Below the pieces are notes generated by a model. The model saw nothing but the letters and a program-made list of their open reading frames with translations, did not search any database and had not been told where the DNA came from. The translations under genes were made by a program, and so were the position numbers. From Alphaproteobacteria bacterium (GTDB lineage Bacteria; Pseudomonadota; Alphaproteobacteria; Rhodospirillales; 2-02-FULL-58-16), in contig JAJRSS010000006.1 in assembly GCA_024278615.1 (NCBI GenBank), positions 1 to 43,061 on the forward strand: DNA of 43,061 nucleotides. The letters run 5' to 3'. Below are positions 1-43,061 of the stretch, one piece after another. The stretch's first letter is position 1; each line of letters starts with the position of its first letter.

Positions 1-1275
1 ATGAAGCAAGCCTTTTCCCGATTTCTGGTGCTGGCGGCCCTGTTGCTGCCGTGGGGAAGCCTGCCCACCGTCACTCATGCCCAACAAGGGTTGAGGATCG
101 TGGCCGTGGTCAATGGCGAAATTATTTCGGTCTTTGACCTGAACGTCCGCCTTGCCCTGATCATCGCCACGTCAAACCTTGAAAACAGGCCGGAAGTCAG
201 GCAACGGCTGGCTCCTCGGGTGCTGCGCAATCTGATGGACGAGAAAATCAAGCTGCAAGAGGCCAAGCGCCTCAATATTCGCATTACCGGGAAGGAAATA
301 AGAGATGCGTTGAAGCGGTTGGAGCGCCGCAACAATCTGCCGCCGGGCGGACTGGGTAGGTTTCTTTCTCAATTCGGCCTGGACCGGTCGGCTGTGGTTG
401 AACAGATAGAATCTGAAATCGCATGGGTCAAAATCATCAGAGCCACCCTTTTGCCCCGCATCAAGATTACCGAGGAAGAGGTTGAGGAAAGGTTGGCGGA
501 GATCAAATCCTATGAAGGAAAGCCCCTTTACCGGGTGGCGGAAATTTTCATCCCGGTCGACGACCCGTCAAGAGAGACAGAAGCCCGGCTGCTCTCCGAA
601 CGGCTGATTCAAGAGCTTCGGGGCGGTGCCCGGTTCGCCGCCCTTGCCCGCAGCTTTTCGAAAAGCCCTTCGGCGGAAACGGGTGGTGATTTGGGCTGGA
701 TAAGACAGGGAGAACTTGACCGGCAACTGGACGCCGTTATCGCAACCATGAACCCCGGGGATATCTCCCCGTTGATCCGCACGGCAACGGGCTACTATAT
801 CCTTACTCTTATCAACCGCCGCATCGCTGAAGCCTTGGACAAGGTGGAGGTGGTGGTCTCGCTTCAACAGATCTACCTGAACCTGCCGCCTAACCCCGGC
901 GAGGATGAAATCAAAAGGCAGATGGAAAGAGGCCGGTCCCTGGCGTCGTCGGTTAAAAATTGCGCGGACATGGACCGGCTGGGCAAGGAAACCGGGTCTC
1001 CTCTTTCAGGAAATTTGGGCAAGCAATCCCTGGGTCAACTGTCGGCGGTGGTGCGGGATGCTGTAAAGGATTTGCCTGTGGGCGGTGTCAGCCAACCCAT
1101 TCGCACGGGTCAGGGCGTTATCGTGCTTATGGTTTGCGACCGGTCGTCAAACAGTTCGGAACAGGATGCCAGGGACAGGGCACGGCGGTTGATTCTGGAA
1201 AGACGGCTGGGGAGAGAAGCTCGACGGCGTTTCGAGGAACTTCGCCGGGCGGCCCATGAAGATGTGCGGTTATGA
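1..1275 (+). CDS. surA: SurA-like periplasmic chaperone / parvulin peptidyl-prolyl isomerase
   Basis: Signal peptide, 'RIVAVVNGEIIS' SurA N-domain and 'FAALARSFS..SAETGGDLGW' parvulin motif; directly upstream of pdxA-rsmA. Confidence 0.9.
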   Translation: MKQAFSRFLVLAALLLPWGSLPTVTHAQQGLRIVAVVNGEIISVFDLNVRLALIIATSNLENRPEVRQRLAPRVLRNLMDEKIKLQEAKRLNIRITGKEIRDALKRLERRNNLPPGGLGRFLSQFGLDRSAVVEQIESEIAWVKIIRATLLPRIKITEEEVEERLAEIKSYEGKPLYRVAEIFIPVDDPSRETEARLLSERLIQELRGGARFAALARSFSKSPSAETGGDLGWIRQGELDRQLDAVIATMNPGDISPLIRTATGYYILTLINRRIAEALDKVEVVVSLQQIYLNLPPNPGEDEIKRQMERGRSLASSVKNCADMDRLGKETGSPLSGNLGKQSLGQLSAVVRDAVKDLPVGGVSQPIRTGQGVIVLMVCDRSSNSSEQDARDRARRLILERRLGREARRRFEELRRAAHEDVRL

Positions 1276-2306
1276 CACCACCGGGCGCAAGCGGTAAGCC
1301 GCTGGCGCTGACCATGGGTGAACCGGCGGGTATCGGCGGCGAAATTTCCCTCAAGGCGTGGCTGAGCCGGGATGAAGGGGTACCGCCTTTTTTTCTTATC
1401 GACGATCCGGAAAGGATGCGGCGCCTTGCCCGCCGCCTTTCGTTGGCCGTACCGGTTGAGGCAGTGGATGACCCGGACGAAACGGAAGAAGTATTTTCCC
1501 GCGCATTGCCCGTGCTTTCCCTCGATACGCCGGTTGAAGCGACCTTGGGTGAGGCTGACCCGGCCCATGCAAGAGCCGTTATCTCGGCCGTAGAAACCGC
1601 CGTCGGGTTGACTAGGGAATCCCGCGCGGCCGCCGTTGTAACCAACCCCATCAACAAGAAAGCCCTCTATCAGGGCGGTTTCCGCTTTCCCGGCCATACG
1701 GAATTTCTCGCCTCGCTCGCCGGCGGCGGGGCGAGACCGGTAATGATGCTGGCCAGTTCCCGGCTGAGGCCTCCATTGCGGGTGGTCCCGGTGACCGTTC
1801 ATGTCAGCCTGGCCAAAGCGGTTCAGGCGATTTCCAGCGATCTCATCGTCGAAACCGGAACGGTCACGGCTCGGGCGTTACAGCGGGAATTCGGCATTGA
1901 AAAACCGCGAATAGCGGTGTCGGGGCTAAACCCCCACGCGGGAGAAGGCGGCGCTTTGGGTTCGGAGGAAATGGAAATTGTCGCACCGGCCATCGTTCAA
2001 CTGCGTCAAAAAGGCTTGAACGTCTGGGGTCCGGTGTCCGCCGATACTCTTTTTACCGAGGGCGGCCGCAGGAACTATGACGCCGCCCTGTGCATGACCC
2101 ATGATCAGGCCCTGATCCCCATCAAGGCGCTGGATTTCGAGGGCGCCGTCAACGTGACCCTTGGCCTGCCCTTCATCCGCACCTCGCCCGATCATGGAAC
2201 AGCCCTGGATATCGCCAACGCCGGCGGCGCCAGCGAAGCAAGCCTGGTCGCGGCCCTGAAGATGGCGGCACATATGGCCGAACAGAGGGCTCTGGCGCCC
2301 GCCTGA
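1272..2306 (+). CDS. pdxA: 4-hydroxythreonine-4-phosphate dehydrogenase
   Basis: Motifs 'TMGEPAGIGGE', 'FPGHTEFL', 'GLNPHAGE', 'GLPFIRTSPDHGTA'; ATGA overlap with surA. Confidence 0.96.
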   Translation: MTPPGASGKPLALTMGEPAGIGGEISLKAWLSRDEGVPPFFLIDDPERMRRLARRLSLAVPVEAVDDPDETEEVFSRALPVLSLDTPVEATLGEADPAHARAVISAVETAVGLTRESRAAAVVTNPINKKALYQGGFRFPGHTEFLASLAGGGARPVMMLASSRLRPPLRVVPVTVHVSLAKAVQAISSDLIVETGTVTARALQREFGIEKPRIAVSGLNPHAGEGGALGSEEMEIVAPAIVQLRQKGLNVWGPVSADTLFTEGGRRNYDAALCMTHDQALIPIKALDFEGAVNVTLGLPFIRTSPDHGTALDIANAGGASEASLVAALKMAAHMAEQRALAPA

Positions 2307-2316
2307 CGAGGAAATA

Positions 2317-3177
2317 GTGTCCGCCAACCTCCCGCAATTGCCCCCATTGCGCGATGTCATCGCCCGCCATGGGCTGAGAGCACGAAAATCCCTGGGCCAG
2401 CACTTTCTGCTCGACTTGAACCTTACCGCCCGTATCGCCCGCGCCGCTGGAAATTTACGGGACCATACGGTCATTGAAATCGGGCCGGGACCGGGGGGGC
2501 TGACCCGCGCCCTGCTGGACGCCGGCGCGAAACGAATAATCGCCATTGAAAGGGATGACCGGTGCATCGAAGCCCTCGGCGAACTGACCGCCGCTTACGG
2601 TGATCGCCTGAGGGTCATCGAGGCAGACGCTCTTAACCCTGACGTGGCCGTCCAGGCCCTGACCGGGCGCCCCAGGCCCCGGAAAGTCGTTTCAAACCTG
2701 CCTTACAACATCGCCACGCCATTGCTGATCGGCTGGCTGAAGCAGATCCAGGAATTGGATGGGCTGACCCTGATGTTCCAAAAAGAAGTGGCCAGCCGCT
2801 TAGCCGCCAGGCCCGGAAGCAAGGAATACGGCAGGCTTTCAGTGATCACCCAGTGGCTGTGCGAAGTCCGCATTCTGTTCAACGTGGACCAGAGGGCCTT
2901 TACCCCTCCGCCCAAGGTGGTGTCGACGGTGGTCGGCCTGGTTCCGCGAAACCAGCCACTGGCACCCGCCGCGTGGGAGTGTCTGGAGCGGGTTACGCAA
3001 AGCGCCTTAGGCCAGCGGCGCAAGATGCTTCGTAGCAGCCTGAAACCACTGGGCCTGGACCTGGAATCCCTGGACATCGACCCGACGCTCCGGGCCGAGG
3101 ACCTGACGGTGGAACAGTTCTGCCGTTTGGCCGGCGCACTGGAGAATTCCGAGGAGAATGCCGGCAAGATGGCGTGA
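2317..3177 (+). CDS. rsmA: 16S rRNA m6,2A dimethyltransferase (KsgA)
   Basis: 'KSLGQHFLLD', 'IEIGPGPGGLT', 'NLPYNI', 'QRRKML'; GTG start. Confidence 0.96.
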   Translation: MSANLPQLPPLRDVIARHGLRARKSLGQHFLLDLNLTARIARAAGNLRDHTVIEIGPGPGGLTRALLDAGAKRIIAIERDDRCIEALGELTAAYGDRLRVIEADALNPDVAVQALTGRPRPRKVVSNLPYNIATPLLIGWLKQIQELDGLTLMFQKEVASRLAARPGSKEYGRLSVITQWLCEVRILFNVDQRAFTPPPKVVSTVVGLVPRNQPLAPAAWECLERVTQSALGQRRKMLRSSLKPLGLDLESLDIDPTLRAEDLTVEQFCRLAGALENSEENAGKMA

Positions 3178-3186
3178 AGCGCCGGT

Positions 3187-3888
3187 TCAGGAATCTTCGC
3201 CAAGGGCGGCGACAAAGGCTTGTAATTCAGGCTGGTTTTCTCGCTTCAGGCTTTCGGCCACGGTTGCGGCTTCATCCTGCGCCGGCCCAAGATTCCGGCA
3301 AGACCGCCTTTTTCTCCTTTCCACCGCCAGGATCGCCTGTACGTTTGCGACGCTTTCATCCACTTTCCGGTTGACGAAAACATATTCGTATTCGTTCCAG
3401 TGGCTGATTTCATCCATGGCCATGGACATGCGCCGGCGAACCACCTCGTCTGAATCCTGGGCCCGTTTGTGGAGCCGCGTTTCCAGTTCCGCGGTTGAAG
3501 GCGGCAGGATGAAAACGCCGACCACGTCGTCCCCGGCATTTTCCTTCAATTGCCGTGCCCCCTGCCAATCCACGTCGAACAACACATCGGTTCCCGCTTT
3601 CAACGCTTCCTCGACCGGCCCCCTGGGGGTCCCGTAACGGTTGCCGAAGACCTGGGCGTGTTCCAGAAAATTACCTTCGCTGATCATGGCCTCGAAGGCA
3701 TCGGGGTCAAGAAAAAAGTAGTCCCTGCCTTCCACCTCCCCCGGGCGTTGGGGGCGGGTGGTGGCCGATACGGATAGGGCAATGTCCCGATCCCGGGCCA
3801 AAAGTTCCCGGGAAATGGTGGATTTTCCAGCCCCCGATGGCGAGGAAAGGATGAGCATCAGGCCCCGCCGGCTGTCGGCGTCATTCAA
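3187..3888 (-). CDS. gmk: Guanylate kinase
   Basis: 'SSPSGAGKST' P-loop, 'SATTRPQRPGEVEG', 'YGTP', 'DVDWQG'. Start is TTG 3888 (overlapping the yicC stop) or ATG 3858. Confidence 0.95.
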   Translation of the reverse strand: MNDADSRRGLMLILSSPSGAGKSTISRELLARDRDIALSVSATTRPQRPGEVEGRDYFFLDPDAFEAMISEGNFLEHAQVFGNRYGTPRGPVEEALKAGTDVLFDVDWQGARQLKENAGDDVVGVFILPPSTAELETRLHKRAQDSDEVVRRRMSMAMDEISHWNEYEYVFVNRKVDESVANVQAILAVERRKRRSCRNLGPAQDEAATVAESLKRENQPELQAFVAALGEDS

Positions 3889-4771
3889 TGTTCTGTACCT
3901 GCTCGCGGAACTGTTCGATGGCCGCCTTGAGATCCAGGCCAACCCGGGTCAATTCCACGTCCGCCGATTTGGAGCACAGGGTATTGGCTTCCCGGTTGAA
4001 TTCCTGGCACAGAAAATCCAGCTTGCGGCCGATGGAGCCGGTATGACCGATCAGTTCGCGGGCCGCGTCCACATGGGCCTTCAACCGGTCCAGTTCTTCG
4101 CGCAGGTCCGCCTTGGTGATTAAAAGGGCGGCCTCCTGGGCCAGCCTTTCCTCGGGCAGGGCGGGCAGGGTTTCCAGCAACGCCGCCACCTGTTCGCGAA
4201 GGCGTTCGCGGATGGCATCGGGTTGGGCGGCGGCCAGTCCTTCCGCCTTGCCGGTCAGGCTGCTGATGGTATCGAGCAGGGAAACCAGAACCGGTTCCAG
4301 CCTGCCGCCCTCTTCGGCCCGCATGGCGGCGAGGGCCTCCAATGCCCGGTCCAGCCCGGCCAGAAGGGAATCTTCCAGCGCCTTCTGCGCCTTTTCATCG
4401 GGCTCCTCTTCCAGAGCCTCCATGACGCCGCTCAAGGCGAGGATGCCGTCGACTCTTGGCGGCTGGGCGTCGGGCAGGTGACGGGTGATTTCCGGCAGGA
4501 CCGCGAGCACCTGTTCCAACACATCGGTGTTGACCTGAAAGGCGCGATTGGACCGGTTGCGTACGAGATTGAGGGTAAGGGAGAAGTTTCCCCGGTGGAA
4601 CCGTTTGGCTACCCGTTCGCGGGCCTGGGGATCAAGGGATTCCAGGCCGCCCGGCACCCGGCATCGCATGTCCCGGCCCTTGCCGTTGACACTTTTTACC
4701 TCCCACGTCCACGAACAGGCTTCTTCCTGGCCCTGGACGCGGGCAAACCCGGTCATCGATGATAGGGGCAA
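3881..4771 (-). CDS. yicC: YicC/YloC-family endoribonuclease
   Basis: 'SSMTGFAR', 'EELDRL', 'GRKLDFLCQEFNREANTLCSK', 'REQVQNIE'. TTG start at 4771 with AGGAG RBS; conserved yicC-gmk pairing. Confidence 0.93.
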   Translation of the reverse strand: MPLSSMTGFARVQGQEEACSWTWEVKSVNGKGRDMRCRVPGGLESLDPQARERVAKRFHRGNFSLTLNLVRNRSNRAFQVNTDVLEQVLAVLPEITRHLPDAQPPRVDGILALSGVMEALEEEPDEKAQKALEDSLLAGLDRALEALAAMRAEEGGRLEPVLVSLLDTISSLTGKAEGLAAAQPDAIRERLREQVAALLETLPALPEERLAQEAALLITKADLREELDRLKAHVDAARELIGHTGSIGRKLDFLCQEFNREANTLCSKSADVELTRVGLDLKAAIEQFREQVQNIE

Positions 4772-5063
4772 ATGGCTTCTCCTGCTGGCCCTGCCGATAG
4801 TTCTACTGGCTTTCCCGGCACTTATAGCCGCCACGGGAACACGCAACAAGGCGCGGAATGGTCCACCGGACCCTCAACCCCGCCTTCTGGACAATGGAGC
4901 CGGGAAACCGGTGTGCTGTTTGCCACCGCCGTTCCCGCACCGGAAAGGCCGGACACCATTCGGAAGTGGGCGGGGCGCATACTTCAAGGCCTTTCCCCCG
5001 ATGACTTGCCCGTCCGCAAACGGGGTGTGGCCTTAACACCCCTGCGTTCTGTACAAAGGCTGC

Positions 5064-5846
5064 ATGGACCGATATTCCATCCTCATTACCGGCGCATCCA
5101 GCGGCATCGGCGAAGCCCTGGCCAAGCATTACGCCGGGCCGGGCGTTTTCCTGGCCTTGAGCGGCCGCGACCCCGAACGGCTGGCGGCGGTGGCCCAGGC
5201 CTGCCGGGCCCAGGGCGCGGAAGTGGCCGAAGAAACCGTCGATGTGCGCGACCCGAAGGCCATGGCCGCATGGGTGGCCAAGGTGGATAACGCACACCCC
5301 CTGGACCTGATCATCGCCAATGCGGGCGTTTCCGGCGGCACGGGCAGTTCCGGCGACGGCGGCGGCCTCAATTCCGGCGAGGACGAAAACCAGGTTCGGG
5401 AAATCTTTGCCGTCAACCTGACCGGGGTACTGAACACGGTGTGGCCGGCCCTGCCGGCCATGCGGGCCCGGGGCCGGGGACAGATCGCCATCATCAGTTC
5501 CCTGGCCGGGTTCACCGGCCTGCCGGGCGCGCCCGCCTACGGCGCATCCAAGGCGGCGGCGCGAAGCTACGGCGAAGGCTTGCGGGGCTGGCTGGCCAGG
5601 GATGGGATCAAGGTTTCGGTCGTCTGCCCGGGGTTCGTGGAAAGCCGGATCACCGCCCGGAACAAATTCCCCATGCCCTTCTTCATGCCGGCGGAAAAAG
5701 CGGCCGGCATCATCGCTGGGGGCTTGGCCCGGGACAAGGGCCGCATCGCTTTTCCCTGGCCCATGGTTTTTGCCATTCGGCTGTTGAATGCCCTGCCTGC
5801 CGAATGGGCAAGCCGCCTCATGCGACGGGCGCCGAAGAAACAGTAA
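5064..5846 (+). CDS. Short-chain dehydrogenase/reductase
   Basis: 'ITGASSGIG' Rossmann motif, 'ANAG', catalytic 'YGASK'. Confidence 0.9.
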   Translation: MDRYSILITGASSGIGEALAKHYAGPGVFLALSGRDPERLAAVAQACRAQGAEVAEETVDVRDPKAMAAWVAKVDNAHPLDLIIANAGVSGGTGSSGDGGGLNSGEDENQVREIFAVNLTGVLNTVWPALPAMRARGRGQIAIISSLAGFTGLPGAPAYGASKAAARSYGEGLRGWLARDGIKVSVVCPGFVESRITARNKFPMPFFMPAEKAAGIIAGGLARDKGRIAFPWPMVFAIRLLNALPAEWASRLMRRAPKKQ

Positions 5847-5873
5847 GCCTGAAAAGACCGGAACGGCGGCGCC

Positions 5874-6866
5874 TTATTGCGGTGACGCTTTGAAGCTCTT
5901 TTGGATTTGCCGCCATTTGGCGACGTTTCGGTTGTGCTCCGCCAGGGTACGGGAAAAAACGTGGCCGCCTGTGCCGTCGGCGACAAAATACAGCTCGTCA
6001 GTAAAGGTGGGCTGGAGAACCGCCGCGAGGGAAGCCCGGCCTGGATTGCTGATCGGTCCGGGGGGCAGCCCGTTGATGAGATAGGTATTGTAAGGCGTCG
6101 GTATTCTGAGGTCGGCCCGGGTCAGCGGCCGGTCGAAATTCCCCATGCCGCCGGTCAGCCCATAGGCTACCGTGGGGTCCGATTGCAACCGCATCCCCTT
6201 CTTCAGGCGGTTCAGGAATACCGCCGCGATGCGGCCCCGTTCTTCGGGCAGGGAGGTTTCTTTTTCGACGACGGAAGCAAGGATAATAACTTCGAGGGGC
6301 GTCTTGAGGGGCAGGTCCTTGGCCCGCAATTTCCACAACTCCTGAACGGTTTCCTCCATGGCTCCCGCCATACGGGCGATCACCGCCTTGCGCTCGTCGC
6401 CGTAAGAAAAATAGTAGGTCTCGGGCAACAAGGATCCCTCCCGGGGCATGGGGCCGGAATCGCCGATCAATCCGTCGGTGGCTTTCAACTGGGCAATAAC
6501 CTTCGACACCGGCAGGCCCTCCGCCACGGTCAAGCGGCGGACCACCGTGCTGCCGATCTGCAAGTAACGGATAACTTCACGGGGACTGATAAGCGCCGGG
6601 AAAATATATTCACCGGCCCGCAGGGTCTTTCCGGCACCGGTAATCCGGGCGCCCAGGCGAAAGACACGAGGGTCGGCGATGACGCCTTCGTCGGCCAGGA
6701 TATTGGCGATGCCGTCAACCCCGGCGCCCTTGGGGATGATGATCGTGGCCGGTACCTTGAGGGGGCCGGGACGGGCGTACTGGGCATAGCCCCAGAGGGC
6801 GATACCTCCGGCGATAACGGTCAAAAAGGTAAGAACGTAGAACGCGCGGACGGCAAGACGCGCCAT
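5874..6866 (-). CDS. mltG: Endolytic murein transglycosylase (YceG)
   Basis: N-terminal TM helix, 'ASVVEKET', 'LQSDPTV', 'YNTY...GLPPGPISNPG'; follows fabF. Confidence 0.95.
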   Translation of the reverse strand: MARLAVRAFYVLTFLTVIAGGIALWGYAQYARPGPLKVPATIIIPKGAGVDGIANILADEGVIADPRVFRLGARITGAGKTLRAGEYIFPALISPREVIRYLQIGSTVVRRLTVAEGLPVSKVIAQLKATDGLIGDSGPMPREGSLLPETYYFSYGDERKAVIARMAGAMEETVQELWKLRAKDLPLKTPLEVIILASVVEKETSLPEERGRIAAVFLNRLKKGMRLQSDPTVAYGLTGGMGNFDRPLTRADLRIPTPYNTYLINGLPPGPISNPGRASLAAVLQPTFTDELYFVADGTGGHVFSRTLAEHNRNVAKWRQIQKSFKASPQ

Positions 6867-6871
6867 GGGGG

Positions 6872-8131
6872 TTAAACCGCTTTAAAAACGAGCGATGCGT
6901 TGGTTCCGCCAAACCCAAAGGAATTGGAAAGGGCTGCCCGGACCTTGCGTTCCTTGGGCTGGTGGGGAACCAGGTCGATATCACACCCTTCCGAAGGGTT
7001 ATCCAGGTTCAGGGTTGGCGGCACCACGCCGTTACGAATAGCCAGTATGGAAAAAATGGATTCCACGGCGCCGGCCGCCCCCAAAAGGTGGCCAATCGCC
7101 GATTTGGTGGACGACATGGAGAGCTTGTAGACGGAGTCACCGAAGACCCGCTTCACCGCTCCAAGCTCGATTTCATCCCCCAAAGGCGTGGAAGTGCCAT
7201 GGGCGTTAACGTAGTCAATATCCTCAGGATTAAGTTCGGCCCGCTTCAGCGCCGCCCGCATGCACCGGTAGGCGCCGTTACCATCGGCCGCCGGAGCCGT
7301 AATGTGGTTGGCGTCGCCGGACATGCCATAACCCACTACTTCGGCATAGATTTTTGCACCACGTTTCCTGGCATGTTCCAGTTCTTCCAGCACCACGATG
7401 CCGGCGCCATCGCCCATGACAAACCCGTCCCGATCTTTGTCCAACGGCCGGGAAGCCTTTTCCGGTGTGTCGTTGTACTTGGTGGACAGGGCCCGGGCTT
7501 GCGCGAATCCGGTCATCCCCAAACGGCAGATGGCCGCTTCGGTGCCGCCGGCGACCATCACGTCCGCGTCCCCCCACATGATCATGCGGGCGGCATCGCC
7601 GATGGCGTGGGCGCCGGAAGAACAGGCGGTCACCACCGCGTGGTTAGGGCCCTTGAATCCGTACTTGATGGAAACGTGTCCCGAAACCAGATTGATCAGG
7701 CTGGCGGGAATGAAAAAGGGACTGACCTTGCGTGATTTGCCATTATCAACCAGCACGGCGGCGCGGGAAATTTCCGATAAACCGCCGATCCCTGAACCGA
7801 TCAGCACACCGGTACGACAGCGGGTCTCCTCATCCTCGGGTTTCCAGCCTGAATCCTCAACCGCTTGAATGGCCGCGACCAATCCATAGAGAATAAATGT
7901 ATCCATGCGCCGTTGTTCCCTGGGCGTAACCCAGTCATCGGCATTGAACAACCCATGGGCGGTTTCCCCCCCAGGCACCTGACCACCGATTTTCGCCGTC
8001 AGGTCCGAAACATCGAAGGATTGAATGGCCCTGATCCCTGACTTCGATTCCATCAGGTGGTTCCAACTGGTTTCAACGCCGGAACCCAGCGGGGTGACCA
8101 TACCCATACCGGTGATGACAATTCGTTTCAT
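6872..8131 (-). CDS. fabF: 3-oxoacyl-ACP synthase II
   Basis: 'MKRIVITGMG', catalytic 'TACSSG', 'NAHGTST', 'GHLLGAAG', 'SNSFGFGG'; ATG at 8131. Confidence 0.97.
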   Translation of the reverse strand: MKRIVITGMGMVTPLGSGVETSWNHLMESKSGIRAIQSFDVSDLTAKIGGQVPGGETAHGLFNADDWVTPREQRRMDTFILYGLVAAIQAVEDSGWKPEDEETRCRTGVLIGSGIGGLSEISRAAVLVDNGKSRKVSPFFIPASLINLVSGHVSIKYGFKGPNHAVVTACSSGAHAIGDAARMIMWGDADVMVAGGTEAAICRLGMTGFAQARALSTKYNDTPEKASRPLDKDRDGFVMGDGAGIVVLEELEHARKRGAKIYAEVVGYGMSGDANHITAPAADGNGAYRCMRAALKRAELNPEDIDYVNAHGTSTPLGDEIELGAVKRVFGDSVYKLSMSSTKSAIGHLLGAAGAVESIFSILAIRNGVVPPTLNLDNPSEGCDIDLVPHQPKERKVRAALSNSFGFGGTNASLVFKAV

Positions 8132-8197
8132 GGTGTCAGGTGAATCAGAAATGACGCAATAATCCGGTTGAACCGCTTGAAGGGCAATCGGGCGGGT

Positions 8198-8227
8198 AAA
8201 CAAACAGCGCCATCCGCCGGATGTCGC
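8198..8227 (-). terminator. Probable intrinsic terminator/attenuator between acpP and fabF
   Basis: Minus strand GCGACATCC-GGC-GGATGGCGC followed by TGTTTGTTT, immediately after the acpP stop. Confidence 0.45.
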
Positions 8228-8464
8228 CTAGCTCACATGGGAACTAATGTAATCGACAGCGTCTTTGATTGTCAGGATTTTTTCAGCCGCATCATCGGGA
8301 ATTTCACACCCGAAGGCTTCTTCAAAAGCCATGACCAGTTCAACTGTGTCCAGACTGTCAGCGCCCAGATCATCAATGAAGCTGGCGTTTTCCACCACTT
8401 TAGACTCCTCGACGCCAAGATGCTCTATAACAATTTTCTTCACCCGCTCGGCGACGTCACTCAT
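8228..8464 (-). CDS. acpP: Acyl carrier protein
   Basis: '[12 protein letters not shown]...[18 protein letters not shown]' with the phosphopantetheine Ser; ATG at 8464. Confidence 0.98.
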
Positions 8465-8655
8465 ATTCCAGATCCTCAATTCGAAGTTGGCATTCCAAAA
8501 GGTTAACCGGGCTGCCGCAAGACACAATTCAAATCATGACCGGTCACCGGGCAACCGCGCAAGCCGCCCAATAGGCGGCGAAGGGCAAGTTTCCTAACAC
8601 ACTTTTTCAGCCTTGACCAGCGGCCAAGACACCCTTCCAGCCGGAGAATTCCTCC

Positions 8656-9408
8656 TCAAATCATGGTCATGCCGCCATTCACGTGAAGGGTTTGGCCGGT
8701 CACGTAGGAAGCCTCGTCGCTGGCCAGATAAAGGGCCGCGGCGCCCACATCGGCGGCGGTTCCGAACCGGCCACTGGGGATGGCGGCCAAAAGCCGGTCC
8801 ATCTGGTCCCGGGTCAGGTCGTCGGTCATGGGGGATTCGATAAATCCGGGGGCGATGCAGTTGCCGGTAATGCCCCGGGTAGCCACTTCCTGGGCCAGAG
8901 ACTTGGTCAGGCCGATCAACCCCGCCTTGCTGGCGGCGTAGTTGGCCTGACCCGCATTGCCGGTCACGCCAACCACCGAGGCAATCCCGATCAGCCGCCC
9001 CCACCGTTTTTTCATCATCCCCCTCAGACAGGCGCGGGACAGCTTGAAAGCCGCCGTCAGATTGACGTCGAGCACCGTCTGCCAGTCCTGGTCCTTGATC
9101 CGGAGGGCCAGATTGTCCCTGGTCAGGCCTGCGTTGTTGACCAGGATGTCAATGCTGCCGCCAAGGGCCGCTTCGGCGTCAGCCACCAGCCGGGCGGCGA
9201 AATCTGCTTTGGACAGGTCGGCGGGAACCCCATGGGCGCGGCCCCCGCCATCCTTGTCCAGTTCATTGGCCAGGGCTTCCAGGACCTGGATGCGGGTGCC
9301 CGACAGGACCACATTGGCTCCGGCGCCGTGAAACACACCTGCGATGGCGCCGCCGATGGCGCCCGAAGCACCGGTAATCAGGGCCGTTTTACCCTTCAAA
9401 TCGAACAT
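8656..9408 (-). CDS. fabG: 3-oxoacyl-ACP reductase
   Basis: 'MFDLKGKTALITGASG', 'NNAGLTRD', 'NYAASKAG', 'LHVNGGM'; fabD-fabG-acpP-fabF order. Confidence 0.96.
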   Translation of the reverse strand: MFDLKGKTALITGASGAIGGAIAGVFHGAGANVVLSGTRIQVLEALANELDKDGGGRAHGVPADLSKADFAARLVADAEAALGGSIDILVNNAGLTRDNLALRIKDQDWQTVLDVNLTAAFKLSRACLRGMMKKRWGRLIGIASVVGVTGNAGQANYAASKAGLIGLTKSLAQEVATRGITGNCIAPGFIESPMTDDLTRDQMDRLLAAIPSGRFGTAADVGAAALYLASDEASYVTGQTLHVNGGMTMI

Positions 9409-9452
9409 GAATATATTCTCCCTCTGGCCCTTTCAGGCTTTCCGCATGGCGA

Positions 9453-10406
9453 TCAAAGGGTTTTGAGAAACCCCTCGACCTCTTCGGGCGAACCCACCGC
9501 CATACCGGTCAGATCCCGGTCAATGCGGCGGATCAGCCCGCTAAGCACCTTGCCGGCGCCGATCTCGACGATCGTATCGACGCCAAGTTCTTTCATGGTC
9601 AGCACGCTTTCCCGCCACCGCACCAAGCCCGTTACCTGGGCCACCAGCAAGGGACGTAAGGCCGCGGGGTCATCGACGGGCTGGGCGGTAACATTGGCGA
9701 TCAGGGGCACCGCCAGCGGTCGGGGAGCGATTCCAGCCAGGGCAGCCTCCATGGCCTCCGCCGCCGGCGCCATGAGCAGGCAATGAAAGGGCGCACTGAC
9801 GGGCAGCAGGATAGCCCGGCGGGCGCCTTTTTCCTTGGCCAGTTCCATGGCCCGCTGTACCGCCGACCGGGTACCGCTGACTACCACCTGGCCGGGAGCG
9901 TTGTCGTTGGCGGCGGCACAGACATCGTCCTCTCCACCGGCTTCGGCGGCTTGCCGGGCAATAACGAAAACATCTTCCAATTCCAGGCCCAAGAGGGCGG
10001 CCATGGCCCCTTCGCCCACCGGCACCGCCTTCTGCATGGCCCTGCCCCGCTCCCTGAGCAGGCGGGCCACGTTGGCCACGTCAAAAGCGCCGGCGGCGGC
10101 CAGGGCCGAATATTCGCCAAGGGAATGGCCTGCCACATAGCTAACCGCCGTGGCCAGGTCCAAGCCGCCCTCTTCCCGGAGCACCGCCATAACCGCCAGA
10201 CTGACGGCCATGAGGGCAGGCTGGGCATTTTCGGTCAGGGTCAGTTCGTCCTCTGGCCCCTTGAACATGAGCCGGGACAGGAACTGGCCGAGAGCATCGT
10301 CCACTTCATCCAGAACCTGCCGGGCGGAGGGAAATACCTGGGCCAGTTCGTGGCCCATACCGACGGCCTGGGAGCCCTGACCAGGGAAAACAAAGGCGCG
10401 TATCAT
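9453..10406 (-). CDS. fabD: Malonyl-CoA:ACP transacylase
   Basis: 'FVFPGQGSQ', 'GHSLGEY', 'VSAPFH'; ATG at 10406. Confidence 0.96.
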   Translation of the reverse strand: MIRAFVFPGQGSQAVGMGHELAQVFPSARQVLDEVDDALGQFLSRLMFKGPEDELTLTENAQPALMAVSLAVMAVLREEGGLDLATAVSYVAGHSLGEYSALAAAGAFDVANVARLLRERGRAMQKAVPVGEGAMAALLGLELEDVFVIARQAAEAGGEDDVCAAANDNAPGQVVVSGTRSAVQRAMELAKEKGARRAILLPVSAPFHCLLMAPAAEAMEAALAGIAPRPLAVPLIANVTAQPVDDPAALRPLLVAQVTGLVRWRESVLTMKELGVDTIVEIGAGKVLSGLIRRIDRDLTGMAVGSPEEVEGFLKTL

Positions 10407-10458
10407 GGCAAAGCAGGCCTTTTCTGAATCACGGAACAGCGAACGAGGCGGGAGGAAA

Positions 10459-10486
10459 GTGATAACCCCTGGCCCGCCCCTGTCAA
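10459..10486 (-). promoter_or_regulatory. Candidate sigma70 promoter of the fab operon
   Basis: Minus strand TTGACA-N16-TATCAC about 50 bp upstream of fabD. Confidence 0.45.
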
Positions 10487-10539
10487 GGGCGCTGGCGCCC
10501 GTCTTTATTTGCAGGTCAAGGGCGCTGGCGCCCGTCTTT
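10482..10539. repeat. 25-bp perfect direct repeat x2 with an internal palindrome
   Basis: GTCAAGGGCGCTGGCGCCCGTCTTT at 10482-10506 and 10515-10539; core GGGCGC-TG-GCGCCC is an inverted repeat. Confidence 0.9.
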
Positions 10540-10580
10540 CCTGGTATGCCAACAAGTGCTGAATCCGTCCCAGGAGCGGC

Positions 10581-10608
10581 TTGCACAGGGCCGTAATCCG
10601 TGTATAGT
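10581..10608 (+). promoter_or_regulatory. Candidate sigma70 promoter of the rpsF operon
   Basis: TTGCAC-N16-TATAGT about 95 bp upstream of rpsF. Confidence 0.5.
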
Positions 10609-10703
10609 CCCGCGCTTCACTCTCTCTGCCGGGCCTAAAAACCCGGCTATGTCCGATACGGGGCGGTCCCGGCCGGATTGAGAAAAGCCAAAGGGAGAAG
10701 GCT

Positions 10704-11195
10704 ATGCCTTTTTACGAAAGCGTGTTTATCGCACGCCAAGACATCACGGGCGCCCAAGCGGATGCCTTGGCCGACGATTTTTCCAAGGCCATCGAAGACA
10801 ACGGTGGCAAGATCACCAAGCGGGAAAACTGGGGTATCCGGTCCCTCGCTTACCGGATCAAGAAAAACCGCAAAGGCCACTACATCCTTTTCAATATGGA
10901 CGCGCCCAGCGCCGCAGTTTCCGAAATGGAACGGCTGATGCGCATCAATGAAGACATCCTGCGATACCTGACGATTCGCTTGGATGAACTGGATGACAAT
11001 CCATCGATCATAATGCAACGGGGCGCCGGCAGGGATGATCGCCCCAAGCGTAGTTACGCCCCCAGGGACGAAGGCAAGGCGCCGGTTAAAGCTTCCAGTG
11101 AGAGCGCCCCAACCGAAAATGCCAAAGCAAAAAGCGAGCCAACCGAAAGCTCAAATGCGGAAAGCACCGAAAAATCAGAAGGAGACGACAAATGA
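10704..11195 (+). CDS. rpsF: 30S ribosomal protein bS6 with a long low-complexity C-terminal tail
   Basis: '[13 protein letters not shown]', '[20 protein letters not shown]'. Confidence 0.97.
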
Positions 11196-11479
11196 GCCCG
11201 GCGGAAGGACGGCGCGGAGGCGGCGGAGGCGGCGGAGGCGGAGGTGCGGGAGGAGGCCGGCGGCCATTTTTCAGGCGCCGCAAAACCTGCCCTTTTACGG
11301 GAACAAATGCGCCCAAGATCGACTTCAAGGATACACGACTCCTTCAGCGGTATATCTCTGAGCGTGGCAAGATCGTACCCAGCCGGATCACCGCCGTTTC
11401 CAACAAGAAACAGCGCGAACTGGCGAAGGCTATTAAAAGGGCCCGGTTCCTTGCCCTGCTGCCTTATGTGGTCGACTGA
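11192..11479 (+). CDS. rpsR: 30S ribosomal protein bS18 with a Gly-rich N-terminal extension
   Basis: '[13 protein letters not shown]', '[13 protein letters not shown]', '[13 protein letters not shown]'. Confidence 0.97.
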
Positions 11480-11529
11480 TTCAGCCTGCTGAACGTACGG
11501 ATTAACACTGATGTTCCCGGGAGAATTGG

Positions 11530-12480
11530 ATGTCCAGGGATACCGTGATCGCCATTTGCGGCGGCTGTCTGAGCGCGGCCGCCTCCCTGGTTATTCTTAC
11601 CGGATCCCTGGGTGGTCTCGTTTTCGCCTATCTGGCGCCGTTGCCCCTGTTGCTGGCCGGGCTTGCCCTGGGCCTGCGGGCGGCCTTGGTGGCGTGCGCG
11701 GCGGGAACCCTGGTTTCCGTCTTCATCGGGGGGCCGAATGCAGCGGGCGTATACCTTGTGATCAGCGTCATTCCCGTTTGCATCACCGTACGTCAGGCCT
11801 TGCTCAACCAAACCGGCTCCGGAGGGTAAATCCACTGGTATCCTCCCGGCTCCATTCTTTCCCTGCTGACGGTATTCAGCGGCGTCATGCTTGTGTTGGC
11901 GGCTATGTTTTTTGGCGGCGATGGGGGAATGGAGACGGTTGTCTCGCGGAGTCTAGGCAATACCGTTGCGGTCATGTGGCCCCAATTGCAGGAAGGGAAC
12001 CAGGCAGCGATCGTTTCCATGCTGACGCCTGTTATCCCCGGGGGCGTCGGTCTGGTGTGGACCTTGGTGACAGTATTGAACGGCGCTCTCGCACAGGGCC
12101 TGCTGGTGCGCATGGAGAGAAACCTTCGGCCACCGCCGTCTTATTCGAAATTGGTGTTGCCCGATTGGATATCCTGGTTTCTGGTCGGCGCCGCCGCGCT
12201 GGCCCTGGTGGGGTCTTTGGCGGGGTTTGGTCAACTGGAATATCTGGGCCGGAATCTGGTGATAATTTTCGCCATGCCGTTTTTTCTTTTGGGGCTTGCG
12301 GTAGCGCATGCCATGGTTCGTCGTTTGCCCATGGCGGGAATGCTTCTCGCAGTCTTGTATGTGGTGCTGGTGCTGTCCAGCGGCGTACTTTTCGTCGTTG
12401 CCGGCGTTGGCTTGATTGAACAATGGGTCGGAATACGCCGGCGCTTGACCGCGCCGGGTAAAGACCAGGAGGACCAGTGA
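11530..12480 (+). CDS. DUF2232/YybS-family membrane protein interrupted by an in-frame TAA at 11827-11829 (sequence error or pseudogene)
   Basis: ORFs 11530-11829 and 11887-12480 share a frame; readthrough gives '...GSGG*IHWYPPG...' and a 316-aa multi-TM protein at the usual rpsR-rplI position. Confidence 0.8.
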
Positions 12481-13157
12481 TGGAAGTTATCCTGATGGAG
12501 AGAATTGAGAAACTGGGTCAGATGGGCGATATCGTCACTGTCAAGACCGGGTATGCGCGCAATTTCCTGTTGCCGCAAAACAAGGCCATGAGGGCGACCG
12601 CCGAAAACCGCCGCTCCTTCGAGGAGAAGAAGGCGCAACTGGAGGCATCCAATCTGGTACGCCGCAACGATGCGGAAGCCGTCGGTAAGAAGCTGGACGG
12701 TGTCACCGTCATCCTGATCCGCCAGGCCGGTGATGCGGGCCAACTCTATGGATCGGTCAACGCCCGCGACATCGCGGAAAAAGTCACCGAAGCCGGATTT
12801 ACCGTAGACCGGCGCCAAATCCGGCTTGAACACCCAATCAAGTCCCTGGGACTTTTTACGGTAAGGGTGGACCTTCACCCTGAGATTTCGGTGCCTGTCG
12901 CGGTCAACATTGCCCGCTCGGAAGACGAAGCCCTGACCCAGGCCAAAACGGGCAAGGCTATTGTCGGCCAGGATGAAGTGGAAGAGACTCAGGCTGCGGA
13001 AACCGGCGATGCGGCGCCCGAAATCGCCGAACTGCTGGACGAGGGTGTTGAAGTCCCTCAAGACCTCGCCGAAATCCCAGAAAAGGACCCTGCGAAGGTA
13101 GCTGCCGGGGGAATACCGGCGGAGGAAGGTGCAACTGGAGGCGGTAAAGAAGGTTAA
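12480..13157 (+). CDS. rplI: 50S ribosomal protein bL9 with an acidic C-terminal tail
   Basis: '[17 protein letters not shown]', '[10 protein letters not shown]', 'LYGSV'; AGGAGG RBS. Confidence 0.97.
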
Positions 13158-13198
13158 CCGAGCGGCTCCTTCTTAAAACCCTGTAAAAAGTCTCAATT

Positions 13199-13232
13199 GC
13201 GGTGCGCCGGTATCGACAGCGCACCGTTTTGT
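13199..13232 (+). terminator. Intrinsic terminator of the rpsF-rplI operon
   Basis: GCGGTGCGC-N11-GCGCACCGT followed by TTTGT. Confidence 0.6.
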
Positions 13233-13384
13233 CGTGGATTCACCGGTCCTTTCCCCGCCATCTTTTTTTAACCGCTCTTTTTTGGTATACTAACCTTGGG
13301 TTTAATGAAGCGAGTGGATACATAACAAAAAACCTGGCCAAAACCAGCAGCAGACCACCTCTACTCTGAAGGCAGGGGGATGAT

Positions 13385-14623
13385 ATGTTGTTAACGGCAA
13401 CCATGACCCATCTCATAAAGATGGGTCGGCTGACCGTTATTGATTCGGTCGGCAAAACCGAAGTTTTTGAAGGTGCGGCAGGCCCGACGGTTACTGTTCG
13501 GCTTCATGAATCGAATTTGCGCTGGAAACTGGCGCTTAACCCGCAACTTTATTTGGGCGAAGCCTACATGGACGGCCTCCTGACAGTGGAGGACGCCAGC
13601 CTCTATGACCTGCTTGACCTTTTGTGCCTTAACCTAGCGGCAAACGATTGGCATCCCCTCGTCAAACTTCTGACCCGCATGGACCAGGCGTTCAGGCGTC
13701 TTTACCAATTCAATCCGGTAAAGCAGGCGGCGGCTAATGCGGCCCTTCACTATGACTTGTCCAGCGACCTGTACGGCCTGTTCCTGGATTCCGACCGGCA
13801 GTATTCCTGCGCCTATTTCGAGCGGGGAGATGAAGACCTGGAAACGGCCCAATTGGCCAAGAAAAGGCATATCGCCGCCAAATTGCTACTGCAGCCGGGG
13901 ATGAAGGTTCTGGATATTGGCTCCGGCTGGGGGGGGATGGCTCTGTACCTGGCGCGGAAATGGGGCGCCGAGGTAACCGGAATTACCCTGTCCCGGGAGC
14001 AACTGGAATTCAGCCAAAGTAGAGCCCGGAAAGAAGGCCTGGACGGCAGAGTCAGCTTTCATCTCAGGGACTACCGGGAACAGACGGGAAGTTTTGACCG
14101 AATTGTTTCCGTCGGCATGTTCGAGCATGTGGGTGTCGATCACTATGGGCAGTATTTCGGCAAGTTAACGGAACTGCTGAAGGACGACGGCGTCGCCCTG
14201 TTGCACACCATAGGCAGGGCCGACGGCCCCAGCGTGACCGACCCGTGGATTCGAAAGTACATCTTCCCCGGCGGTTACTGTCCCGCCCTGTCGGAAATCC
14301 TCCCGCACACCGAAAAAGCCAGACTGGCAACCACCGACGTCGAGGTCCTGCGCCTCCATTACGCCCAGACCCTGCGCCACTGGCGCCGCCGGTTCATGGC
14401 CAACCGCAAAAAGGCAGCCGGCCTTTACGACGAGCGTTTTTGCCGCATGTGGGAGTATTACATGGCGGCGTCGGAAATTTCCTTCCGCCGCCTTGATAGT
14501 GTAGTCTTCCAGATCCAAATGGCCAAACAGGTGGACGTGGTGCCGCAAACCCGGAGCTACATCGAAAAGGCCGAGCAGCAAAAGGTCCGGGATTCGGAAC
14601 AGGCGGAGAATCGGGCAGCCTGA
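13385..14623 (+). CDS. cfa: Cyclopropane-fatty-acyl-phospholipid synthase family methyltransferase
   Basis: 'GEAYMDG', 'HYDLS', 'QYSCAYF', 'VLDIGSGWGG', 'VSVGMFEHVG', 'YIFPGG'. Confidence 0.9.
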   Translation: MLLTATMTHLIKMGRLTVIDSVGKTEVFEGAAGPTVTVRLHESNLRWKLALNPQLYLGEAYMDGLLTVEDASLYDLLDLLCLNLAANDWHPLVKLLTRMDQAFRRLYQFNPVKQAAANAALHYDLSSDLYGLFLDSDRQYSCAYFERGDEDLETAQLAKKRHIAAKLLLQPGMKVLDIGSGWGGMALYLARKWGAEVTGITLSREQLEFSQSRARKEGLDGRVSFHLRDYREQTGSFDRIVSVGMFEHVGVDHYGQYFGKLTELLKDDGVALLHTIGRADGPSVTDPWIRKYIFPGGYCPALSEILPHTEKARLATTDVEVLRLHYAQTLRHWRRRFMANRKKAAGLYDERFCRMWEYYMAASEISFRRLDSVVFQIQMAKQVDVVPQTRSYIEKAEQQKVRDSEQAENRAA

Positions 14624-14635
14624 GGCGGGCTCGAC

Positions 14636-14704
14636 TTATCCTCATATCCACAGTCCTGAAGGGACCGGTGTTTTTGTCCCGAGGTTACACAGGCCTGTGA
14701 ATTG
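14636..14704. promoter_or_regulatory. Cluster of DnaA-box-like 9-mers upstream of dnaB
   Basis: TTATCCTCA (14636-44) and ATATCCACA (14644-52) each match TTATCCACA at 8/9; weaker inverted pair around CACAGGCCTGTG (14683-14704). Confidence 0.5.
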
Positions 14705-14745
14705 AATGGCGCTTACACCGGACCTACAACACGGTAGGTTTCCGC

Positions 14746-16257
14746 ATGGCACCGACACTGACAACCACACCCACCGCGGAAGCCCAGGCGGCGACCGCTG
14801 AAATTCACGCCCCCGCCTTTCGTACCCCACCTCACAACGTGGAGGCGGAGAAGGCGCTTTTGGGGGCCATCTTCGTCAACAACCGGGCCTATGAACGGGT
14901 ATCCGAATTCCTGCGCCCGGAACATTTCGTCCTTGGACAGCATGCCAGTGTTTTCGAGGCCTGCGCCAAACTGATCGAGCGCGGACAGATCGCCGACCCG
15001 GTAACCCTGAAGGGTTTCTTCGAACAGAACGAAAGCCTTTCGGATATTGGCGGCCCGGCCTATCTGGCCGAACTGGCGTCCAGCGCTGTCGGTACCATCA
15101 ACGCCGGCGAATACGGCCGCATCATTTACGATTTGCACCTGAAGCGGCAGCTCATCGCCCTGGGCGAGGACGTGGTCAACCAGGCCTACGGGGGCGAAGT
15201 GGATTCTACCGCCACCGACCAGATCGAATACGCCGAGCAATGCCTGTACGACCTGGCCACGGAAGGGGATTACGAGGGTGGCTTCCAGCCCTTCAAGGCC
15301 TCCGTGCTCAACGCAATCAACATGGCCGAGGCGGCCCATCGGCGGGAAGGCGCCCTGGCCGGGGTGACCACCGGCCTGACCGACCTGGACCGAATGTTGG
15401 GCGGTCTGCATCCTTCGGACCTGATTATCCTGGCTGGACGCCCGGGCATGGGAAAAACGGCCCTGGCCACCAATATCGCTTTCAACGCCGCCTATTCCCA
15501 CAACTCGACCAATGGCAAGTAAGGCGCGGTAGTCGGTTTTTTCTCCCTGGAAATGTCATCGGAGCAGTTGGCCAGCCGCATTATTTCGGAGCAGTCCAAT
15601 ATTTCTTCCGACCGTATGCGCAAGGGTGAATTGTCCAATGATCAATTTAATACGCTGGTCATCACCAGCCAGAACCTGCATCAGATACCGTTCTTCATCG
15701 ACGACACGCCCGCGCTGACCGTCAGCGCCCTTCGCACCCGCGCCCGGCGGCTGAAGCGGCAGCACGGCCTTGGCCTGATTATCGTTGACTACCTGCAGCT
15801 GATTTCCGGCGCGTCGAGTTCCCGCAATGATGGGCGGGTACAGGAGGTGTCCGCAATTACACGGGGCCTGAAGACCCTTGCCAAGGAGCTTGACCTGCCG
15901 GTGCTGGCCCTGTCACAGCTTTCCCGGGCCGTGGAGCAGCGGGAAAACAAGCGGCCCCAATTGTCGGACTTGCGGGAATCCGGGTCCATCGAACAGGATG
16001 CGGACGTGGTCGCGTTCATCTTTCGCGAGGAATATTACCTGGAACGGGACCGCCCGGCCCAAAGGGCGGACGAGAAGGATGATCACTTCCAAGAAACGAT
16101 GAATCGGTGGGAACGCCGCCTGGATGACAAGAAGAACATGGCGGAAATTCTCATCGCCAAGCAGCGCCACGGCCCGATTGGCGACGTGGCCCTGGCGTTC
16201 CAGGGCGCCTACACCCGCTTTGGCAACCTGGACCAAACCCACACCCCGCGGGAGTGA
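14746..16257 (+). CDS. dnaB: Replicative DNA helicase with an in-frame TAA at 15520-15522 (probable sequence error)
   Basis: 'PPHNVEAEKALLG', Walker A 'GRPGMGKT', then 'NGK*GAVVGFFSLEM', 'IIVDYLQL', 'LSQLSR', 'LRESGSIEQDAD', 'KQRHGP'. Both ORFs share a frame; 503 aa with readthrough. Confidence 0.95.
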
Positions 16258-16266
16258 CCGGCGGCC

Positions 16267-17391
16267 ATGACCAACGCGGATCATGCCGGCGGCATCCTGA
16301 CTATCGACCTAGACGCCATCGCCGGCAACTACCGGCTGCTGAACGGCAAATGCGCGGCAAGTGGCGCAAAATGCGCCGCCGTGATCAAAGCCGACGCCTA
16401 TGGCCTTGGCGCCGCCGTGGTCGGGCCGGCCCTTGAATCAGCGGGGTGCCGGGTTTTTTTTGTCGCCCTTACCGGTGAAGGTGTTTCCCTGCGTGGCGTG
16501 CTGCCGAAAGCTGAAATCCATGTCCTTGCCGGACCGCTTGCCGGCAACGAGGACACCTTTGAAGAATACGGATTGGTGCCAACGCTCAATTCCCTTGGCG
16601 ACGTGGATACCTGGGCGGCGTTCTGCCGCCGCCAGGACCACCGGCTGCCCGCCAACCTTCAAATCGACACGGGCATGTCCCGTCTGGGTCTGCCTCCCGG
16701 CGAACTGGATGTCCTGGCCGATGATCCGTCCCGGCTGGATGGCCTGGCGGTTGCCAATATGATAAGCCACCTGGCGTGCGCCGACGAACCGGGCCATTCC
16801 CTAAACCGGCGGCAACTGGAATCGTTTACCAGGGCCCGCACCCGAATCGCCGCCGGGGCAAAGGCATCCCTTGCCAATTCGTCGGGTATCTTTCTCGGAC
16901 CCGAATATCATTTCGATCTGGCCCGCCCGGGGGCCGCCCTGTACGGTGTCGGACCGGTGCCGGGCATCCCCAATCCCATGGCGCAAGTGGTTCACCTGCA
17001 AGGTAGAATCCTGCAAGTGCGTGACGTTGACTCGCCCCAGACCGTTGGCTATGGTGCGATTCATCGCTTCGCCCAGCCGACGCGAATCGCGACCGTGGCG
17101 GTGGGATACGCCGATGGTTATCTGCGGTCGTTTAGCGATTCCGGATGTGTTTACGTGGGTGATATTCGGGCGCCGGTTGTGGGGCGGGTTTCAATGGACT
17201 TGATTACTGTTGACGTCTCCGGTGCTCCCGAAAGCGGAACCCGGCCCGGCACCTTGGTTGATGTGATCGGCCCTCACAACCCCATCGACACCATAGCGAA
17301 AGAAGGCGGCACCATCGGTTATGAAATCCTGACCAGCCTCGGCCACCGGTATCACCGGGTATATTCCAGCAGCCAGGCAGGTCGCGCCTGA
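16267..17391 (+). CDS. alr: Alanine racemase
   Basis: PLP lysine motif 'VIKADAYGLG', 'DTGMSRLG', 'GYADG', 'GRVSMD'. Confidence 0.95.
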   Translation: MTNADHAGGILTIDLDAIAGNYRLLNGKCAASGAKCAAVIKADAYGLGAAVVGPALESAGCRVFFVALTGEGVSLRGVLPKAEIHVLAGPLAGNEDTFEEYGLVPTLNSLGDVDTWAAFCRRQDHRLPANLQIDTGMSRLGLPPGELDVLADDPSRLDGLAVANMISHLACADEPGHSLNRRQLESFTRARTRIAAGAKASLANSSGIFLGPEYHFDLARPGAALYGVGPVPGIPNPMAQVVHLQGRILQVRDVDSPQTVGYGAIHRFAQPTRIATVAVGYADGYLRSFSDSGCVYVGDIRAPVVGRVSMDLITVDVSGAPESGTRPGTLVDVIGPHNPIDTIAKEGGTIGYEILTSLGHRYHRVYSSSQAGRA

Positions 17392-18164
17392 TGAGGTTTC
17401 TTCGCCTCATCGGCCGCGTGTTCCTGGCCTTTTTGGGCACCGCCGGACGGCTGATCCTGTTCACGGCCGATGCCGTCTCCCAATGCGTCAGGCCGCCCTT
17501 CTACCCGCGCATGATCCTGCGCCATATGCTGGATATCGGATATTTCTCCCTGCCGGTGGTGGGGCTGACCGCCATCTTCGCCGGCATGGTCCTGGCCCTG
17601 CAAAGTTATACCGGGTTCGCCCGTTTTTCCGCCGAAGGCGTTATCGCCAATGTAGTGGTCATCTCCATTACCCGTGAACTGGGGCCGGTGCTGGCCGGGT
17701 TGATGGTGGCGGGCCGAATCGGCGCCTCCCTGGCGGCGGAAATCGGCACCATGCGGGTGACCGAACAGATCGACGCCCTAACCACCCTTTCCACCAATCC
17801 CATGAAATACCTGGTCACCCCCCGCCTGATCGCCGGGGTGACGATGTTTCCCTTTCTGGTATTCATCGCCGATATCATCGGCGTCTTCGGAGGCTATGTG
17901 GTGGCCGTTTACAAGCTGGGCTTCAATCCCGCCAACTACATCCAGAGCACCTATGACTTCCTGCAAGCCGAAGATGTCAATTCGGGCCTGGTCAAAGCGG
18001 CGGTGTTCGGCTTCATCGTCACCCTGATGGGGTGCTATCATGGCTACAATTCCAAGGGCGGCGCCCAGGGGGTCGGCACCGCGACCACGAACGCGGTGGT
18101 TTCCGCCTCCATTCTGATCCTCTGCTTCTACTACATTCTGACGGAAATGTTCTTCGCCAAATGA
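17391..18164 (+). CDS. mlaE: MlaE-family ABC permease
   Basis: 'RELGPVLAGLMVAGRIG', 'AEIGTMRVTEQIDAL', 'GGAQGVG'. Confidence 0.93.
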   Translation: MRFLRLIGRVFLAFLGTAGRLILFTADAVSQCVRPPFYPRMILRHMLDIGYFSLPVVGLTAIFAGMVLALQSYTGFARFSAEGVIANVVVISITRELGPVLAGLMVAGRIGASLAAEIGTMRVTEQIDALTTLSTNPMKYLVTPRLIAGVTMFPFLVFIADIIGVFGGYVVAVYKLGFNPANYIQSTYDFLQAEDVNSGLVKAAVFGFIVTLMGCYHGYNSKGGAQGVGTATTNAVVSASILILCFYYILTEMFFAK

Positions 18165-18952
18165 CCGAACCGAAACCCGATAATAGCCGGCTTAAGATCC
18201 GCTTGCGCGGAGTGCATAAGCGGTTCGGGTCCAAGATCGTGCTGGACGGCCTGGACCTGGACGTAGGCGTGAGCGAATCCGTGGTTGTCATCGGCGGCTC
18301 GGGTACCGGTAAATCGGTAATGTTGAAGTGCATCCTGGGCTTGCTGCAACCCGACAAGGGCAGTATCCAGGTGGATGGCGAGGAAGTGGTCGGCATGTCC
18401 GCCGCCGCCCGGGAAGAGATCAACCGCAAGTTCGGCATGCTGTTCCAGGGCGGCGCCCTGTTCGACAGCCTGCCGGTGTGGGAAAACGTCGCCTTCGGGC
18501 TGCTGGCGGAAAAAAAGGTGACCCGCCTGGAAGCCAGGGAGATTGCCATCAGCAAGCTGGCCCAGGTGGGCCTGGGCGGCGAAGTGGGCGACCTGTCGCC
18601 GGCGGAACTTTCCGGCGGTATGCAGAAGCGGGTCGGCCTGGCCCGGGCCATCGCCTCGGACCCGGAGATTATTTTCTTCGACGAGCCGACCACCGGGCTG
18701 GACCCGATCATGGCCGACGTCATCAACGACCTGATCGTCAAGACCACCCGCCAGATGGGCGCCACCGCCCTTTCGATCACTCACGACATGGCCAGCGCCC
18801 GCAAGATCGCCAACCGTATCGCCATGCTGTACGAAGGCAAGATCATCTGGGCCGGGCCGACGGAAAACATCGATTCTTCCGGCAACCTGTACGTGGAGCA
18901 ATTCATCAACGGCCGCGCCGAAGGCCCCATAAAAATGGCGGTGCGGGCATGA
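18161..18952 (+). CDS. mlaF: MlaF-family ABC ATPase
   Basis: 'GGSGTGKS', 'FQGGALFDSL', 'LSGGMQKRV', 'DEPTTGLDP'; ATGA overlap with mlaE. Confidence 0.92.
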   Translation: MTEPKPDNSRLKIRLRGVHKRFGSKIVLDGLDLDVGVSESVVVIGGSGTGKSVMLKCILGLLQPDKGSIQVDGEEVVGMSAAAREEINRKFGMLFQGGALFDSLPVWENVAFGLLAEKKVTRLEAREIAISKLAQVGLGGEVGDLSPAELSGGMQKRVGLARAIASDPEIIFFDEPTTGLDPIMADVINDLIVKTTRQMGATALSITHDMASARKIANRIAMLYEGKIIWAGPTENIDSSGNLYVEQFINGRAEGPIKMAVRA

Positions 18953-18997
18953 GAGACTTTTTGCCCCGTCAACATGGTTTTTCGGGAGGGAATCCTG

Positions 18998-19247
18998 GTG
19001 TCCAAAAATGAAGTTTATCAGGTGAAAATCGCGATCGTGGACAGCGATCCTCCTATTTGGCGGTGGTTGTTGGTTCAATGGAGCATCAATCTTCATGAAC
19101 TTCCTTGAAGCGATTGAAGATCCGGACCATCCGGAACACGATTTCTTGCTGGAGTGGATTGGAGGAAGCTTCGATCCACGGCAGTTCGACCCGAAAATAG
19201 TAAACAACGCATTTGCGCGCGCATTTGGCACCGGTCCCGGCCAATGA
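18998..19247 (+). pseudogene. Plasmid pRiA4b ORF-3-like protein, internally deleted and frameshifted remnant
   Basis: GGGAGG RBS plus GTG. Frame 1 reads 'YQVKIAIVDSDPPIWRWLLV..INLHEL' (stop 19106-08); frame 2 from 19095 reads 'MNFLEAIEDPDHPEHDFLLEWIGGSFDPRQFD'. These resemble the family's N- and C-terminal motifs with the middle absent. Confidence 0.75.
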
Positions 19248-19285
19248 CCGGTAAAGGAAGATAGCCGTCCTGAAGGGACACAGAC

Positions 19286-20752
19286 ATGGCCCGCGACTCC
19301 AATGTTTATGTTTGTCAGGAATGCGGGGCGTCGGTGGCCAAGTGGAGCGGCCGGTGCGACGCCTGCGGCGGCTGGAACACCCTGACGGAAGAAGCCAAAC
19401 CGGAAGCGACACCCAAGGGGCTGGGTGCCAGGCGCGGGCGTAAGGTGGAATTCGTCGGCCTGGAAGGGACCACGGCGCGCCAGCCCAGGCGGATTACCGG
19501 CATTGAAGAGTTCGACCGGGTTACCGGCGGCGGGCTGGTGCCCGGGTCCGCCATTCTGGTCGGCGGCGACCCGGGAATAGGTAAATCGACCTTGCTGTTG
19601 CAAGTGGCTGCGGCGCTGGCCAATAAATCCGGTGATGACGCCGGCGTCGCCTATATCTCGGGCGAGGAATCCATAGACCAGTTACGGCTGCGGGCCGAAC
19701 GGCTGGACCTGACCAAGGCGCCCGTGCGTCTGGCGACGGCGACCTCGGTGCGCGATATCGCCGCTTCCCTGGGTGGAACCGGCGGGCCGGACGTGGTGGT
19801 TATCGATTCCATTCAGACCATGTTCGTGGATACCCTTGAATCGGTGCCGGGTACCGTATCCCAGGTGCGCGCCTCGGCCCAGGAACTGATCCGGCTGGCC
19901 AAGCGGCGGGGTTTCTGCCTGTTTCTGGTCGGCCACGTGACCAAGGAAGGGGTGATCGCCGGCCCCCGGGTGCTGGAGCACATGGTCGACACGGTGCTCT
20001 ATTTCGAGGGCGAGCGCAGCCACCAATTCCGGATTCTGCGTTCGGTCAAGAACCGCTATGGGCCAACGGACGAAATCGGCGTTTTCGAGATGACCGGCGG
20101 CGGTTTGTCCCAGGTGCCCAATCCCTCGGCCCTGTTCCTGGCCGACCGGGAGGAGGACGCCACCGGCGCTGCCGTTTTCGCCGGCATGGAGGGAACCCGC
20201 CCGGTTCTGGTGGAAATTCAAGCCCTTGTCGCCCCCTCCCCCCTTGGTACGCCGCGTCGCGCCGTGGTCGGCTGGGACCAGGCCCGGCTGTCGATGGTGC
20301 TGGCGGTGCTGGAAGCCCGATCCGGCCTTGCGCTGGCGGGCAGCGACGTATACCTAAACATCGCCGGCGGGCTGCGGATCACGGAACCGGCGGCAGATTT
20401 GGCGGTGGCGGCGGCGGTGGTTTCATCGGTCAGTGGCGTGCCCGTGCCGGGCGAGACCGTAATCTTCGGCGAGATCGGCCTGGCCGGCGAAGTACGGGCC
20501 GTGGGTCTCGGGGATGCCAGGCTGAAGGAAGCGAAAAAGTTGGGATTCACCAATGCCTTGGTGCCCGGCAGCCGGGCCAAGGAAGCCGCCGACATGGGTA
20601 TGGATATTGGCGGGATCCGCCACGTAGCTGATTTATTGAACTTGTTCGATGCCTCCGCAAATGAAGTCAGGAAAACCGAGACCAGGCAATACAGCATGAA
20701 CCCGCGGCCTCCAAAAAAAGCCCAAAATGGCAAGAAAGCCCAGAATGGATAA
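19286..20752 (+). CDS. radA: DNA repair protein RadA/Sms
   Basis: C4 zinc finger 'CQECG..KWSGRCDAC', 'GDPGIGKST', 'KNRYG', Lon-like C-terminal domain. Confidence 0.97.
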   Translation: MARDSNVYVCQECGASVAKWSGRCDACGGWNTLTEEAKPEATPKGLGARRGRKVEFVGLEGTTARQPRRITGIEEFDRVTGGGLVPGSAILVGGDPGIGKSTLLLQVAAALANKSGDDAGVAYISGEESIDQLRLRAERLDLTKAPVRLATATSVRDIAASLGGTGGPDVVVIDSIQTMFVDTLESVPGTVSQVRASAQELIRLAKRRGFCLFLVGHVTKEGVIAGPRVLEHMVDTVLYFEGERSHQFRILRSVKNRYGPTDEIGVFEMTGGGLSQVPNPSALFLADREEDATGAAVFAGMEGTRPVLVEIQALVAPSPLGTPRRAVVGWDQARLSMVLAVLEARSGLALAGSDVYLNIAGGLRITEPAADLAVAAAVVSSVSGVPVPGETVIFGEIGLAGEVRAVGLGDARLKEAKKLGFTNALVPGSRAKEAADMGMDIGGIRHVADLLNLFDASANEVRKTETRQYSMNPRPPKKAQNGKKAQNG

Positions 20753-21503
20753 CCTTCCCATCCACATCGTTGATCTTGGCGTCGCCGTGGTATTGCTGGT
20801 TTCGGCCTTCTTTGCCTTCGCCCGAGGGTTCGTGCACGAGATCCTGTCGGTGATCGGCTGGGTGGGCGCCATTTTCGCCGCCATCTACGGCCTGCCCTAT
20901 GTCAAACCCCACGCCCGGGATTTGATCGAGATGAAACTGATCGCCGATGTCGCCGCCGGGGCGTTCGTTTTCCTCATCACCCTGCTGGTGTTGTCGCTGC
21001 TGACCGGCGCCATCGCACGGCGGGTTAAGGACAGTTCCCTCAACGCCCTTGACCGGGCGCTGGGATTTCTTTTCGGCCTGGCACGGGGCGCCGTACTGGT
21101 CAGTTTGGTCTTCGTCGCCGCCGAATGGATTTTGGTAACGCCGCCGGACCCCAAGGATGGCCAGGCGCAGGCGCCAAGTCAGCAAACGGCAAGTCAGGAC
21201 ACCGCTGACGCGGCGGACGAAAACGATCTGCCGCCCGACCCGCTGGCCTGGATCAGGTCGGCCCGCAGCATGCCGCTGATCGAAACCGGAGCCGCCCTGC
21301 TGGCCTCCATGGTGCCGGCTGGAAACGGCACACCCAAGGCTTCGTTTAATATCCGCTCAAAGGCGGAGGAATTGATGGAAGGGCAGAAAATTCTCCGCAA
21401 CCTGATCAGTCCCACGCCTAAAAACGATACCGGCGATCAACCCAATGGGTACACCAAGAGGGAGCGCGAAGAAATGCAACGGTTGATCGAAGGCAACAAC
21501 TGA
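20745..21503 (+). CDS. cvpA: CvpA-family membrane protein
   Basis: 'RGFVHEILS', 'LDRALGFLFGLARG'; radA-cvpA-purF order. Start 20745 or 20727. Confidence 0.9.
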   Translation: MDNLPIHIVDLGVAVVLLVSAFFAFARGFVHEILSVIGWVGAIFAAIYGLPYVKPHARDLIEMKLIADVAAGAFVFLITLLVLSLLTGAIARRVKDSSLNALDRALGFLFGLARGAVLVSLVFVAAEWILVTPPDPKDGQAQAPSQQTASQDTADAADENDLPPDPLAWIRSARSMPLIETGAALLASMVPAGNGTPKASFNIRSKAEELMEGQKILRNLISPTPKNDTGDQPNGYTKREREEMQRLIEGNN

Positions 21504-21519
21504 CCGGAATTTGGAAGCC

Positions 21520-22992
21520 ATGGCGCAAAAAAAGGATTATGCCCACATGCCGCCGGCCGATGATGACCACCCCCATGAGGAATGCGGCGTCTTCGGTATC
21601 TTCGGTCATCCGGAATCCGCCGCCCACGTGGCGCTGGGCCTGCATGCCCTTCAACACCGGGGGCAGGAAGCAGCGGGTATCGTCTCGTATGACGGCGTCC
21701 AGTTCAACAGTCACCGGGCTCTGGGCCTGGTCGGCGACAATTTCAGTTCCAAGGAAATCATCAGCCGCCTTCCCGGAACCATGGCCCTGGGACACAACCG
21801 GTATTCCACCACCGGCGATACGGTGCTGCGCAACGTTCAACCGCTGTTTGCCGATTTCAGTTTCGGCGGCTTGGCCATCGCCCACAACGGCAACCTGACC
21901 AATGCTTACGGCACCCGGAAAATGCTGGTCAAACGGGGCTGCATCTTCCAATCGACCAGCGATACCGAAACCATCATCCACCTGATCGCGCTAAGCCACC
22001 GCAGTATCGTGGTCGAACGCATGATCGACGCCTTAAAGCAGACGGACGGCGCCTATTCCCTGGTCGCCATGACCCACGAAAAACTAATTGGCGTACGGGA
22101 TCCTCACGGGGTGCGCCCCCTGGTTTTGGGAAAAATGGGTGAAGCCCACATCCTGGCCTCGGAAACCTGCGCCCTGGACATCATCGGCGCGGAGTTTGTC
22201 CGCGATGTGGAGCCGGGCGAGATGGTCGTTATCGACAGAGATGGCCTGCGCAGCATCTATCCCTTCCCAAAACTGGACTCCAAATTCTGTATTTTTGAAT
22301 ACATCTATTTTGCCCGCCCCGACAGCACCATCGAAGGCAAAAACGTCTATAACGTACGCAAGCGTATCGGCGCCGAGTTGGCCCGGGAAAGCCATATCGA
22401 TTGCGATATGGTGGTCCCGGTTCCCGATTCCGGCGTGCCCGCAGCCCTGGGATATGCCGAACAATCCGGAATTCCCTTCGAACTGGGCATCATCCGCAAC
22501 CACTACGTGGGCCGCACATTCATCGAACCAACGGATCAGATCCGCCACTTCGGGGTAAAACTGAAGCACAACGCCAACATTGGGCATTTGCGCGGCAAGC
22601 GGGTTATTCTGGTAGATGATTCTATCGTTCGCGGAACCACATCGGTAAAGATCGTCGAAATGGTGCGTAACGCCGGCGCCAGTGAAGTTCACATGCGTAT
22701 TTCAAGCCCGCCCATCACGGATTCCTGTTTTTACGGCATAGATACCCCGGACCGGGAAGAGTTGCTGGGCGCCCACCTGGACGTAGAGGGCATGACCCGA
22801 TTGATTGGCGTCGATTCACTGGCGTTCATTTCTACCGAAGGGCTGTATCGCGCCGTCCAGAAAACCGGCCGCAACGCGAATTGCCCCCAGTATTGCGACG
22901 CCTGCTTCACCGGCGAATACTCCATCCGGTTGACCGACAAGGAGGACGGTCCCATCCCCCTGCAGCTTTCGCTGCTGGCCGAGCGGCAATAA
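21520..22992 (+). CDS. purF: Amidophosphoribosyltransferase
   Basis: Propeptide then 'EECGVFG', 'LQHRGQ', 'VDDSIVRGTT', C-terminal 'YCDACF' Fe-S ligands. Confidence 0.97.
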   Translation: MAQKKDYAHMPPADDDHPHEECGVFGIFGHPESAAHVALGLHALQHRGQEAAGIVSYDGVQFNSHRALGLVGDNFSSKEIISRLPGTMALGHNRYSTTGDTVLRNVQPLFADFSFGGLAIAHNGNLTNAYGTRKMLVKRGCIFQSTSDTETIIHLIALSHRSIVVERMIDALKQTDGAYSLVAMTHEKLIGVRDPHGVRPLVLGKMGEAHILASETCALDIIGAEFVRDVEPGEMVVIDRDGLRSIYPFPKLDSKFCIFEYIYFARPDSTIEGKNVYNVRKRIGAELARESHIDCDMVVPVPDSGVPAALGYAEQSGIPFELGIIRNHYVGRTFIEPTDQIRHFGVKLKHNANIGHLRGKRVILVDDSIVRGTTSVKIVEMVRNAGASEVHMRISSPPITDSCFYGIDTPDREELLGAHLDVEGMTRLIGVDSLAFISTEGLYRAVQKTGRNANCPQYCDACFTGEYSIRLTDKEDGPIPLQLSLLAERQ

Positions 22993-22994
22993 CC

Positions 22995-23714
22995 TTGACC
23001 GTCGGCAGCGGTCGTTTGGACGGACGGATCGCCCTGATTACCGGCGCATCCCGGGGGATCGGCCGGGCGGTGGCCCACCGGTTCGCCGATGAAGGCGCCC
23101 ACCTGATCCTGACTGCACGTACCCAGGGAGCGCTGGAGGAACTGGACGACGAAATACGCAACGCCACCGGCAGCCGGCCGACACTGGTTCCAGCGGACTT
23201 GACCGATGGGGATGGTATAGACAGAATGGGCGCAGCCGTGTTCGACCGGTTCAAGCGGCTCGACGTCTTGGTCGGCAATGCCGGCCTGCTCATGCCCCTG
23301 AGTCCCGTGGCACACATCGATCCCAGATCCTGGGATCAGGTGATGGCTGTTAATTTGACTGCCAACTGGCGGTTGATCCGCAGCTTTGACCCTTTGCTCA
23401 GGGCGTCCGATGCAGGCCGGGCGATATTTGTTTCTTCGTCGGCGACCAAGGGCGTCTGGCCCTATTGGGGGGCTTACGCAGTAAGCAAGGCCGCCCTTGA
23501 AACCTTGGTCCGGACTTACGCCGCGGAGATTGGAAAAACCCGTGTCAGGGCCAACCTGATCAATCCGGGCCCGACAAGAACAGCCATGCGGCCCATTGCC
23601 TTCCCGGGTGAAGACCCGGCGACGGTCAAGACGCCGGAAAGTGTTACCGGCGTATTCGTCGATCTGGCGGAAGCCGGCTGTGAGTTGAACGGGAAACTGG
23701 TCAACGTCGGCTAA
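22995..23714 (+). CDS. SDR oxidoreductase (YciK-like) downstream of purF
   Basis: 'ITGASRGIG', 'YWGAYAVSK', 'NPGPTRTAMR..AFPGED'; TTG start assumed. Confidence 0.88.
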   Translation: MTVGSGRLDGRIALITGASRGIGRAVAHRFADEGAHLILTARTQGALEELDDEIRNATGSRPTLVPADLTDGDGIDRMGAAVFDRFKRLDVLVGNAGLLMPLSPVAHIDPRSWDQVMAVNLTANWRLIRSFDPLLRASDAGRAIFVSSSATKGVWPYWGAYAVSKAALETLVRTYAAEIGKTRVRANLINPGPTRTAMRPIAFPGEDPATVKTPESVTGVFVDLAEAGCELNGKLVNVG

Positions 23715-23804
23715 ACGTCGTGGTTCGCCACCGGGTTTTCCTGGCGAAAGACGGCGGAAAAAATCAAAGAATGAAGCGTTAGCGCTTCGACGAAGGAATG
23801 AATT

Positions 23805-24467
23805 ATGGATATGCCAAGCAGTTTTAGTCTTTTTCGCCGTACCAAAGCTCTTGAAACCGAGATCGATCAGTTTCTCGACAAGATTTCCCAGGCATCGCTG
23901 TTGTTCAAGCGAGCTATCCAGATTTATACGGAAAGCGGTTGCACCGAAGAATTCGACGAAAAACTGCATCAGGTCAATCAACTGGAAAGTACCGCCGACC
24001 ACCTTCGCCGGGCCATCGAAACCCAGCTTTACACACAGACCCTGATCCCGGAATCCCGCGGCGACGTGCTTGGCCTTCTAGAAAACCTGGACTCGGTGAT
24101 CAACGACCTGGAAGGCGCGCTATGGGGGTTCTCCATTGAAATCCCGGTAATCCCGGAAGATTACCGGGCCGATTATGTGGCCTTGACCGATATGGTGGTG
24201 CAGGCGGTGGAATCCCTGGTACTGGCATCCCGCGCTTTCTTCCGCAATATCGAAGCCGTTCCCGACCACAACCACAAGGTCATGTTCTATGAAAAGGAAG
24301 CCGACCGGGTCAGCACCAAGCTGAAAAAAGCGATTTTTCGCTCGGACCTTCCGCTGAGCCAAAAAGCCCAGCTCCGCAATTTCGTCGAGCACATCGACAA
24401 CGTGGCCGACAAGTCTGAGGACGTAGCGGATCGCCTGGCGATCTATACCATCAAGCGGACGGTCTGA
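23805..24467 (+). CDS. DUF47 / PhoU-like Pit accessory protein
   Basis: 'LESTADHLRR', 'EKEAD', 'VADKSEDVAD' helical-bundle motifs; directly upstream of a Pit transporter. Confidence 0.88.
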   Translation: MDMPSSFSLFRRTKALETEIDQFLDKISQASLLFKRAIQIYTESGCTEEFDEKLHQVNQLESTADHLRRAIETQLYTQTLIPESRGDVLGLLENLDSVINDLEGALWGFSIEIPVIPEDYRADYVALTDMVVQAVESLVLASRAFFRNIEAVPDHNHKVMFYEKEADRVSTKLKKAIFRSDLPLSQKAQLRNFVEHIDNVADKSEDVADRLAIYTIKRTV

Positions 24468-24474
24468 CTCTTCC

Positions 24475-25959
24475 ATGGAAATCACTATCCTTTTCTTCCT
24501 GACCAGCGGCTTGTTCCTGGGGTGGGCACTGGGCGCCAACGACGCCGCCAATGTATTCGGTACCGCCGTCGGCACCCGAATGGTGCAATTTACCACCGCC
24601 GCCATGATCTGCGGCGTCTTCGTCATCCTGGGCGCGGTGTTCAGCGGTGCCGGCACCACCGAGACCCTGGGAAAACTGGGTTCGGTGAACGCCCTTGGGG
24701 GGTCGTTCATGGCTGCCTTTTCCGCCGCCCTGGCGGTCTATATGATGACCAAGCTGGGCCTGCCCGTTTCCACTACCCAGTCCATTGTCGGTAGCATTAT
24801 CGGCTGGAACCTGTTCAGCCAGACGCAGACCGACACCACGTCGCTTTTGAAAATTTTGGCGACCTGGGTTGTTTCCCCGATATTGGCCGCCATCATCGCC
24901 ATCGTGTTATTTAAGCTGGTGGCGGTTTTCCTTCGCCACGCCAAAATCCACCTGCTTCGCACCGACGCTTATACCCGGGCTGGCTTGTTGCTTGCCGGAG
25001 CCTTTGGTTCATACAGCCTGGGCGCCAATAACATCGCCAACGTGGTCGGCGTGTTCATTCCCGCTTCCCCCTTCACGGATTTCCACTTCACAGATCTGCT
25101 GACTTTTACCTCGACACAACAACTCATGCTTCTGGGTGGCTTCGCCATTGCGGTTGGCGTATTTACCTATTCCAAGCGGGTGATGCTGACGGTCGGCGGC
25201 GGCTTGCTGTCCCTGTCGCCCATCGCCGCATGGGTGGTGGTGACTTCCCATTCCATCGTGCTCTTCCTGTTCGCTTCAAAGGGACTGGAGCATTTCCTGG
25301 CTACCAACGGTTTGCCCACCATTCCCCTGGTCCCGGTGTCCAGTTCCCAGGCCGTGGTCGGCGCGATCATCGGCATCGGCATCCTGAAAGGCGGGCGCGG
25401 CATCCGATGGCGGGTACTGGGCGGCATCGGCGCCGGCTGGGTGATGACACCCCTGCTGGCCGGCCTGATTTGTTTTGTCGGCCTGTTTTTCCTTCAAAAC
25501 GTTTTCGACCAGAAGGTTTACCGCCCAGTACCCTATGAATTGTCCGAACCGGCGATAGAACGGATGGAAAAACTTGGAGTGGCGGTCGGTAACTTCCGGG
25601 ACCTTCATTCCAGGCGGTTCGAAACGGCGATTGCTATCCGTGACGCACTGAAAGAACGGACAGGGTTGAGCGACGAGGACCTGGTCACCATCCTGGATGC
25701 CGCCGAATTGGATTTGATGGTCGTAGACGCGACAGGCATCGATTCCTTAGAGAAAAGCCGGTTGACCGATGGGCAGGTCCAGGCGCTCCGGTCCCTGGCC
25801 GGTGAACGCTATCCCCATCGCTGGATGCTTGCCGATGCCTTGGCCCGGATCAGCGAAGAATGGCGGCCCAGGGAGAAAAACAAGATCAACAAGATCTACA
25901 ATGTAGACTTGAAAGCCCGGCTGGCGGTCGTCTTTCGGACATTCCGCGCCGATCAATAG
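24475..25959 (+). CDS. Pit (PHO4)-family inorganic phosphate transporter with a soluble C-terminal extension
   Basis: Signature repeats 'GANDAAN..GT' and 'GANNIAN', 'PVSTTQ', 'PVSSSQ'; hydrophilic tail of about 150 aa. Confidence 0.92.
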   Translation: MEITILFFLTSGLFLGWALGANDAANVFGTAVGTRMVQFTTAAMICGVFVILGAVFSGAGTTETLGKLGSVNALGGSFMAAFSAALAVYMMTKLGLPVSTTQSIVGSIIGWNLFSQTQTDTTSLLKILATWVVSPILAAIIAIVLFKLVAVFLRHAKIHLLRTDAYTRAGLLLAGAFGSYSLGANNIANVVGVFIPASPFTDFHFTDLLTFTSTQQLMLLGGFAIAVGVFTYSKRVMLTVGGGLLSLSPIAAWVVVTSHSIVLFLFASKGLEHFLATNGLPTIPLVPVSSSQAVVGAIIGIGILKGGRGIRWRVLGGIGAGWVMTPLLAGLICFVGLFFLQNVFDQKVYRPVPYELSEPAIERMEKLGVAVGNFRDLHSRRFETAIAIRDALKERTGLSDEDLVTILDAAELDLMVVDATGIDSLEKSRLTDGQVQALRSLAGERYPHRWMLADALARISEEWRPREKNKINKIYNVDLKARLAVVFRTFRADQ

Positions 25960-26005
25960 GGCTGACCTCGCCCAAACGATAGCCAAGCGATGAATAGGCA
26001 GCCGG

Positions 26006-26776
26006 TCAGGTCTTTTCGTCGCCAGCAATCATGATTTCCGCCGTCAGCCGGTCAAGCTCTTCCTTCAAGGCTTCTTTTGGGTGGCGGTCGGTAATCAGGA
26101 AGGAAACCTGGTCCAGGTGGGCTACCCGAACCGGCGCCAGGCGGTTGAATTTCGTATGATCGGCAAGAAGCACCTTGGTCCGGCCCTGGGCCAGCATGCG
26201 ACTTCGAAGCTCTGCCGCTTCGCGGGAAAAGTCCAGTAACTGGGCCCCGCTGGTCAAGGCGCTGACCCCGATAAAGACAAAATCGGCGAAGTAGTTAGCC
26301 AGCATTTCGGTGGCGTCCCGGCCCAGGGTAGCCCCATCGGCGCCCTGCATTTCCCCGCCCAGAAGCAACACTCGGTTTTCGTTGCGCCCGGCCAGGCGGC
26401 CAGCCACCTGGATGTCATTGGTATAGACGGTGAGCCGGCGCCTTTGGGCCAGCGCACGGGCGAGGCAAATGGTTGTGGTGCCGGAATCGATAATTACCGA
26501 AGCCCCATCGGGGACCAGGGTAGCCGCAAGGCGGCCGATGGCGTTTTTGCCCTTTGTGTTGACCGACATACGATCAGCAAAGGCGGGCTCTTCCGTTTCC
26601 ACGGAAAGAGCGCCGCCATGGGTCTTTTTTAGAAGGTTTTCCGCTGCCAGGCGGGAAATGTCGCGGCGGATGGTTTCCCGGGATACGTGGAACCGCCGAT
26701 AGAGCTCGGCGACCGAAACCGACCCTTTTTCCCCCAGGATTTGGACGATAAGTCCCCGCCGTTCCTCGGCCAACAT
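26006..26776 (-). CDS. DeoR/GlpR-family transcriptional regulator
   Basis: HTH 'VSRETIRRDI', 'HGGA', 'IDSGTT', 'ADHTKF'; divergent from the AEP transporter. Confidence 0.93.
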   Translation of the reverse strand: MLAEERRGLIVQILGEKGSVSVAELYRRFHVSRETIRRDISRLAAENLLKKTHGGALSVETEEPAFADRMSVNTKGKNAIGRLAATLVPDGASVIIDSGTTTICLARALAQRRRLTVYTNDIQVAGRLAGRNENRVLLLGGEMQGADGATLGRDATEMLANYFADFVFIGVSALTSGAQLLDFSREAAELRSRMLAQGRTKVLLADHTKFNRLAPVRVAHLDQVSFLITDRHPKEALKEELDRLTAEIMIAGDEKT

Positions 26777-26803
26777 GGATGATAAACCTCTTTTACCGCG
26801 AGG

Positions 26804-26832
26804 AGTCTGTTCACGACCACCCCCGCCGTCAA
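26804..26832 (-). promoter_or_regulatory. Candidate sigma70 promoter of the DeoR gene
   Basis: Minus strand TTGACG-N17-CAGACT. Confidence 0.5.
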
Positions 26833-26869
26833 CCCCGGCCCGGAAAACTTTTTTGCAATAAATGCTTCA

Positions 26870-26911
26870 CATAAGCACCACAAAATAGGACCTTAAGGGA
26901 CCTAAGGTCCC
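26870..26911. promoter_or_regulatory. Candidate operator region between deoR and aepX
   Basis: TTTTGTGGTGCTTATG on the minus strand (26870-85), similar to 32822-36; overlapping palindromes GGACCTTA-N7-TAAGGTCC and GGGACCT-A-AGGTCCC (26888-26911). Confidence 0.5.
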
Positions 26912-27119
26912 ACCTCAGGCTACTGTTACGATATTGACCCCAAATTTTTTGGGGGAAAAGTAGTTTTTTGAGGTAAATCATTGAGTTATGGGGCTTGAAC
27001 GATCACCCGAAGGCCCGGTTGATGCTCAACCGAGCCCGAGACAAGAGGGTGTAAGAGGGAGAAATCAGGTGGATCAGCCACCTGAAGAACCGTTTACCAG
27101 GGAGATGGAGATTCTTTCC

Positions 27120-28163
27120 ATGCACATCAAATCAATGCCGAAATCGATTACGCGGGTCCTTGCGGCTACTGCCGTCGGTGTATTCACTGCGGGGATCAGC
27201 GCCCCGTTGTTCGCCGAGACGCTGACCGTTTATACAGCCGTTGAAGCCGAAGACCTGAAGAAGTATGCCGCCCGGTTCAACGAGGACCATCCGGATATCA
27301 AGATCAAATGGGTCCGGGATTCCACTGGTATTGTCACTGCCAAGTTACTGGCCGAAAAGAACAACCCCAAGGCCGACGTGGTCTGGGGCCTCGCCGCGAC
27401 CAGCCTGATGCTGTTGGGCGAAGAGAACATGCTACAGCCCTATGCACCCAAGGGCCTTGACAAGCTGGACCCCAAGTTCAGGGATTCGAAAAATCCGCCG
27501 TCATGGACGGGCATGGACGCCTGGGTGGCGTCCATCTGCTACAACACGGTCGAAGGCAAGAAGAATGGCGTCCCCAAGCCTACTTCGTGGAAAGACCTGA
27601 CAAAACCCGCCTATAAGGGCCATGTGATCATGCCTAACCCCAATTCCTCTGGCACCGGTTTCCTGGATGTTTCCAGCTGGTTGCAGTTGTTTGGCGAGGA
27701 AGGCGGTTGGAAGTTCATGGATGCCCTTCATGAAAATATTGCCCGCTATACCCACTCGGGCTCAAAGCCCTGCAAGCTGGCGGCAGCCGGTGAAATTACC
27801 GTTGGGGTATCCTTCGCTTTCCGTGGCGCCAAGTCCAAAGCCAAGGGCGCTCCGCTCGATATCGTCATTCCTACCGAGGGCATCGGCTGGGATATGGAAG
27901 CGACCTCCATCATCAAGGGCACCAAGAAGCTGAAAGCGGCTCAAACCCTGGTCGATTGGTCGATCTCTGAAAAGGCCAACAAGATGTATAATGAGGGCTA
28001 TGCCGTTATCGGTATCCCCAGCTTGGCCAAACCAGTTAAGTACTTCCCCAAGGAAGTCGCCACCAAGATGATCGACAACGACTTCGCCTGGGCGGCCAAG
28101 AACCGCAAGCGCATTCTTTCCGAGTGGCAGAAGCGTTTCGATTCCAAGTCCGATCCCAAGTAG
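27120..28163 (+). CDS. aepX: 2-aminoethylphosphonate ABC transporter substrate-binding protein (AepX/PhnS2 type)
   Basis: Signal peptide; 'LTVYTAVEAE', 'WVRDSTGIVTAKLLAEK', 'PNPNSSGTGFLDVS', 'YTHSGSKPC', 'GWDMEA'; phnWX nearby. GGAGA RBS before ATG 27120. Confidence 0.88.
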   Translation: MHIKSMPKSITRVLAATAVGVFTAGISAPLFAETLTVYTAVEAEDLKKYAARFNEDHPDIKIKWVRDSTGIVTAKLLAEKNNPKADVVWGLAATSLMLLGEENMLQPYAPKGLDKLDPKFRDSKNPPSWTGMDAWVASICYNTVEGKKNGVPKPTSWKDLTKPAYKGHVIMPNPNSSGTGFLDVSSWLQLFGEEGGWKFMDALHENIARYTHSGSKPCKLAAAGEITVGVSFAFRGAKSKAKGAPLDIVIPTEGIGWDMEATSIIKGTKKLKAAQTLVDWSISEKANKMYNEGYAVIGIPSLAKPVKYFPKEVATKMIDNDFAWAAKNRKRILSEWQKRFDSKSDPK

Positions 28164-28194
28164 CGGTTTCCTAACAAAACCGATCATGACAAAA

Positions 28195-28227
28195 TCCCAT
28201 CCGTGTCCCAGCCAGGCACGGATGGGA
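28195..28227. other. 13-bp stem-loop after the binding-protein gene (probable mRNA-stabilising hairpin)
   Basis: TCCCATCCGTGTC-CCAGCCA-GGCACGGATGGGA with no U-tract; flanked by CGATCATGA direct repeats. Confidence 0.65.
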
Positions 28228-28273
28228 CGATCATGAAGAGGAAGTTGTTCTTTCTGCTTCTTCCAAGAACAAT

Positions 28274-29404
28274 ATGAACAAGGGGATTGCGGTGGTAGAA
28301 ATGACCGCCGGCGCAGGCATCGATGGGCGAAAGCCCTATTTGCGCATCAATAACGTAACGAAGAAATTTGGCGATTTCGTTGCCCTGAACAGAGTATCCC
28401 TGGATGTCTACGAGGGTGAATTTGTCTGCTTCCTGGGGCCGTCCGGATGTGGCAAGACCACCCTGCTTCGGGCCATTGCCGGACTGGACATTCAGACATC
28501 GGGCACCATTGAACAGGCGGGAAAGGATATTTCCGACCTGCCCGCATCCGAGCGGGATTTTGGTATTGTTTTTCAGTCCTATGCGTTGTTTCCCAATCTG
28601 ACCGTCAACCGCAACGTCGCCTACGGCCTGGAAAATCGCAAGGTGTCCAAAGCGGACATTACCGCCCGGGTGGAAGAACTCCTCAATCTCGTGGGCATGC
28701 CGGAACAGGGACAAAAATATCCGGCTCAACTTTCCGGCGGACAGCAGCAACGTGTCGCCCTGGCACGGGCCCTGGCTACCTCGCCTGGCCTCTTGCTGCT
28801 GGATGAACCGCTGAGTGCCCTGGATGCCAAGGTACGCGTCCGCCTTCGCCACGAGGTCAAGCACCTTCAGCACAAGCTGGATGTCACCACCATCATGGTG
28901 ACGCACGATCAGGAGGAAGCCCTAACCATGGCCGACCGCATCGTGGTCATGAACCAGGGTGTGATCGAACAGGTAGGAACACCCCTGGAAATCTACCGCA
29001 GGCCAGGCAGCCCGTTCGTGGCAGACTTCGTCGGCACCATGAACTTCCTGGCGGCAACGGCCATAGGTAACGGAAAGGTGCGCATGGGAAACATCGAACT
29101 GTCCGCAGGGAACGACGGCGCCAACATTGGGGAAGGTACTCCGGTGACGCTTTGTGTCCGGCCCGAAGATGTGATGACCCGAAACGTGGAAGCAGACACC
29201 CCCAACGCGTTTGAAGTGACCGTTCAGGACATGGAGTTCCTGGGTTCGTTTTACCGCGCCGATATTTCACCCCGGGATGACGAGAAGACCGTTTTTCTGG
29301 CGGACCTGTCGATCAATCTGGTCCGTGACAAGAACATCATCAAGGGTATGAACCTGCCCGTCGCCTTTCCGGAAAGCCGAATCCGGGTTTTTTCACAGAC
29401 ATAG
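28274..29404 (+). CDS. aepV: AEP ABC transporter ATPase (AepV/PhnT2 type) with TOBE domain
   Basis: 'GPSGCGKT', 'FQSYALFP', 'LSGGQQQRVALARALATSPGLLLLDEP'. Start 28274 or 28301. Confidence 0.85.
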   Translation: MNKGIAVVEMTAGAGIDGRKPYLRINNVTKKFGDFVALNRVSLDVYEGEFVCFLGPSGCGKTTLLRAIAGLDIQTSGTIEQAGKDISDLPASERDFGIVFQSYALFPNLTVNRNVAYGLENRKVSKADITARVEELLNLVGMPEQGQKYPAQLSGGQQQRVALARALATSPGLLLLDEPLSALDAKVRVRLRHEVKHLQHKLDVTTIMVTHDQEEALTMADRIVVMNQGVIEQVGTPLEIYRRPGSPFVADFVGTMNFLAATAIGNGKVRMGNIELSAGNDGANIGEGTPVTLCVRPEDVMTRNVEADTPNAFEVTVQDMEFLGSFYRADISPRDDEKTVFLADLSINLVRDKNIIKGMNLPVAFPESRIRVFSQT

Positions 29405-29418
29405 AATAGAGGCTGACC

Positions 29419-31119
29419 GTGACGACCGCCGCCGCCATCCCGTTGCCGGAAATAAAACCGAAGCTGAGCGGCGACGACCGCATCATGCGCGGATTTATCC
29501 TGCTAGTCGGTGTGTGGATGGTGATTGCAGTCCTGTTACCCCTTTACTTCATGCTGTCGAAAAGCTTCGAAGACAACGACGGTAATTTCATAGGTCTCCT
29601 TAACTACGCCGAATACTTTTCCACTCCGGCGTTGTTCTATTCTATTGAAAACAGTTTTTTCATTGCCGTCGTTTCCACGGTAATCACGATCACCCTGGCA
29701 TTCATCTATGCCTATGCCTTGACCCGAAGCCTGATGCCTTTCAGGGGTGCCTTCAAGGTCATCGCCATGATCCCGTTGCTGGCACCTTCCCTGTTGCCGG
29801 CCATTTCTTTTGTTTACTTCTTCGGCAACCAGGGGGTGATCAAGGGTGTGCTAATGGGGGAAACCATTTATGGCCCCATCGGTATCATCATGGGGGAGGT
29901 GTTCTACACTCTGCCCCATGCCTTGATGATCCTGGTCACGGCGCTGAGTACGGCCGACGGCCGCCTTTACGAAGCGGCTATCAGCCTTCGCGCCGGCAAA
30001 ATCAAAACCTTTTTTACCGTCACCCTGCCCGGCATAAAATACGGGTTGATCAGCGCCATTTTTGTCGTCTTTACCCTGGTCATCACCGATTTCGGCATCC
30101 CCAAGGTGATTGGTGGCCAATTCAACGTGCTGGCGACAGACATCTATAAACAGGTCATCGGTCAACAGAATTTCGAGATGGGAGCGGTGGTCAGCGTCGT
30201 CCTGCTGATCCCGGCCATCGCCGCCTTCTTGGTCGACCGAATCGTCCAGCGCAAGCAGGTGGCTTTGCTCACTGCCCGCGCCGTGCCCCTGGAACCCAAG
30301 AAAAGCCGAGGGTTCGATACGGCCATGGGAATTTATTGTGCGACCATCGCCTTTGTGATCCTGGCCATAATAGGCATGGCAATCTATGCTTCCCTCGTCA
30401 CCTTCTGGCCCTACAACCTGACACTGGGCTTCACCAATTATGACTTCGATGTCATGGATGGCGGCGGCTGGGAATCCTTCGGTAATTCACTCAGGATGGC
30501 CGCCTATACAGCGGTGTTCGGCACGGCGATCATCTTTACCGGTGCCTACATGGTCGAAAAGACCAAGGGTTTCGCCCTAGCCCGGGGGGCAATTCAGTTC
30601 CTGTGTATCCTGCCCATGGCAGTTCCGGGCATGGTGCTGGGCTTGGCCTACATCTTTTTCTTCAATCACCCGGATAATCCGCTGGGGATGATTTATGGGA
30701 CCATGGTTATCCTGGTAGTGGTCACCATCAGCCACTTCTATACGGTCAGCCACCTGACGGCGCTGACGGCGCTGAAGCAGATGGACCCGGAATTCGAAGC
30801 GGTGTCCGCGTCCCTCAAGGTTCCCTTTTTCCGCACTTTCCTTAGAGTTACGGTTCCCGTCTGCCTGCCGGCCATCCTTGATATTTCCATCTATCTGTTC
30901 GTCAACGCCATGACCACGGTTTCGGCAGTGATTTTCCTGTATTCATCGGATACCAACCTGGCCTCGGTGGCGGCCCTGAACATGGACGACGCGGGCGACG
31001 TAGCACCCGCCGCGGCCATGTCCGTGATGATCGTGTTGGCTTCGGCGACGGTACGAATCCTCCATGCAATCCTTACCCGGGGCCTGGCCCGCCGCCTGCA
31101 AGCATGGCGAAAGCGCTGA
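29419..31119 (+). CDS. aepW: AEP ABC transporter fused double permease (AepW/PhnU2 type)
   Basis: Two permease repeats; 'LLAPSLLPAIS', 'TDFGIPKVIGG', 'NAMTTVSAVIFL', C-terminal 'QAWR'. Confidence 0.85.
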   Translation: MTTAAAIPLPEIKPKLSGDDRIMRGFILLVGVWMVIAVLLPLYFMLSKSFEDNDGNFIGLLNYAEYFSTPALFYSIENSFFIAVVSTVITITLAFIYAYALTRSLMPFRGAFKVIAMIPLLAPSLLPAISFVYFFGNQGVIKGVLMGETIYGPIGIIMGEVFYTLPHALMILVTALSTADGRLYEAAISLRAGKIKTFFTVTLPGIKYGLISAIFVVFTLVITDFGIPKVIGGQFNVLATDIYKQVIGQQNFEMGAVVSVVLLIPAIAAFLVDRIVQRKQVALLTARAVPLEPKKSRGFDTAMGIYCATIAFVILAIIGMAIYASLVTFWPYNLTLGFTNYDFDVMDGGGWESFGNSLRMAAYTAVFGTAIIFTGAYMVEKTKGFALARGAIQFLCILPMAVPGMVLGLAYIFFFNHPDNPLGMIYGTMVILVVVTISHFYTVSHLTALTALKQMDPEFEAVSASLKVPFFRTFLRVTVPVCLPAILDISIYLFVNAMTTVSAVIFLYSSDTNLASVAALNMDDAGDVAPAAAMSVMIVLASATVRILHAILTRGLARRLQAWRKR

Positions 31120-31235
31120 CAAACCCAACCGGACCGGCGAACCAGGTCAAATCCAATCTGGACTTTCTCCGCCCTGCCCTTACAGTTCGGCTATACCCGT
31201 AGCCCACCCGATCCGGATAACGGAGTACCGCCGAT

Positions 31236-32753
31236 ATGATTCCTTCCTTCGCCAAGCTGCTGACCGGCGATCAGGTGGCGCGCATAGCCGGGGCGTCCAT
31301 GGAAATCCTGGCGGACACGGGCCTTCTGGTGCGCAACGAAAAAGCCCGGAAGCTTTTCGCAAAGCATGGGGGCAAGGTTGATTCCCATAACCAGATGGTC
31401 AAGCTGCCCCGGCCGGTGGTAGAGGAGTTCATGGCCGCCGTGCCACCCACCTTCACCTTTCGGGGCCGCGACCCCCGCTTCGACCGCACCCTTCCCGGCG
31501 AAGGCCCCCTGTTCGCCACAGCCAGTTCCGCCCCCAACGTGATCGACCCGGTGAGCGGCGAAGAGCGGCGGGCGACCTCGGAAGATATCGCCCGCATGGC
31601 CCACCTGATCGACGCCCTGCCCGGTTACGACGTATTTTCCGTCGCCACCCTGGCCGATGACGCGCCGCCGGGCATGTACAGCTTGTCGCGTTTTTATCCG
31701 GCGCTGAAAAACTGCCGTAAGCCCATCCGGGCGTCCCTGCTGAGCCCAAAGGAAGCCGATGAAATGGTCCGCCTGCTGGGTATTATCGCCGGCGGCGAAG
31801 AGGCCTTTTGGGAGCGGCCCTTCATTACCTTCGGCTTCTGCGCGGTCATATCGCCGCTGACCATGGATTACGACGCCACCGAGATGCTGATGTATTACGC
31901 CGAAAAGGGCATCCCCAATCACTCCATCACGGTGCCCAACGGGGGCTTGAGTTCACCCTTCACCCTGGCGGCGACCACGGCCCAGGGCAACGCCGAATTC
32001 CTGGCCGCCACGGTTTTGACCCAGATGGCCAAACCAGGGACGGAAGTACTGTATTCCGTGCTGCCGACCATGACCGACATGCGTACCGGCGCCTATGCTG
32101 CCGGAGCCGTGGAAACGGGCATGCTGGACATGGCGGTGGCCCAGATGGCGGCCTATCACAACGTTGCCTGTGGCGGTTACATCGGGCAAACCAATTCCAA
32201 GATCAGCGACGCCCAGGCCGGGTACGAAAAAGCCATGTCTTCGACTATGGGCGTGCTGGCCGGGTTCGATTTCCTTCAGGTGGGCGGCCTTGTGGACACC
32301 CTCATGGCTTTCGATTTCGGCCAAGCGGTGATTGATAACGAAATTGCCATGATGCTCAAGCGGTTGACCCAGGGCATGGAATTCAGCGAGGAAAGCCTGG
32401 CCCTCGACATCATCAAGGAAGTGGGGCCGGCGGGCATGTTCGTCGATCACCCACATACCTTCGAGCGCATGAAAACCGCCACCTACCTGCCCCAAGTGGC
32501 CGACCGCACCCCCCGCCAGACCTGGAAGGAACTGGGTTCCACGGATATCCACGACCGAGGCCTGTGGCGGGCGCGCGAGATCCTGACGGCCAACAACGAC
32601 GCGGTATTTTCGTCCGCTGTGGACGCCCGAATCAGGGCCACCTTCGACGGGCTGGTCGCCGGCGATTCCCTGCCGCCAGAAGGCTGGACAGCCCCCGGAC
32701 TGGCCCCCCGGCGGCGCCAAAGGACCGGCCGGCGGCGTGCCCCTCGCCGCTAA
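31236..32753 (+). CDS. Non-pyrrolysine trimethylamine methyltransferase (MttB) superfamily protein
   Basis: 'SMEILADTG', 'P.TFTFRGRDP', 'ISPL', 'GNAEFLA', 'DMRTG', 'SKISDAQAGYEK', 'VIDNEI', 'IIKEVGPAG..HPHT'; no in-frame TAG. Confidence 0.92.
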   Translation: MIPSFAKLLTGDQVARIAGASMEILADTGLLVRNEKARKLFAKHGGKVDSHNQMVKLPRPVVEEFMAAVPPTFTFRGRDPRFDRTLPGEGPLFATASSAPNVIDPVSGEERRATSEDIARMAHLIDALPGYDVFSVATLADDAPPGMYSLSRFYPALKNCRKPIRASLLSPKEADEMVRLLGIIAGGEEAFWERPFITFGFCAVISPLTMDYDATEMLMYYAEKGIPNHSITVPNGGLSSPFTLAATTAQGNAEFLAATVLTQMAKPGTEVLYSVLPTMTDMRTGAYAAGAVETGMLDMAVAQMAAYHNVACGGYIGQTNSKISDAQAGYEKAMSSTMGVLAGFDFLQVGGLVDTLMAFDFGQAVIDNEIAMMLKRLTQGMEFSEESLALDIIKEVGPAGMFVDHPHTFERMKTATYLPQVADRTPRQTWKELGSTDIHDRGLWRAREILTANNDAVFSSAVDARIRATFDGLVAGDSLPPEGWTAPGLAPRRRQRTGRRRAPRR

Positions 32754-32821
32754 CCCTTTACACAATAACGACTAATTTTCTGCTCTTCCCTGTGGGGTTT
32801 TTTTTCGAGAGCAGTGTTGAT

Positions 32822-32836
32822 TTTTGTGGACTTATG
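32822..32836 (+). promoter_or_regulatory. Second copy of the candidate operator, upstream of phnW
   Basis: TTTTGTGGACTTATG versus TTTTGTGGTGCTTATG at 26870-85 (minus strand). Confidence 0.45.
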
Positions 32837-32894
32837 ACCGTTTATGCCCGATATTGCGCGCCGACGAAAGCCACTTGCCCCAAGGTCGCCAGCC

Positions 32895-34040
32895 ATGAGC
32901 AACACCCGAAAAGACCCCTCGCCGAAGGATCCTTGGCTGCTGACCCCCGGCCCGCTGACCACCACGGCGGCGACCAAGGAAGCCATGCTCCATGACTGGG
33001 GCTCGCGGGATACCGCTTTCATCGAGACCAACGCCCGTGTCCTTAACCGCCTGTTGGCCATCGCCGGAGCCAGCGAGACCCACGTCTGCGTGCCCATGCA
33101 AGGCAGCGGCACTTTCGCCGTGGAAGCCACCCTGGGGACGTTGATCCCGCGGGACGGCAAGGCGCTGATCCTGATCAACGGCGCCTACGGCAAGCGCATG
33201 GTCCGCATTCTCGACTATATGGGCCGCGCCCACGTCATTCTGGAAACGCCGGAGGACACGCCCCCCGACCCGGCGGAACTTGACCGCATGCTGGCCGCCG
33301 ATACGGCCATCACCCATGTGGCCGCCGTCCATTGCGAAACCACGTCGGGAATCCTCAACCCGATCGCCGAAATCGCCCGCATCGCCGCCAAGCACGGGCG
33401 CAGCCTGTTGATCGACGCCATGAGCGCCTTCGGCGCTATTGCCCTGGACGCCCGGGAAATTCCCTTCGACGCCCTGATGGCGTCTTCCAACAAGTGCCTG
33501 GAGGGCGTGCCCGGCATGGGCTACGCCATCATCCGCAAGTCGGTGCTGGAAACCTGCGAGGGCAACGCCCATTCCCTGAGCCTGGACTTGTATGACCAGT
33601 GGGTGGCTATGGAAAAAACCAGCCAATGGCGCTTCACCCCGCCGATCCACGTGATCGTCGCCTTCGATGCGGCACTGGAACAGTTCGAAGCCGAAGGCGG
33701 CGTCGCCGGGCGCAACGCCCGCTACGCCAACAATTGCCGGATCCTGATGGAAGGCATGCGGGCGCTGGGTTTCCGGGCCCTGCTCTCCGGCAACCTGCAG
33801 GCGCCGATCATCGTCACCTTCCACCTGCCCGCCGATCCCCGTTTCGTTTTTGAGATCTTCTACAATTCCCTCAGGGACCGGGGCTATGTCATCTATCCGG
33901 GCAAGCTGACCGTGGCGGACAGTTTCCGCATCGGCTGTATCGGCAACCTGGGCGAAAACGAAATGCGTGGCGCGCTAAGCGCCATTAGCGAAGTGATCAC
34001 CGAAATGGGTGTGAAAACCGGCGCGCCGGCCGCCGCCTGA
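32895..34040 (+). CDS. phnW: 2-aminoethylphosphonate:pyruvate transaminase
   Basis: 'LLTPGPLTT', 'QGSGTFAVE', 'HCETTSG', 'DAMSAFG', PLP Lys in 'SSNKCLEGVPG', 'WRFTPP', 'IYPGKLT'. Confidence 0.96.
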   Translation: MSNTRKDPSPKDPWLLTPGPLTTTAATKEAMLHDWGSRDTAFIETNARVLNRLLAIAGASETHVCVPMQGSGTFAVEATLGTLIPRDGKALILINGAYGKRMVRILDYMGRAHVILETPEDTPPDPAELDRMLAADTAITHVAAVHCETTSGILNPIAEIARIAAKHGRSLLIDAMSAFGAIALDAREIPFDALMASSNKCLEGVPGMGYAIIRKSVLETCEGNAHSLSLDLYDQWVAMEKTSQWRFTPPIHVIVAFDAALEQFEAEGGVAGRNARYANNCRILMEGMRALGFRALLSGNLQAPIIVTFHLPADPRFVFEIFYNSLRDRGYVIYPGKLTVADSFRIGCIGNLGENEMRGALSAISEVITEMGVKTGAPAAA

Positions 34041-34086
34041 GGCGGATCATCCGGCGGCTATTCCACGAAACACAATGGAGGCCGAG

Positions 34087-34935
34087 ATGGGCTTGAGAAC
34101 CGATTACGTCTATTCACGCAGCTATACGGGCAAGGTCAAGGCGGTGATCCTGGATTGGAGCGGCACCACGGCGGACGCCTACGTCATCGCCCCGGCGGTG
34201 GTCTTTGTCGAAGTGTTCAAGACCCAGGGCGTGGACATATCCATGCTGGAAGCCCGTGGCCCCATGGGCCTCAGGAAGGACCTGCACATCAAGGCCCTGA
34301 CCGAGGACCCGGATATCCGCGACCGGTGGAAAGGGGTTCATGGCAAGAACCCGGACCAGGGCGACGTTGACCGCATGTTCGCCGATTTCGTCCCCAAGCA
34401 GTTGGACTGCTTGAAGAAATACACCACCCTGCTGCCCGGCGTCGCCGAGACCACCCAGAAGATTCAAAAAGACGGCGTCAAGATCGGCAGCACCACGGGC
34501 TTCGTCCGTTCCATGGTCGATATCCTGGAAGCCGATGCCAAGAAGCAGGGCTACACGCCGGATGCGTCCGTCGCCGGCGACGATGTTGTCCATGGCGCCC
34601 GGCCCAAGCCGTTCATGGTCTACAAGAACCTGGACCTGCTGGACGTGCATCCCATCCAGTCGGTAATCAAGGTGGACGACACCATTTCCGGCGTTGGCGA
34701 GGCTCTGGAAGCCGGCTGCTGGGGTGTCGGCATAGTCAAGTACAGCAACTACATGAACATCAATACCCTGGAAGAAGCGGATGCGTTGCCCCAGGCGGAA
34801 ATCGAGCGGCGCCAAGCCTTCACCCGGGAAACCCTACAAAAGGCCGGTGCCCACTACGTGATCGACGAGTTCCCCCAACTGCTGAAAGTGATCAAGGACA
34901 TCAACCGGCGGCTGGCCTCGGGTGAAAAGCCCTAG
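34087..34935 (+). CDS. phnX: Phosphonoacetaldehyde hydrolase (phosphonatase)
   Basis: HAD motif 'LDWSGTTAD', Schiff-base Lys loop 'RGPMGLRKDLHI', 'RPKP', 'KVDDT'; GGAGG RBS before ATG 34087. Confidence 0.94.
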   Translation: MGLRTDYVYSRSYTGKVKAVILDWSGTTADAYVIAPAVVFVEVFKTQGVDISMLEARGPMGLRKDLHIKALTEDPDIRDRWKGVHGKNPDQGDVDRMFADFVPKQLDCLKKYTTLLPGVAETTQKIQKDGVKIGSTTGFVRSMVDILEADAKKQGYTPDASVAGDDVVHGARPKPFMVYKNLDLLDVHPIQSVIKVDDTISGVGEALEAGCWGVGIVKYSNYMNINTLEEADALPQAEIERRQAFTRETLQKAGAHYVIDEFPQLLKVIKDINRRLASGEKP

Positions 34936-34958
34936 GGTTGGGTAAGGGTTCGGCTTAC

Positions 34959-35012
34959 AGCGGTCAGCATTCAGCCTTTAGCTCAAATTCCGCTACCTGA
35001 ATGCTGACCGCT
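34959..35012. repeat. 16-bp perfect inverted repeat built from 7-mer units (REP-like)
   Basis: AGCGGTCAGCATTCAG-N22-CTGAATGCTGACCGCT. Confidence 0.8.
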
Positions 35013-35467
35013 TGAAAAGCGGCGCTAAATGCACGATCAGGGGGGGGGTGAAAGGCCGCCATCCCCCCCCCGGTCAAAATAGGAAATTCGCCCGTAACCC
35101 ATGATTCAATGGAAAACAGGTTGAATCCACGTAGGAGAATATAGGCATTTTCCTTCATTTCGGGGCTTGAGGGCACCCGAAATATTGGCTTTTGTTAACC
35201 GGCGGTCGTTGGCCTGATGGTTTCGAACGGCCAGCTTTTCTGCCCTTTCAAGAAGTTCCCCCTTTTCGGTATAACGGCCAAACGGCGGTGAAATCACTGC
35301 TGCCTGAGGTTTAAATACTGTATCCTTTTAACTCCCTGTCTCCCAAGCTCCCCCTTAGCGCAAGAGCGTGGCTTTATTCTCCTGCTTAGCTTATTCCGAT
35401 AACGCCTTGAAACTATATTGTTTATAGCCATTAAACCTACCGTTGCCGGGGGCCGTCTCTATTCGTC

Positions 35468-35496
35468 TTGACTATAGAATATATTTTAGATATTTT
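35468..35496 (+). promoter_or_regulatory. Candidate promoter of the corrinoid module with an overlapping AT-rich palindrome
   Basis: TTGACT-N17-TATTTT; near-palindrome TAGAATATATTTTA (35475-88) lies in the spacer. Confidence 0.5.
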
Positions 35497-35543
35497 GTGT
35501 ATATAGCATTCAAACCCATCCGGGAAACCTGATTGGGGGAACG

Positions 35544-36155
35544 ATGGAAACCTTCACGCCACAGGAAATCACCATCGCCGTGGAGCCCTTGCTGCGCATC
35601 CAGGGCTACCGCGATTTGGACAAGGTACGCGCGCCGATCAAAAAGGTGGCCGCCAAAATGGCTGCCCGAGCCCAGCAACTGGCGGAGCCCATTGCCGTTT
35701 ACCGTAAGGTGCCGATCAAATCCGTAGATGGTAATTCGGTGACCCTGGGCGCCGGCACCGTATTTCACAGTGAGGAATTCCCCAGGTTTCTGACCGGGTG
35801 CGGCGAAGTGGTGGTCTTTGTACTGACCATCGGCACCGCTTTCGATGCGGAAGTCCAGGCACTCATCGAAGAAGACAAGATCCTTGAGTTGCTGTTTTTT
35901 GAAAACGCCGGCTGGATCGGAGTGGAAAGCGCCACCAAGACTTTTTCCCGCCACCTTCAGGCCATGGCCCGCCAACAGGGCTGCCAACTGACCCGCCGCC
36001 TGGCCCCTGGGTACCAGAACTGGCGCCTGGAGGAACAAGCGAACTTTTTCAGCCTGTTTGAAACCGGCGCCCTTCCCGTCCGCCTTCTCGAAAGTTGCGC
36101 CATGCTTCCCAAAATGTCCCGTTCCGGGCTTTACGGATTGAAACCATCATTATAG
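35544..36155 (+). CDS. Stand-alone B12-dependent methionine synthase activation-domain-like protein
   Basis: 'VFVLTIG', 'RRLAPGYQNW..EEQ', 'SCAMLPKMSRSGLYG' resemble the MetH C-terminal reactivation domain. Confidence 0.8.
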   Translation: METFTPQEITIAVEPLLRIQGYRDLDKVRAPIKKVAAKMAARAQQLAEPIAVYRKVPIKSVDGNSVTLGAGTVFHSEEFPRFLTGCGEVVVFVLTIGTAFDAEVQALIEEDKILELLFFENAGWIGVESATKTFSRHLQAMARQQGCQLTRRLAPGYQNWRLEEQANFFSLFETGALPVRLLESCAMLPKMSRSGLYGLKPSL

Positions 36156-36214
36156 CAAAACCTGACATCCAACGGCCCGGCGGTATCCGGGTACAACTTC
36201 ACTAGGGGGCGACC

Positions 36215-37189
36215 ATGACCATTGGCTCACACGGCCTGATTATCATCGGCGAGAACTTCAATACTACCCGCAAGATCCGCGGCACCAGTCCGCGCGTAGT
36301 GCGCGAGGGGGACAAGCAGGGCCTGTCCTATACGGACCTGGACGGCACGGTGCGAATCCTGGACATCCCCGACCCCCTGCCCGAGGATCCGGGCGAACTG
36401 AAGACCACCATGATCCCCCATATCGGCTTGGCCCTGCGCAACAAGGACATGGACTACATCCGCTGGGCGATCATGGCCCAGGTGGAAGCCGGCGCCCATA
36501 TCATCGATATCTGCGTCGATGAAATGTCTCACTACCCGGAGGAACGGGCCGACTGGATGCGCTGGACCGTCGAAGCCGTGCAGAAAATGACCGACGTGGC
36601 GCTGGCCATCGATTCCTCGGACCCGCAAACGGTAAAGGCGGGGCTGGAGGTCTATGACACCTCGAAAAGCCGGCCGGCGATCAATTCCGTCAACCTTGAA
36701 GAAAACCGCCTGCCGCTGATTCCCATGGCTAAGGAAATGAATGCCTACCTGTTCGCCAACGCCGGAGGGTCATCGGGTATGCCGCAAAATGCCCAAGACC
36801 GGGTGGACAACCTTGAGCAACTGATGAAGATGATGGATGACGCCGATGTCCCCATGGAAGACCGCTTCCTCGACCCCCTGGTTTTTCCCATCGGCGCCGG
36901 TCCCGACTTCGGCTTGCACTACCTGGACGCGGTAAAGACGCTGCGCCAACGGTATCCGGAGGTGCATATCTTCGGCGGCCATAGCAATACTTCCTTCGGC
37001 CTGCCGGGCCGCAAGGGACTCAATAACGCGTTCATCGTCCTTTCCATGTTGGCCGGGTGCGATACCCTGATGATCGACCCGATCATGAACCCGCCGGCGG
37101 AACTGATCGAATTTCGCATGGCCGCCGACGCGCAGACCGGCAAGGACGAATTCGCCATGAAGTATCTCAAGTACTGGCGGGCGAAATAG
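36215..37189 (+). CDS. Pterin-binding corrinoid:tetrahydrofolate methyltransferase (AcsE/MetH folate-domain type, MT2)
   Basis: 'IIIGENFN', 'QVEAGAHIIDI', 'IDSSD', 'INSVNLE', 'DPLVFPIG', 'GGHSNTSFGLP'. Confidence 0.9.
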   Translation: MTIGSHGLIIIGENFNTTRKIRGTSPRVVREGDKQGLSYTDLDGTVRILDIPDPLPEDPGELKTTMIPHIGLALRNKDMDYIRWAIMAQVEAGAHIIDICVDEMSHYPEERADWMRWTVEAVQKMTDVALAIDSSDPQTVKAGLEVYDTSKSRPAINSVNLEENRLPLIPMAKEMNAYLFANAGGSSGMPQNAQDRVDNLEQLMKMMDDADVPMEDRFLDPLVFPIGAGPDFGLHYLDAVKTLRQRYPEVHIFGGHSNTSFGLPGRKGLNNAFIVLSMLAGCDTLMIDPIMNPPAELIEFRMAADAQTGKDEFAMKYLKYWRAK

Positions 37190-37232
37190 CCGTGGTTCTC
37201 CGAATTGAAACCGCAATAAGTGGGAGGAAAAT

Positions 37233-38402
37233 GTGAAGGAACTGTCACACCGGGAAAGGTTCATCCGCGCCCTGCGCCATGAACCCATTGACCGTCTGCC
37301 AAGGTTTTTCCGCTTCAAGCGTGAAGCCAAGGAGAAAGTCGCCCGCATCTTCGGCATCACAGACGCGGAAACGGGCCTGGGTCACCAGCCCGACCTGGAA
37401 CTGCGCATGGGCAACGATGTCGTGCTTTATCAGATTGGCATTAACGCGGAGTTCTCCCACCGGGAAATCGCTATCGGCGACACCTGGCACAGCCCGTTTA
37501 ACGTCGGCTACGGCAAAAGCGGTCTGCAAGGCCGCAACGAGGAAGAACACAAGGAATTCATGAAGACCCAGGAATACTGGGGCCCGGCCAAGGTAGTACC
37601 GGAGAACTTCCCCAGTTCCCACCCCATCACCTCCATGGAAGACCTGAAAAACTACAAGTGGCCCGACCCCGACGATCCCCGTTTGCTCGATCCGATCAAG
37701 AAGATGGTCGACGAATACGGGGATGAATATTTCACCATGGTAGACTTGTCCTCGACCCTGATCGAGGCCGCTTACGCCCACATCGTCGGCACCCAGAAAT
37801 TCTTCCTCATGCTGTTCGACCAACCGGAACTGATCGAAGGGGTTCTGGACGGGCTGACCGAATACTACACGGAACTGGGTAAGAATGCCGTCAAACTGGG
37901 CATCGACATGATCCGTGTCGGAGACGACGTGGGCGCCCAGCAGTCCATGATGCTGTCGCCAGATTCCTGGCGTGAACTGGCCAAGCCCCGGTTCGAATAC
38001 ATGTTCAAGGAATTCAAGAAGGTCAACAAGGACCTGTTCATCAAGCTGCATTCCTGCGGCGACTATTCACCGATCATCCCAGACATCATTGAACTGGGGG
38101 TAGATTTGTCGGGGCTCATGCAGCCCACGGGCGGTAATAAGGATCAGGTGGGGATCAAGAAAAAATACGGCGCCGACCTGGCCCTGGTCGGCGGCTTCGA
38201 CGTGCAGAACCTCCTTCCCCGGGGTTCGGTGGAAGACGTTCGCGCTGGCGTCCTGGAGGTGATCAAGAACCTGGGTGTCGGCGGTGGTTATATTTTTTCG
38301 CCGTCCCACTACATCCTGGCCGACGTCCCCATCCAGAACATCTGGGCGATGTACGAAGCGGTCCAGGATTTCGGGGAGTACGGCAAGTACCCGCTCGACT
38401 GA
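37233..38402 (+). CDS. UroD/MtaA/CmuA-superfamily TIM-barrel protein, probable corrinoid methyltransferase
   Basis: 'RERFIRAL...DRLP', 'WPDP', 'GDDVGAQQSMMLSP', 'LHSCG', 'GGFDVQ', 'GGGYIFSPSH'. Confidence 0.85.
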   Translation: MKELSHRERFIRALRHEPIDRLPRFFRFKREAKEKVARIFGITDAETGLGHQPDLELRMGNDVVLYQIGINAEFSHREIAIGDTWHSPFNVGYGKSGLQGRNEEEHKEFMKTQEYWGPAKVVPENFPSSHPITSMEDLKNYKWPDPDDPRLLDPIKKMVDEYGDEYFTMVDLSSTLIEAAYAHIVGTQKFFLMLFDQPELIEGVLDGLTEYYTELGKNAVKLGIDMIRVGDDVGAQQSMMLSPDSWRELAKPRFEYMFKEFKKVNKDLFIKLHSCGDYSPIIPDIIELGVDLSGLMQPTGGNKDQVGIKKKYGADLALVGGFDVQNLLPRGSVEDVRAGVLEVIKNLGVGGGYIFSPSHYILADVPIQNIWAMYEAVQDFGEYGKYPLD

Positions 38403-38425
38403 CCCATACCAGCAAGGAGAAAAAA

Positions 38426-39133
38426 ATGTCCGAACCAAGATTGAAAATCCCCGAAGGCTGGGAGGAACGAGCCCCCGAAGGGTGGGAGTGGAGCGAACTG
38501 TGGGAAGCCGTGGAAGTGGGCAAGCACATATTCACCGATGAATTCGTCCGCAAAGCCATCGACACCGGCATCAATCCACGTACGATCCTGGATGACGGCC
38601 TGTTCCCGGGCTTCAACCTGCAAGGGGACCGTTTCACTGAACAGATCATCTTCATCCCCGAAATGCTGATCACTGCCCGGGCCATGAAGGCGGGACTGGC
38701 GTTGATCCGCCCACTGCTCGCCGCCCAAGCGGAAAAACCCATCGGTGTTTTTGTCATGGGCACGGTGCTGGGCGACATGCACGATATCGGCCAATCCATT
38801 GTCGCCATCATGCTGGAAAACGCCGGATTCCAGTTGACCAACCTGGGTACTGACGTACATCCGGATAAGTTCATCGAGACTATCAAGGAATTGAAAGCCG
38901 ATCTGGTCGGCTTTTCCGCCCTTCTTTCGACCACCGTCTATTATCAAAAAGTGACCATTGACGAGATTGAAAAAGCGGGGCTTCGTGACAATGTGAAGAT
39001 TCTCATTGGCGGCGCTCCCACGACCCAGGATTGGGCGGACGAAATTGGCGCCGACGGCTGGGGACGGGATGCGGTACAGGCCGTCAAGCAGGCCAAACGG
39101 CTGATCGCCGAACCTCGGACGGCGTGGGCGTAA
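38426..39133 (+). CDS. Corrinoid (B12-binding) protein, cap plus Rossmann domain
   Basis: 'FIPEML..A..MK' cap domain, base-off/His-on motif 'GDMHDIG', 'SALLSTT', 'IGGAP', 'IGAD'. Confidence 0.94.
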   Translation: MSEPRLKIPEGWEERAPEGWEWSELWEAVEVGKHIFTDEFVRKAIDTGINPRTILDDGLFPGFNLQGDRFTEQIIFIPEMLITARAMKAGLALIRPLLAAQAEKPIGVFVMGTVLGDMHDIGQSIVAIMLENAGFQLTNLGTDVHPDKFIETIKELKADLVGFSALLSTTVYYQKVTIDEIEKAGLRDNVKILIGGAPTTQDWADEIGADGWGRDAVQAVKQAKRLIAEPRTAWA

Positions 39134-39155
39134 GACTTAAAGGTATGGGACCTAT

Positions 39156-41057
39156 ATGAGCGAGAACGTCAGCGTTACTTTCGTCGATGGGGACGGCAAA
39201 CAAACGTCCCGGAAGGTGGGTCGGGGAAGTACCTTCATCGACGCCGCCCAGGACCTGAACCTGGATATTGCCGCCACCTGCGGCGGCCGGGGCCGGTGCC
39301 GAAGCTGCCGGATCAAGGTATTGAAAGGCATCCTGCCGCCGCCCACCATCATGGATCAGGTGCAACTGGGCCCCGATGAAGTGCATGAAGGATTCCGCCT
39401 GTCCTGTCAGACCAAGGTGATCGCCGATTGCACGGTGCTGGTGGCGCCGCCCATCGCCGAAGGCGGTCATAAGATTTTGGGTGCCGGAGTCTCTGAAGAT
39501 ACGCAGTTTCACCTTGATTCCGGCATCGAGAAAAAGCTGGTCGCCGCCAACACGCCGAAGGACGAAAACCACCAGACCTCGGACATGGAGATGATTTTGG
39601 TTGCGCTGGGCGAGCCGGTAAACGGCGACGTCCCCATCGAAGTCCTCCGCAAGGCACCCGACGTGATACGCGCCAAGGGCGGGTCGCTGACCGTCACCAC
39701 CTTCAACCACCGGGTCATCGACGTGGAGCCGGGAGACACCACGCGACACAAGTACGGCATGGCCTTCGACATTGGCACCACCAGTATCGTCGGATCATTG
39801 GTGGACCTGGAAACAGGCGAACAACTGGCCTCCGTCGGCGGCGTCAATCCCCAGGCGGTGTTCGGCGGCGACCTGATGTCGCGCATCGCCTATGCCCAGT
39901 TCAACCCCCAGGCCCTGCGCAAGCTTCGCTCGCGGGTGCTGGCGGAAATCAATGGTTACGTCAAGGAAGTGTGCGGGAACAATAATATCTCCGCCGGCCA
40001 TATCTATAAAATGGTTATCGTCGGTAATACCTGCATGCATCATATCTTCCTGGGTATCGATCCCACCTATGTTGGCTTGGCTCCTTATGCGCCGACCGTG
40101 CGCGAACCGGTGGTGGTGACCGCCAAGGAAGCTTTGCTGAAGGTCAACCCCAACGCACGGATTTGCTTCCTGCCCATTGTCGCCGGGTTCGTCGGCGCCG
40201 ATACGGTGGCCGCCGTCCTCGCCACCCGCATCCACGAAAGCGACCACATACGGGTGATGGTGGATATCGGCACCAACGGCGAAGTGGTCATGGGCACACG
40301 GGGCCGGCTGATGGCCTGCTCGGCGCCCGCCGGCCCGGCCCTGGAGGGGGCGCAAATCCATCACGGCATGCGGGGCGCCGTGGGCGCCATAGAAAAGGTG
40401 GAAATTGACGGCGACGTGACATGTGAAACCATCGGCGGGGCACCGGCGGTGGGTATTTGCGGGTCCGGCCTGGTCGACGCGGCGGCCAAGATGCTCGAGG
40501 CGAAAGTGATCAATCCTTCCGGCTTGCTGCGCCGGGACGGGGGTGAAGGGCTGCCGGAAAAAATCAAGGCCCGCATCGTCGAAGGGGATAACGGCTGGCA
40601 TTTCGTCCTTACCTGGGCCAAGGACACCGGCAAGGACGAGGATATCTACCTCACCCAGCAGGACATCCGCCAGCTTCAACTGGCCAAAGGCGCCATCTAT
40701 TCGGGTATCCTGATGCTGCAAAAGGTGATGGGCGTGGCCGATGGCGACATTGAGGAACTGATGCTGGCCGGCGGCTTCGGCAACTACATCAGTACGGAAA
40801 GCTCGGTCGCCATTCGGCTTCTTCCCAATCTGCCCCTGGAAAAAATAGCCTACGTGGGCAACGCCGCCGCCCTCGGCGCCCAGATGGCCCTTCTGTCGGA
40901 GACAGAGCGGCGGCGCGCCACCACCCTGGCCCGCGAGATCGAGCACGTTGCCCTGGCCACCAATCCGGACTTCCAGGAAATCTTCGTCAAGGCAGTGGTT
41001 TTCGGAGACGAAACGAAAAGGAAAAGCAGAACCCGCACCAGAACCAAGGTGGGTTAG
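39156..41057 (+). CDS. RamA/RACo-type ATP-dependent corrinoid activator (N-terminal 2Fe-2S plus ASKHA/DUF4445)
   Basis: 'CGGRGRCRSC' and 'RLSC' ferredoxin ligands; 'DIGTT', 'GFVGAD', 'DIGTNGE', 'AGPALEG', 'GICGSG', 'QLAKGAI', 'LAGGFG'. Confidence 0.93.
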   Translation: MSENVSVTFVDGDGKQTSRKVGRGSTFIDAAQDLNLDIAATCGGRGRCRSCRIKVLKGILPPPTIMDQVQLGPDEVHEGFRLSCQTKVIADCTVLVAPPIAEGGHKILGAGVSEDTQFHLDSGIEKKLVAANTPKDENHQTSDMEMILVALGEPVNGDVPIEVLRKAPDVIRAKGGSLTVTTFNHRVIDVEPGDTTRHKYGMAFDIGTTSIVGSLVDLETGEQLASVGGVNPQAVFGGDLMSRIAYAQFNPQALRKLRSRVLAEINGYVKEVCGNNNISAGHIYKMVIVGNTCMHHIFLGIDPTYVGLAPYAPTVREPVVVTAKEALLKVNPNARICFLPIVAGFVGADTVAAVLATRIHESDHIRVMVDIGTNGEVVMGTRGRLMACSAPAGPALEGAQIHHGMRGAVGAIEKVEIDGDVTCETIGGAPAVGICGSGLVDAAAKMLEAKVINPSGLLRRDGGEGLPEKIKARIVEGDNGWHFVLTWAKDTGKDEDIYLTQQDIRQLQLAKGAIYSGILMLQKVMGVADGDIEELMLAGGFGNYISTESSVAIRLLPNLPLEKIAYVGNAAALGAQMALLSETERRRATTLAREIEHVALATNPDFQEIFVKAVVFGDETKRKSRTRTRTKVG

Positions 41058-41235
41058 CAGGATGCTGAAAAACTCCAAAACTGACGTAATCAACTTTCGA
41101 CACCGGCCTAATTTTCTAGGAGGCCGCCGGACGCGGGATGAGGCGACGCTATTGGAACTCCTCTTCTTGAGGGACGAGCGCAAGCGGGAGTCTCGAAGGA
41201 TCGTTGTCGCAAACACCCTTTTTCAGCACCCTGTT
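41056..41235. mobile_element. Roughly 180-bp MITE-like element with 17-bp terminal inverted repeats
   Basis: Left AGCAGGATGCTGAAAAA (41056-72) and right TTTTTCAGCACCCTGTT (41219-35) are 15/17 complementary; no transposase inside. Confidence 0.65.
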
Positions 41236-41246
41236 GGGGGCTCGGC

Positions 41247-42209
41247 ATGAAAGTGAGCCTGATCTTCGGTTTTTTGGGTTCGGGCAAGACTACCTTGCTG
41301 CGCCACATCCTGGCCGAAAGGGCGGCCAAGCAATCCATGGCGGTAATCGTCAACGAATTCGGCGAAGTGGGTATCGACGGCGCCATCCTCGCCGGTAATA
41401 ACGTCGACATGGTAGAGCTGAATTCCGGCTGCCTGTGCTGCACCCTGAAGGGGCCGCTGCTCAACGCGGTGGAGGAACTTCGCGACCGCGCCGGCGTCGG
41501 GCACACGGTAATCGAAGCCTCGGGCCTGGCCCACCCGGAGGAAATGGAGGAAACCTTCGCCAATCCCAGGTTGGGAACCACGGTGGATGTGGGTCCTTAC
41601 GTCACCGTTGTGGACGGGCACAAGTTTGCCAGGCTGCGCCAGGGCCTGGGGGAATTCTACGTGGACCAAGTGGCCTATGCGGACGTGATCCTGCTCAACA
41701 AGGCCGACCTCATGTCGGCCGACGAAATGGAAATATTGAAAAAGGAAATCAACGCCATCAATCCCGATGCCGAAATTTTGGTGACCGAACGGTGTGATGT
41801 TGATCCCGGGTCGGTCCTGGACAGCAGGAAAGTTGCGGAAAAAGCCGCGCAAGCCGATCCCCATCATTCCCCCGGTCATTCCCCCCTTCACTCTCATGAA
41901 TCCTTTGATTCCCTGGTCCTGAATTCCGGCGCGGATGCGGCGCGGGGCCGGGTCCAGCGGTTCTTCTCGGGCCTTGCGCCCAACGTGTTGAGGGCCAAGG
42001 GGTTCATGACCATCGACGGCCGGCTGTCGCTGGTGCAGTACGCCGCCGGGCAGTTGGAAATCGAGGACAACCCGGCCGCCTCCGCCACCCAGGACCCCGC
42101 CCGCCAGATGGTGTTTATCGGCGAGGGCCTAAACCGGGCGGCCCTGGAATCCGAATTCGCCTTCGCCCGCCGGAAAAACGGAAATGGGACCGAAGAGAAT
42201 GGAACATGA
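41247..42209 (+). CDS. CobW/COG0523-family P-loop GTPase metallochaperone
   Basis: 'GFLGSGKTT', 'VNEFGEVGIDG', 'GCLCC', 'EASG', 'NKAD', His-rich linker, 'RAKG', 'VFIG'. Confidence 0.93.
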   Translation: MKVSLIFGFLGSGKTTLLRHILAERAAKQSMAVIVNEFGEVGIDGAILAGNNVDMVELNSGCLCCTLKGPLLNAVEELRDRAGVGHTVIEASGLAHPEEMEETFANPRLGTTVDVGPYVTVVDGHKFARLRQGLGEFYVDQVAYADVILLNKADLMSADEMEILKKEINAINPDAEILVTERCDVDPGSVLDSRKVAEKAAQADPHHSPGHSPLHSHESFDSLVLNSGADAARGRVQRFFSGLAPNVLRAKGFMTIDGRLSLVQYAAGQLEIEDNPAASATQDPARQMVFIGEGLNRAALESEFAFARRKNGNGTEENGT

Positions 42210-42886
42210 CCAAGCCTAACCTGGCCGCGGTGAAGGAACTCAATCCCCCTTCCCTGTCGGAAAAGGCCTATCAGCTTCTGTTGCGCAAGATCACTCGGCT
42301 GGAACTGGCGCCGGGGGCGGTGCTGGCGGAAAGGGCGCTGATGAACGAACTGAATATCGGGCGTACACCGATCCGCGAGGCGTTGCAGCGGCTGGCCAGC
42401 GAAGGCCTGGTTTCCCACCTGCCCAACCGCGGCATGTTCGTCACCGAAATCGGCGCCACCAGCGTCCAGCAAATCTATGAATTCCGCGCCATGATCGAAG
42501 GCTTCACCGCCCGCCTGGCCGCCAGCCGCGCCACCGAGGAAGAAATCGCCGAACTGGCGTCGCTCCACCAGCAGTTGGCGGGAGCGACGAAAAAGAACGA
42601 CATCGACTTGTACGTCGACTTGGATTTCCACTTCCACGTCCTGCTCGCCCAGGCGTCAAAGAACGCCTACCTGGAAGAGGTAGTGCCGCGGATTTTTTAT
42701 CTTCACCTCAGGCTGTGGTTTTTTATCTCCAGCCGGACGGGAAACTGGCGCTCCATCGCCGACGCCCACGACGGAATGACCGATGGCGTCGTCAAAGCCC
42801 TGAAAAGCCGCGACCCCGACGAAGCGGAAAGGGCCATGCAGTCCTATATCTCGCTCCGACACACCGACATCAAGGACGTGCTGTAG
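42206..42886 (+). CDS. GntR-family (FCD) transcriptional regulator
   Basis: 'LAPG..L.E', 'GRTPIREALQRL..EGLV...PNRG', FCD domain 'DFHFH'; ATGA overlap with cobW. Confidence 0.93.
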   Translation: MTKPNLAAVKELNPPSLSEKAYQLLLRKITRLELAPGAVLAERALMNELNIGRTPIREALQRLASEGLVSHLPNRGMFVTEIGATSVQQIYEFRAMIEGFTARLAASRATEEEIAELASLHQQLAGATKKNDIDLYVDLDFHFHVLLAQASKNAYLEEVVPRIFYLHLRLWFFISSRTGNWRSIADAHDGMTDGVVKALKSRDPDEAERAMQSYISLRHTDIKDVL

Positions 42887-42925
42887 GGGTACGAGAAAAA
42901 AATATACAGAGTCCCCGGATTCTTA

Positions 42926-43061
42926 GTGTCTGTCCGGGAAAAAGTTGCTTTGGGTGAATCATTTATGATTCTGTTGTGGCCACTGATTCGTTTTTCGGGA
43001 GGTGGCTATGTGGACTGGCAAGAACCGAGGCCTGTACGAGCGCAAGGGCCTGCGTTATCCG
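42926..43061 (+). mobile_element. Left end of an IS5-family (IS1031-like) element; transposase starts at 43008 and runs off the window
   Basis: TTA then GTGTCTGTCCGGGAA candidate terminus; GGGAGG RBS and ATG giving 'MWTGKNRGLYERKGLRYP', like the 'MWT..NR..Y.R.GLRYPSDL' N-terminus of this transposase group. Confidence 0.72.

What the first reader, a model, noticed from the sequence alone, without database searches (positions are those of the whole stretch)
26006..42886. Candidate new pathway: B12-dependent, O2-independent demethylation of N-methylated aminoethylphosphonates feeding PhnWX
Seen: co-directional aepX-aepV-aepW-mttB-phnW-phnX, followed by activation-domain protein, pterin MT2, UroD-like protein, corrinoid protein, RamA/RACo activator, CobW and GntR. 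Known: PhnW needs a primary amine; mono-, di- and trimethyl-AEP occur naturally; described routes for methylated AEP use FAD amine oxidoreductases (PbfB/C/D) or oxygenases (TmpA/TmpB); non-Pyl MttB proteins (MtgB, MtcB, MtpB, MtyB) demethylate quaternary amines via corrinoid protein, THF methyltransferase and ATP-dependent activator. Inference: all four components of such a system sit beside an AEP uptake and C-P cleavage operon, so one substrate could yield methyl-THF, N, acetaldehyde and Pi. I know no described MttB acting on a phosphonate.
Basis: partly seen in the sequence, partly recalled or inferred. Interest (0 to 1): 0.9.

Follow-up and report, generated by a model that had tools for sequence, protein, structure and literature searches.

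The report
B12 methyltransferase inside a phosphonate-degradation operon
A marine bacterium carries a vitamin-B12-type methyl-removing enzyme inside its operon for importing and breaking down the natural phosphonate 2-aminoethylphosphonate, and relatives of this enzyme sit beside phosphonate genes in several unrelated bacteria, which points to an undescribed route for degrading N-methylated phosphonates.

Summary
Independent public contigs bridge the aepW-mttB and mttB-phnW junctions.

The MttB belongs to a large, uncharacterised, non-pyrrolysine clade. This clade lacks all four glycine-betaine contact residues of MtgB, including the acid-binding Arg that the other characterised betaine and phosphocholine enzymes keep.

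In the window's family, all 5 clade members lie beside aep genes. None of the 22 other MttB paralogues shares a contig with PhnW. Elsewhere, clade members sit beside true AepX, AepX-like transporters or PbfA in six further lineages, 10 of 62 loci in all.

Against the reading: most clade loci show no phosphonate gene. Unrelated genes occupy the same aepW-phnW junction in three relatives. The downstream corrinoid/pterin pair is not orthologous to the pair that follows the MttB orthologue in G187.

I found no paper linking MttB or corrinoid methyl transfer to aminoethylphosphonate.

The parts
23805..25959 (+). PhoU_div (DUF47, 23805-24467) and PHO4/PitA-type phosphate transporter (24475-25959). 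This flanking pair travels with the aep cluster.
   Evidence: Pfam. The same pair lies next to DeoR/aepX in G108 (L037) and next to DeoR-PbfA-PhnW in G005 (L092). PitA alone shows next to DeoR in G140 (L088, cut at the locus end). A PitA-like plus PhoU_div-like pair lies next to true AepX in metagenome locus L073.
26006..26776 (-). DeoR-family regulator, divergent from aepX. A perfect palindrome GGGACCTAAGGTCCC lies in the 211-bp intergenic region.
   Evidence: Pfam HTH_DeoR plus DeoRC; palindrome. DeoR orthologues (55-68%) lie beside aepX or PbfA-PhnW in G062, G140, G144 and G005. In G187 the DeoR gene is immediately upstream of the mttB orthologue on the same strand.
26988..31119 (+). AepXVW ABC importer: substrate-binding protein AepX (26988-28163), ATPase AepV (28274-29404) and fused permease AepW (29419-31119).
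   Evidence: NCBIfam TIGR03261, TIGR03265 and TIGR03262, all above cut-off. The closest solved relatives of AepX bind phosphorylated ligands: AfuA (4r72, 175 bits) and the PLP-binding P5PA (6wce).
31236..32753 (+). Non-pyrrolysine MttB-superfamily corrinoid methyltransferase. It belongs to an uncharacterised clade and is the gene inserted between aepW and phnW.
   Evidence: PF06253, 299 bits; TIGR02369, 391 bits, below the cut-off of 525. About 30% identical to its 7 full-length paralogues in the genome. Best solved relative is D. hafniense MtgB, 214 bits. Pocket residues are S97, G313, Q348 and L356 where MtgB has Y97, R312, H348 and F356. In G062 aepW is followed directly by phnW.
32844..34935 (+). 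PhnW (2-aminoethylphosphonate:pyruvate transaminase, 32844-34040) and PhnX (phosphonoacetaldehyde hydrolase, 34075-34935).
   Evidence: NF010006, TIGR02326 and TIGR01422, all above cut-off. Both are single-copy in the genome by tblastn.
34936..35543 (.). 608-bp gap with two long inverted repeats just after phnX and a promoter-like site at 35468-35496. This is the likely boundary between two transcription units.
   Evidence: Sequence read. The promoter scan found 7 sites against 6.7 expected, so the site alone proves nothing. No Rfam family, and so no cobalamin riboswitch.
35544..36155 (+). 203-aa protein weakly like the stand-alone MetH activation (AdoMet) domain.
   Evidence: Pfam Met_synt_B12, E 4e-4, below cut-off. 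PDB 1j6r, E 0.006, over residues 5-194. No paralogue in the genome.
36215..37189 (+). Pterin-binding methyltransferase (methyl-corrinoid:tetrahydrofolate type).
   Evidence: PF00809, 67 bits. NF005719, 217 bits, below the cut-off of 259. Only 32% identical to the pterin methyltransferase that follows the mttB orthologue in G187.
37233..38402 (+). URO-D / MtaA-CmuA-family methyltransferase of unknown substrate.
   Evidence: PF01208, 110 bits. TIGR01463, 78 bits, below cut-off. Best PDB match is MtaA 4ay7, 47 bits. An H-S-C motif is present. Not detectably similar to the URO-D proteins beside clade MttBs in L073 and G108.
38426..39133 (+). Corrinoid (B12-binding) protein with a D-x-H-x-x-G motif.
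   Evidence: PF02310 plus PF02607; motif read. One of 6 corrinoid-protein matches in the genome.
39156..41057 (+). RACo/RamA-type ATP-dependent reductive activase of corrinoid proteins. It is the only copy found in the genome.
   Evidence: Fer2, RACo_linker, Raco_middle and RACo_C_ter. tblastn finds no second copy in the 3.46-Mb, 95.6%-complete assembly.
41247..42886 (+). CobW-family GTPase (41247-42209) and GntR/FCD regulator (42206-42886). The contig ends at 43061.
   Evidence: Pfam. A 37%-identical GntR heads the paralogous CorP-UroD-pterin set on contig C167.

Best explanation
The window holds a DeoR-controlled operon for uptake (AepXVW) and hydrolytic breakdown (PhnW, PhnX) of 2-aminoethylphosphonate. 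A non-pyrrolysine MttB-family methyltransferase has been inserted into it.

Most likely reaction: this MttB removes a methyl group from an N-methylated aminophosphonate. N,N,N-trimethyl-2-aminoethylphosphonate is the best candidate. The methyl goes onto a Co(I) corrinoid protein, and a pterin methyltransferase then passes it to tetrahydrofolate.

Later steps: the remaining N-methyl groups must be removed by other enzymes. The best candidates are dimethylglycine-dehydrogenase-like flavoenzymes (FAD oxidoreductase plus folate-binding GcvT domains). One is encoded inside the orthologous cluster of G108, and its 65%-identical orthologue lies on the short contig C38 of this genome. The resulting primary amine would enter PhnW and PhnX, giving acetaldehyde and phosphate.

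The downstream gene set supplies the genome's only RACo activase. Otherwise it is probably a separate UroD-type corrinoid methyltransferase module. Whether its corrinoid protein serves MttB is open.

Shown: gene identities, gene order, the conserved linkage, and a pocket unlike the known enzymes.
Inferred: the substrate, the methyl acceptor chain and the later demethylation steps.
For: 1. Gene identities and order are confirmed, and the junctions are bridged by independent public contigs.

2. G062, a relative in the same family, has DeoR | aepXVW-phnWX contiguous. The mttB is therefore an insert into an existing operon.

3. The linkage recurs in the family in three arrangements:
- G000: aepW-mttB-phnW.
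- G108: aepXVW, then 3 tandem mttB, an APH::class-III aminotransferase fusion, a UroD::corrinoid fusion, a DMGDH-like gene and a CHAT gene, then phnWX.
- G187: aepX divergent from DeoR-mttB-corrinoid protein-pterin methyltransferase.

4. Specificity control. Of 27 MttB-family genes in 3 of 15 family genomes, all 5 clade members lie beside aep genes, and 0 of the 22 others share a contig with PhnW.

5. In a tree of 70 rows the clade of 60 has 100% SH-aLRT support, with subclades A, B and C at 98, 98 and 95. Phosphonate-type neighbours occur in all three:
- L073: true AepX, 434 bits against a cut-off of 393.
- L076, L078 and L015: SBPs of ABC transporters in which TIGR03261 is the only NCBIfam hit at E<=1e-25 (246, 247 and 197 bits).
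- L011, L022 and L066: PbfA. Both copies in L011 and L022 score 644-723 bits against a cut-off of 525. The L066 gene is 94% identical to the L011 copy by tblastn and was not scored against the family model.
- L009: PbfA, 662 bits, three genes away.
Sources. The total is 10 of 62 loci (6 of 23 genome loci, 4 of 39 metagenome loci). I estimate about 0.5 expected by chance; this is my rough estimate, not a computed control.

6. The pocket differs from the known enzymes. The four glycine-betaine contacts of MtgB (Y97, R312, H348, F356; PMC13080624, sections read) align to S, G, Q/N/V and L. Across 67 clade rows the counts are S97 66/67, G313 67/67 and L356 67/67. That paper states that R312 is kept in MtcB, MtpB, MthB and MtyB. 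Three paralogues elsewhere in this genome do carry R and H at these positions.

7. MthB shows that the superfamily can handle a phospho-quaternary amine (PMC12155760, abstract and discussion read).
Against: 1. Most clade loci show no phosphonate gene within the flanks held. This covers the LysR-mttB-DMGDH-like type (10 of 23 genome loci, 11 of 39 metagenome loci) and the Anaerolineae type, GntR/UTRA-mttB-RACo-corrinoid protein-homocysteine methyltransferase-DUF1638-MTHFR-pterin methyltransferase (3 of 23 and 9 of 39).

2. The Anaerolineae genome of L019 has no PhnW, PhnX, PbfA, PhnA or AepX above cut-off. The genomes of L010 and L020 have no AepX or PbfA.

3. The same aepW-phnW junction holds plainly unrelated genes in relatives: an M23 peptidase in G140, MtrA/MtrB-like genes and an SDR in G002, and a UbiA-like gene in G144.

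4. Genome co-occurrence is uninformative. All 10 clade-bearing genomes of 301 in the order have PhnW, but their four families are 50/59 PhnW-positive anyway.

5. All known non-pyrrolysine MttB enzymes remove one methyl from a quaternary amine. The window encodes no enzyme for the next two steps.

6. S. stellulata AepX is highly specific for 2AEP, and N-methyl forms were not tested (PMC8316502, passages read).

7. There are no expression data.
Confidence: 0.5

Rival explanations
1. The MttB acts on an ordinary quaternary amine unrelated to phosphorus, such as a betaine or choline derivative. It merely landed in a junction of the aep-phn operon that tolerates insertions, and the downstream corrinoid genes are general methylotrophy equipment.
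For: Unrelated genes sit at the same aepW-phnW junction in G140, G002 and G144. The commonest context of the clade is LysR-mttB-DMGDH-like, which mirrors glycine betaine to dimethylglycine to sarcosine. The genome has 9 MttB-family matches and a single RACo. One clade-bearing genome has no phosphonate genes.
Against: Within the family, 5 of 5 clade members but 0 of 22 other paralogues are linked to aep/phn genes. In G187 the gene is immediately downstream of the aep regulator DeoR on the same strand. Linkage to AepX, AepX-like SBPs or PbfA recurs in six other lineages. The pocket lacks all four glycine-betaine contacts and the Arg common to the characterised acidic-substrate enzymes, while canonical R/H-bearing paralogues exist elsewhere in the genome. 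I saw no OpuAC/BCCT-type betaine transporter beside any clade member that I annotated; only part of the neighbours were scanned.
Confidence: 0.22
2. The clade demethylates a phosphate-ester quaternary amine such as phosphocholine, as MthB does. It sits among phosphorus-scavenging genes because of shared regulation or because the enzymes are promiscuous between the ester and the phosphonate analogue.
For: MthB shows that phosphocholine is a substrate within the superfamily (PMC12155760). The G108 cluster encodes an APH-kinase::class-III aminotransferase fusion of the kind known for ethanolamine kinase and phosphoethanolamine phospho-lyase; that assignment is recalled, not tested. The nearest solved relatives of AepX bind phosphate esters. 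PitA and PhoU_div flank the clusters.
Against: The neighbours that recur are phosphonate-specific. PhnW, PhnX and true AepX score above curated cut-offs, and so do PbfA genes; PbfA is reported as strictly specific for (R)-1-hydroxy-2-AEP (PMC8154272, passages read). No MthK-like kinase was seen beside the Clostridia or Desulfobacterales members that I scanned. The clade lacks the R312 that MthB keeps. This genome has no orthologue of the APH fusion.
Confidence: 0.13
3. One reading: both halves of 26006-42886 are one dedicated four-component system. In this form the downstream corrinoid protein, pterin methyltransferase and RACo are the cognate partners of this MttB, and the UroD-like protein carries out a further demethylation.
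For: All components are co-directional within 10 kb. RACo is the only copy in the genome. URO-D-family genes also lie beside clade MttBs in L073 and, fused to a corrinoid domain, in G108.
Against: Hairpins and a 608-bp gap separate the halves, and no operator-like word is shared. The corrinoid protein and pterin methyltransferase that follow the orthologue in G187 correspond to genes on C29 and C8, not to the window's copies. A paralogous GntR-CorP-UroD-pterin set on C167 shows that this module exists independently of MttB. The three URO-D proteins are not detectably similar to each other.
Confidence: 0.3

Closest known systems
MthB/MthC/MthA of Eubacterium limosum (phosphocholine:tetrahydrofolate methyl transfer; PMC12155760)
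   Same: It is a non-pyrrolysine MttB-superfamily enzyme that takes a methyl from a quaternary amine carrying a phospho group, using a corrinoid protein, a pterin methyltransferase and an activase.
   Different: The window's clade lacks the acid-binding Arg (MtgB R312) that MthB is reported to keep. No MthK kinase lies nearby. The neighbours are phosphonate genes, not choline genes. I could not obtain the MthB sequence, so identity to it was not measured.
MtgB glycine betaine methyltransferase (D. hafniense, PDB 2qne/9yce; MtgBCD of Ruegeria pomeroyi, PMC12478193)
   Same: It has the same fold and family and is the best solved match (214 bits). MtgBCD also works in aerobic marine Alphaproteobacteria together with RamA and a pterin methyltransferase.
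   Different: None of the 4 glycine-betaine contact residues is kept (S97, G313, Q348, L356). MttB-family genes found in Sinorhizobium and Ruegeria records of the plasmid collection are at most 32% identical. The context is AEP genes, not betaine genes.
TmpA/TmpB oxygenase route for trimethyl-AEP, and PbfB/PbfC/PbfD FAD oxidoreductases for AEP and N-methyl-AEP (PMC10590968)
   Same: They serve the same proposed purpose: widening the substrate range of the PhnW-PhnX/PhnA hydrolytic pathway to N-methylated aminophosphonates through accessory genes placed in the cluster.
   Different: They use O2- or FAD-dependent oxidative chemistry. Here the chemistry would be nucleophilic methyl transfer to Co(I), which conserves the methyl group as methyl-tetrahydrofolate. 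TmpAB details are recalled plus passages in PMC8316502 and the reference list of PMC10590968.
CmuA/CmuB and MtaA-type UroD-family corrinoid systems
   Same: The second half (pterin methyltransferase, URO-D-family methyltransferase, corrinoid protein) has this composition. In G108 the URO-D and corrinoid parts are fused, as they are in CmuA (CmuA architecture recalled).
   Different: The substrate is unknown. MtaA matches at only 47 bits. After the H-x-C motif I saw no second Cys (the MtaA zinc ligands are recalled).

Membership tests
MttB superfamily (PF06253), non-pyrrolysine branch | Full-length match to the MTTB profile, with a continuous frame that has no in-frame TAG | tested here: met
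   299 bits against a cut-off of 25, covering residues 6-468. The ORF of 505 aa is uninterrupted.
Trimethylamine methyltransferase proper (TIGR02369 trimeth_pyl) | Score above the curated equivalog cut-off | tested here: not met
   391 bits against a cut-off of 525.
MtgB glycine betaine methyltransferase | Glycine-betaine contacts Y97 and F356 (cation-pi) and R312 and H348 (carboxylate) | tested here: not met
   These align to S97, L356, G313 and Q348 (alignment; residues from PMC13080624). The same holds across 67 clade rows.
Characterised acidic-quaternary-amine MttB enzymes (MtcB, MtpB, MtyB, MthB) | Arg equivalent to MtgB R312, reported as conserved in all four | tested here: not met
   Gly in 67 of 67 clade rows, with no basic residue in the aligned loop.
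AepX (TIGR03261 phnS2) 2-aminoethylphosphonate-binding protein | Score above the curated cut-off, and co-location with phnWX | tested here: met
   532 bits against 393. It lies in the same operon as phnW and phnX. Ligand binding is not testable here.
PhnW-PhnX hydrolytic AEP pathway | Both enzymes above curated cut-offs and adjacent to each other | tested here: met
   PhnW scores 554 against 296 (NF010006) and PhnX 292 against 220 (TIGR01422). A 34-bp gap separates them.
Complete corrinoid methyl-transfer system (substrate methyltransferase, corrinoid protein, methyl-corrinoid:THF methyltransferase, RACo) | All four components are encoded | tested here: met
   All four are present within 10 kb.
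Complete corrinoid methyl-transfer system (substrate methyltransferase, corrinoid protein, methyl-corrinoid:THF methyltransferase, RACo) | The four components are cognate partners of one another | tested here: inconclusive
   Orthology with G187 points to the corrinoid protein on C29 and the pterin methyltransferase on C8 instead of the window's copies. Physical partnership was not tested.
RACo/RamA reductive activase | N-terminal 2Fe-2S ferredoxin domain plus linker, middle and ASKHA ATPase domains | tested here: met
   PF00111, PF17650, PF17651 and PF14574 are all above cut-off.

The most novel reading that the evidence does not exclude
The whole clade is dedicated to N-methylated aminophosphonates: trimethyl-AEP and, where PbfA is the neighbour, its 1-hydroxy form. 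The clade has thousands of metagenomic members at 50-70% identity. They occur in Alpha- and Gammaproteobacteria, Desulfobacterales, Chloroflexota, Spirochaetota, Clostridia and Myxococcota.

It would then be a globally distributed, B12-dependent route that works without oxygen. The route would join the marine phosphonate cycle to C1/folate metabolism. Anaerobes would harvest only the methyl group. Aerobes would go on, via DMGDH-like flavoenzymes, to PhnW-PhnX, PhnA or PbfA. The three tandem paralogues of G108, which have diverged pocket residues, would cover different head groups or methylation states.
Probability: 0.3. Interest if true: 0.85.

Novelty: new variant of a known kind. Interest (0 to 1): 0.72.

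Why it matters
N-methylated aminoethylphosphonates are natural head groups of phosphonolipids in marine invertebrates. The only described ways to degrade them need oxygen or flavin oxidation.

A corrinoid methyltransferase route would do three things:
- It would explain how they can be used in anoxic sediments and animal-associated niches.
- It would conserve the methyl groups as methyl-tetrahydrofolate, so one substrate would yield C1 units, nitrogen, acetaldehyde and phosphate.
- It would add a seventh substrate class, and the first phosphonate, to the MttB superfamily.

It would also assign a function to a very large uncharacterised MttB clade and add to the known demand for vitamin B12 in the ocean. 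The hypothesis is directly testable with four or five recombinant proteins.

Tried and rejected
**Genome co-occurrence of the clade with PhnW.** All 10 clade-bearing genomes of 301 have PhnW. I rejected this as evidence because PhnW is present in 134 of 301 genomes overall and in 50 of 59 genomes of the four families concerned.

**Plasmid collection.** Searched with the MttB protein: 47 records, all at 32% identity or below, none in the clade.

**Rfam.** Nothing on 22000-43061; in particular no cobalamin riboswitch.

**Promoter and terminator scans.** Counts were at shuffle level (7 against 6.7, 17 against 19.8). I used them only as a pointer.

**Shared operator words.** A search between the aepX upstream region and the gap after phnX found none.

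**URO-D orthology.** I tested whether the URO-D proteins beside clade MttBs (window, L073, G108) are orthologous. They are not detectably similar.

**Expression.** No RNA holder was listed. Read laying therefore served only to check the assembly.

**MthK-like kinase.** I looked beside Clostridia, Desulfobacterales and Spirochaetota members and found none among the 10 neighbours scanned.

**Not done.**
- I ran no structure prediction or complex prediction. The tools return no coordinates for pocket analysis, and an MttB-corrinoid protein pair would pass by likeness to solved complexes.
The gene-cluster tables of PMC8154272, PMC10590968 and PMC12366243, Tables S4/S5 of PMC12155760 and Fig. S3 of PMC13080624 may bear on whether the linkage was noted and on residue conservation.

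**Limits of the tree.** The tree used the 'quick' method (SH-aLRT only). Before building it I dropped 7 near-duplicate metagenome rows, and L078 was absent because its match was shorter than 400 residues.

Full report

The first block is:
- a DeoR regulator on the minus strand (26006-26776);
- on the plus strand, AepX (TIGR03261, 532 bits, cut-off 393), AepV, AepW and a 505-aa MttB-family protein (PF06253, 299 bits);
- PhnW and PhnX, both above their curated cut-offs.

Gaps inside this block are 14-116 bp. After a 608-bp gap come:
- a 203-aa protein with only a weak MetH activation-domain likeness;
- a pterin-binding methyltransferase;
- a URO-D/MtaA-CmuA-family protein;
- a corrinoid protein with D-x-H-x-x-G;
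- a four-domain RACo, CobW and a GntR/FCD regulator.

The contig ends 175 bases later. Upstream lie PhoU_div and a PitA-type phosphate transporter, and before them housekeeping genes. Public contigs from two studies bridge the mttB-phnW junction, one of them at about 95.5% identity, and one contig bridges aepW-mttB. The arrangement is therefore not an assembly artefact.

**2. What the MttB is.**
- The genome is a 95.6%-complete MAG of 329 contigs. Its closest named relatives are Thalassospiraceae/Rhodospirillales MAGs.
- It has 9 MttB-family matches. The window copy is only 25-30% identical to the other seven full-length copies.
- It scores below the cut-off for true trimethylamine methyltransferase. 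Its best solved relative is D. hafniense MtgB, at 214 bits.
- A 2026 paper (PMC13080624; abstract and Results read) defines the glycine-betaine site of MtgB as Y97, F356, R312 and H348. It states that R312 is kept in MtcB, MtpB, MthB and MtyB.
- In the alignment all four residues map consistently with a numbering offset of +2. They correspond to S97, L356, G313 and Q348 in the window protein.
- In an alignment of 67 clade members, S97 is kept in 66, G313 in 67 and L356 in 67. Position 348 is Q, N or V according to subclade.
- Three paralogues elsewhere in this genome carry the canonical R and H.
- The clade shares conserved Ser/Thr/Gly-rich motifs at 95-101 and 311-320 and G-G-L-x-D-x-L-M-x-F-D at 350-361.

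The pocket is therefore wider and is not built like that of any characterised member. That these residues bind a phosphonate is my inference, not a result.

**3. Linkage within the family.**
- In G062 (same family) the cluster is DeoR | aepXVW-phnWX with aepW directly followed by phnW, so mttB is an insert.
- In G108 (another genus) the same backbone, PhoU_div-PitA-DeoR | aepXVW ... phnW-phnX, holds about 16.5 kb between aepW and phnW. It contains:
  - three tandem mttB genes (57, 58 and 71% identical to the window's);
  - an APH::class-III aminotransferase fusion;
  - a URO-D::corrinoid fusion;
  - a DAO-FAO_M-GCV_T (dimethylglycine-dehydrogenase-like) gene;
  - a CHAT/TPR gene.
- In G187 (a third genus) aepX is divergent from DeoR-mttB(65%)-corrinoid protein-pterin methyltransferase.
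- A Pfam scan of the 15 family genomes finds 27 MttB-family genes in 3 genomes. The 5 that belong to the window's clade are exactly the 5 beside aep genes. None of the other 22 shares a contig with PhnW. Contigs are short, which weakens that negative.

**4. The wider clade.**
- The protein search returned 2959 hits at E<=1e-20 among the 8000 candidates scored. The top 120 are all at least 58% identical, and those that carry a source name are labelled Chloroflexota or Anaerolineales.
- Pattern scans gave 23 loci in species-representative genomes, all of them MAGs, from at least seven phyla, and 39 metagenome loci.
- A quick maximum-likelihood tree of 70 rows, rooted on 10 paralogues, gives one clade of 60 (100% SH-aLRT). 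A Clostridiales row is basal, and there are three subclades:
  - A (98): the window, G108 copy 3, G187 and four metagenome proteins.
  - B (98): Anaerolineae plus an anaerobe group.
  - C (95): G108 copies 1 and 2, sister to 25 rows.
- Contexts:
  - Subclade C is mostly LysR | mttB-DMGDH-like (10 of 23 genome loci, 11 of 39 metagenome loci). The flavoenzyme is 72-89% identical across classes.
  - Anaerolineae carry GntR/UTRA-mttB-RACo-corrinoid protein-homocysteine methyltransferase-DUF1638-MTHFR-pterin methyltransferase (3 of 23 and 9 of 39).
- Phosphonate-type neighbours occur in 6 of 23 and 4 of 39 loci:
  - L001 and L002 are the two family members.
  - L073: mttB, URO-D, alanine racemase, PitA-like, PhoU_div, then true AepX (434 bits).
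  - L076: non-pyrrolysine MtmB homologue, corrinoid protein, AepX-like SBP (246 bits, the only NCBIfam hit), permease, ATPase, mttB.
  - L078: ETF, G108-type DMGDH-like, AepX-like SBP (247 bits), permease, ATPase, mttB.
  - L015: AepX-like SBP (197 bits) 5.5 kb upstream.
  - L011, L022 and L066 (Desulfobacterales): PbfA genes beside mttB. Both copies in L011 and L022 score 644-723 bits against a cut-off of 525. The L066 gene is cut by the contig end and was matched only by tblastn (94% to the L011 copy).
  - L009: PbfA (662 bits) three genes away.
- PbfA is described as strictly specific for (R)-1-hydroxy-2-AEP and as always located in aminophosphonate clusters (PMC8154272, passages read).
- The nearest solved relatives of AepX bind phosphorylated ligands, so the diverged AepX-like proteins probably also recognise a phosph(on)ate.

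These are about seven independent lineages spread over all three subclades.

**5. Evidence against.**
- Most clade loci show no phosphonate gene in the flanks held.
- Whole-genome checks of ten clade-bearing genomes outside the order are mixed:
  - L011, L022, L009, L016 and L019 were scanned for PhnX, PhnW, PbfA, PhnA and AepX. True PhnX was found in 0 of 5, PhnW in 3, PbfA in 4, PhnA in 1 and AepX above cut-off in 2. The Anaerolineae genome (L019) has none of the five.
  - L005, L006, L008, L010 and L020 were scanned for AepX and PbfA only. AepX was found in 3 of 5 and PbfA above cut-off in 1. L010 and L020 have neither.
- Anaerobes that only harvest a methyl group would not need C-P cleavage, but this excuse is untested.
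- The aepW-phnW junction holds unrelated genes in G140 (M23 peptidase), G002 (MtrA/MtrB-like genes, SDR) and G144 (UbiA-like gene). Position alone is therefore weak evidence.
- Co-occurrence with PhnW is uninformative after allowing for kinship.

**6. The second half.**
- The gap after phnX holds two long inverted repeats and a promoter-like site. Its sequence shares no 12-mer (one mismatch allowed) with the aepX upstream region, which has its own perfect palindrome.
- RACo is the only copy found in the genome, so it presumably serves all corrinoid systems.
- The corrinoid protein and pterin methyltransferase that follow the mttB orthologue in G187 are 65% and 67% identical to genes on contigs C29 and C8 of this genome. 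They are only 40% and 32% identical to the window's copies.
- Contig C167 carries a paralogous GntR-corrinoid protein-URO-D-pterin-URO-D set.
- The URO-D proteins beside clade MttBs in the window, L073 and G108 are not detectably similar to one another.

I therefore read the second half as a URO-D-type corrinoid methyltransferase module of unknown substrate, plus the shared activase. Whether its corrinoid protein also serves MttB remains open.

**7. Mechanism proposed.**
- Shown: a complete AEP import and hydrolysis operon; an inserted MttB of a distinct clade; corrinoid protein, pterin methyltransferase and activase present in the genome.
- Inferred, in order:
  1. MttB binds an N-methylated aminophosphonate, most likely the quaternary trimethyl-AEP, because every characterised non-pyrrolysine member uses a quaternary amine.
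  2. Co(I) of a corrinoid protein takes one methyl, and a pterin methyltransferase passes it to tetrahydrofolate.
  3. RACo re-reduces the corrinoid protein when it is oxidised to Co(II).
  4. Dimethyl- and monomethyl-AEP are then demethylated. The candidates are DMGDH-like flavoenzymes: one lies in-cluster in G108, one beside the AepX-like transporter in L078, G108-type copies follow mttB in G005 and G002, and a 65% orthologue lies on the 4-kb contig C38 of this genome.
  5. AEP is converted by PhnW and PhnX to acetaldehyde and phosphate. PitA/PhoU_div may handle the phosphate.
- The three G108 paralogues differ at pocket positions 97, 98, 315, 316 and 348. This would fit related but distinct substrates.

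**8. What is known.**
- The six substrates described for the superfamily are trimethylamine, glycine betaine, proline betaine, carnitine, gamma-butyrobetaine and phosphocholine (PMC12155760, discussion read).
- Aerobic marine Alphaproteobacteria use MtgBCD with RamA (PMC12478193, Results and Discussion read).
- Methylated AEPs are handled by PbfC/PbfD flavoenzymes (PMC10590968, passages read) and by TmpA/TmpB oxygenases (recalled, and cited in PMC8316502).
- S. stellulata AepX binds 2AEP at 23 nM; N-methyl forms were not tested (PMC8316502, Table 1 passage).
- Full-text searches for 'MttB'+'phosphonate' (12 papers), 'trimethylamine methyltransferase'+'aminoethylphosphonate' (3), 'PbfA'+'phosphonate'+'methyltransferase' (0) and 'aminoethylphosphonate'+'corrinoid' (4) found no paper that links the two.
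- The main texts of PMC10590968 and PMC12366243 do not contain 'methyltransferase', 'corrinoid' or 'cobalamin'.
- PMC9324843 mentions both topics, but for different organisms. Supplements were not visible.

**9. Verdict.**
- The core idea, a corrinoid-dependent demethylation of N-methylated aminophosphonates feeding PhnWX, is the best single explanation, at about 0.5.
- It is a new variant of a known kind of system.
- The claim that the downstream genes are its dedicated partners is not supported by orthology.
- Only biochemistry can settle the substrate.

Noticed in passing
L002/L036/L037 (G108 contig C30), about 16.5 kb between aepW and phnW: Three tandem MttB paralogues with diverged pocket residues. 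They are followed by an APH-kinase::class-III aminotransferase fusion (808 aa), a URO-D::corrinoid-protein fusion (660 aa), a DMGDH-like flavoenzyme (805 aa) and a CHAT/TPR protein (1115 aa).
   Followed up: partly
L076:1119-9191 (metagenome contig): A non-pyrrolysine MtmB-family gene (457 aa), a corrinoid protein, an AepX-like ABC transporter and a clade MttB lie in one co-directional row. Two unrelated corrinoid methyltransferase families thus sit beside one phosph(on)ate-type importer.
   Followed up: partly
L005-L010, L016, L020, L055-L064 and others: The LysR | mttB-DMGDH-like module has a flavoenzyme 72-89% identical across Alpha- and Gammaproteobacteria, a Haliangium MAG and a 'Poriferihabitaceae' MAG. 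This suggests lateral spread of a two-gene demethylation cassette of unknown substrate.
   Followed up: partly
window 23805-25959; L037, L088, L092, L073: A PhoU_div (DUF47) plus PitA-type phosphate transporter pair lies beside the DeoR/aep or PbfA-PhnW cluster in G108 and G005, and a PitA-like plus PhoU_div-like pair lies beside AepX on one metagenome contig (L073). G140 shows PitA alone, cut at the locus end. The pair may handle the phosphate released from phosphonates.
   Followed up: partly
L088 (G140), L090 (G002), L091 (G144), between aepW and phnW: The same junction holds an M23 peptidase, MtrA/MtrB-like cytochrome and porin genes plus an SDR, and a UbiA-like gene respectively. The junction is an insertion hot spot.
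   Followed up: yes
G000 whole genome; window 39156-41057: tblastn finds only one RACo activase, against 9 MttB-family, 6 corrinoid-protein, 4 pterin-methyltransferase and 4 URO-D-family matches.
   Followed up: yes
window 26988-31119 compared with L091 (G144, another family): AepX and AepW are 85% identical to those of G144 but only 55-70% identical to those of the window's own family. This suggests lateral transfer of the transporter.
   Followed up: no
window 14746-16257: The ORF at 15553-16257 matches DnaB_C only from profile position 58. It is preceded by a separate 258-aa ORF on the same strand. This may be a split dnaB or an assembly error.
   Followed up: no
window 34936-35100: Directly after phnX lie a 16-bp-arm inverted repeat and a G9...C9 hairpin. 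They may be a terminator or a repeat element.
   Followed up: partly
G000 contig C198 (L041:240-2609): A PbfA orthologue (56-65% identical to the PbfA genes beside MttB elsewhere) lies next to an EamA-family transporter. An EamA gene also lies near the MttB-PbfA locus L022.
   Followed up: no
L073:4751-5866; window 16267-17391: An alanine racemase gene lies inside the MttB-AepX row of L073, and another lies 10 kb upstream of aepX in the window. Any role in aminophosphonate metabolism is unknown.
   Followed up: no

Follow-up and report, generated by a model that had tools for sequence, protein, structure and literature searches.

An MttB-superfamily gene in an aminoethylphosphonate operon of an alphaproteobacterium: a candidate corrinoid-dependent step in the use of N-methylated aminophosphonates

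Gene content of the locus

The window, meaning the whole 43,061-nucleotide stretch of DNA analysed here (contig JAJRSS010000006.1 of the alphaproteobacterial assembly GCA_024278615.1), contains an MttB-superfamily methyltransferase gene (mttB gene; 31236–32753) on the forward strand, the strand of all features below unless stated otherwise. The gene begins with ATG, encodes 505 aa without internal stops (product hereafter P0001), and is flanked by phnU2 and phnW, which read in the same direction, at the genome's only phnS2/phnX locus. Upstream of it stand phnS2 (26988–28163), phnT2 (28274–29404) and the permease gene phnU2 (29419–31119), which match their NCBIfam equivalog profiles with 532, 527 and 827 bits against cut-offs of 393, 458 and 593, and by these matches would encode an ABC importer, putatively of the 2-aminoethylphosphonate (AEP) type. 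Downstream of it are phnW (32844–34040), for AEP:pyruvate transaminase (NF010006, 554.5 bits, cut-off 296; TIGR02326, 496.8 bits, cut-off 400.8), and phnX (34075–34935), for phosphonoacetaldehyde hydrolase, or phosphonatase (TIGR01422, 292.3 bits, cut-off 220). PhnS2 and PhnX proteins scoring over the cut-off are each encoded once in the genome. An initial sequence-only reading had placed the mttB gene 116 bp after the permease gene and 141 bp before phnW; the first gap agrees with the end of the phnU2 ORF at 31119, and the second holds for an alternative phnW start (ATG 32895) and shrinks to 90 bp for ATG 32844. Its suggestion of an accessory-enzyme slot at this place did not survive comparison, as the space between the permease gene and phnW can also contain a UbiA-family gene or opposite-strand genes in relatives.

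The upstream flank is formed by a PhoU_div (DUF47) gene (23805–24467; PF01865), a PHO4-family phosphate transporter gene (24475–25959; PF01384) and, on the reverse strand and divergent from phnS2, a gene for a DeoR-family regulator (26006–26776; PF00455, PF08220). The first two are conserved neighbours of the phosphonate operon's DeoR gene, and a PHO4 homolog adjoins the DeoR/phn cluster at four other loci as well (L002, L097, L103, L140). DeoR homologs with 64–71% identity are found divergently upstream of PhnS2T2U2 in seven further genomes (G003, G007, G008, G009, G010, G012, G096), and the DeoR-family protein is predicted from this conserved arrangement to be the AEP operon regulator in this bacterial family. 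A search of the whole window with Rfam at gathering thresholds gave no match, so no cobalamin riboswitch is called, and promoter and terminator scans remained at the level of shuffled sequence (7 found versus 7.4 expected, and 17 versus 20.4).

A corrinoid module follows on the same strand. Ahead of it, 608 bp after phnX, is an ORF of uncertain status (35544–36155; 203 aa); its only Pfam match, to Met_synt_B12, stays under the threshold (20.3 bits, cut-off 25), NCBIfam gives none, and one weak relative (30% identity) is located in L145 beside an MttB/MtgD/corrinoid cluster. Small ORFs next to mttB genes are mutually unrelated in the window (orf203), G003 (orf199), L115 (orf221) and L140 (orf264). 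A pterin-binding, MtgD/MtgA-like methyltransferase gene (36215–37189; PF00809; NF005719, 216.7 bits, below the cut-off of 259) comes next, with an inferred role in methyl transfer from methylcorrinoid to tetrahydrofolate, and then a gene of the URO-D/MtaA-CmuA methyltransferase family (37233–38402; PF01208; TIGR01463, 77.9 bits, below cut-off). The product of the latter could use the same corrinoid protein as an additional methyltransferase on either the substrate or the acceptor side. The B12-binding corrinoid protein itself, of MtgC/MtbC type (38426–39133; PF02310, PF02607; TIGR02370, 182.6 bits, below the cut-off of 215.3), is proposed as the methyl acceptor of the MttB homolog. A RACo/RamA-type reductive activase with 2Fe-2S and ASKHA domains is encoded at 39156–41057 (PF14574, PF17651, PF17650, PF00111) and has no other homolog in the genome (tblastn, E ≤ 1e-20, >50% coverage); the module ends with genes for a CobW-family GTPase (41247–42209; PF02492, PF07683) and a GntR/FCD regulator (42206–42886; PF07729, PF00392). 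The genes for the corrinoid protein, the methylcorrinoid:acceptor methyltransferase and the activase are thus located 3.5–8.3 kb downstream of the mttB gene.

One rival explanation is that the phosphonate linkage is meaningless and that P0001, with some unrelated methylated compound as substrate, is merely one of nine paralogs that all use one corrinoid system, where it might for instance supply methyl groups for making methionine. Nine PF06253 matches are indeed present in the genome, and diverse substrates are to be expected for such paralogs according to the available part of PMC12478193. We nevertheless hold this to be very improbable, given the recurrent phosphonate linkage of the P0001 subfamily described below and the lack of any homocysteine-binding module in the window by Pfam and NCBIfam profiles.

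Family, fold and active-site residues

P0001 is a non-pyrrolysine protein of the MttB superfamily, with a PF06253 (MTTB) match far above chance (E 4.1e-89; 299.3 bits, gathering cut-off 25) that covers residues 6–468 and profile positions 31–490 of 500. An assignment to MttB proper was rejected, as the score with the trimethylamine methyltransferase equivalog TIGR02369 (390.9 bits) is under the cut-off of 525, residue 318 is specified by CAA (32187–32189), an ordinary glutamine codon, and no in-frame TAG (UAG in the message) exists. The AlphaFold2 model (pLDDT 90.8, pTM 0.90) predicts a TIM barrel that superposes on solved superfamily members, with Foldseek TM scores of 0.87/0.92 (rmsd 2.2) for MtgB (9yce_A), 0.88/0.90 for Methanosarcina barkeri MttB (7xcl_A) and 0.84/0.89 for 4yyc. 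The C-terminus is a disordered, Arg-rich tail.

The best solved match of P0001 is MtgB (214 bits by sequence), and this supports a second rival explanation: that P0001 is an aerobic MtgB-type methyltransferase for glycine betaine or another carboxy-betaine, is followed in relatives by a true dimethylglycine dehydrogenase (DMGDH), and is found in the phn operon only by way of the adjacent MtgC/MtgD/RACo module. The binding residues do not fit such a role. MtgB contacts glycine betaine through Y97 and F356 (cation-pi) and through R312 and H348 (carboxylate), and its variants R312L and F356L show no detectable activity and a Km raised several hundred-fold, respectively (PMC13080624, including Table 1, available in part). 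In the phmmer alignment these four residues become S97, G313, Q348 and L356 in P0001, so that none of the four contacts is kept, whereas a paralog elsewhere in the same genome (contig C323) keeps three of them (Y, R and H). S97 is present in 80 of 81 subfamily rows of the alignment, and G313 and L356 are the rule across 125 aligned sequences. The sequence-only reading was to be abandoned if P0001 clustered with characterized glycine betaine methyltransferases and demethylated only carboxylate betaines; with about 30% identity to MtgB and no shared contact, P0001 does not group with these enzymes. The subfamily has residues of its own that are missing from 10 outgroup sequences, namely R112 and R165 (81/81 rows), R152 and K375 (80/81 rows), and also Y315, N320 and D360. 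R165 is placed on barrel strand 3 in the model, which was used for strand positions only and not for pocket geometry.

Glutamine at the pyrrolysine position had been proposed from an alignment by eye, and the phmmer alignment confirms it by setting Q318 opposite X at position 334 of 7xcl_A; MtgB (9yce, 2qne) has Leu at the equivalent site. The residue is real but does not mark the association with phosphonate genes. It is found in 9/9 members of a small clade around P0001 versus 0/114 other close homologs, and since relatives with Leu at this site have phosphonate linkage as well, the tie of the subfamily to phosphonate genes does not depend on Gln. A metagenome scan with an alignment of the Gln clade found no closer Gln-type relative, and no Gln at this site occurred among the typed MttB matches in the 80 metagenome loci kept.

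The clade specificity of Gln318 is one argument for a third rival, in which P0001 demethylates N-methyl- or N,N-dimethyl-AEP and not the quaternary form, with Gln318 and Gly200 fitting the pocket to an N-H-bearing ammonium. The genome of the closest ortholog (G003) has three tandem Gln-type paralogs, as if one per methylation state, and N-methyl-AEP is a frequent natural product that PhnW does not process (PMC10590968, available in part). We consider this reading quite improbable, since the characterized non-pyrrolysine members named in the accessible parts of PMC13080624 and PMC12155760 all use quaternary amines, no structural evidence supports the role assigned to Gln318, and P0001 is the sole subfamily member in its genome and should therefore perform the step that no flavoenzyme can. 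A bolder reading, to which we attach little weight, is a full corrinoid-based cascade in which Gln-type enzymes such as the three in G003 strip all three N-methyls of trimethyl-AEP in succession, with Gln318 and Gly200 replacing the substrate-holding function of pyrrolysine. If true, the range of non-pyrrolysine MttB proteins would extend to tertiary and secondary ammonium groups, trimethyl-AEP could be turned into AEP without oxygen, and vitamin B12 would be connected with marine phosphonate cycling.

Recurrent linkage of the subfamily to phosphonate genes

Among 8000 candidates scored, P0001 has at least 2852 homologs at E ≤ 1e-50, the top 120 being 58–99% identical. A relative with 50% identity or more is present at 88 loci. 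PhnW, PhnX, PhnS2 or PhnU2 is encoded in the flanks of 15 of these, on the same strand as the subfamily gene in 13 of the 15; the linkage amounts to 11/47 where the flanking DNA reaches 8 kb or more and to 7/31 where each side has 5 kb or more. At the other 73 loci no phn gene is seen in the available flanking DNA, and in a sample of the order most carriers have the mttB gene apart from the phn operon (for example G149, G201, G222 and G344). The linked operons follow several designs: phnW-phnX-mttB-DMGDH-like (L122, and L117 with a 33-bp gap); a PhnR/PhnF-like GntR gene followed by mttB, DMGDH-like, phnW, phnX and a phn_DUF6-like carrier gene (L115, L094, L093); and PHO4-DeoR and PbfA, then LysR and mttB-DMGDH-like-cupin-phnS2T2U2-phnW-phnX (L140, L103, L144, L097). 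PhnW, PhnX and PbfA of these linked operons score over the NCBIfam cut-offs. At L001 a 65% ortholog is part of a DeoR-mttB-corrinoid-MtgD cluster divergent from a PhnS2 fragment (70% identical). In the subfamily tree the linked loci are scattered, and well-supported branches force at least 10 label changes. The subfamily is a distinct one that is repeatedly linked to phn genes across many separate lineages and in at least three tight operon designs.

A gene for a DMGDH-like N-demethylase (DAO-FAO_M-GCV_T) directly follows the mttB gene at 47 of the 80 loci with room downstream. It is absent from the window, and a 59% ortholog is encoded on the 3955-bp contig C38 of the same genome. The pair of mttB and DMGDH-like genes resembles what the opening pair of reactions in betaine catabolism would need, marine bacteria use MtgBCD on glycine betaine with the later demethylation genes often close by (PMC12478193, available in part), and no phn gene is in view at most subfamily loci, all of which the betaine explanation would accommodate. 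Its weakness, besides the lost contacts and the low identity to MtgB, is that phosphonate linkage recurs as tight operons across many sub-lineages: by a rough estimate, two single-copy loci would fall within 10 kb of each other in a 4-Mb genome with about 0.5% chance, compared with the observed 7/31. Furthermore, among 110 neighbour ORFs at 18 unlinked loci no family recurred in more than three members, and the 25 families listed for these neighbours include none for betaine transport or catabolism. We therefore give the betaine explanation rather little credence.

Within the order PhnW is encoded by 12/12 carriers versus 162/389 non-carriers, and these carriers come from families where PhnW is common anyway, so that the difference does not discriminate; of 10 further carriers, six have PhnW over the cut-off, one below it and three none. 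PhnS2 of the window is 85% identical to PhnS2 of operons without an mttB gene (G149, G096), and the importer thus shows no sign of specialization for a methylated substrate.

The closest ortholog (70–71% identity), in G003, is one of the three tandem paralogs, which start 22 bp after phnU2, are directly followed by a fusion of an APH kinase domain with a class-III aminotransferase, and have PhnW and PhnX further along the same cluster on the same strand. Such a fusion would suit a kinase/phospho-lyase acting on ethanolamine-type products, and it lends support to a fourth rival, in which P0001 is an MthB-like methyltransferase for a phosphocholine-type substrate imported by an AfuA-like PhnS2T2U2, the phn genes being mere neighbours that share a regulon. 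The nearest solved relatives of PhnS2 are periplasmic components that depositors named as Fe3+-type and a chain named pyridoxal-5-phosphate binding protein, the latter a further point for this rival. The superfamily can accept a phospho-quaternary amine, as MthB shows (PMC12155760, available in part). On the other hand, the substrates of PhnW and PhnX are AEP and phosphonoacetaldehyde rather than phosphate esters, and genes for both, at equivalog level, are built into subfamily operons of at least three designs. No kinase gene was found among the window ORFs scanned, and the equivalent of MtgB R312, reported as conserved in MthB (PMC13080624, in its accessible part), is Gly313 here. We regard the phosphocholine explanation as unlikely; an assignment of P0001 to the MthB type by an Arg at the R312 position and an adjacent MthK-type kinase was tried and rejected, as neither is present.

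Proposed function and significance

N,N,N-trimethyl-AEP is a quaternary amine and the phosphonate analogue of phosphocholine; marine organisms commonly produce methylated aminophosphonates. We propose, with confidence only a little better than even, that P0001 is a corrinoid methyltransferase for N-methylated AEP, most likely trimethyl-AEP. The sequence-only reading had already inferred an N-methyl-aminophosphonate:corrinoid methyltransferase, with phosphocholine-like compounds as its alternative substrates, and the linkage of the subfamily to phnW, phnX and phnS2T2U2 now favours the aminophosphonate. Family, fold, gene order, the loss of betaine-binding residues and the recurrent phosphonate-gene linkage are observed; what the enzyme acts on, which proteins it works with and how the steps are ordered is inferred, and the activity has not been demonstrated. 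Methylated AEP would be taken up via PhnS2T2U2 or another carrier, and P0001 would transfer a single N-methyl to the corrinoid protein in its Co(I) state, whose gene is 5.7 kb downstream and from which the pterin-binding methyltransferase may transfer it to tetrahydrofolate, while oxidized cobalt would be re-reduced by the RACo activase. The other N-methyls could be stripped by the DMGDH-like flavoenzyme, whose gene is on another contig here and next to the mttB gene in most relatives, and the resulting AEP would be converted by PhnW and PhnX into acetaldehyde, alanine and phosphate. Several observations count against this proposal: the many subfamily loci without phn genes, the unspecialized importer, the undiscriminating PhnW co-occurrence, the lack of a DMGDH-like gene in the window, the spacers of 116 bp and 90–141 bp that flank the mttB gene, and the neighbouring corrinoid module, which could alone account for an MttB paralog at this place.

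We found no published description of a corrinoid methyltransferase for N-methylated AEP and no literature that joins the MttB superfamily with phosphonate. The portions of PMC12478193 and PMC9324843 that were available contain no link between MttB and aminoethylphosphonate, the text of PMC10590968 does not mention a methyltransferase or corrinoid, and searches under several compound names found no corrinoid route in the trimethyl-AEP literature, as far as its texts were accessible. If the proposal is true, a B12-dependent first step would offer a second, mechanistically different route for trimethyl-AEP into the widespread PhnW/PhnX pathway, and a phosphonate would join the substrates of the MttB superfamily, which so far comprise trimethylamine, carboxy-betaines and phosphocholine. 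It would also provide a function for an uncharacterized subfamily and its DMGDH-like partner, and the marine remineralization of phosphorus and nitrogen would gain a B12 requirement. Published syntheses exist for compounds that bear on the trimethyl-AEP prediction.

Comparison with known systems

P0001 shares superfamily and fold with MttB of M. barkeri (PDB 7XCL–7XCN; 27–28% identity, TM 0.87–0.90) and differs from it in having a CAA-encoded Gln where MttB has UAG-encoded pyrrolysine. MtgB of Desulfitobacterium hafniense (PDB 2QNE, 9YCE) likewise has the same TIM-barrel fold and no pyrrolysine, whereas the identity is 30%, the betaine contacts Y/R/H/F are replaced by S/G/Q/L, Leu stands at the pyrrolysine site instead of Gln, and the Arg-rich disordered C-terminal tail is a feature of P0001. 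A functional parallel may be MthB of the MthK/MthB/MthC/MthA system of Eubacterium limosum, which demethylates phosphocholine (PMC12155760, in the part available). MthB is a non-pyrrolysine enzyme of the superfamily as well, and as in the proposed route the methyl donor is a 2-(trimethylammonio)ethyl compound that bears a phosphorus oxyanion, a corrinoid protein receives the methyl group, and a pterin-binding methyltransferase moves it to tetrahydrofolate. The substrate of MthB is, however, a phosphate ester made intracellularly by a kinase for which the window has no gene, the enzyme reportedly retains the Arg that is Gly313 in P0001, and P0001 is encoded in a C-P bond catabolic operon.

A related system is MtgBCD(E) of Ruegeria pomeroyi, a glycine betaine demethylase and split methionine synthase (PMC12478193, available in part). 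Both are aerobic marine alphaproteobacterial systems with separate MttB-family, corrinoid, pterin-binding and RamA/RACo proteins, and both genomes encode several MttB paralogs, which in the window's genome too would share one core. In the window, however, the donor enzyme is embedded in phnS2T2U2-phnWX, and instead of a counterpart of the homocysteine-binding MtgE, for which none was found, there is the URO-D-family methyltransferase.

Trimethyl-AEP, the proposed substrate of P0001, is known to be degraded by TmpA/TmpB, two iron oxygenases that reportedly cut the C-P bond to yield glycine betaine and phosphate; in the proposed route, by contrast, the N-methyls would be removed first and hydrolytic degradation by PhnW/PhnX would follow. 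This oxygen-dependent pathway, which PMC8316502 cites as well, is according to the available part of PMC10590968 the only trimethyl-AEP degradation route described. PMC10590968 also covers the Pbf accessory enzymes, namely the lyase PbfA and the FAD oxidoreductases PbfB, PbfC and PbfD, and reports that the Pbf flavoenzymes do not accept trimethyl-AEP. P0001 as proposed would resemble the Pbf enzymes as an extra AEP-cluster enzyme that broadens the substrate range of PhnW/PhnX, while belonging to a different enzyme family and using a different cofactor, and at L140 PbfA shares its island with an MttB homolog. The Pbf-type criterion of recurrent location in AEP clusters of unrelated lineages is met by the P0001 subfamily (15/88 loci, at least three designs), and a corrinoid methyltransferase could fill the trimethyl-AEP gap that the Pbf flavoenzymes leave.

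Gene neighbourhood

The open reading frame at 31236–32753 on the forward strand encodes 505 amino acids without an internal stop, and its match to PF06253 (MTTB; E 4.1e-89), together with the gene order, confirms the sequence-only reading of an MttB-superfamily gene between the permease gene and phnW of a 2-aminoethylphosphonate (AEP) operon. The transporter genes phnS2, phnT2 and phnU2 (26988–31119) lie 5′ of it on the same strand and all exceed NCBIfam equivalog cut-offs, phnW and phnX follow on its 3′ side and also exceed NCBIfam cut-offs, and a DeoR regulator is divergent from phnS2. The spacers described in that reading were found as well, with 116 bp before the gene and 141 or 90 bp after it, depending on the phnW ATG chosen. 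Between the gene and phnW, at 32781–32815, 7-bp arms (CTGCTCT ... AGAGCAG) form an inverted repeat with a T-rich loop; this element could be a site of regulation or act as a weak attenuator and was not called by the terminator scan. Promoter and terminator scans of the window gave no more than chance level, and an Rfam search of it gave no match.

A weakly supported ORF of 203 amino acids (35544–36155), with only a sub-threshold match to the MetH activation domain, lies 608 bp behind phnX. It is followed by a pterin-binding methyltransferase, a URO-D/MtaA-CmuA-family methyltransferase (37233–38402), a corrinoid protein and a RACo-type reductive activase, and a CobW GTPase and a GntR regulator end this corrinoid module. 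The URO-D-family gene occupies the place of MtgE (homocysteine-binding) in the split methionine synthase design. Farther upstream of the operon lies a PhoU_div and PHO4 phosphate-transporter pair (23805–25959). A PHO4-family transporter is a conserved neighbour of the phosphonate-operon DeoR gene, being found also at four comparison loci (L140, 953–2437; L002; L097; L103), and may handle the phosphate released; in the window, PhoU_div accompanies it. Housekeeping genes (SurA, PdxA, KsgA, FabF, FabD, alanine racemase, RadA-like) fill the window's first 21 kb.

Active site and subfamily signature

Gln318 (codon CAA) aligns with X334, the pyrrolysine of M. barkeri MttB (7xcl_A), so the glutamine proposed for this position stands; the MtgB residue at this site is Leu. 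The window protein scores 390.9 bits on the pyrrolysine-type trimethylamine methyltransferase equivalog and does not reach the cut-off of 525. Substrate contacts of MtgB are known from mutagenesis and a ligand-bound structure; that study assigns the trimethylammonium group to Y97 and F356 and the carboxylate to R312 and H348, and describes R312 as conserved in MtcB, MtpB, MthB and MtyB (PMC13080624). With the offset of 2 between the PDB chain and published numbering allowed for in the alignment, Y97, F356, R312 and H348 become S97, L356, G313 and Q348 in the window protein, and none of the four contacts is kept. The window's own genome (G000) has eight other PF06253 matches, seven of which pass a 50% coverage filter, each with no more than 30% identity to the protein studied here. 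Because the contacts are lost here while Y, R and H of the MtgB set persist in the C323 paralog, the protein encoded in the window is not this genome's known-type betaine enzyme. Its AlphaFold2 model is confident (pLDDT 90.8), and superposition on MtgB, on MttB and on 4YYC, a homolog from Sinorhizobium, gives TM 0.84–0.92 at 25–30% identity.

In a large protein collection, the nearest sequences comprise a single one at 99% identity, one at 71% (from the related genome G003) and four at 65–67%, and the next tier comprises hundreds at 58–63%, many of them from Chloroflexota. Glutamine at the pyrrolysine site occurs in 9/9 members of the nearest clade vs 0/114 others, all of which have Leu. The emphasis on Gln as the hallmark of a phosphonate-linked enzyme is therefore not supported, since Gln is limited to this small clade and Leu-type relatives are phn-linked too. 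Relative to ten outgroup MttB-family sequences, the subfamily signature includes R112 and R165 (81/81 rows), R152 and K375 (80/81 rows) and the invariant or near-invariant S97, D132, S135, Y315, N320 and D360. In the model, S97 lies after barrel strand 1, R165 in strand 3, G313 and Y315 in strand 7, Q318 in the loop after strand 7 and Q348 in strand 8. Loss of the Arg/His carboxylate pair and gain of several arginines would fit a different, more highly charged anionic group, as judged from sequence comparison; that the arginines face the funnel is not established. The whole subfamily shares a disordered Arg-rich tail behind a conserved PPEGW motif. In the window, the tail spans residues 491–505 (32706–32753) with pLDDT under 50; W484 is kept in 77/81 rows, and the tail region is missing in the outgroups. 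The C-terminal extension of solved relatives reaches the partner subunit's cavity (PMC13080624).

Linkage to phosphonate genes

The standard design in the window's family and order is DeoR / phnS2T2U2 - (slot) - phnW-phnX, and of the 401 genomes in the order sample, 88 have a PhnU2 above its cut-off. Among the best 29 PhnU2 loci other than the window's, phnW is directly next in 17 and about 1.1 kb later in 2, phnX stands without phnW in 2, and nothing recognisable lies within 1.5 kb in 8. The slot has no insert in G007. Elsewhere a UbiA-family gene, a SAM methyltransferase on the opposite strand, an M23 peptidase or a LysR regulator occupies it; with contents this mixed, it is not reserved for accessory enzymes. 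A DAO flavoprotein takes the usual place of phnW in G101 (L088, 7978–9192), between PhnS2T2U2 and PhnX and without PhnW, the same arrangement as described for PbfC/PbfD-type enzymes. In a comparison with L086, L087, L079 and L082, the window's PhnS2 and PhnU2 are 82–85% identical to those of G149 and G096, genomes of another family, and just 55–70% identical to those of its own family (G007–G010, G003), a hint that the transporter genes were transferred.

All three Gln-clade loci with flanking DNA (window, G003, L001) are tied to a transporter or regulator of the phn design. In G003, three tandem Gln-type paralogs (57%, 58% and 71% identical) start 22 bp behind phnU2 (L002, 6964–11434; L047, G003 contig C30, 8000–27900) and are followed by an 808-aa APH-kinase/class-III aminotransferase fusion; on the opposite strand come a 660-aa CmuA-like URO-D and B12-binding fusion, a dimethylglycine-dehydrogenase-like (DMGDH-like) gene and a TPR-CHAT protein. 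Beyond these lie phnW-phnX. L001 reads DeoR-mttB-corrinoid-MtgD, divergent from a PhnS2 fragment.

The Leu-type relatives are the strongest result on the phosphonate link. We collected 88 loci with a homolog at least 50% identical from a contig collection, order genomes and a metagenome scan, without de-duplication. PhnW, PhnX, PhnS2 or PhnU2 occurs in the available flanks of 15 of these, and in 13 of the 15 the phn genes share the strand of the MttB homolog. Restricting the count to loci with 8 kb or more of flank gives 11/47, and to those with 5 kb or more on each side, 7/31. The designs are phnW-phnX-mttB-DMGDH-like (L122; L117, with a 33-bp gap); a PhnR/PhnF-like GntR gene, mttB, DMGDH-like, phnW, phnX and a phn_DUF6-like membrane protein (L115, L094, L093); PHO4-DeoR / PbfA ... 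LysR / mttB-DMGDH-like-cupin-phnS2T2U2-phnW-phnX (L140, L103, L144, L097); and mttB with an orphan PhnS2-like binding protein (L138, L139). PhnW, PhnX and PbfA of linked loci exceed NCBIfam cut-offs. In a maximum-likelihood tree of the 81 subfamily rows, linked loci are scattered, and well-supported branches force at least 10 label changes; by our estimate, two single-copy loci fall within 10 kb in a 4-Mb genome with a chance of about 0.5%.

In L139 (9941–14165) and L138, mttB is followed by the orphan PhnS2-like protein (53–54% identical to the window's) and an MFS carrier; the visible flanks contain neither an ABC permease or ATPase nor phnW or phnX. Immediately 5′ of phnS2 in L140 (14839–15441) is a cupin resembling ureidoglycolate lyase (PF04115, weak), and such a cupin is also present in L110 and L142.

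A portable cassette and its limits

A protein of about 800 amino acids with the DAO-FAO_M-GCV_T architecture, that of dimethylglycine and sarcosine dehydrogenases, is the next same-strand gene in 47 of the 80 loci whose DNA extends 600 bp or more beyond the MttB gene, and a LysR gene is usually divergent on the 5′ side. Among 110 neighbour ORFs of 18 unlinked loci, no Pfam family occurred in more than 3, and the 25 families listed for these loci include none of betaine transport or catabolism. Because no other family recurs around unlinked loci, LysR-mttB-DMGDH-like behaves as a portable cassette, with phosphonate genes as its only recurrent outside association. It stands in otherwise unrelated surroundings in L005, L008, L010, L016, L020, L038–L046, L100–L126 and others, with the match close to position 10001 in most of them. 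G000 encodes orthologs of two of these enzymes on separate contigs, that of the DMGDH-like flavoenzyme (59%) on one of 3955 bp and that of the L140 PbfA (70%) elsewhere.

Several observations count against a phosphonate role. For the majority of subfamily loci, the available DNA contains no phn gene, and several genomes that are complete or nearly so carry the cassette and the phn operon at separate places. Operons that lack an MttB gene have a PhnS2 85% identical to the window's, so the importer shows no sign of specialisation. PhnW is present in 12/12 carriers of the order sample vs 162/389 non-carriers, but the carriers' families commonly have it anyway; among ten additional carriers belonging to other phyla and classes, PhnW is over the cut-off in six, below it in one and absent in three. 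The neighbouring corrinoid module alone could also attract an MttB gene to this site. Across nine PF06253 matches and six corrinoid-protein homologs (contigs C323, C242, C264, C141, C126, C29), the only RACo found in G000 is that of the window's module, which suggests that one activase serves many methyltransferase systems; the module probably serves all nine paralogs.

Proposed substrate and mechanism

On balance, the inference first drawn, an N-methyl-aminophosphonate:corrinoid methyltransferase, remains the best-supported reading on comparative linkage, and we lean modestly towards the window protein being a methylated-AEP:corrinoid methyltransferase; the substrate is inferred, without functional data. 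Given the linkage to PhnW/PhnX, trimethyl-AEP is the most economical substrate because, according to PMC10590968, PhnW cannot use N-methylated AEP, Pbf flavoenzymes leave trimethyl-AEP untouched and the TmpA/TmpB oxygenase pair is the only route described for it. That a phosphorus oxyanion on a 2-(trimethylammonio)ethyl skeleton is acceptable to the superfamily is shown by MthB of E. limosum, which demethylates phosphocholine (PMC12155760). By analogy with characterised superfamily members, the enzyme would bind the quaternary 2-(trimethylammonio)ethyl compound and offer one of its methyl groups to the corrinoid protein in the Co(I) state, from which the pterin-binding methyltransferase would pass it to tetrahydrofolate, while RACo would repair oxidised cobalt; the DMGDH-like enzyme would then move the remaining methyl groups onto folate to leave AEP.

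Comparison with known systems

MttB proper is ruled out by the missing pyrrolysine and the sub-cut-off score, and an MtgB-type betaine enzyme by the retention of 0/4 contact residues. MthB is reported to have the conserved Arg, whereas the window protein lacks it. Our literature search found no paper in which phosphonate breakdown is connected with the MttB superfamily or with methyl transfer by corrinoids. The authors of PMC12478193 expect diverse methylated compounds for the many MttB paralogs, and the MtgBCD of marine roseobacters described there resembles the window's overall machinery.
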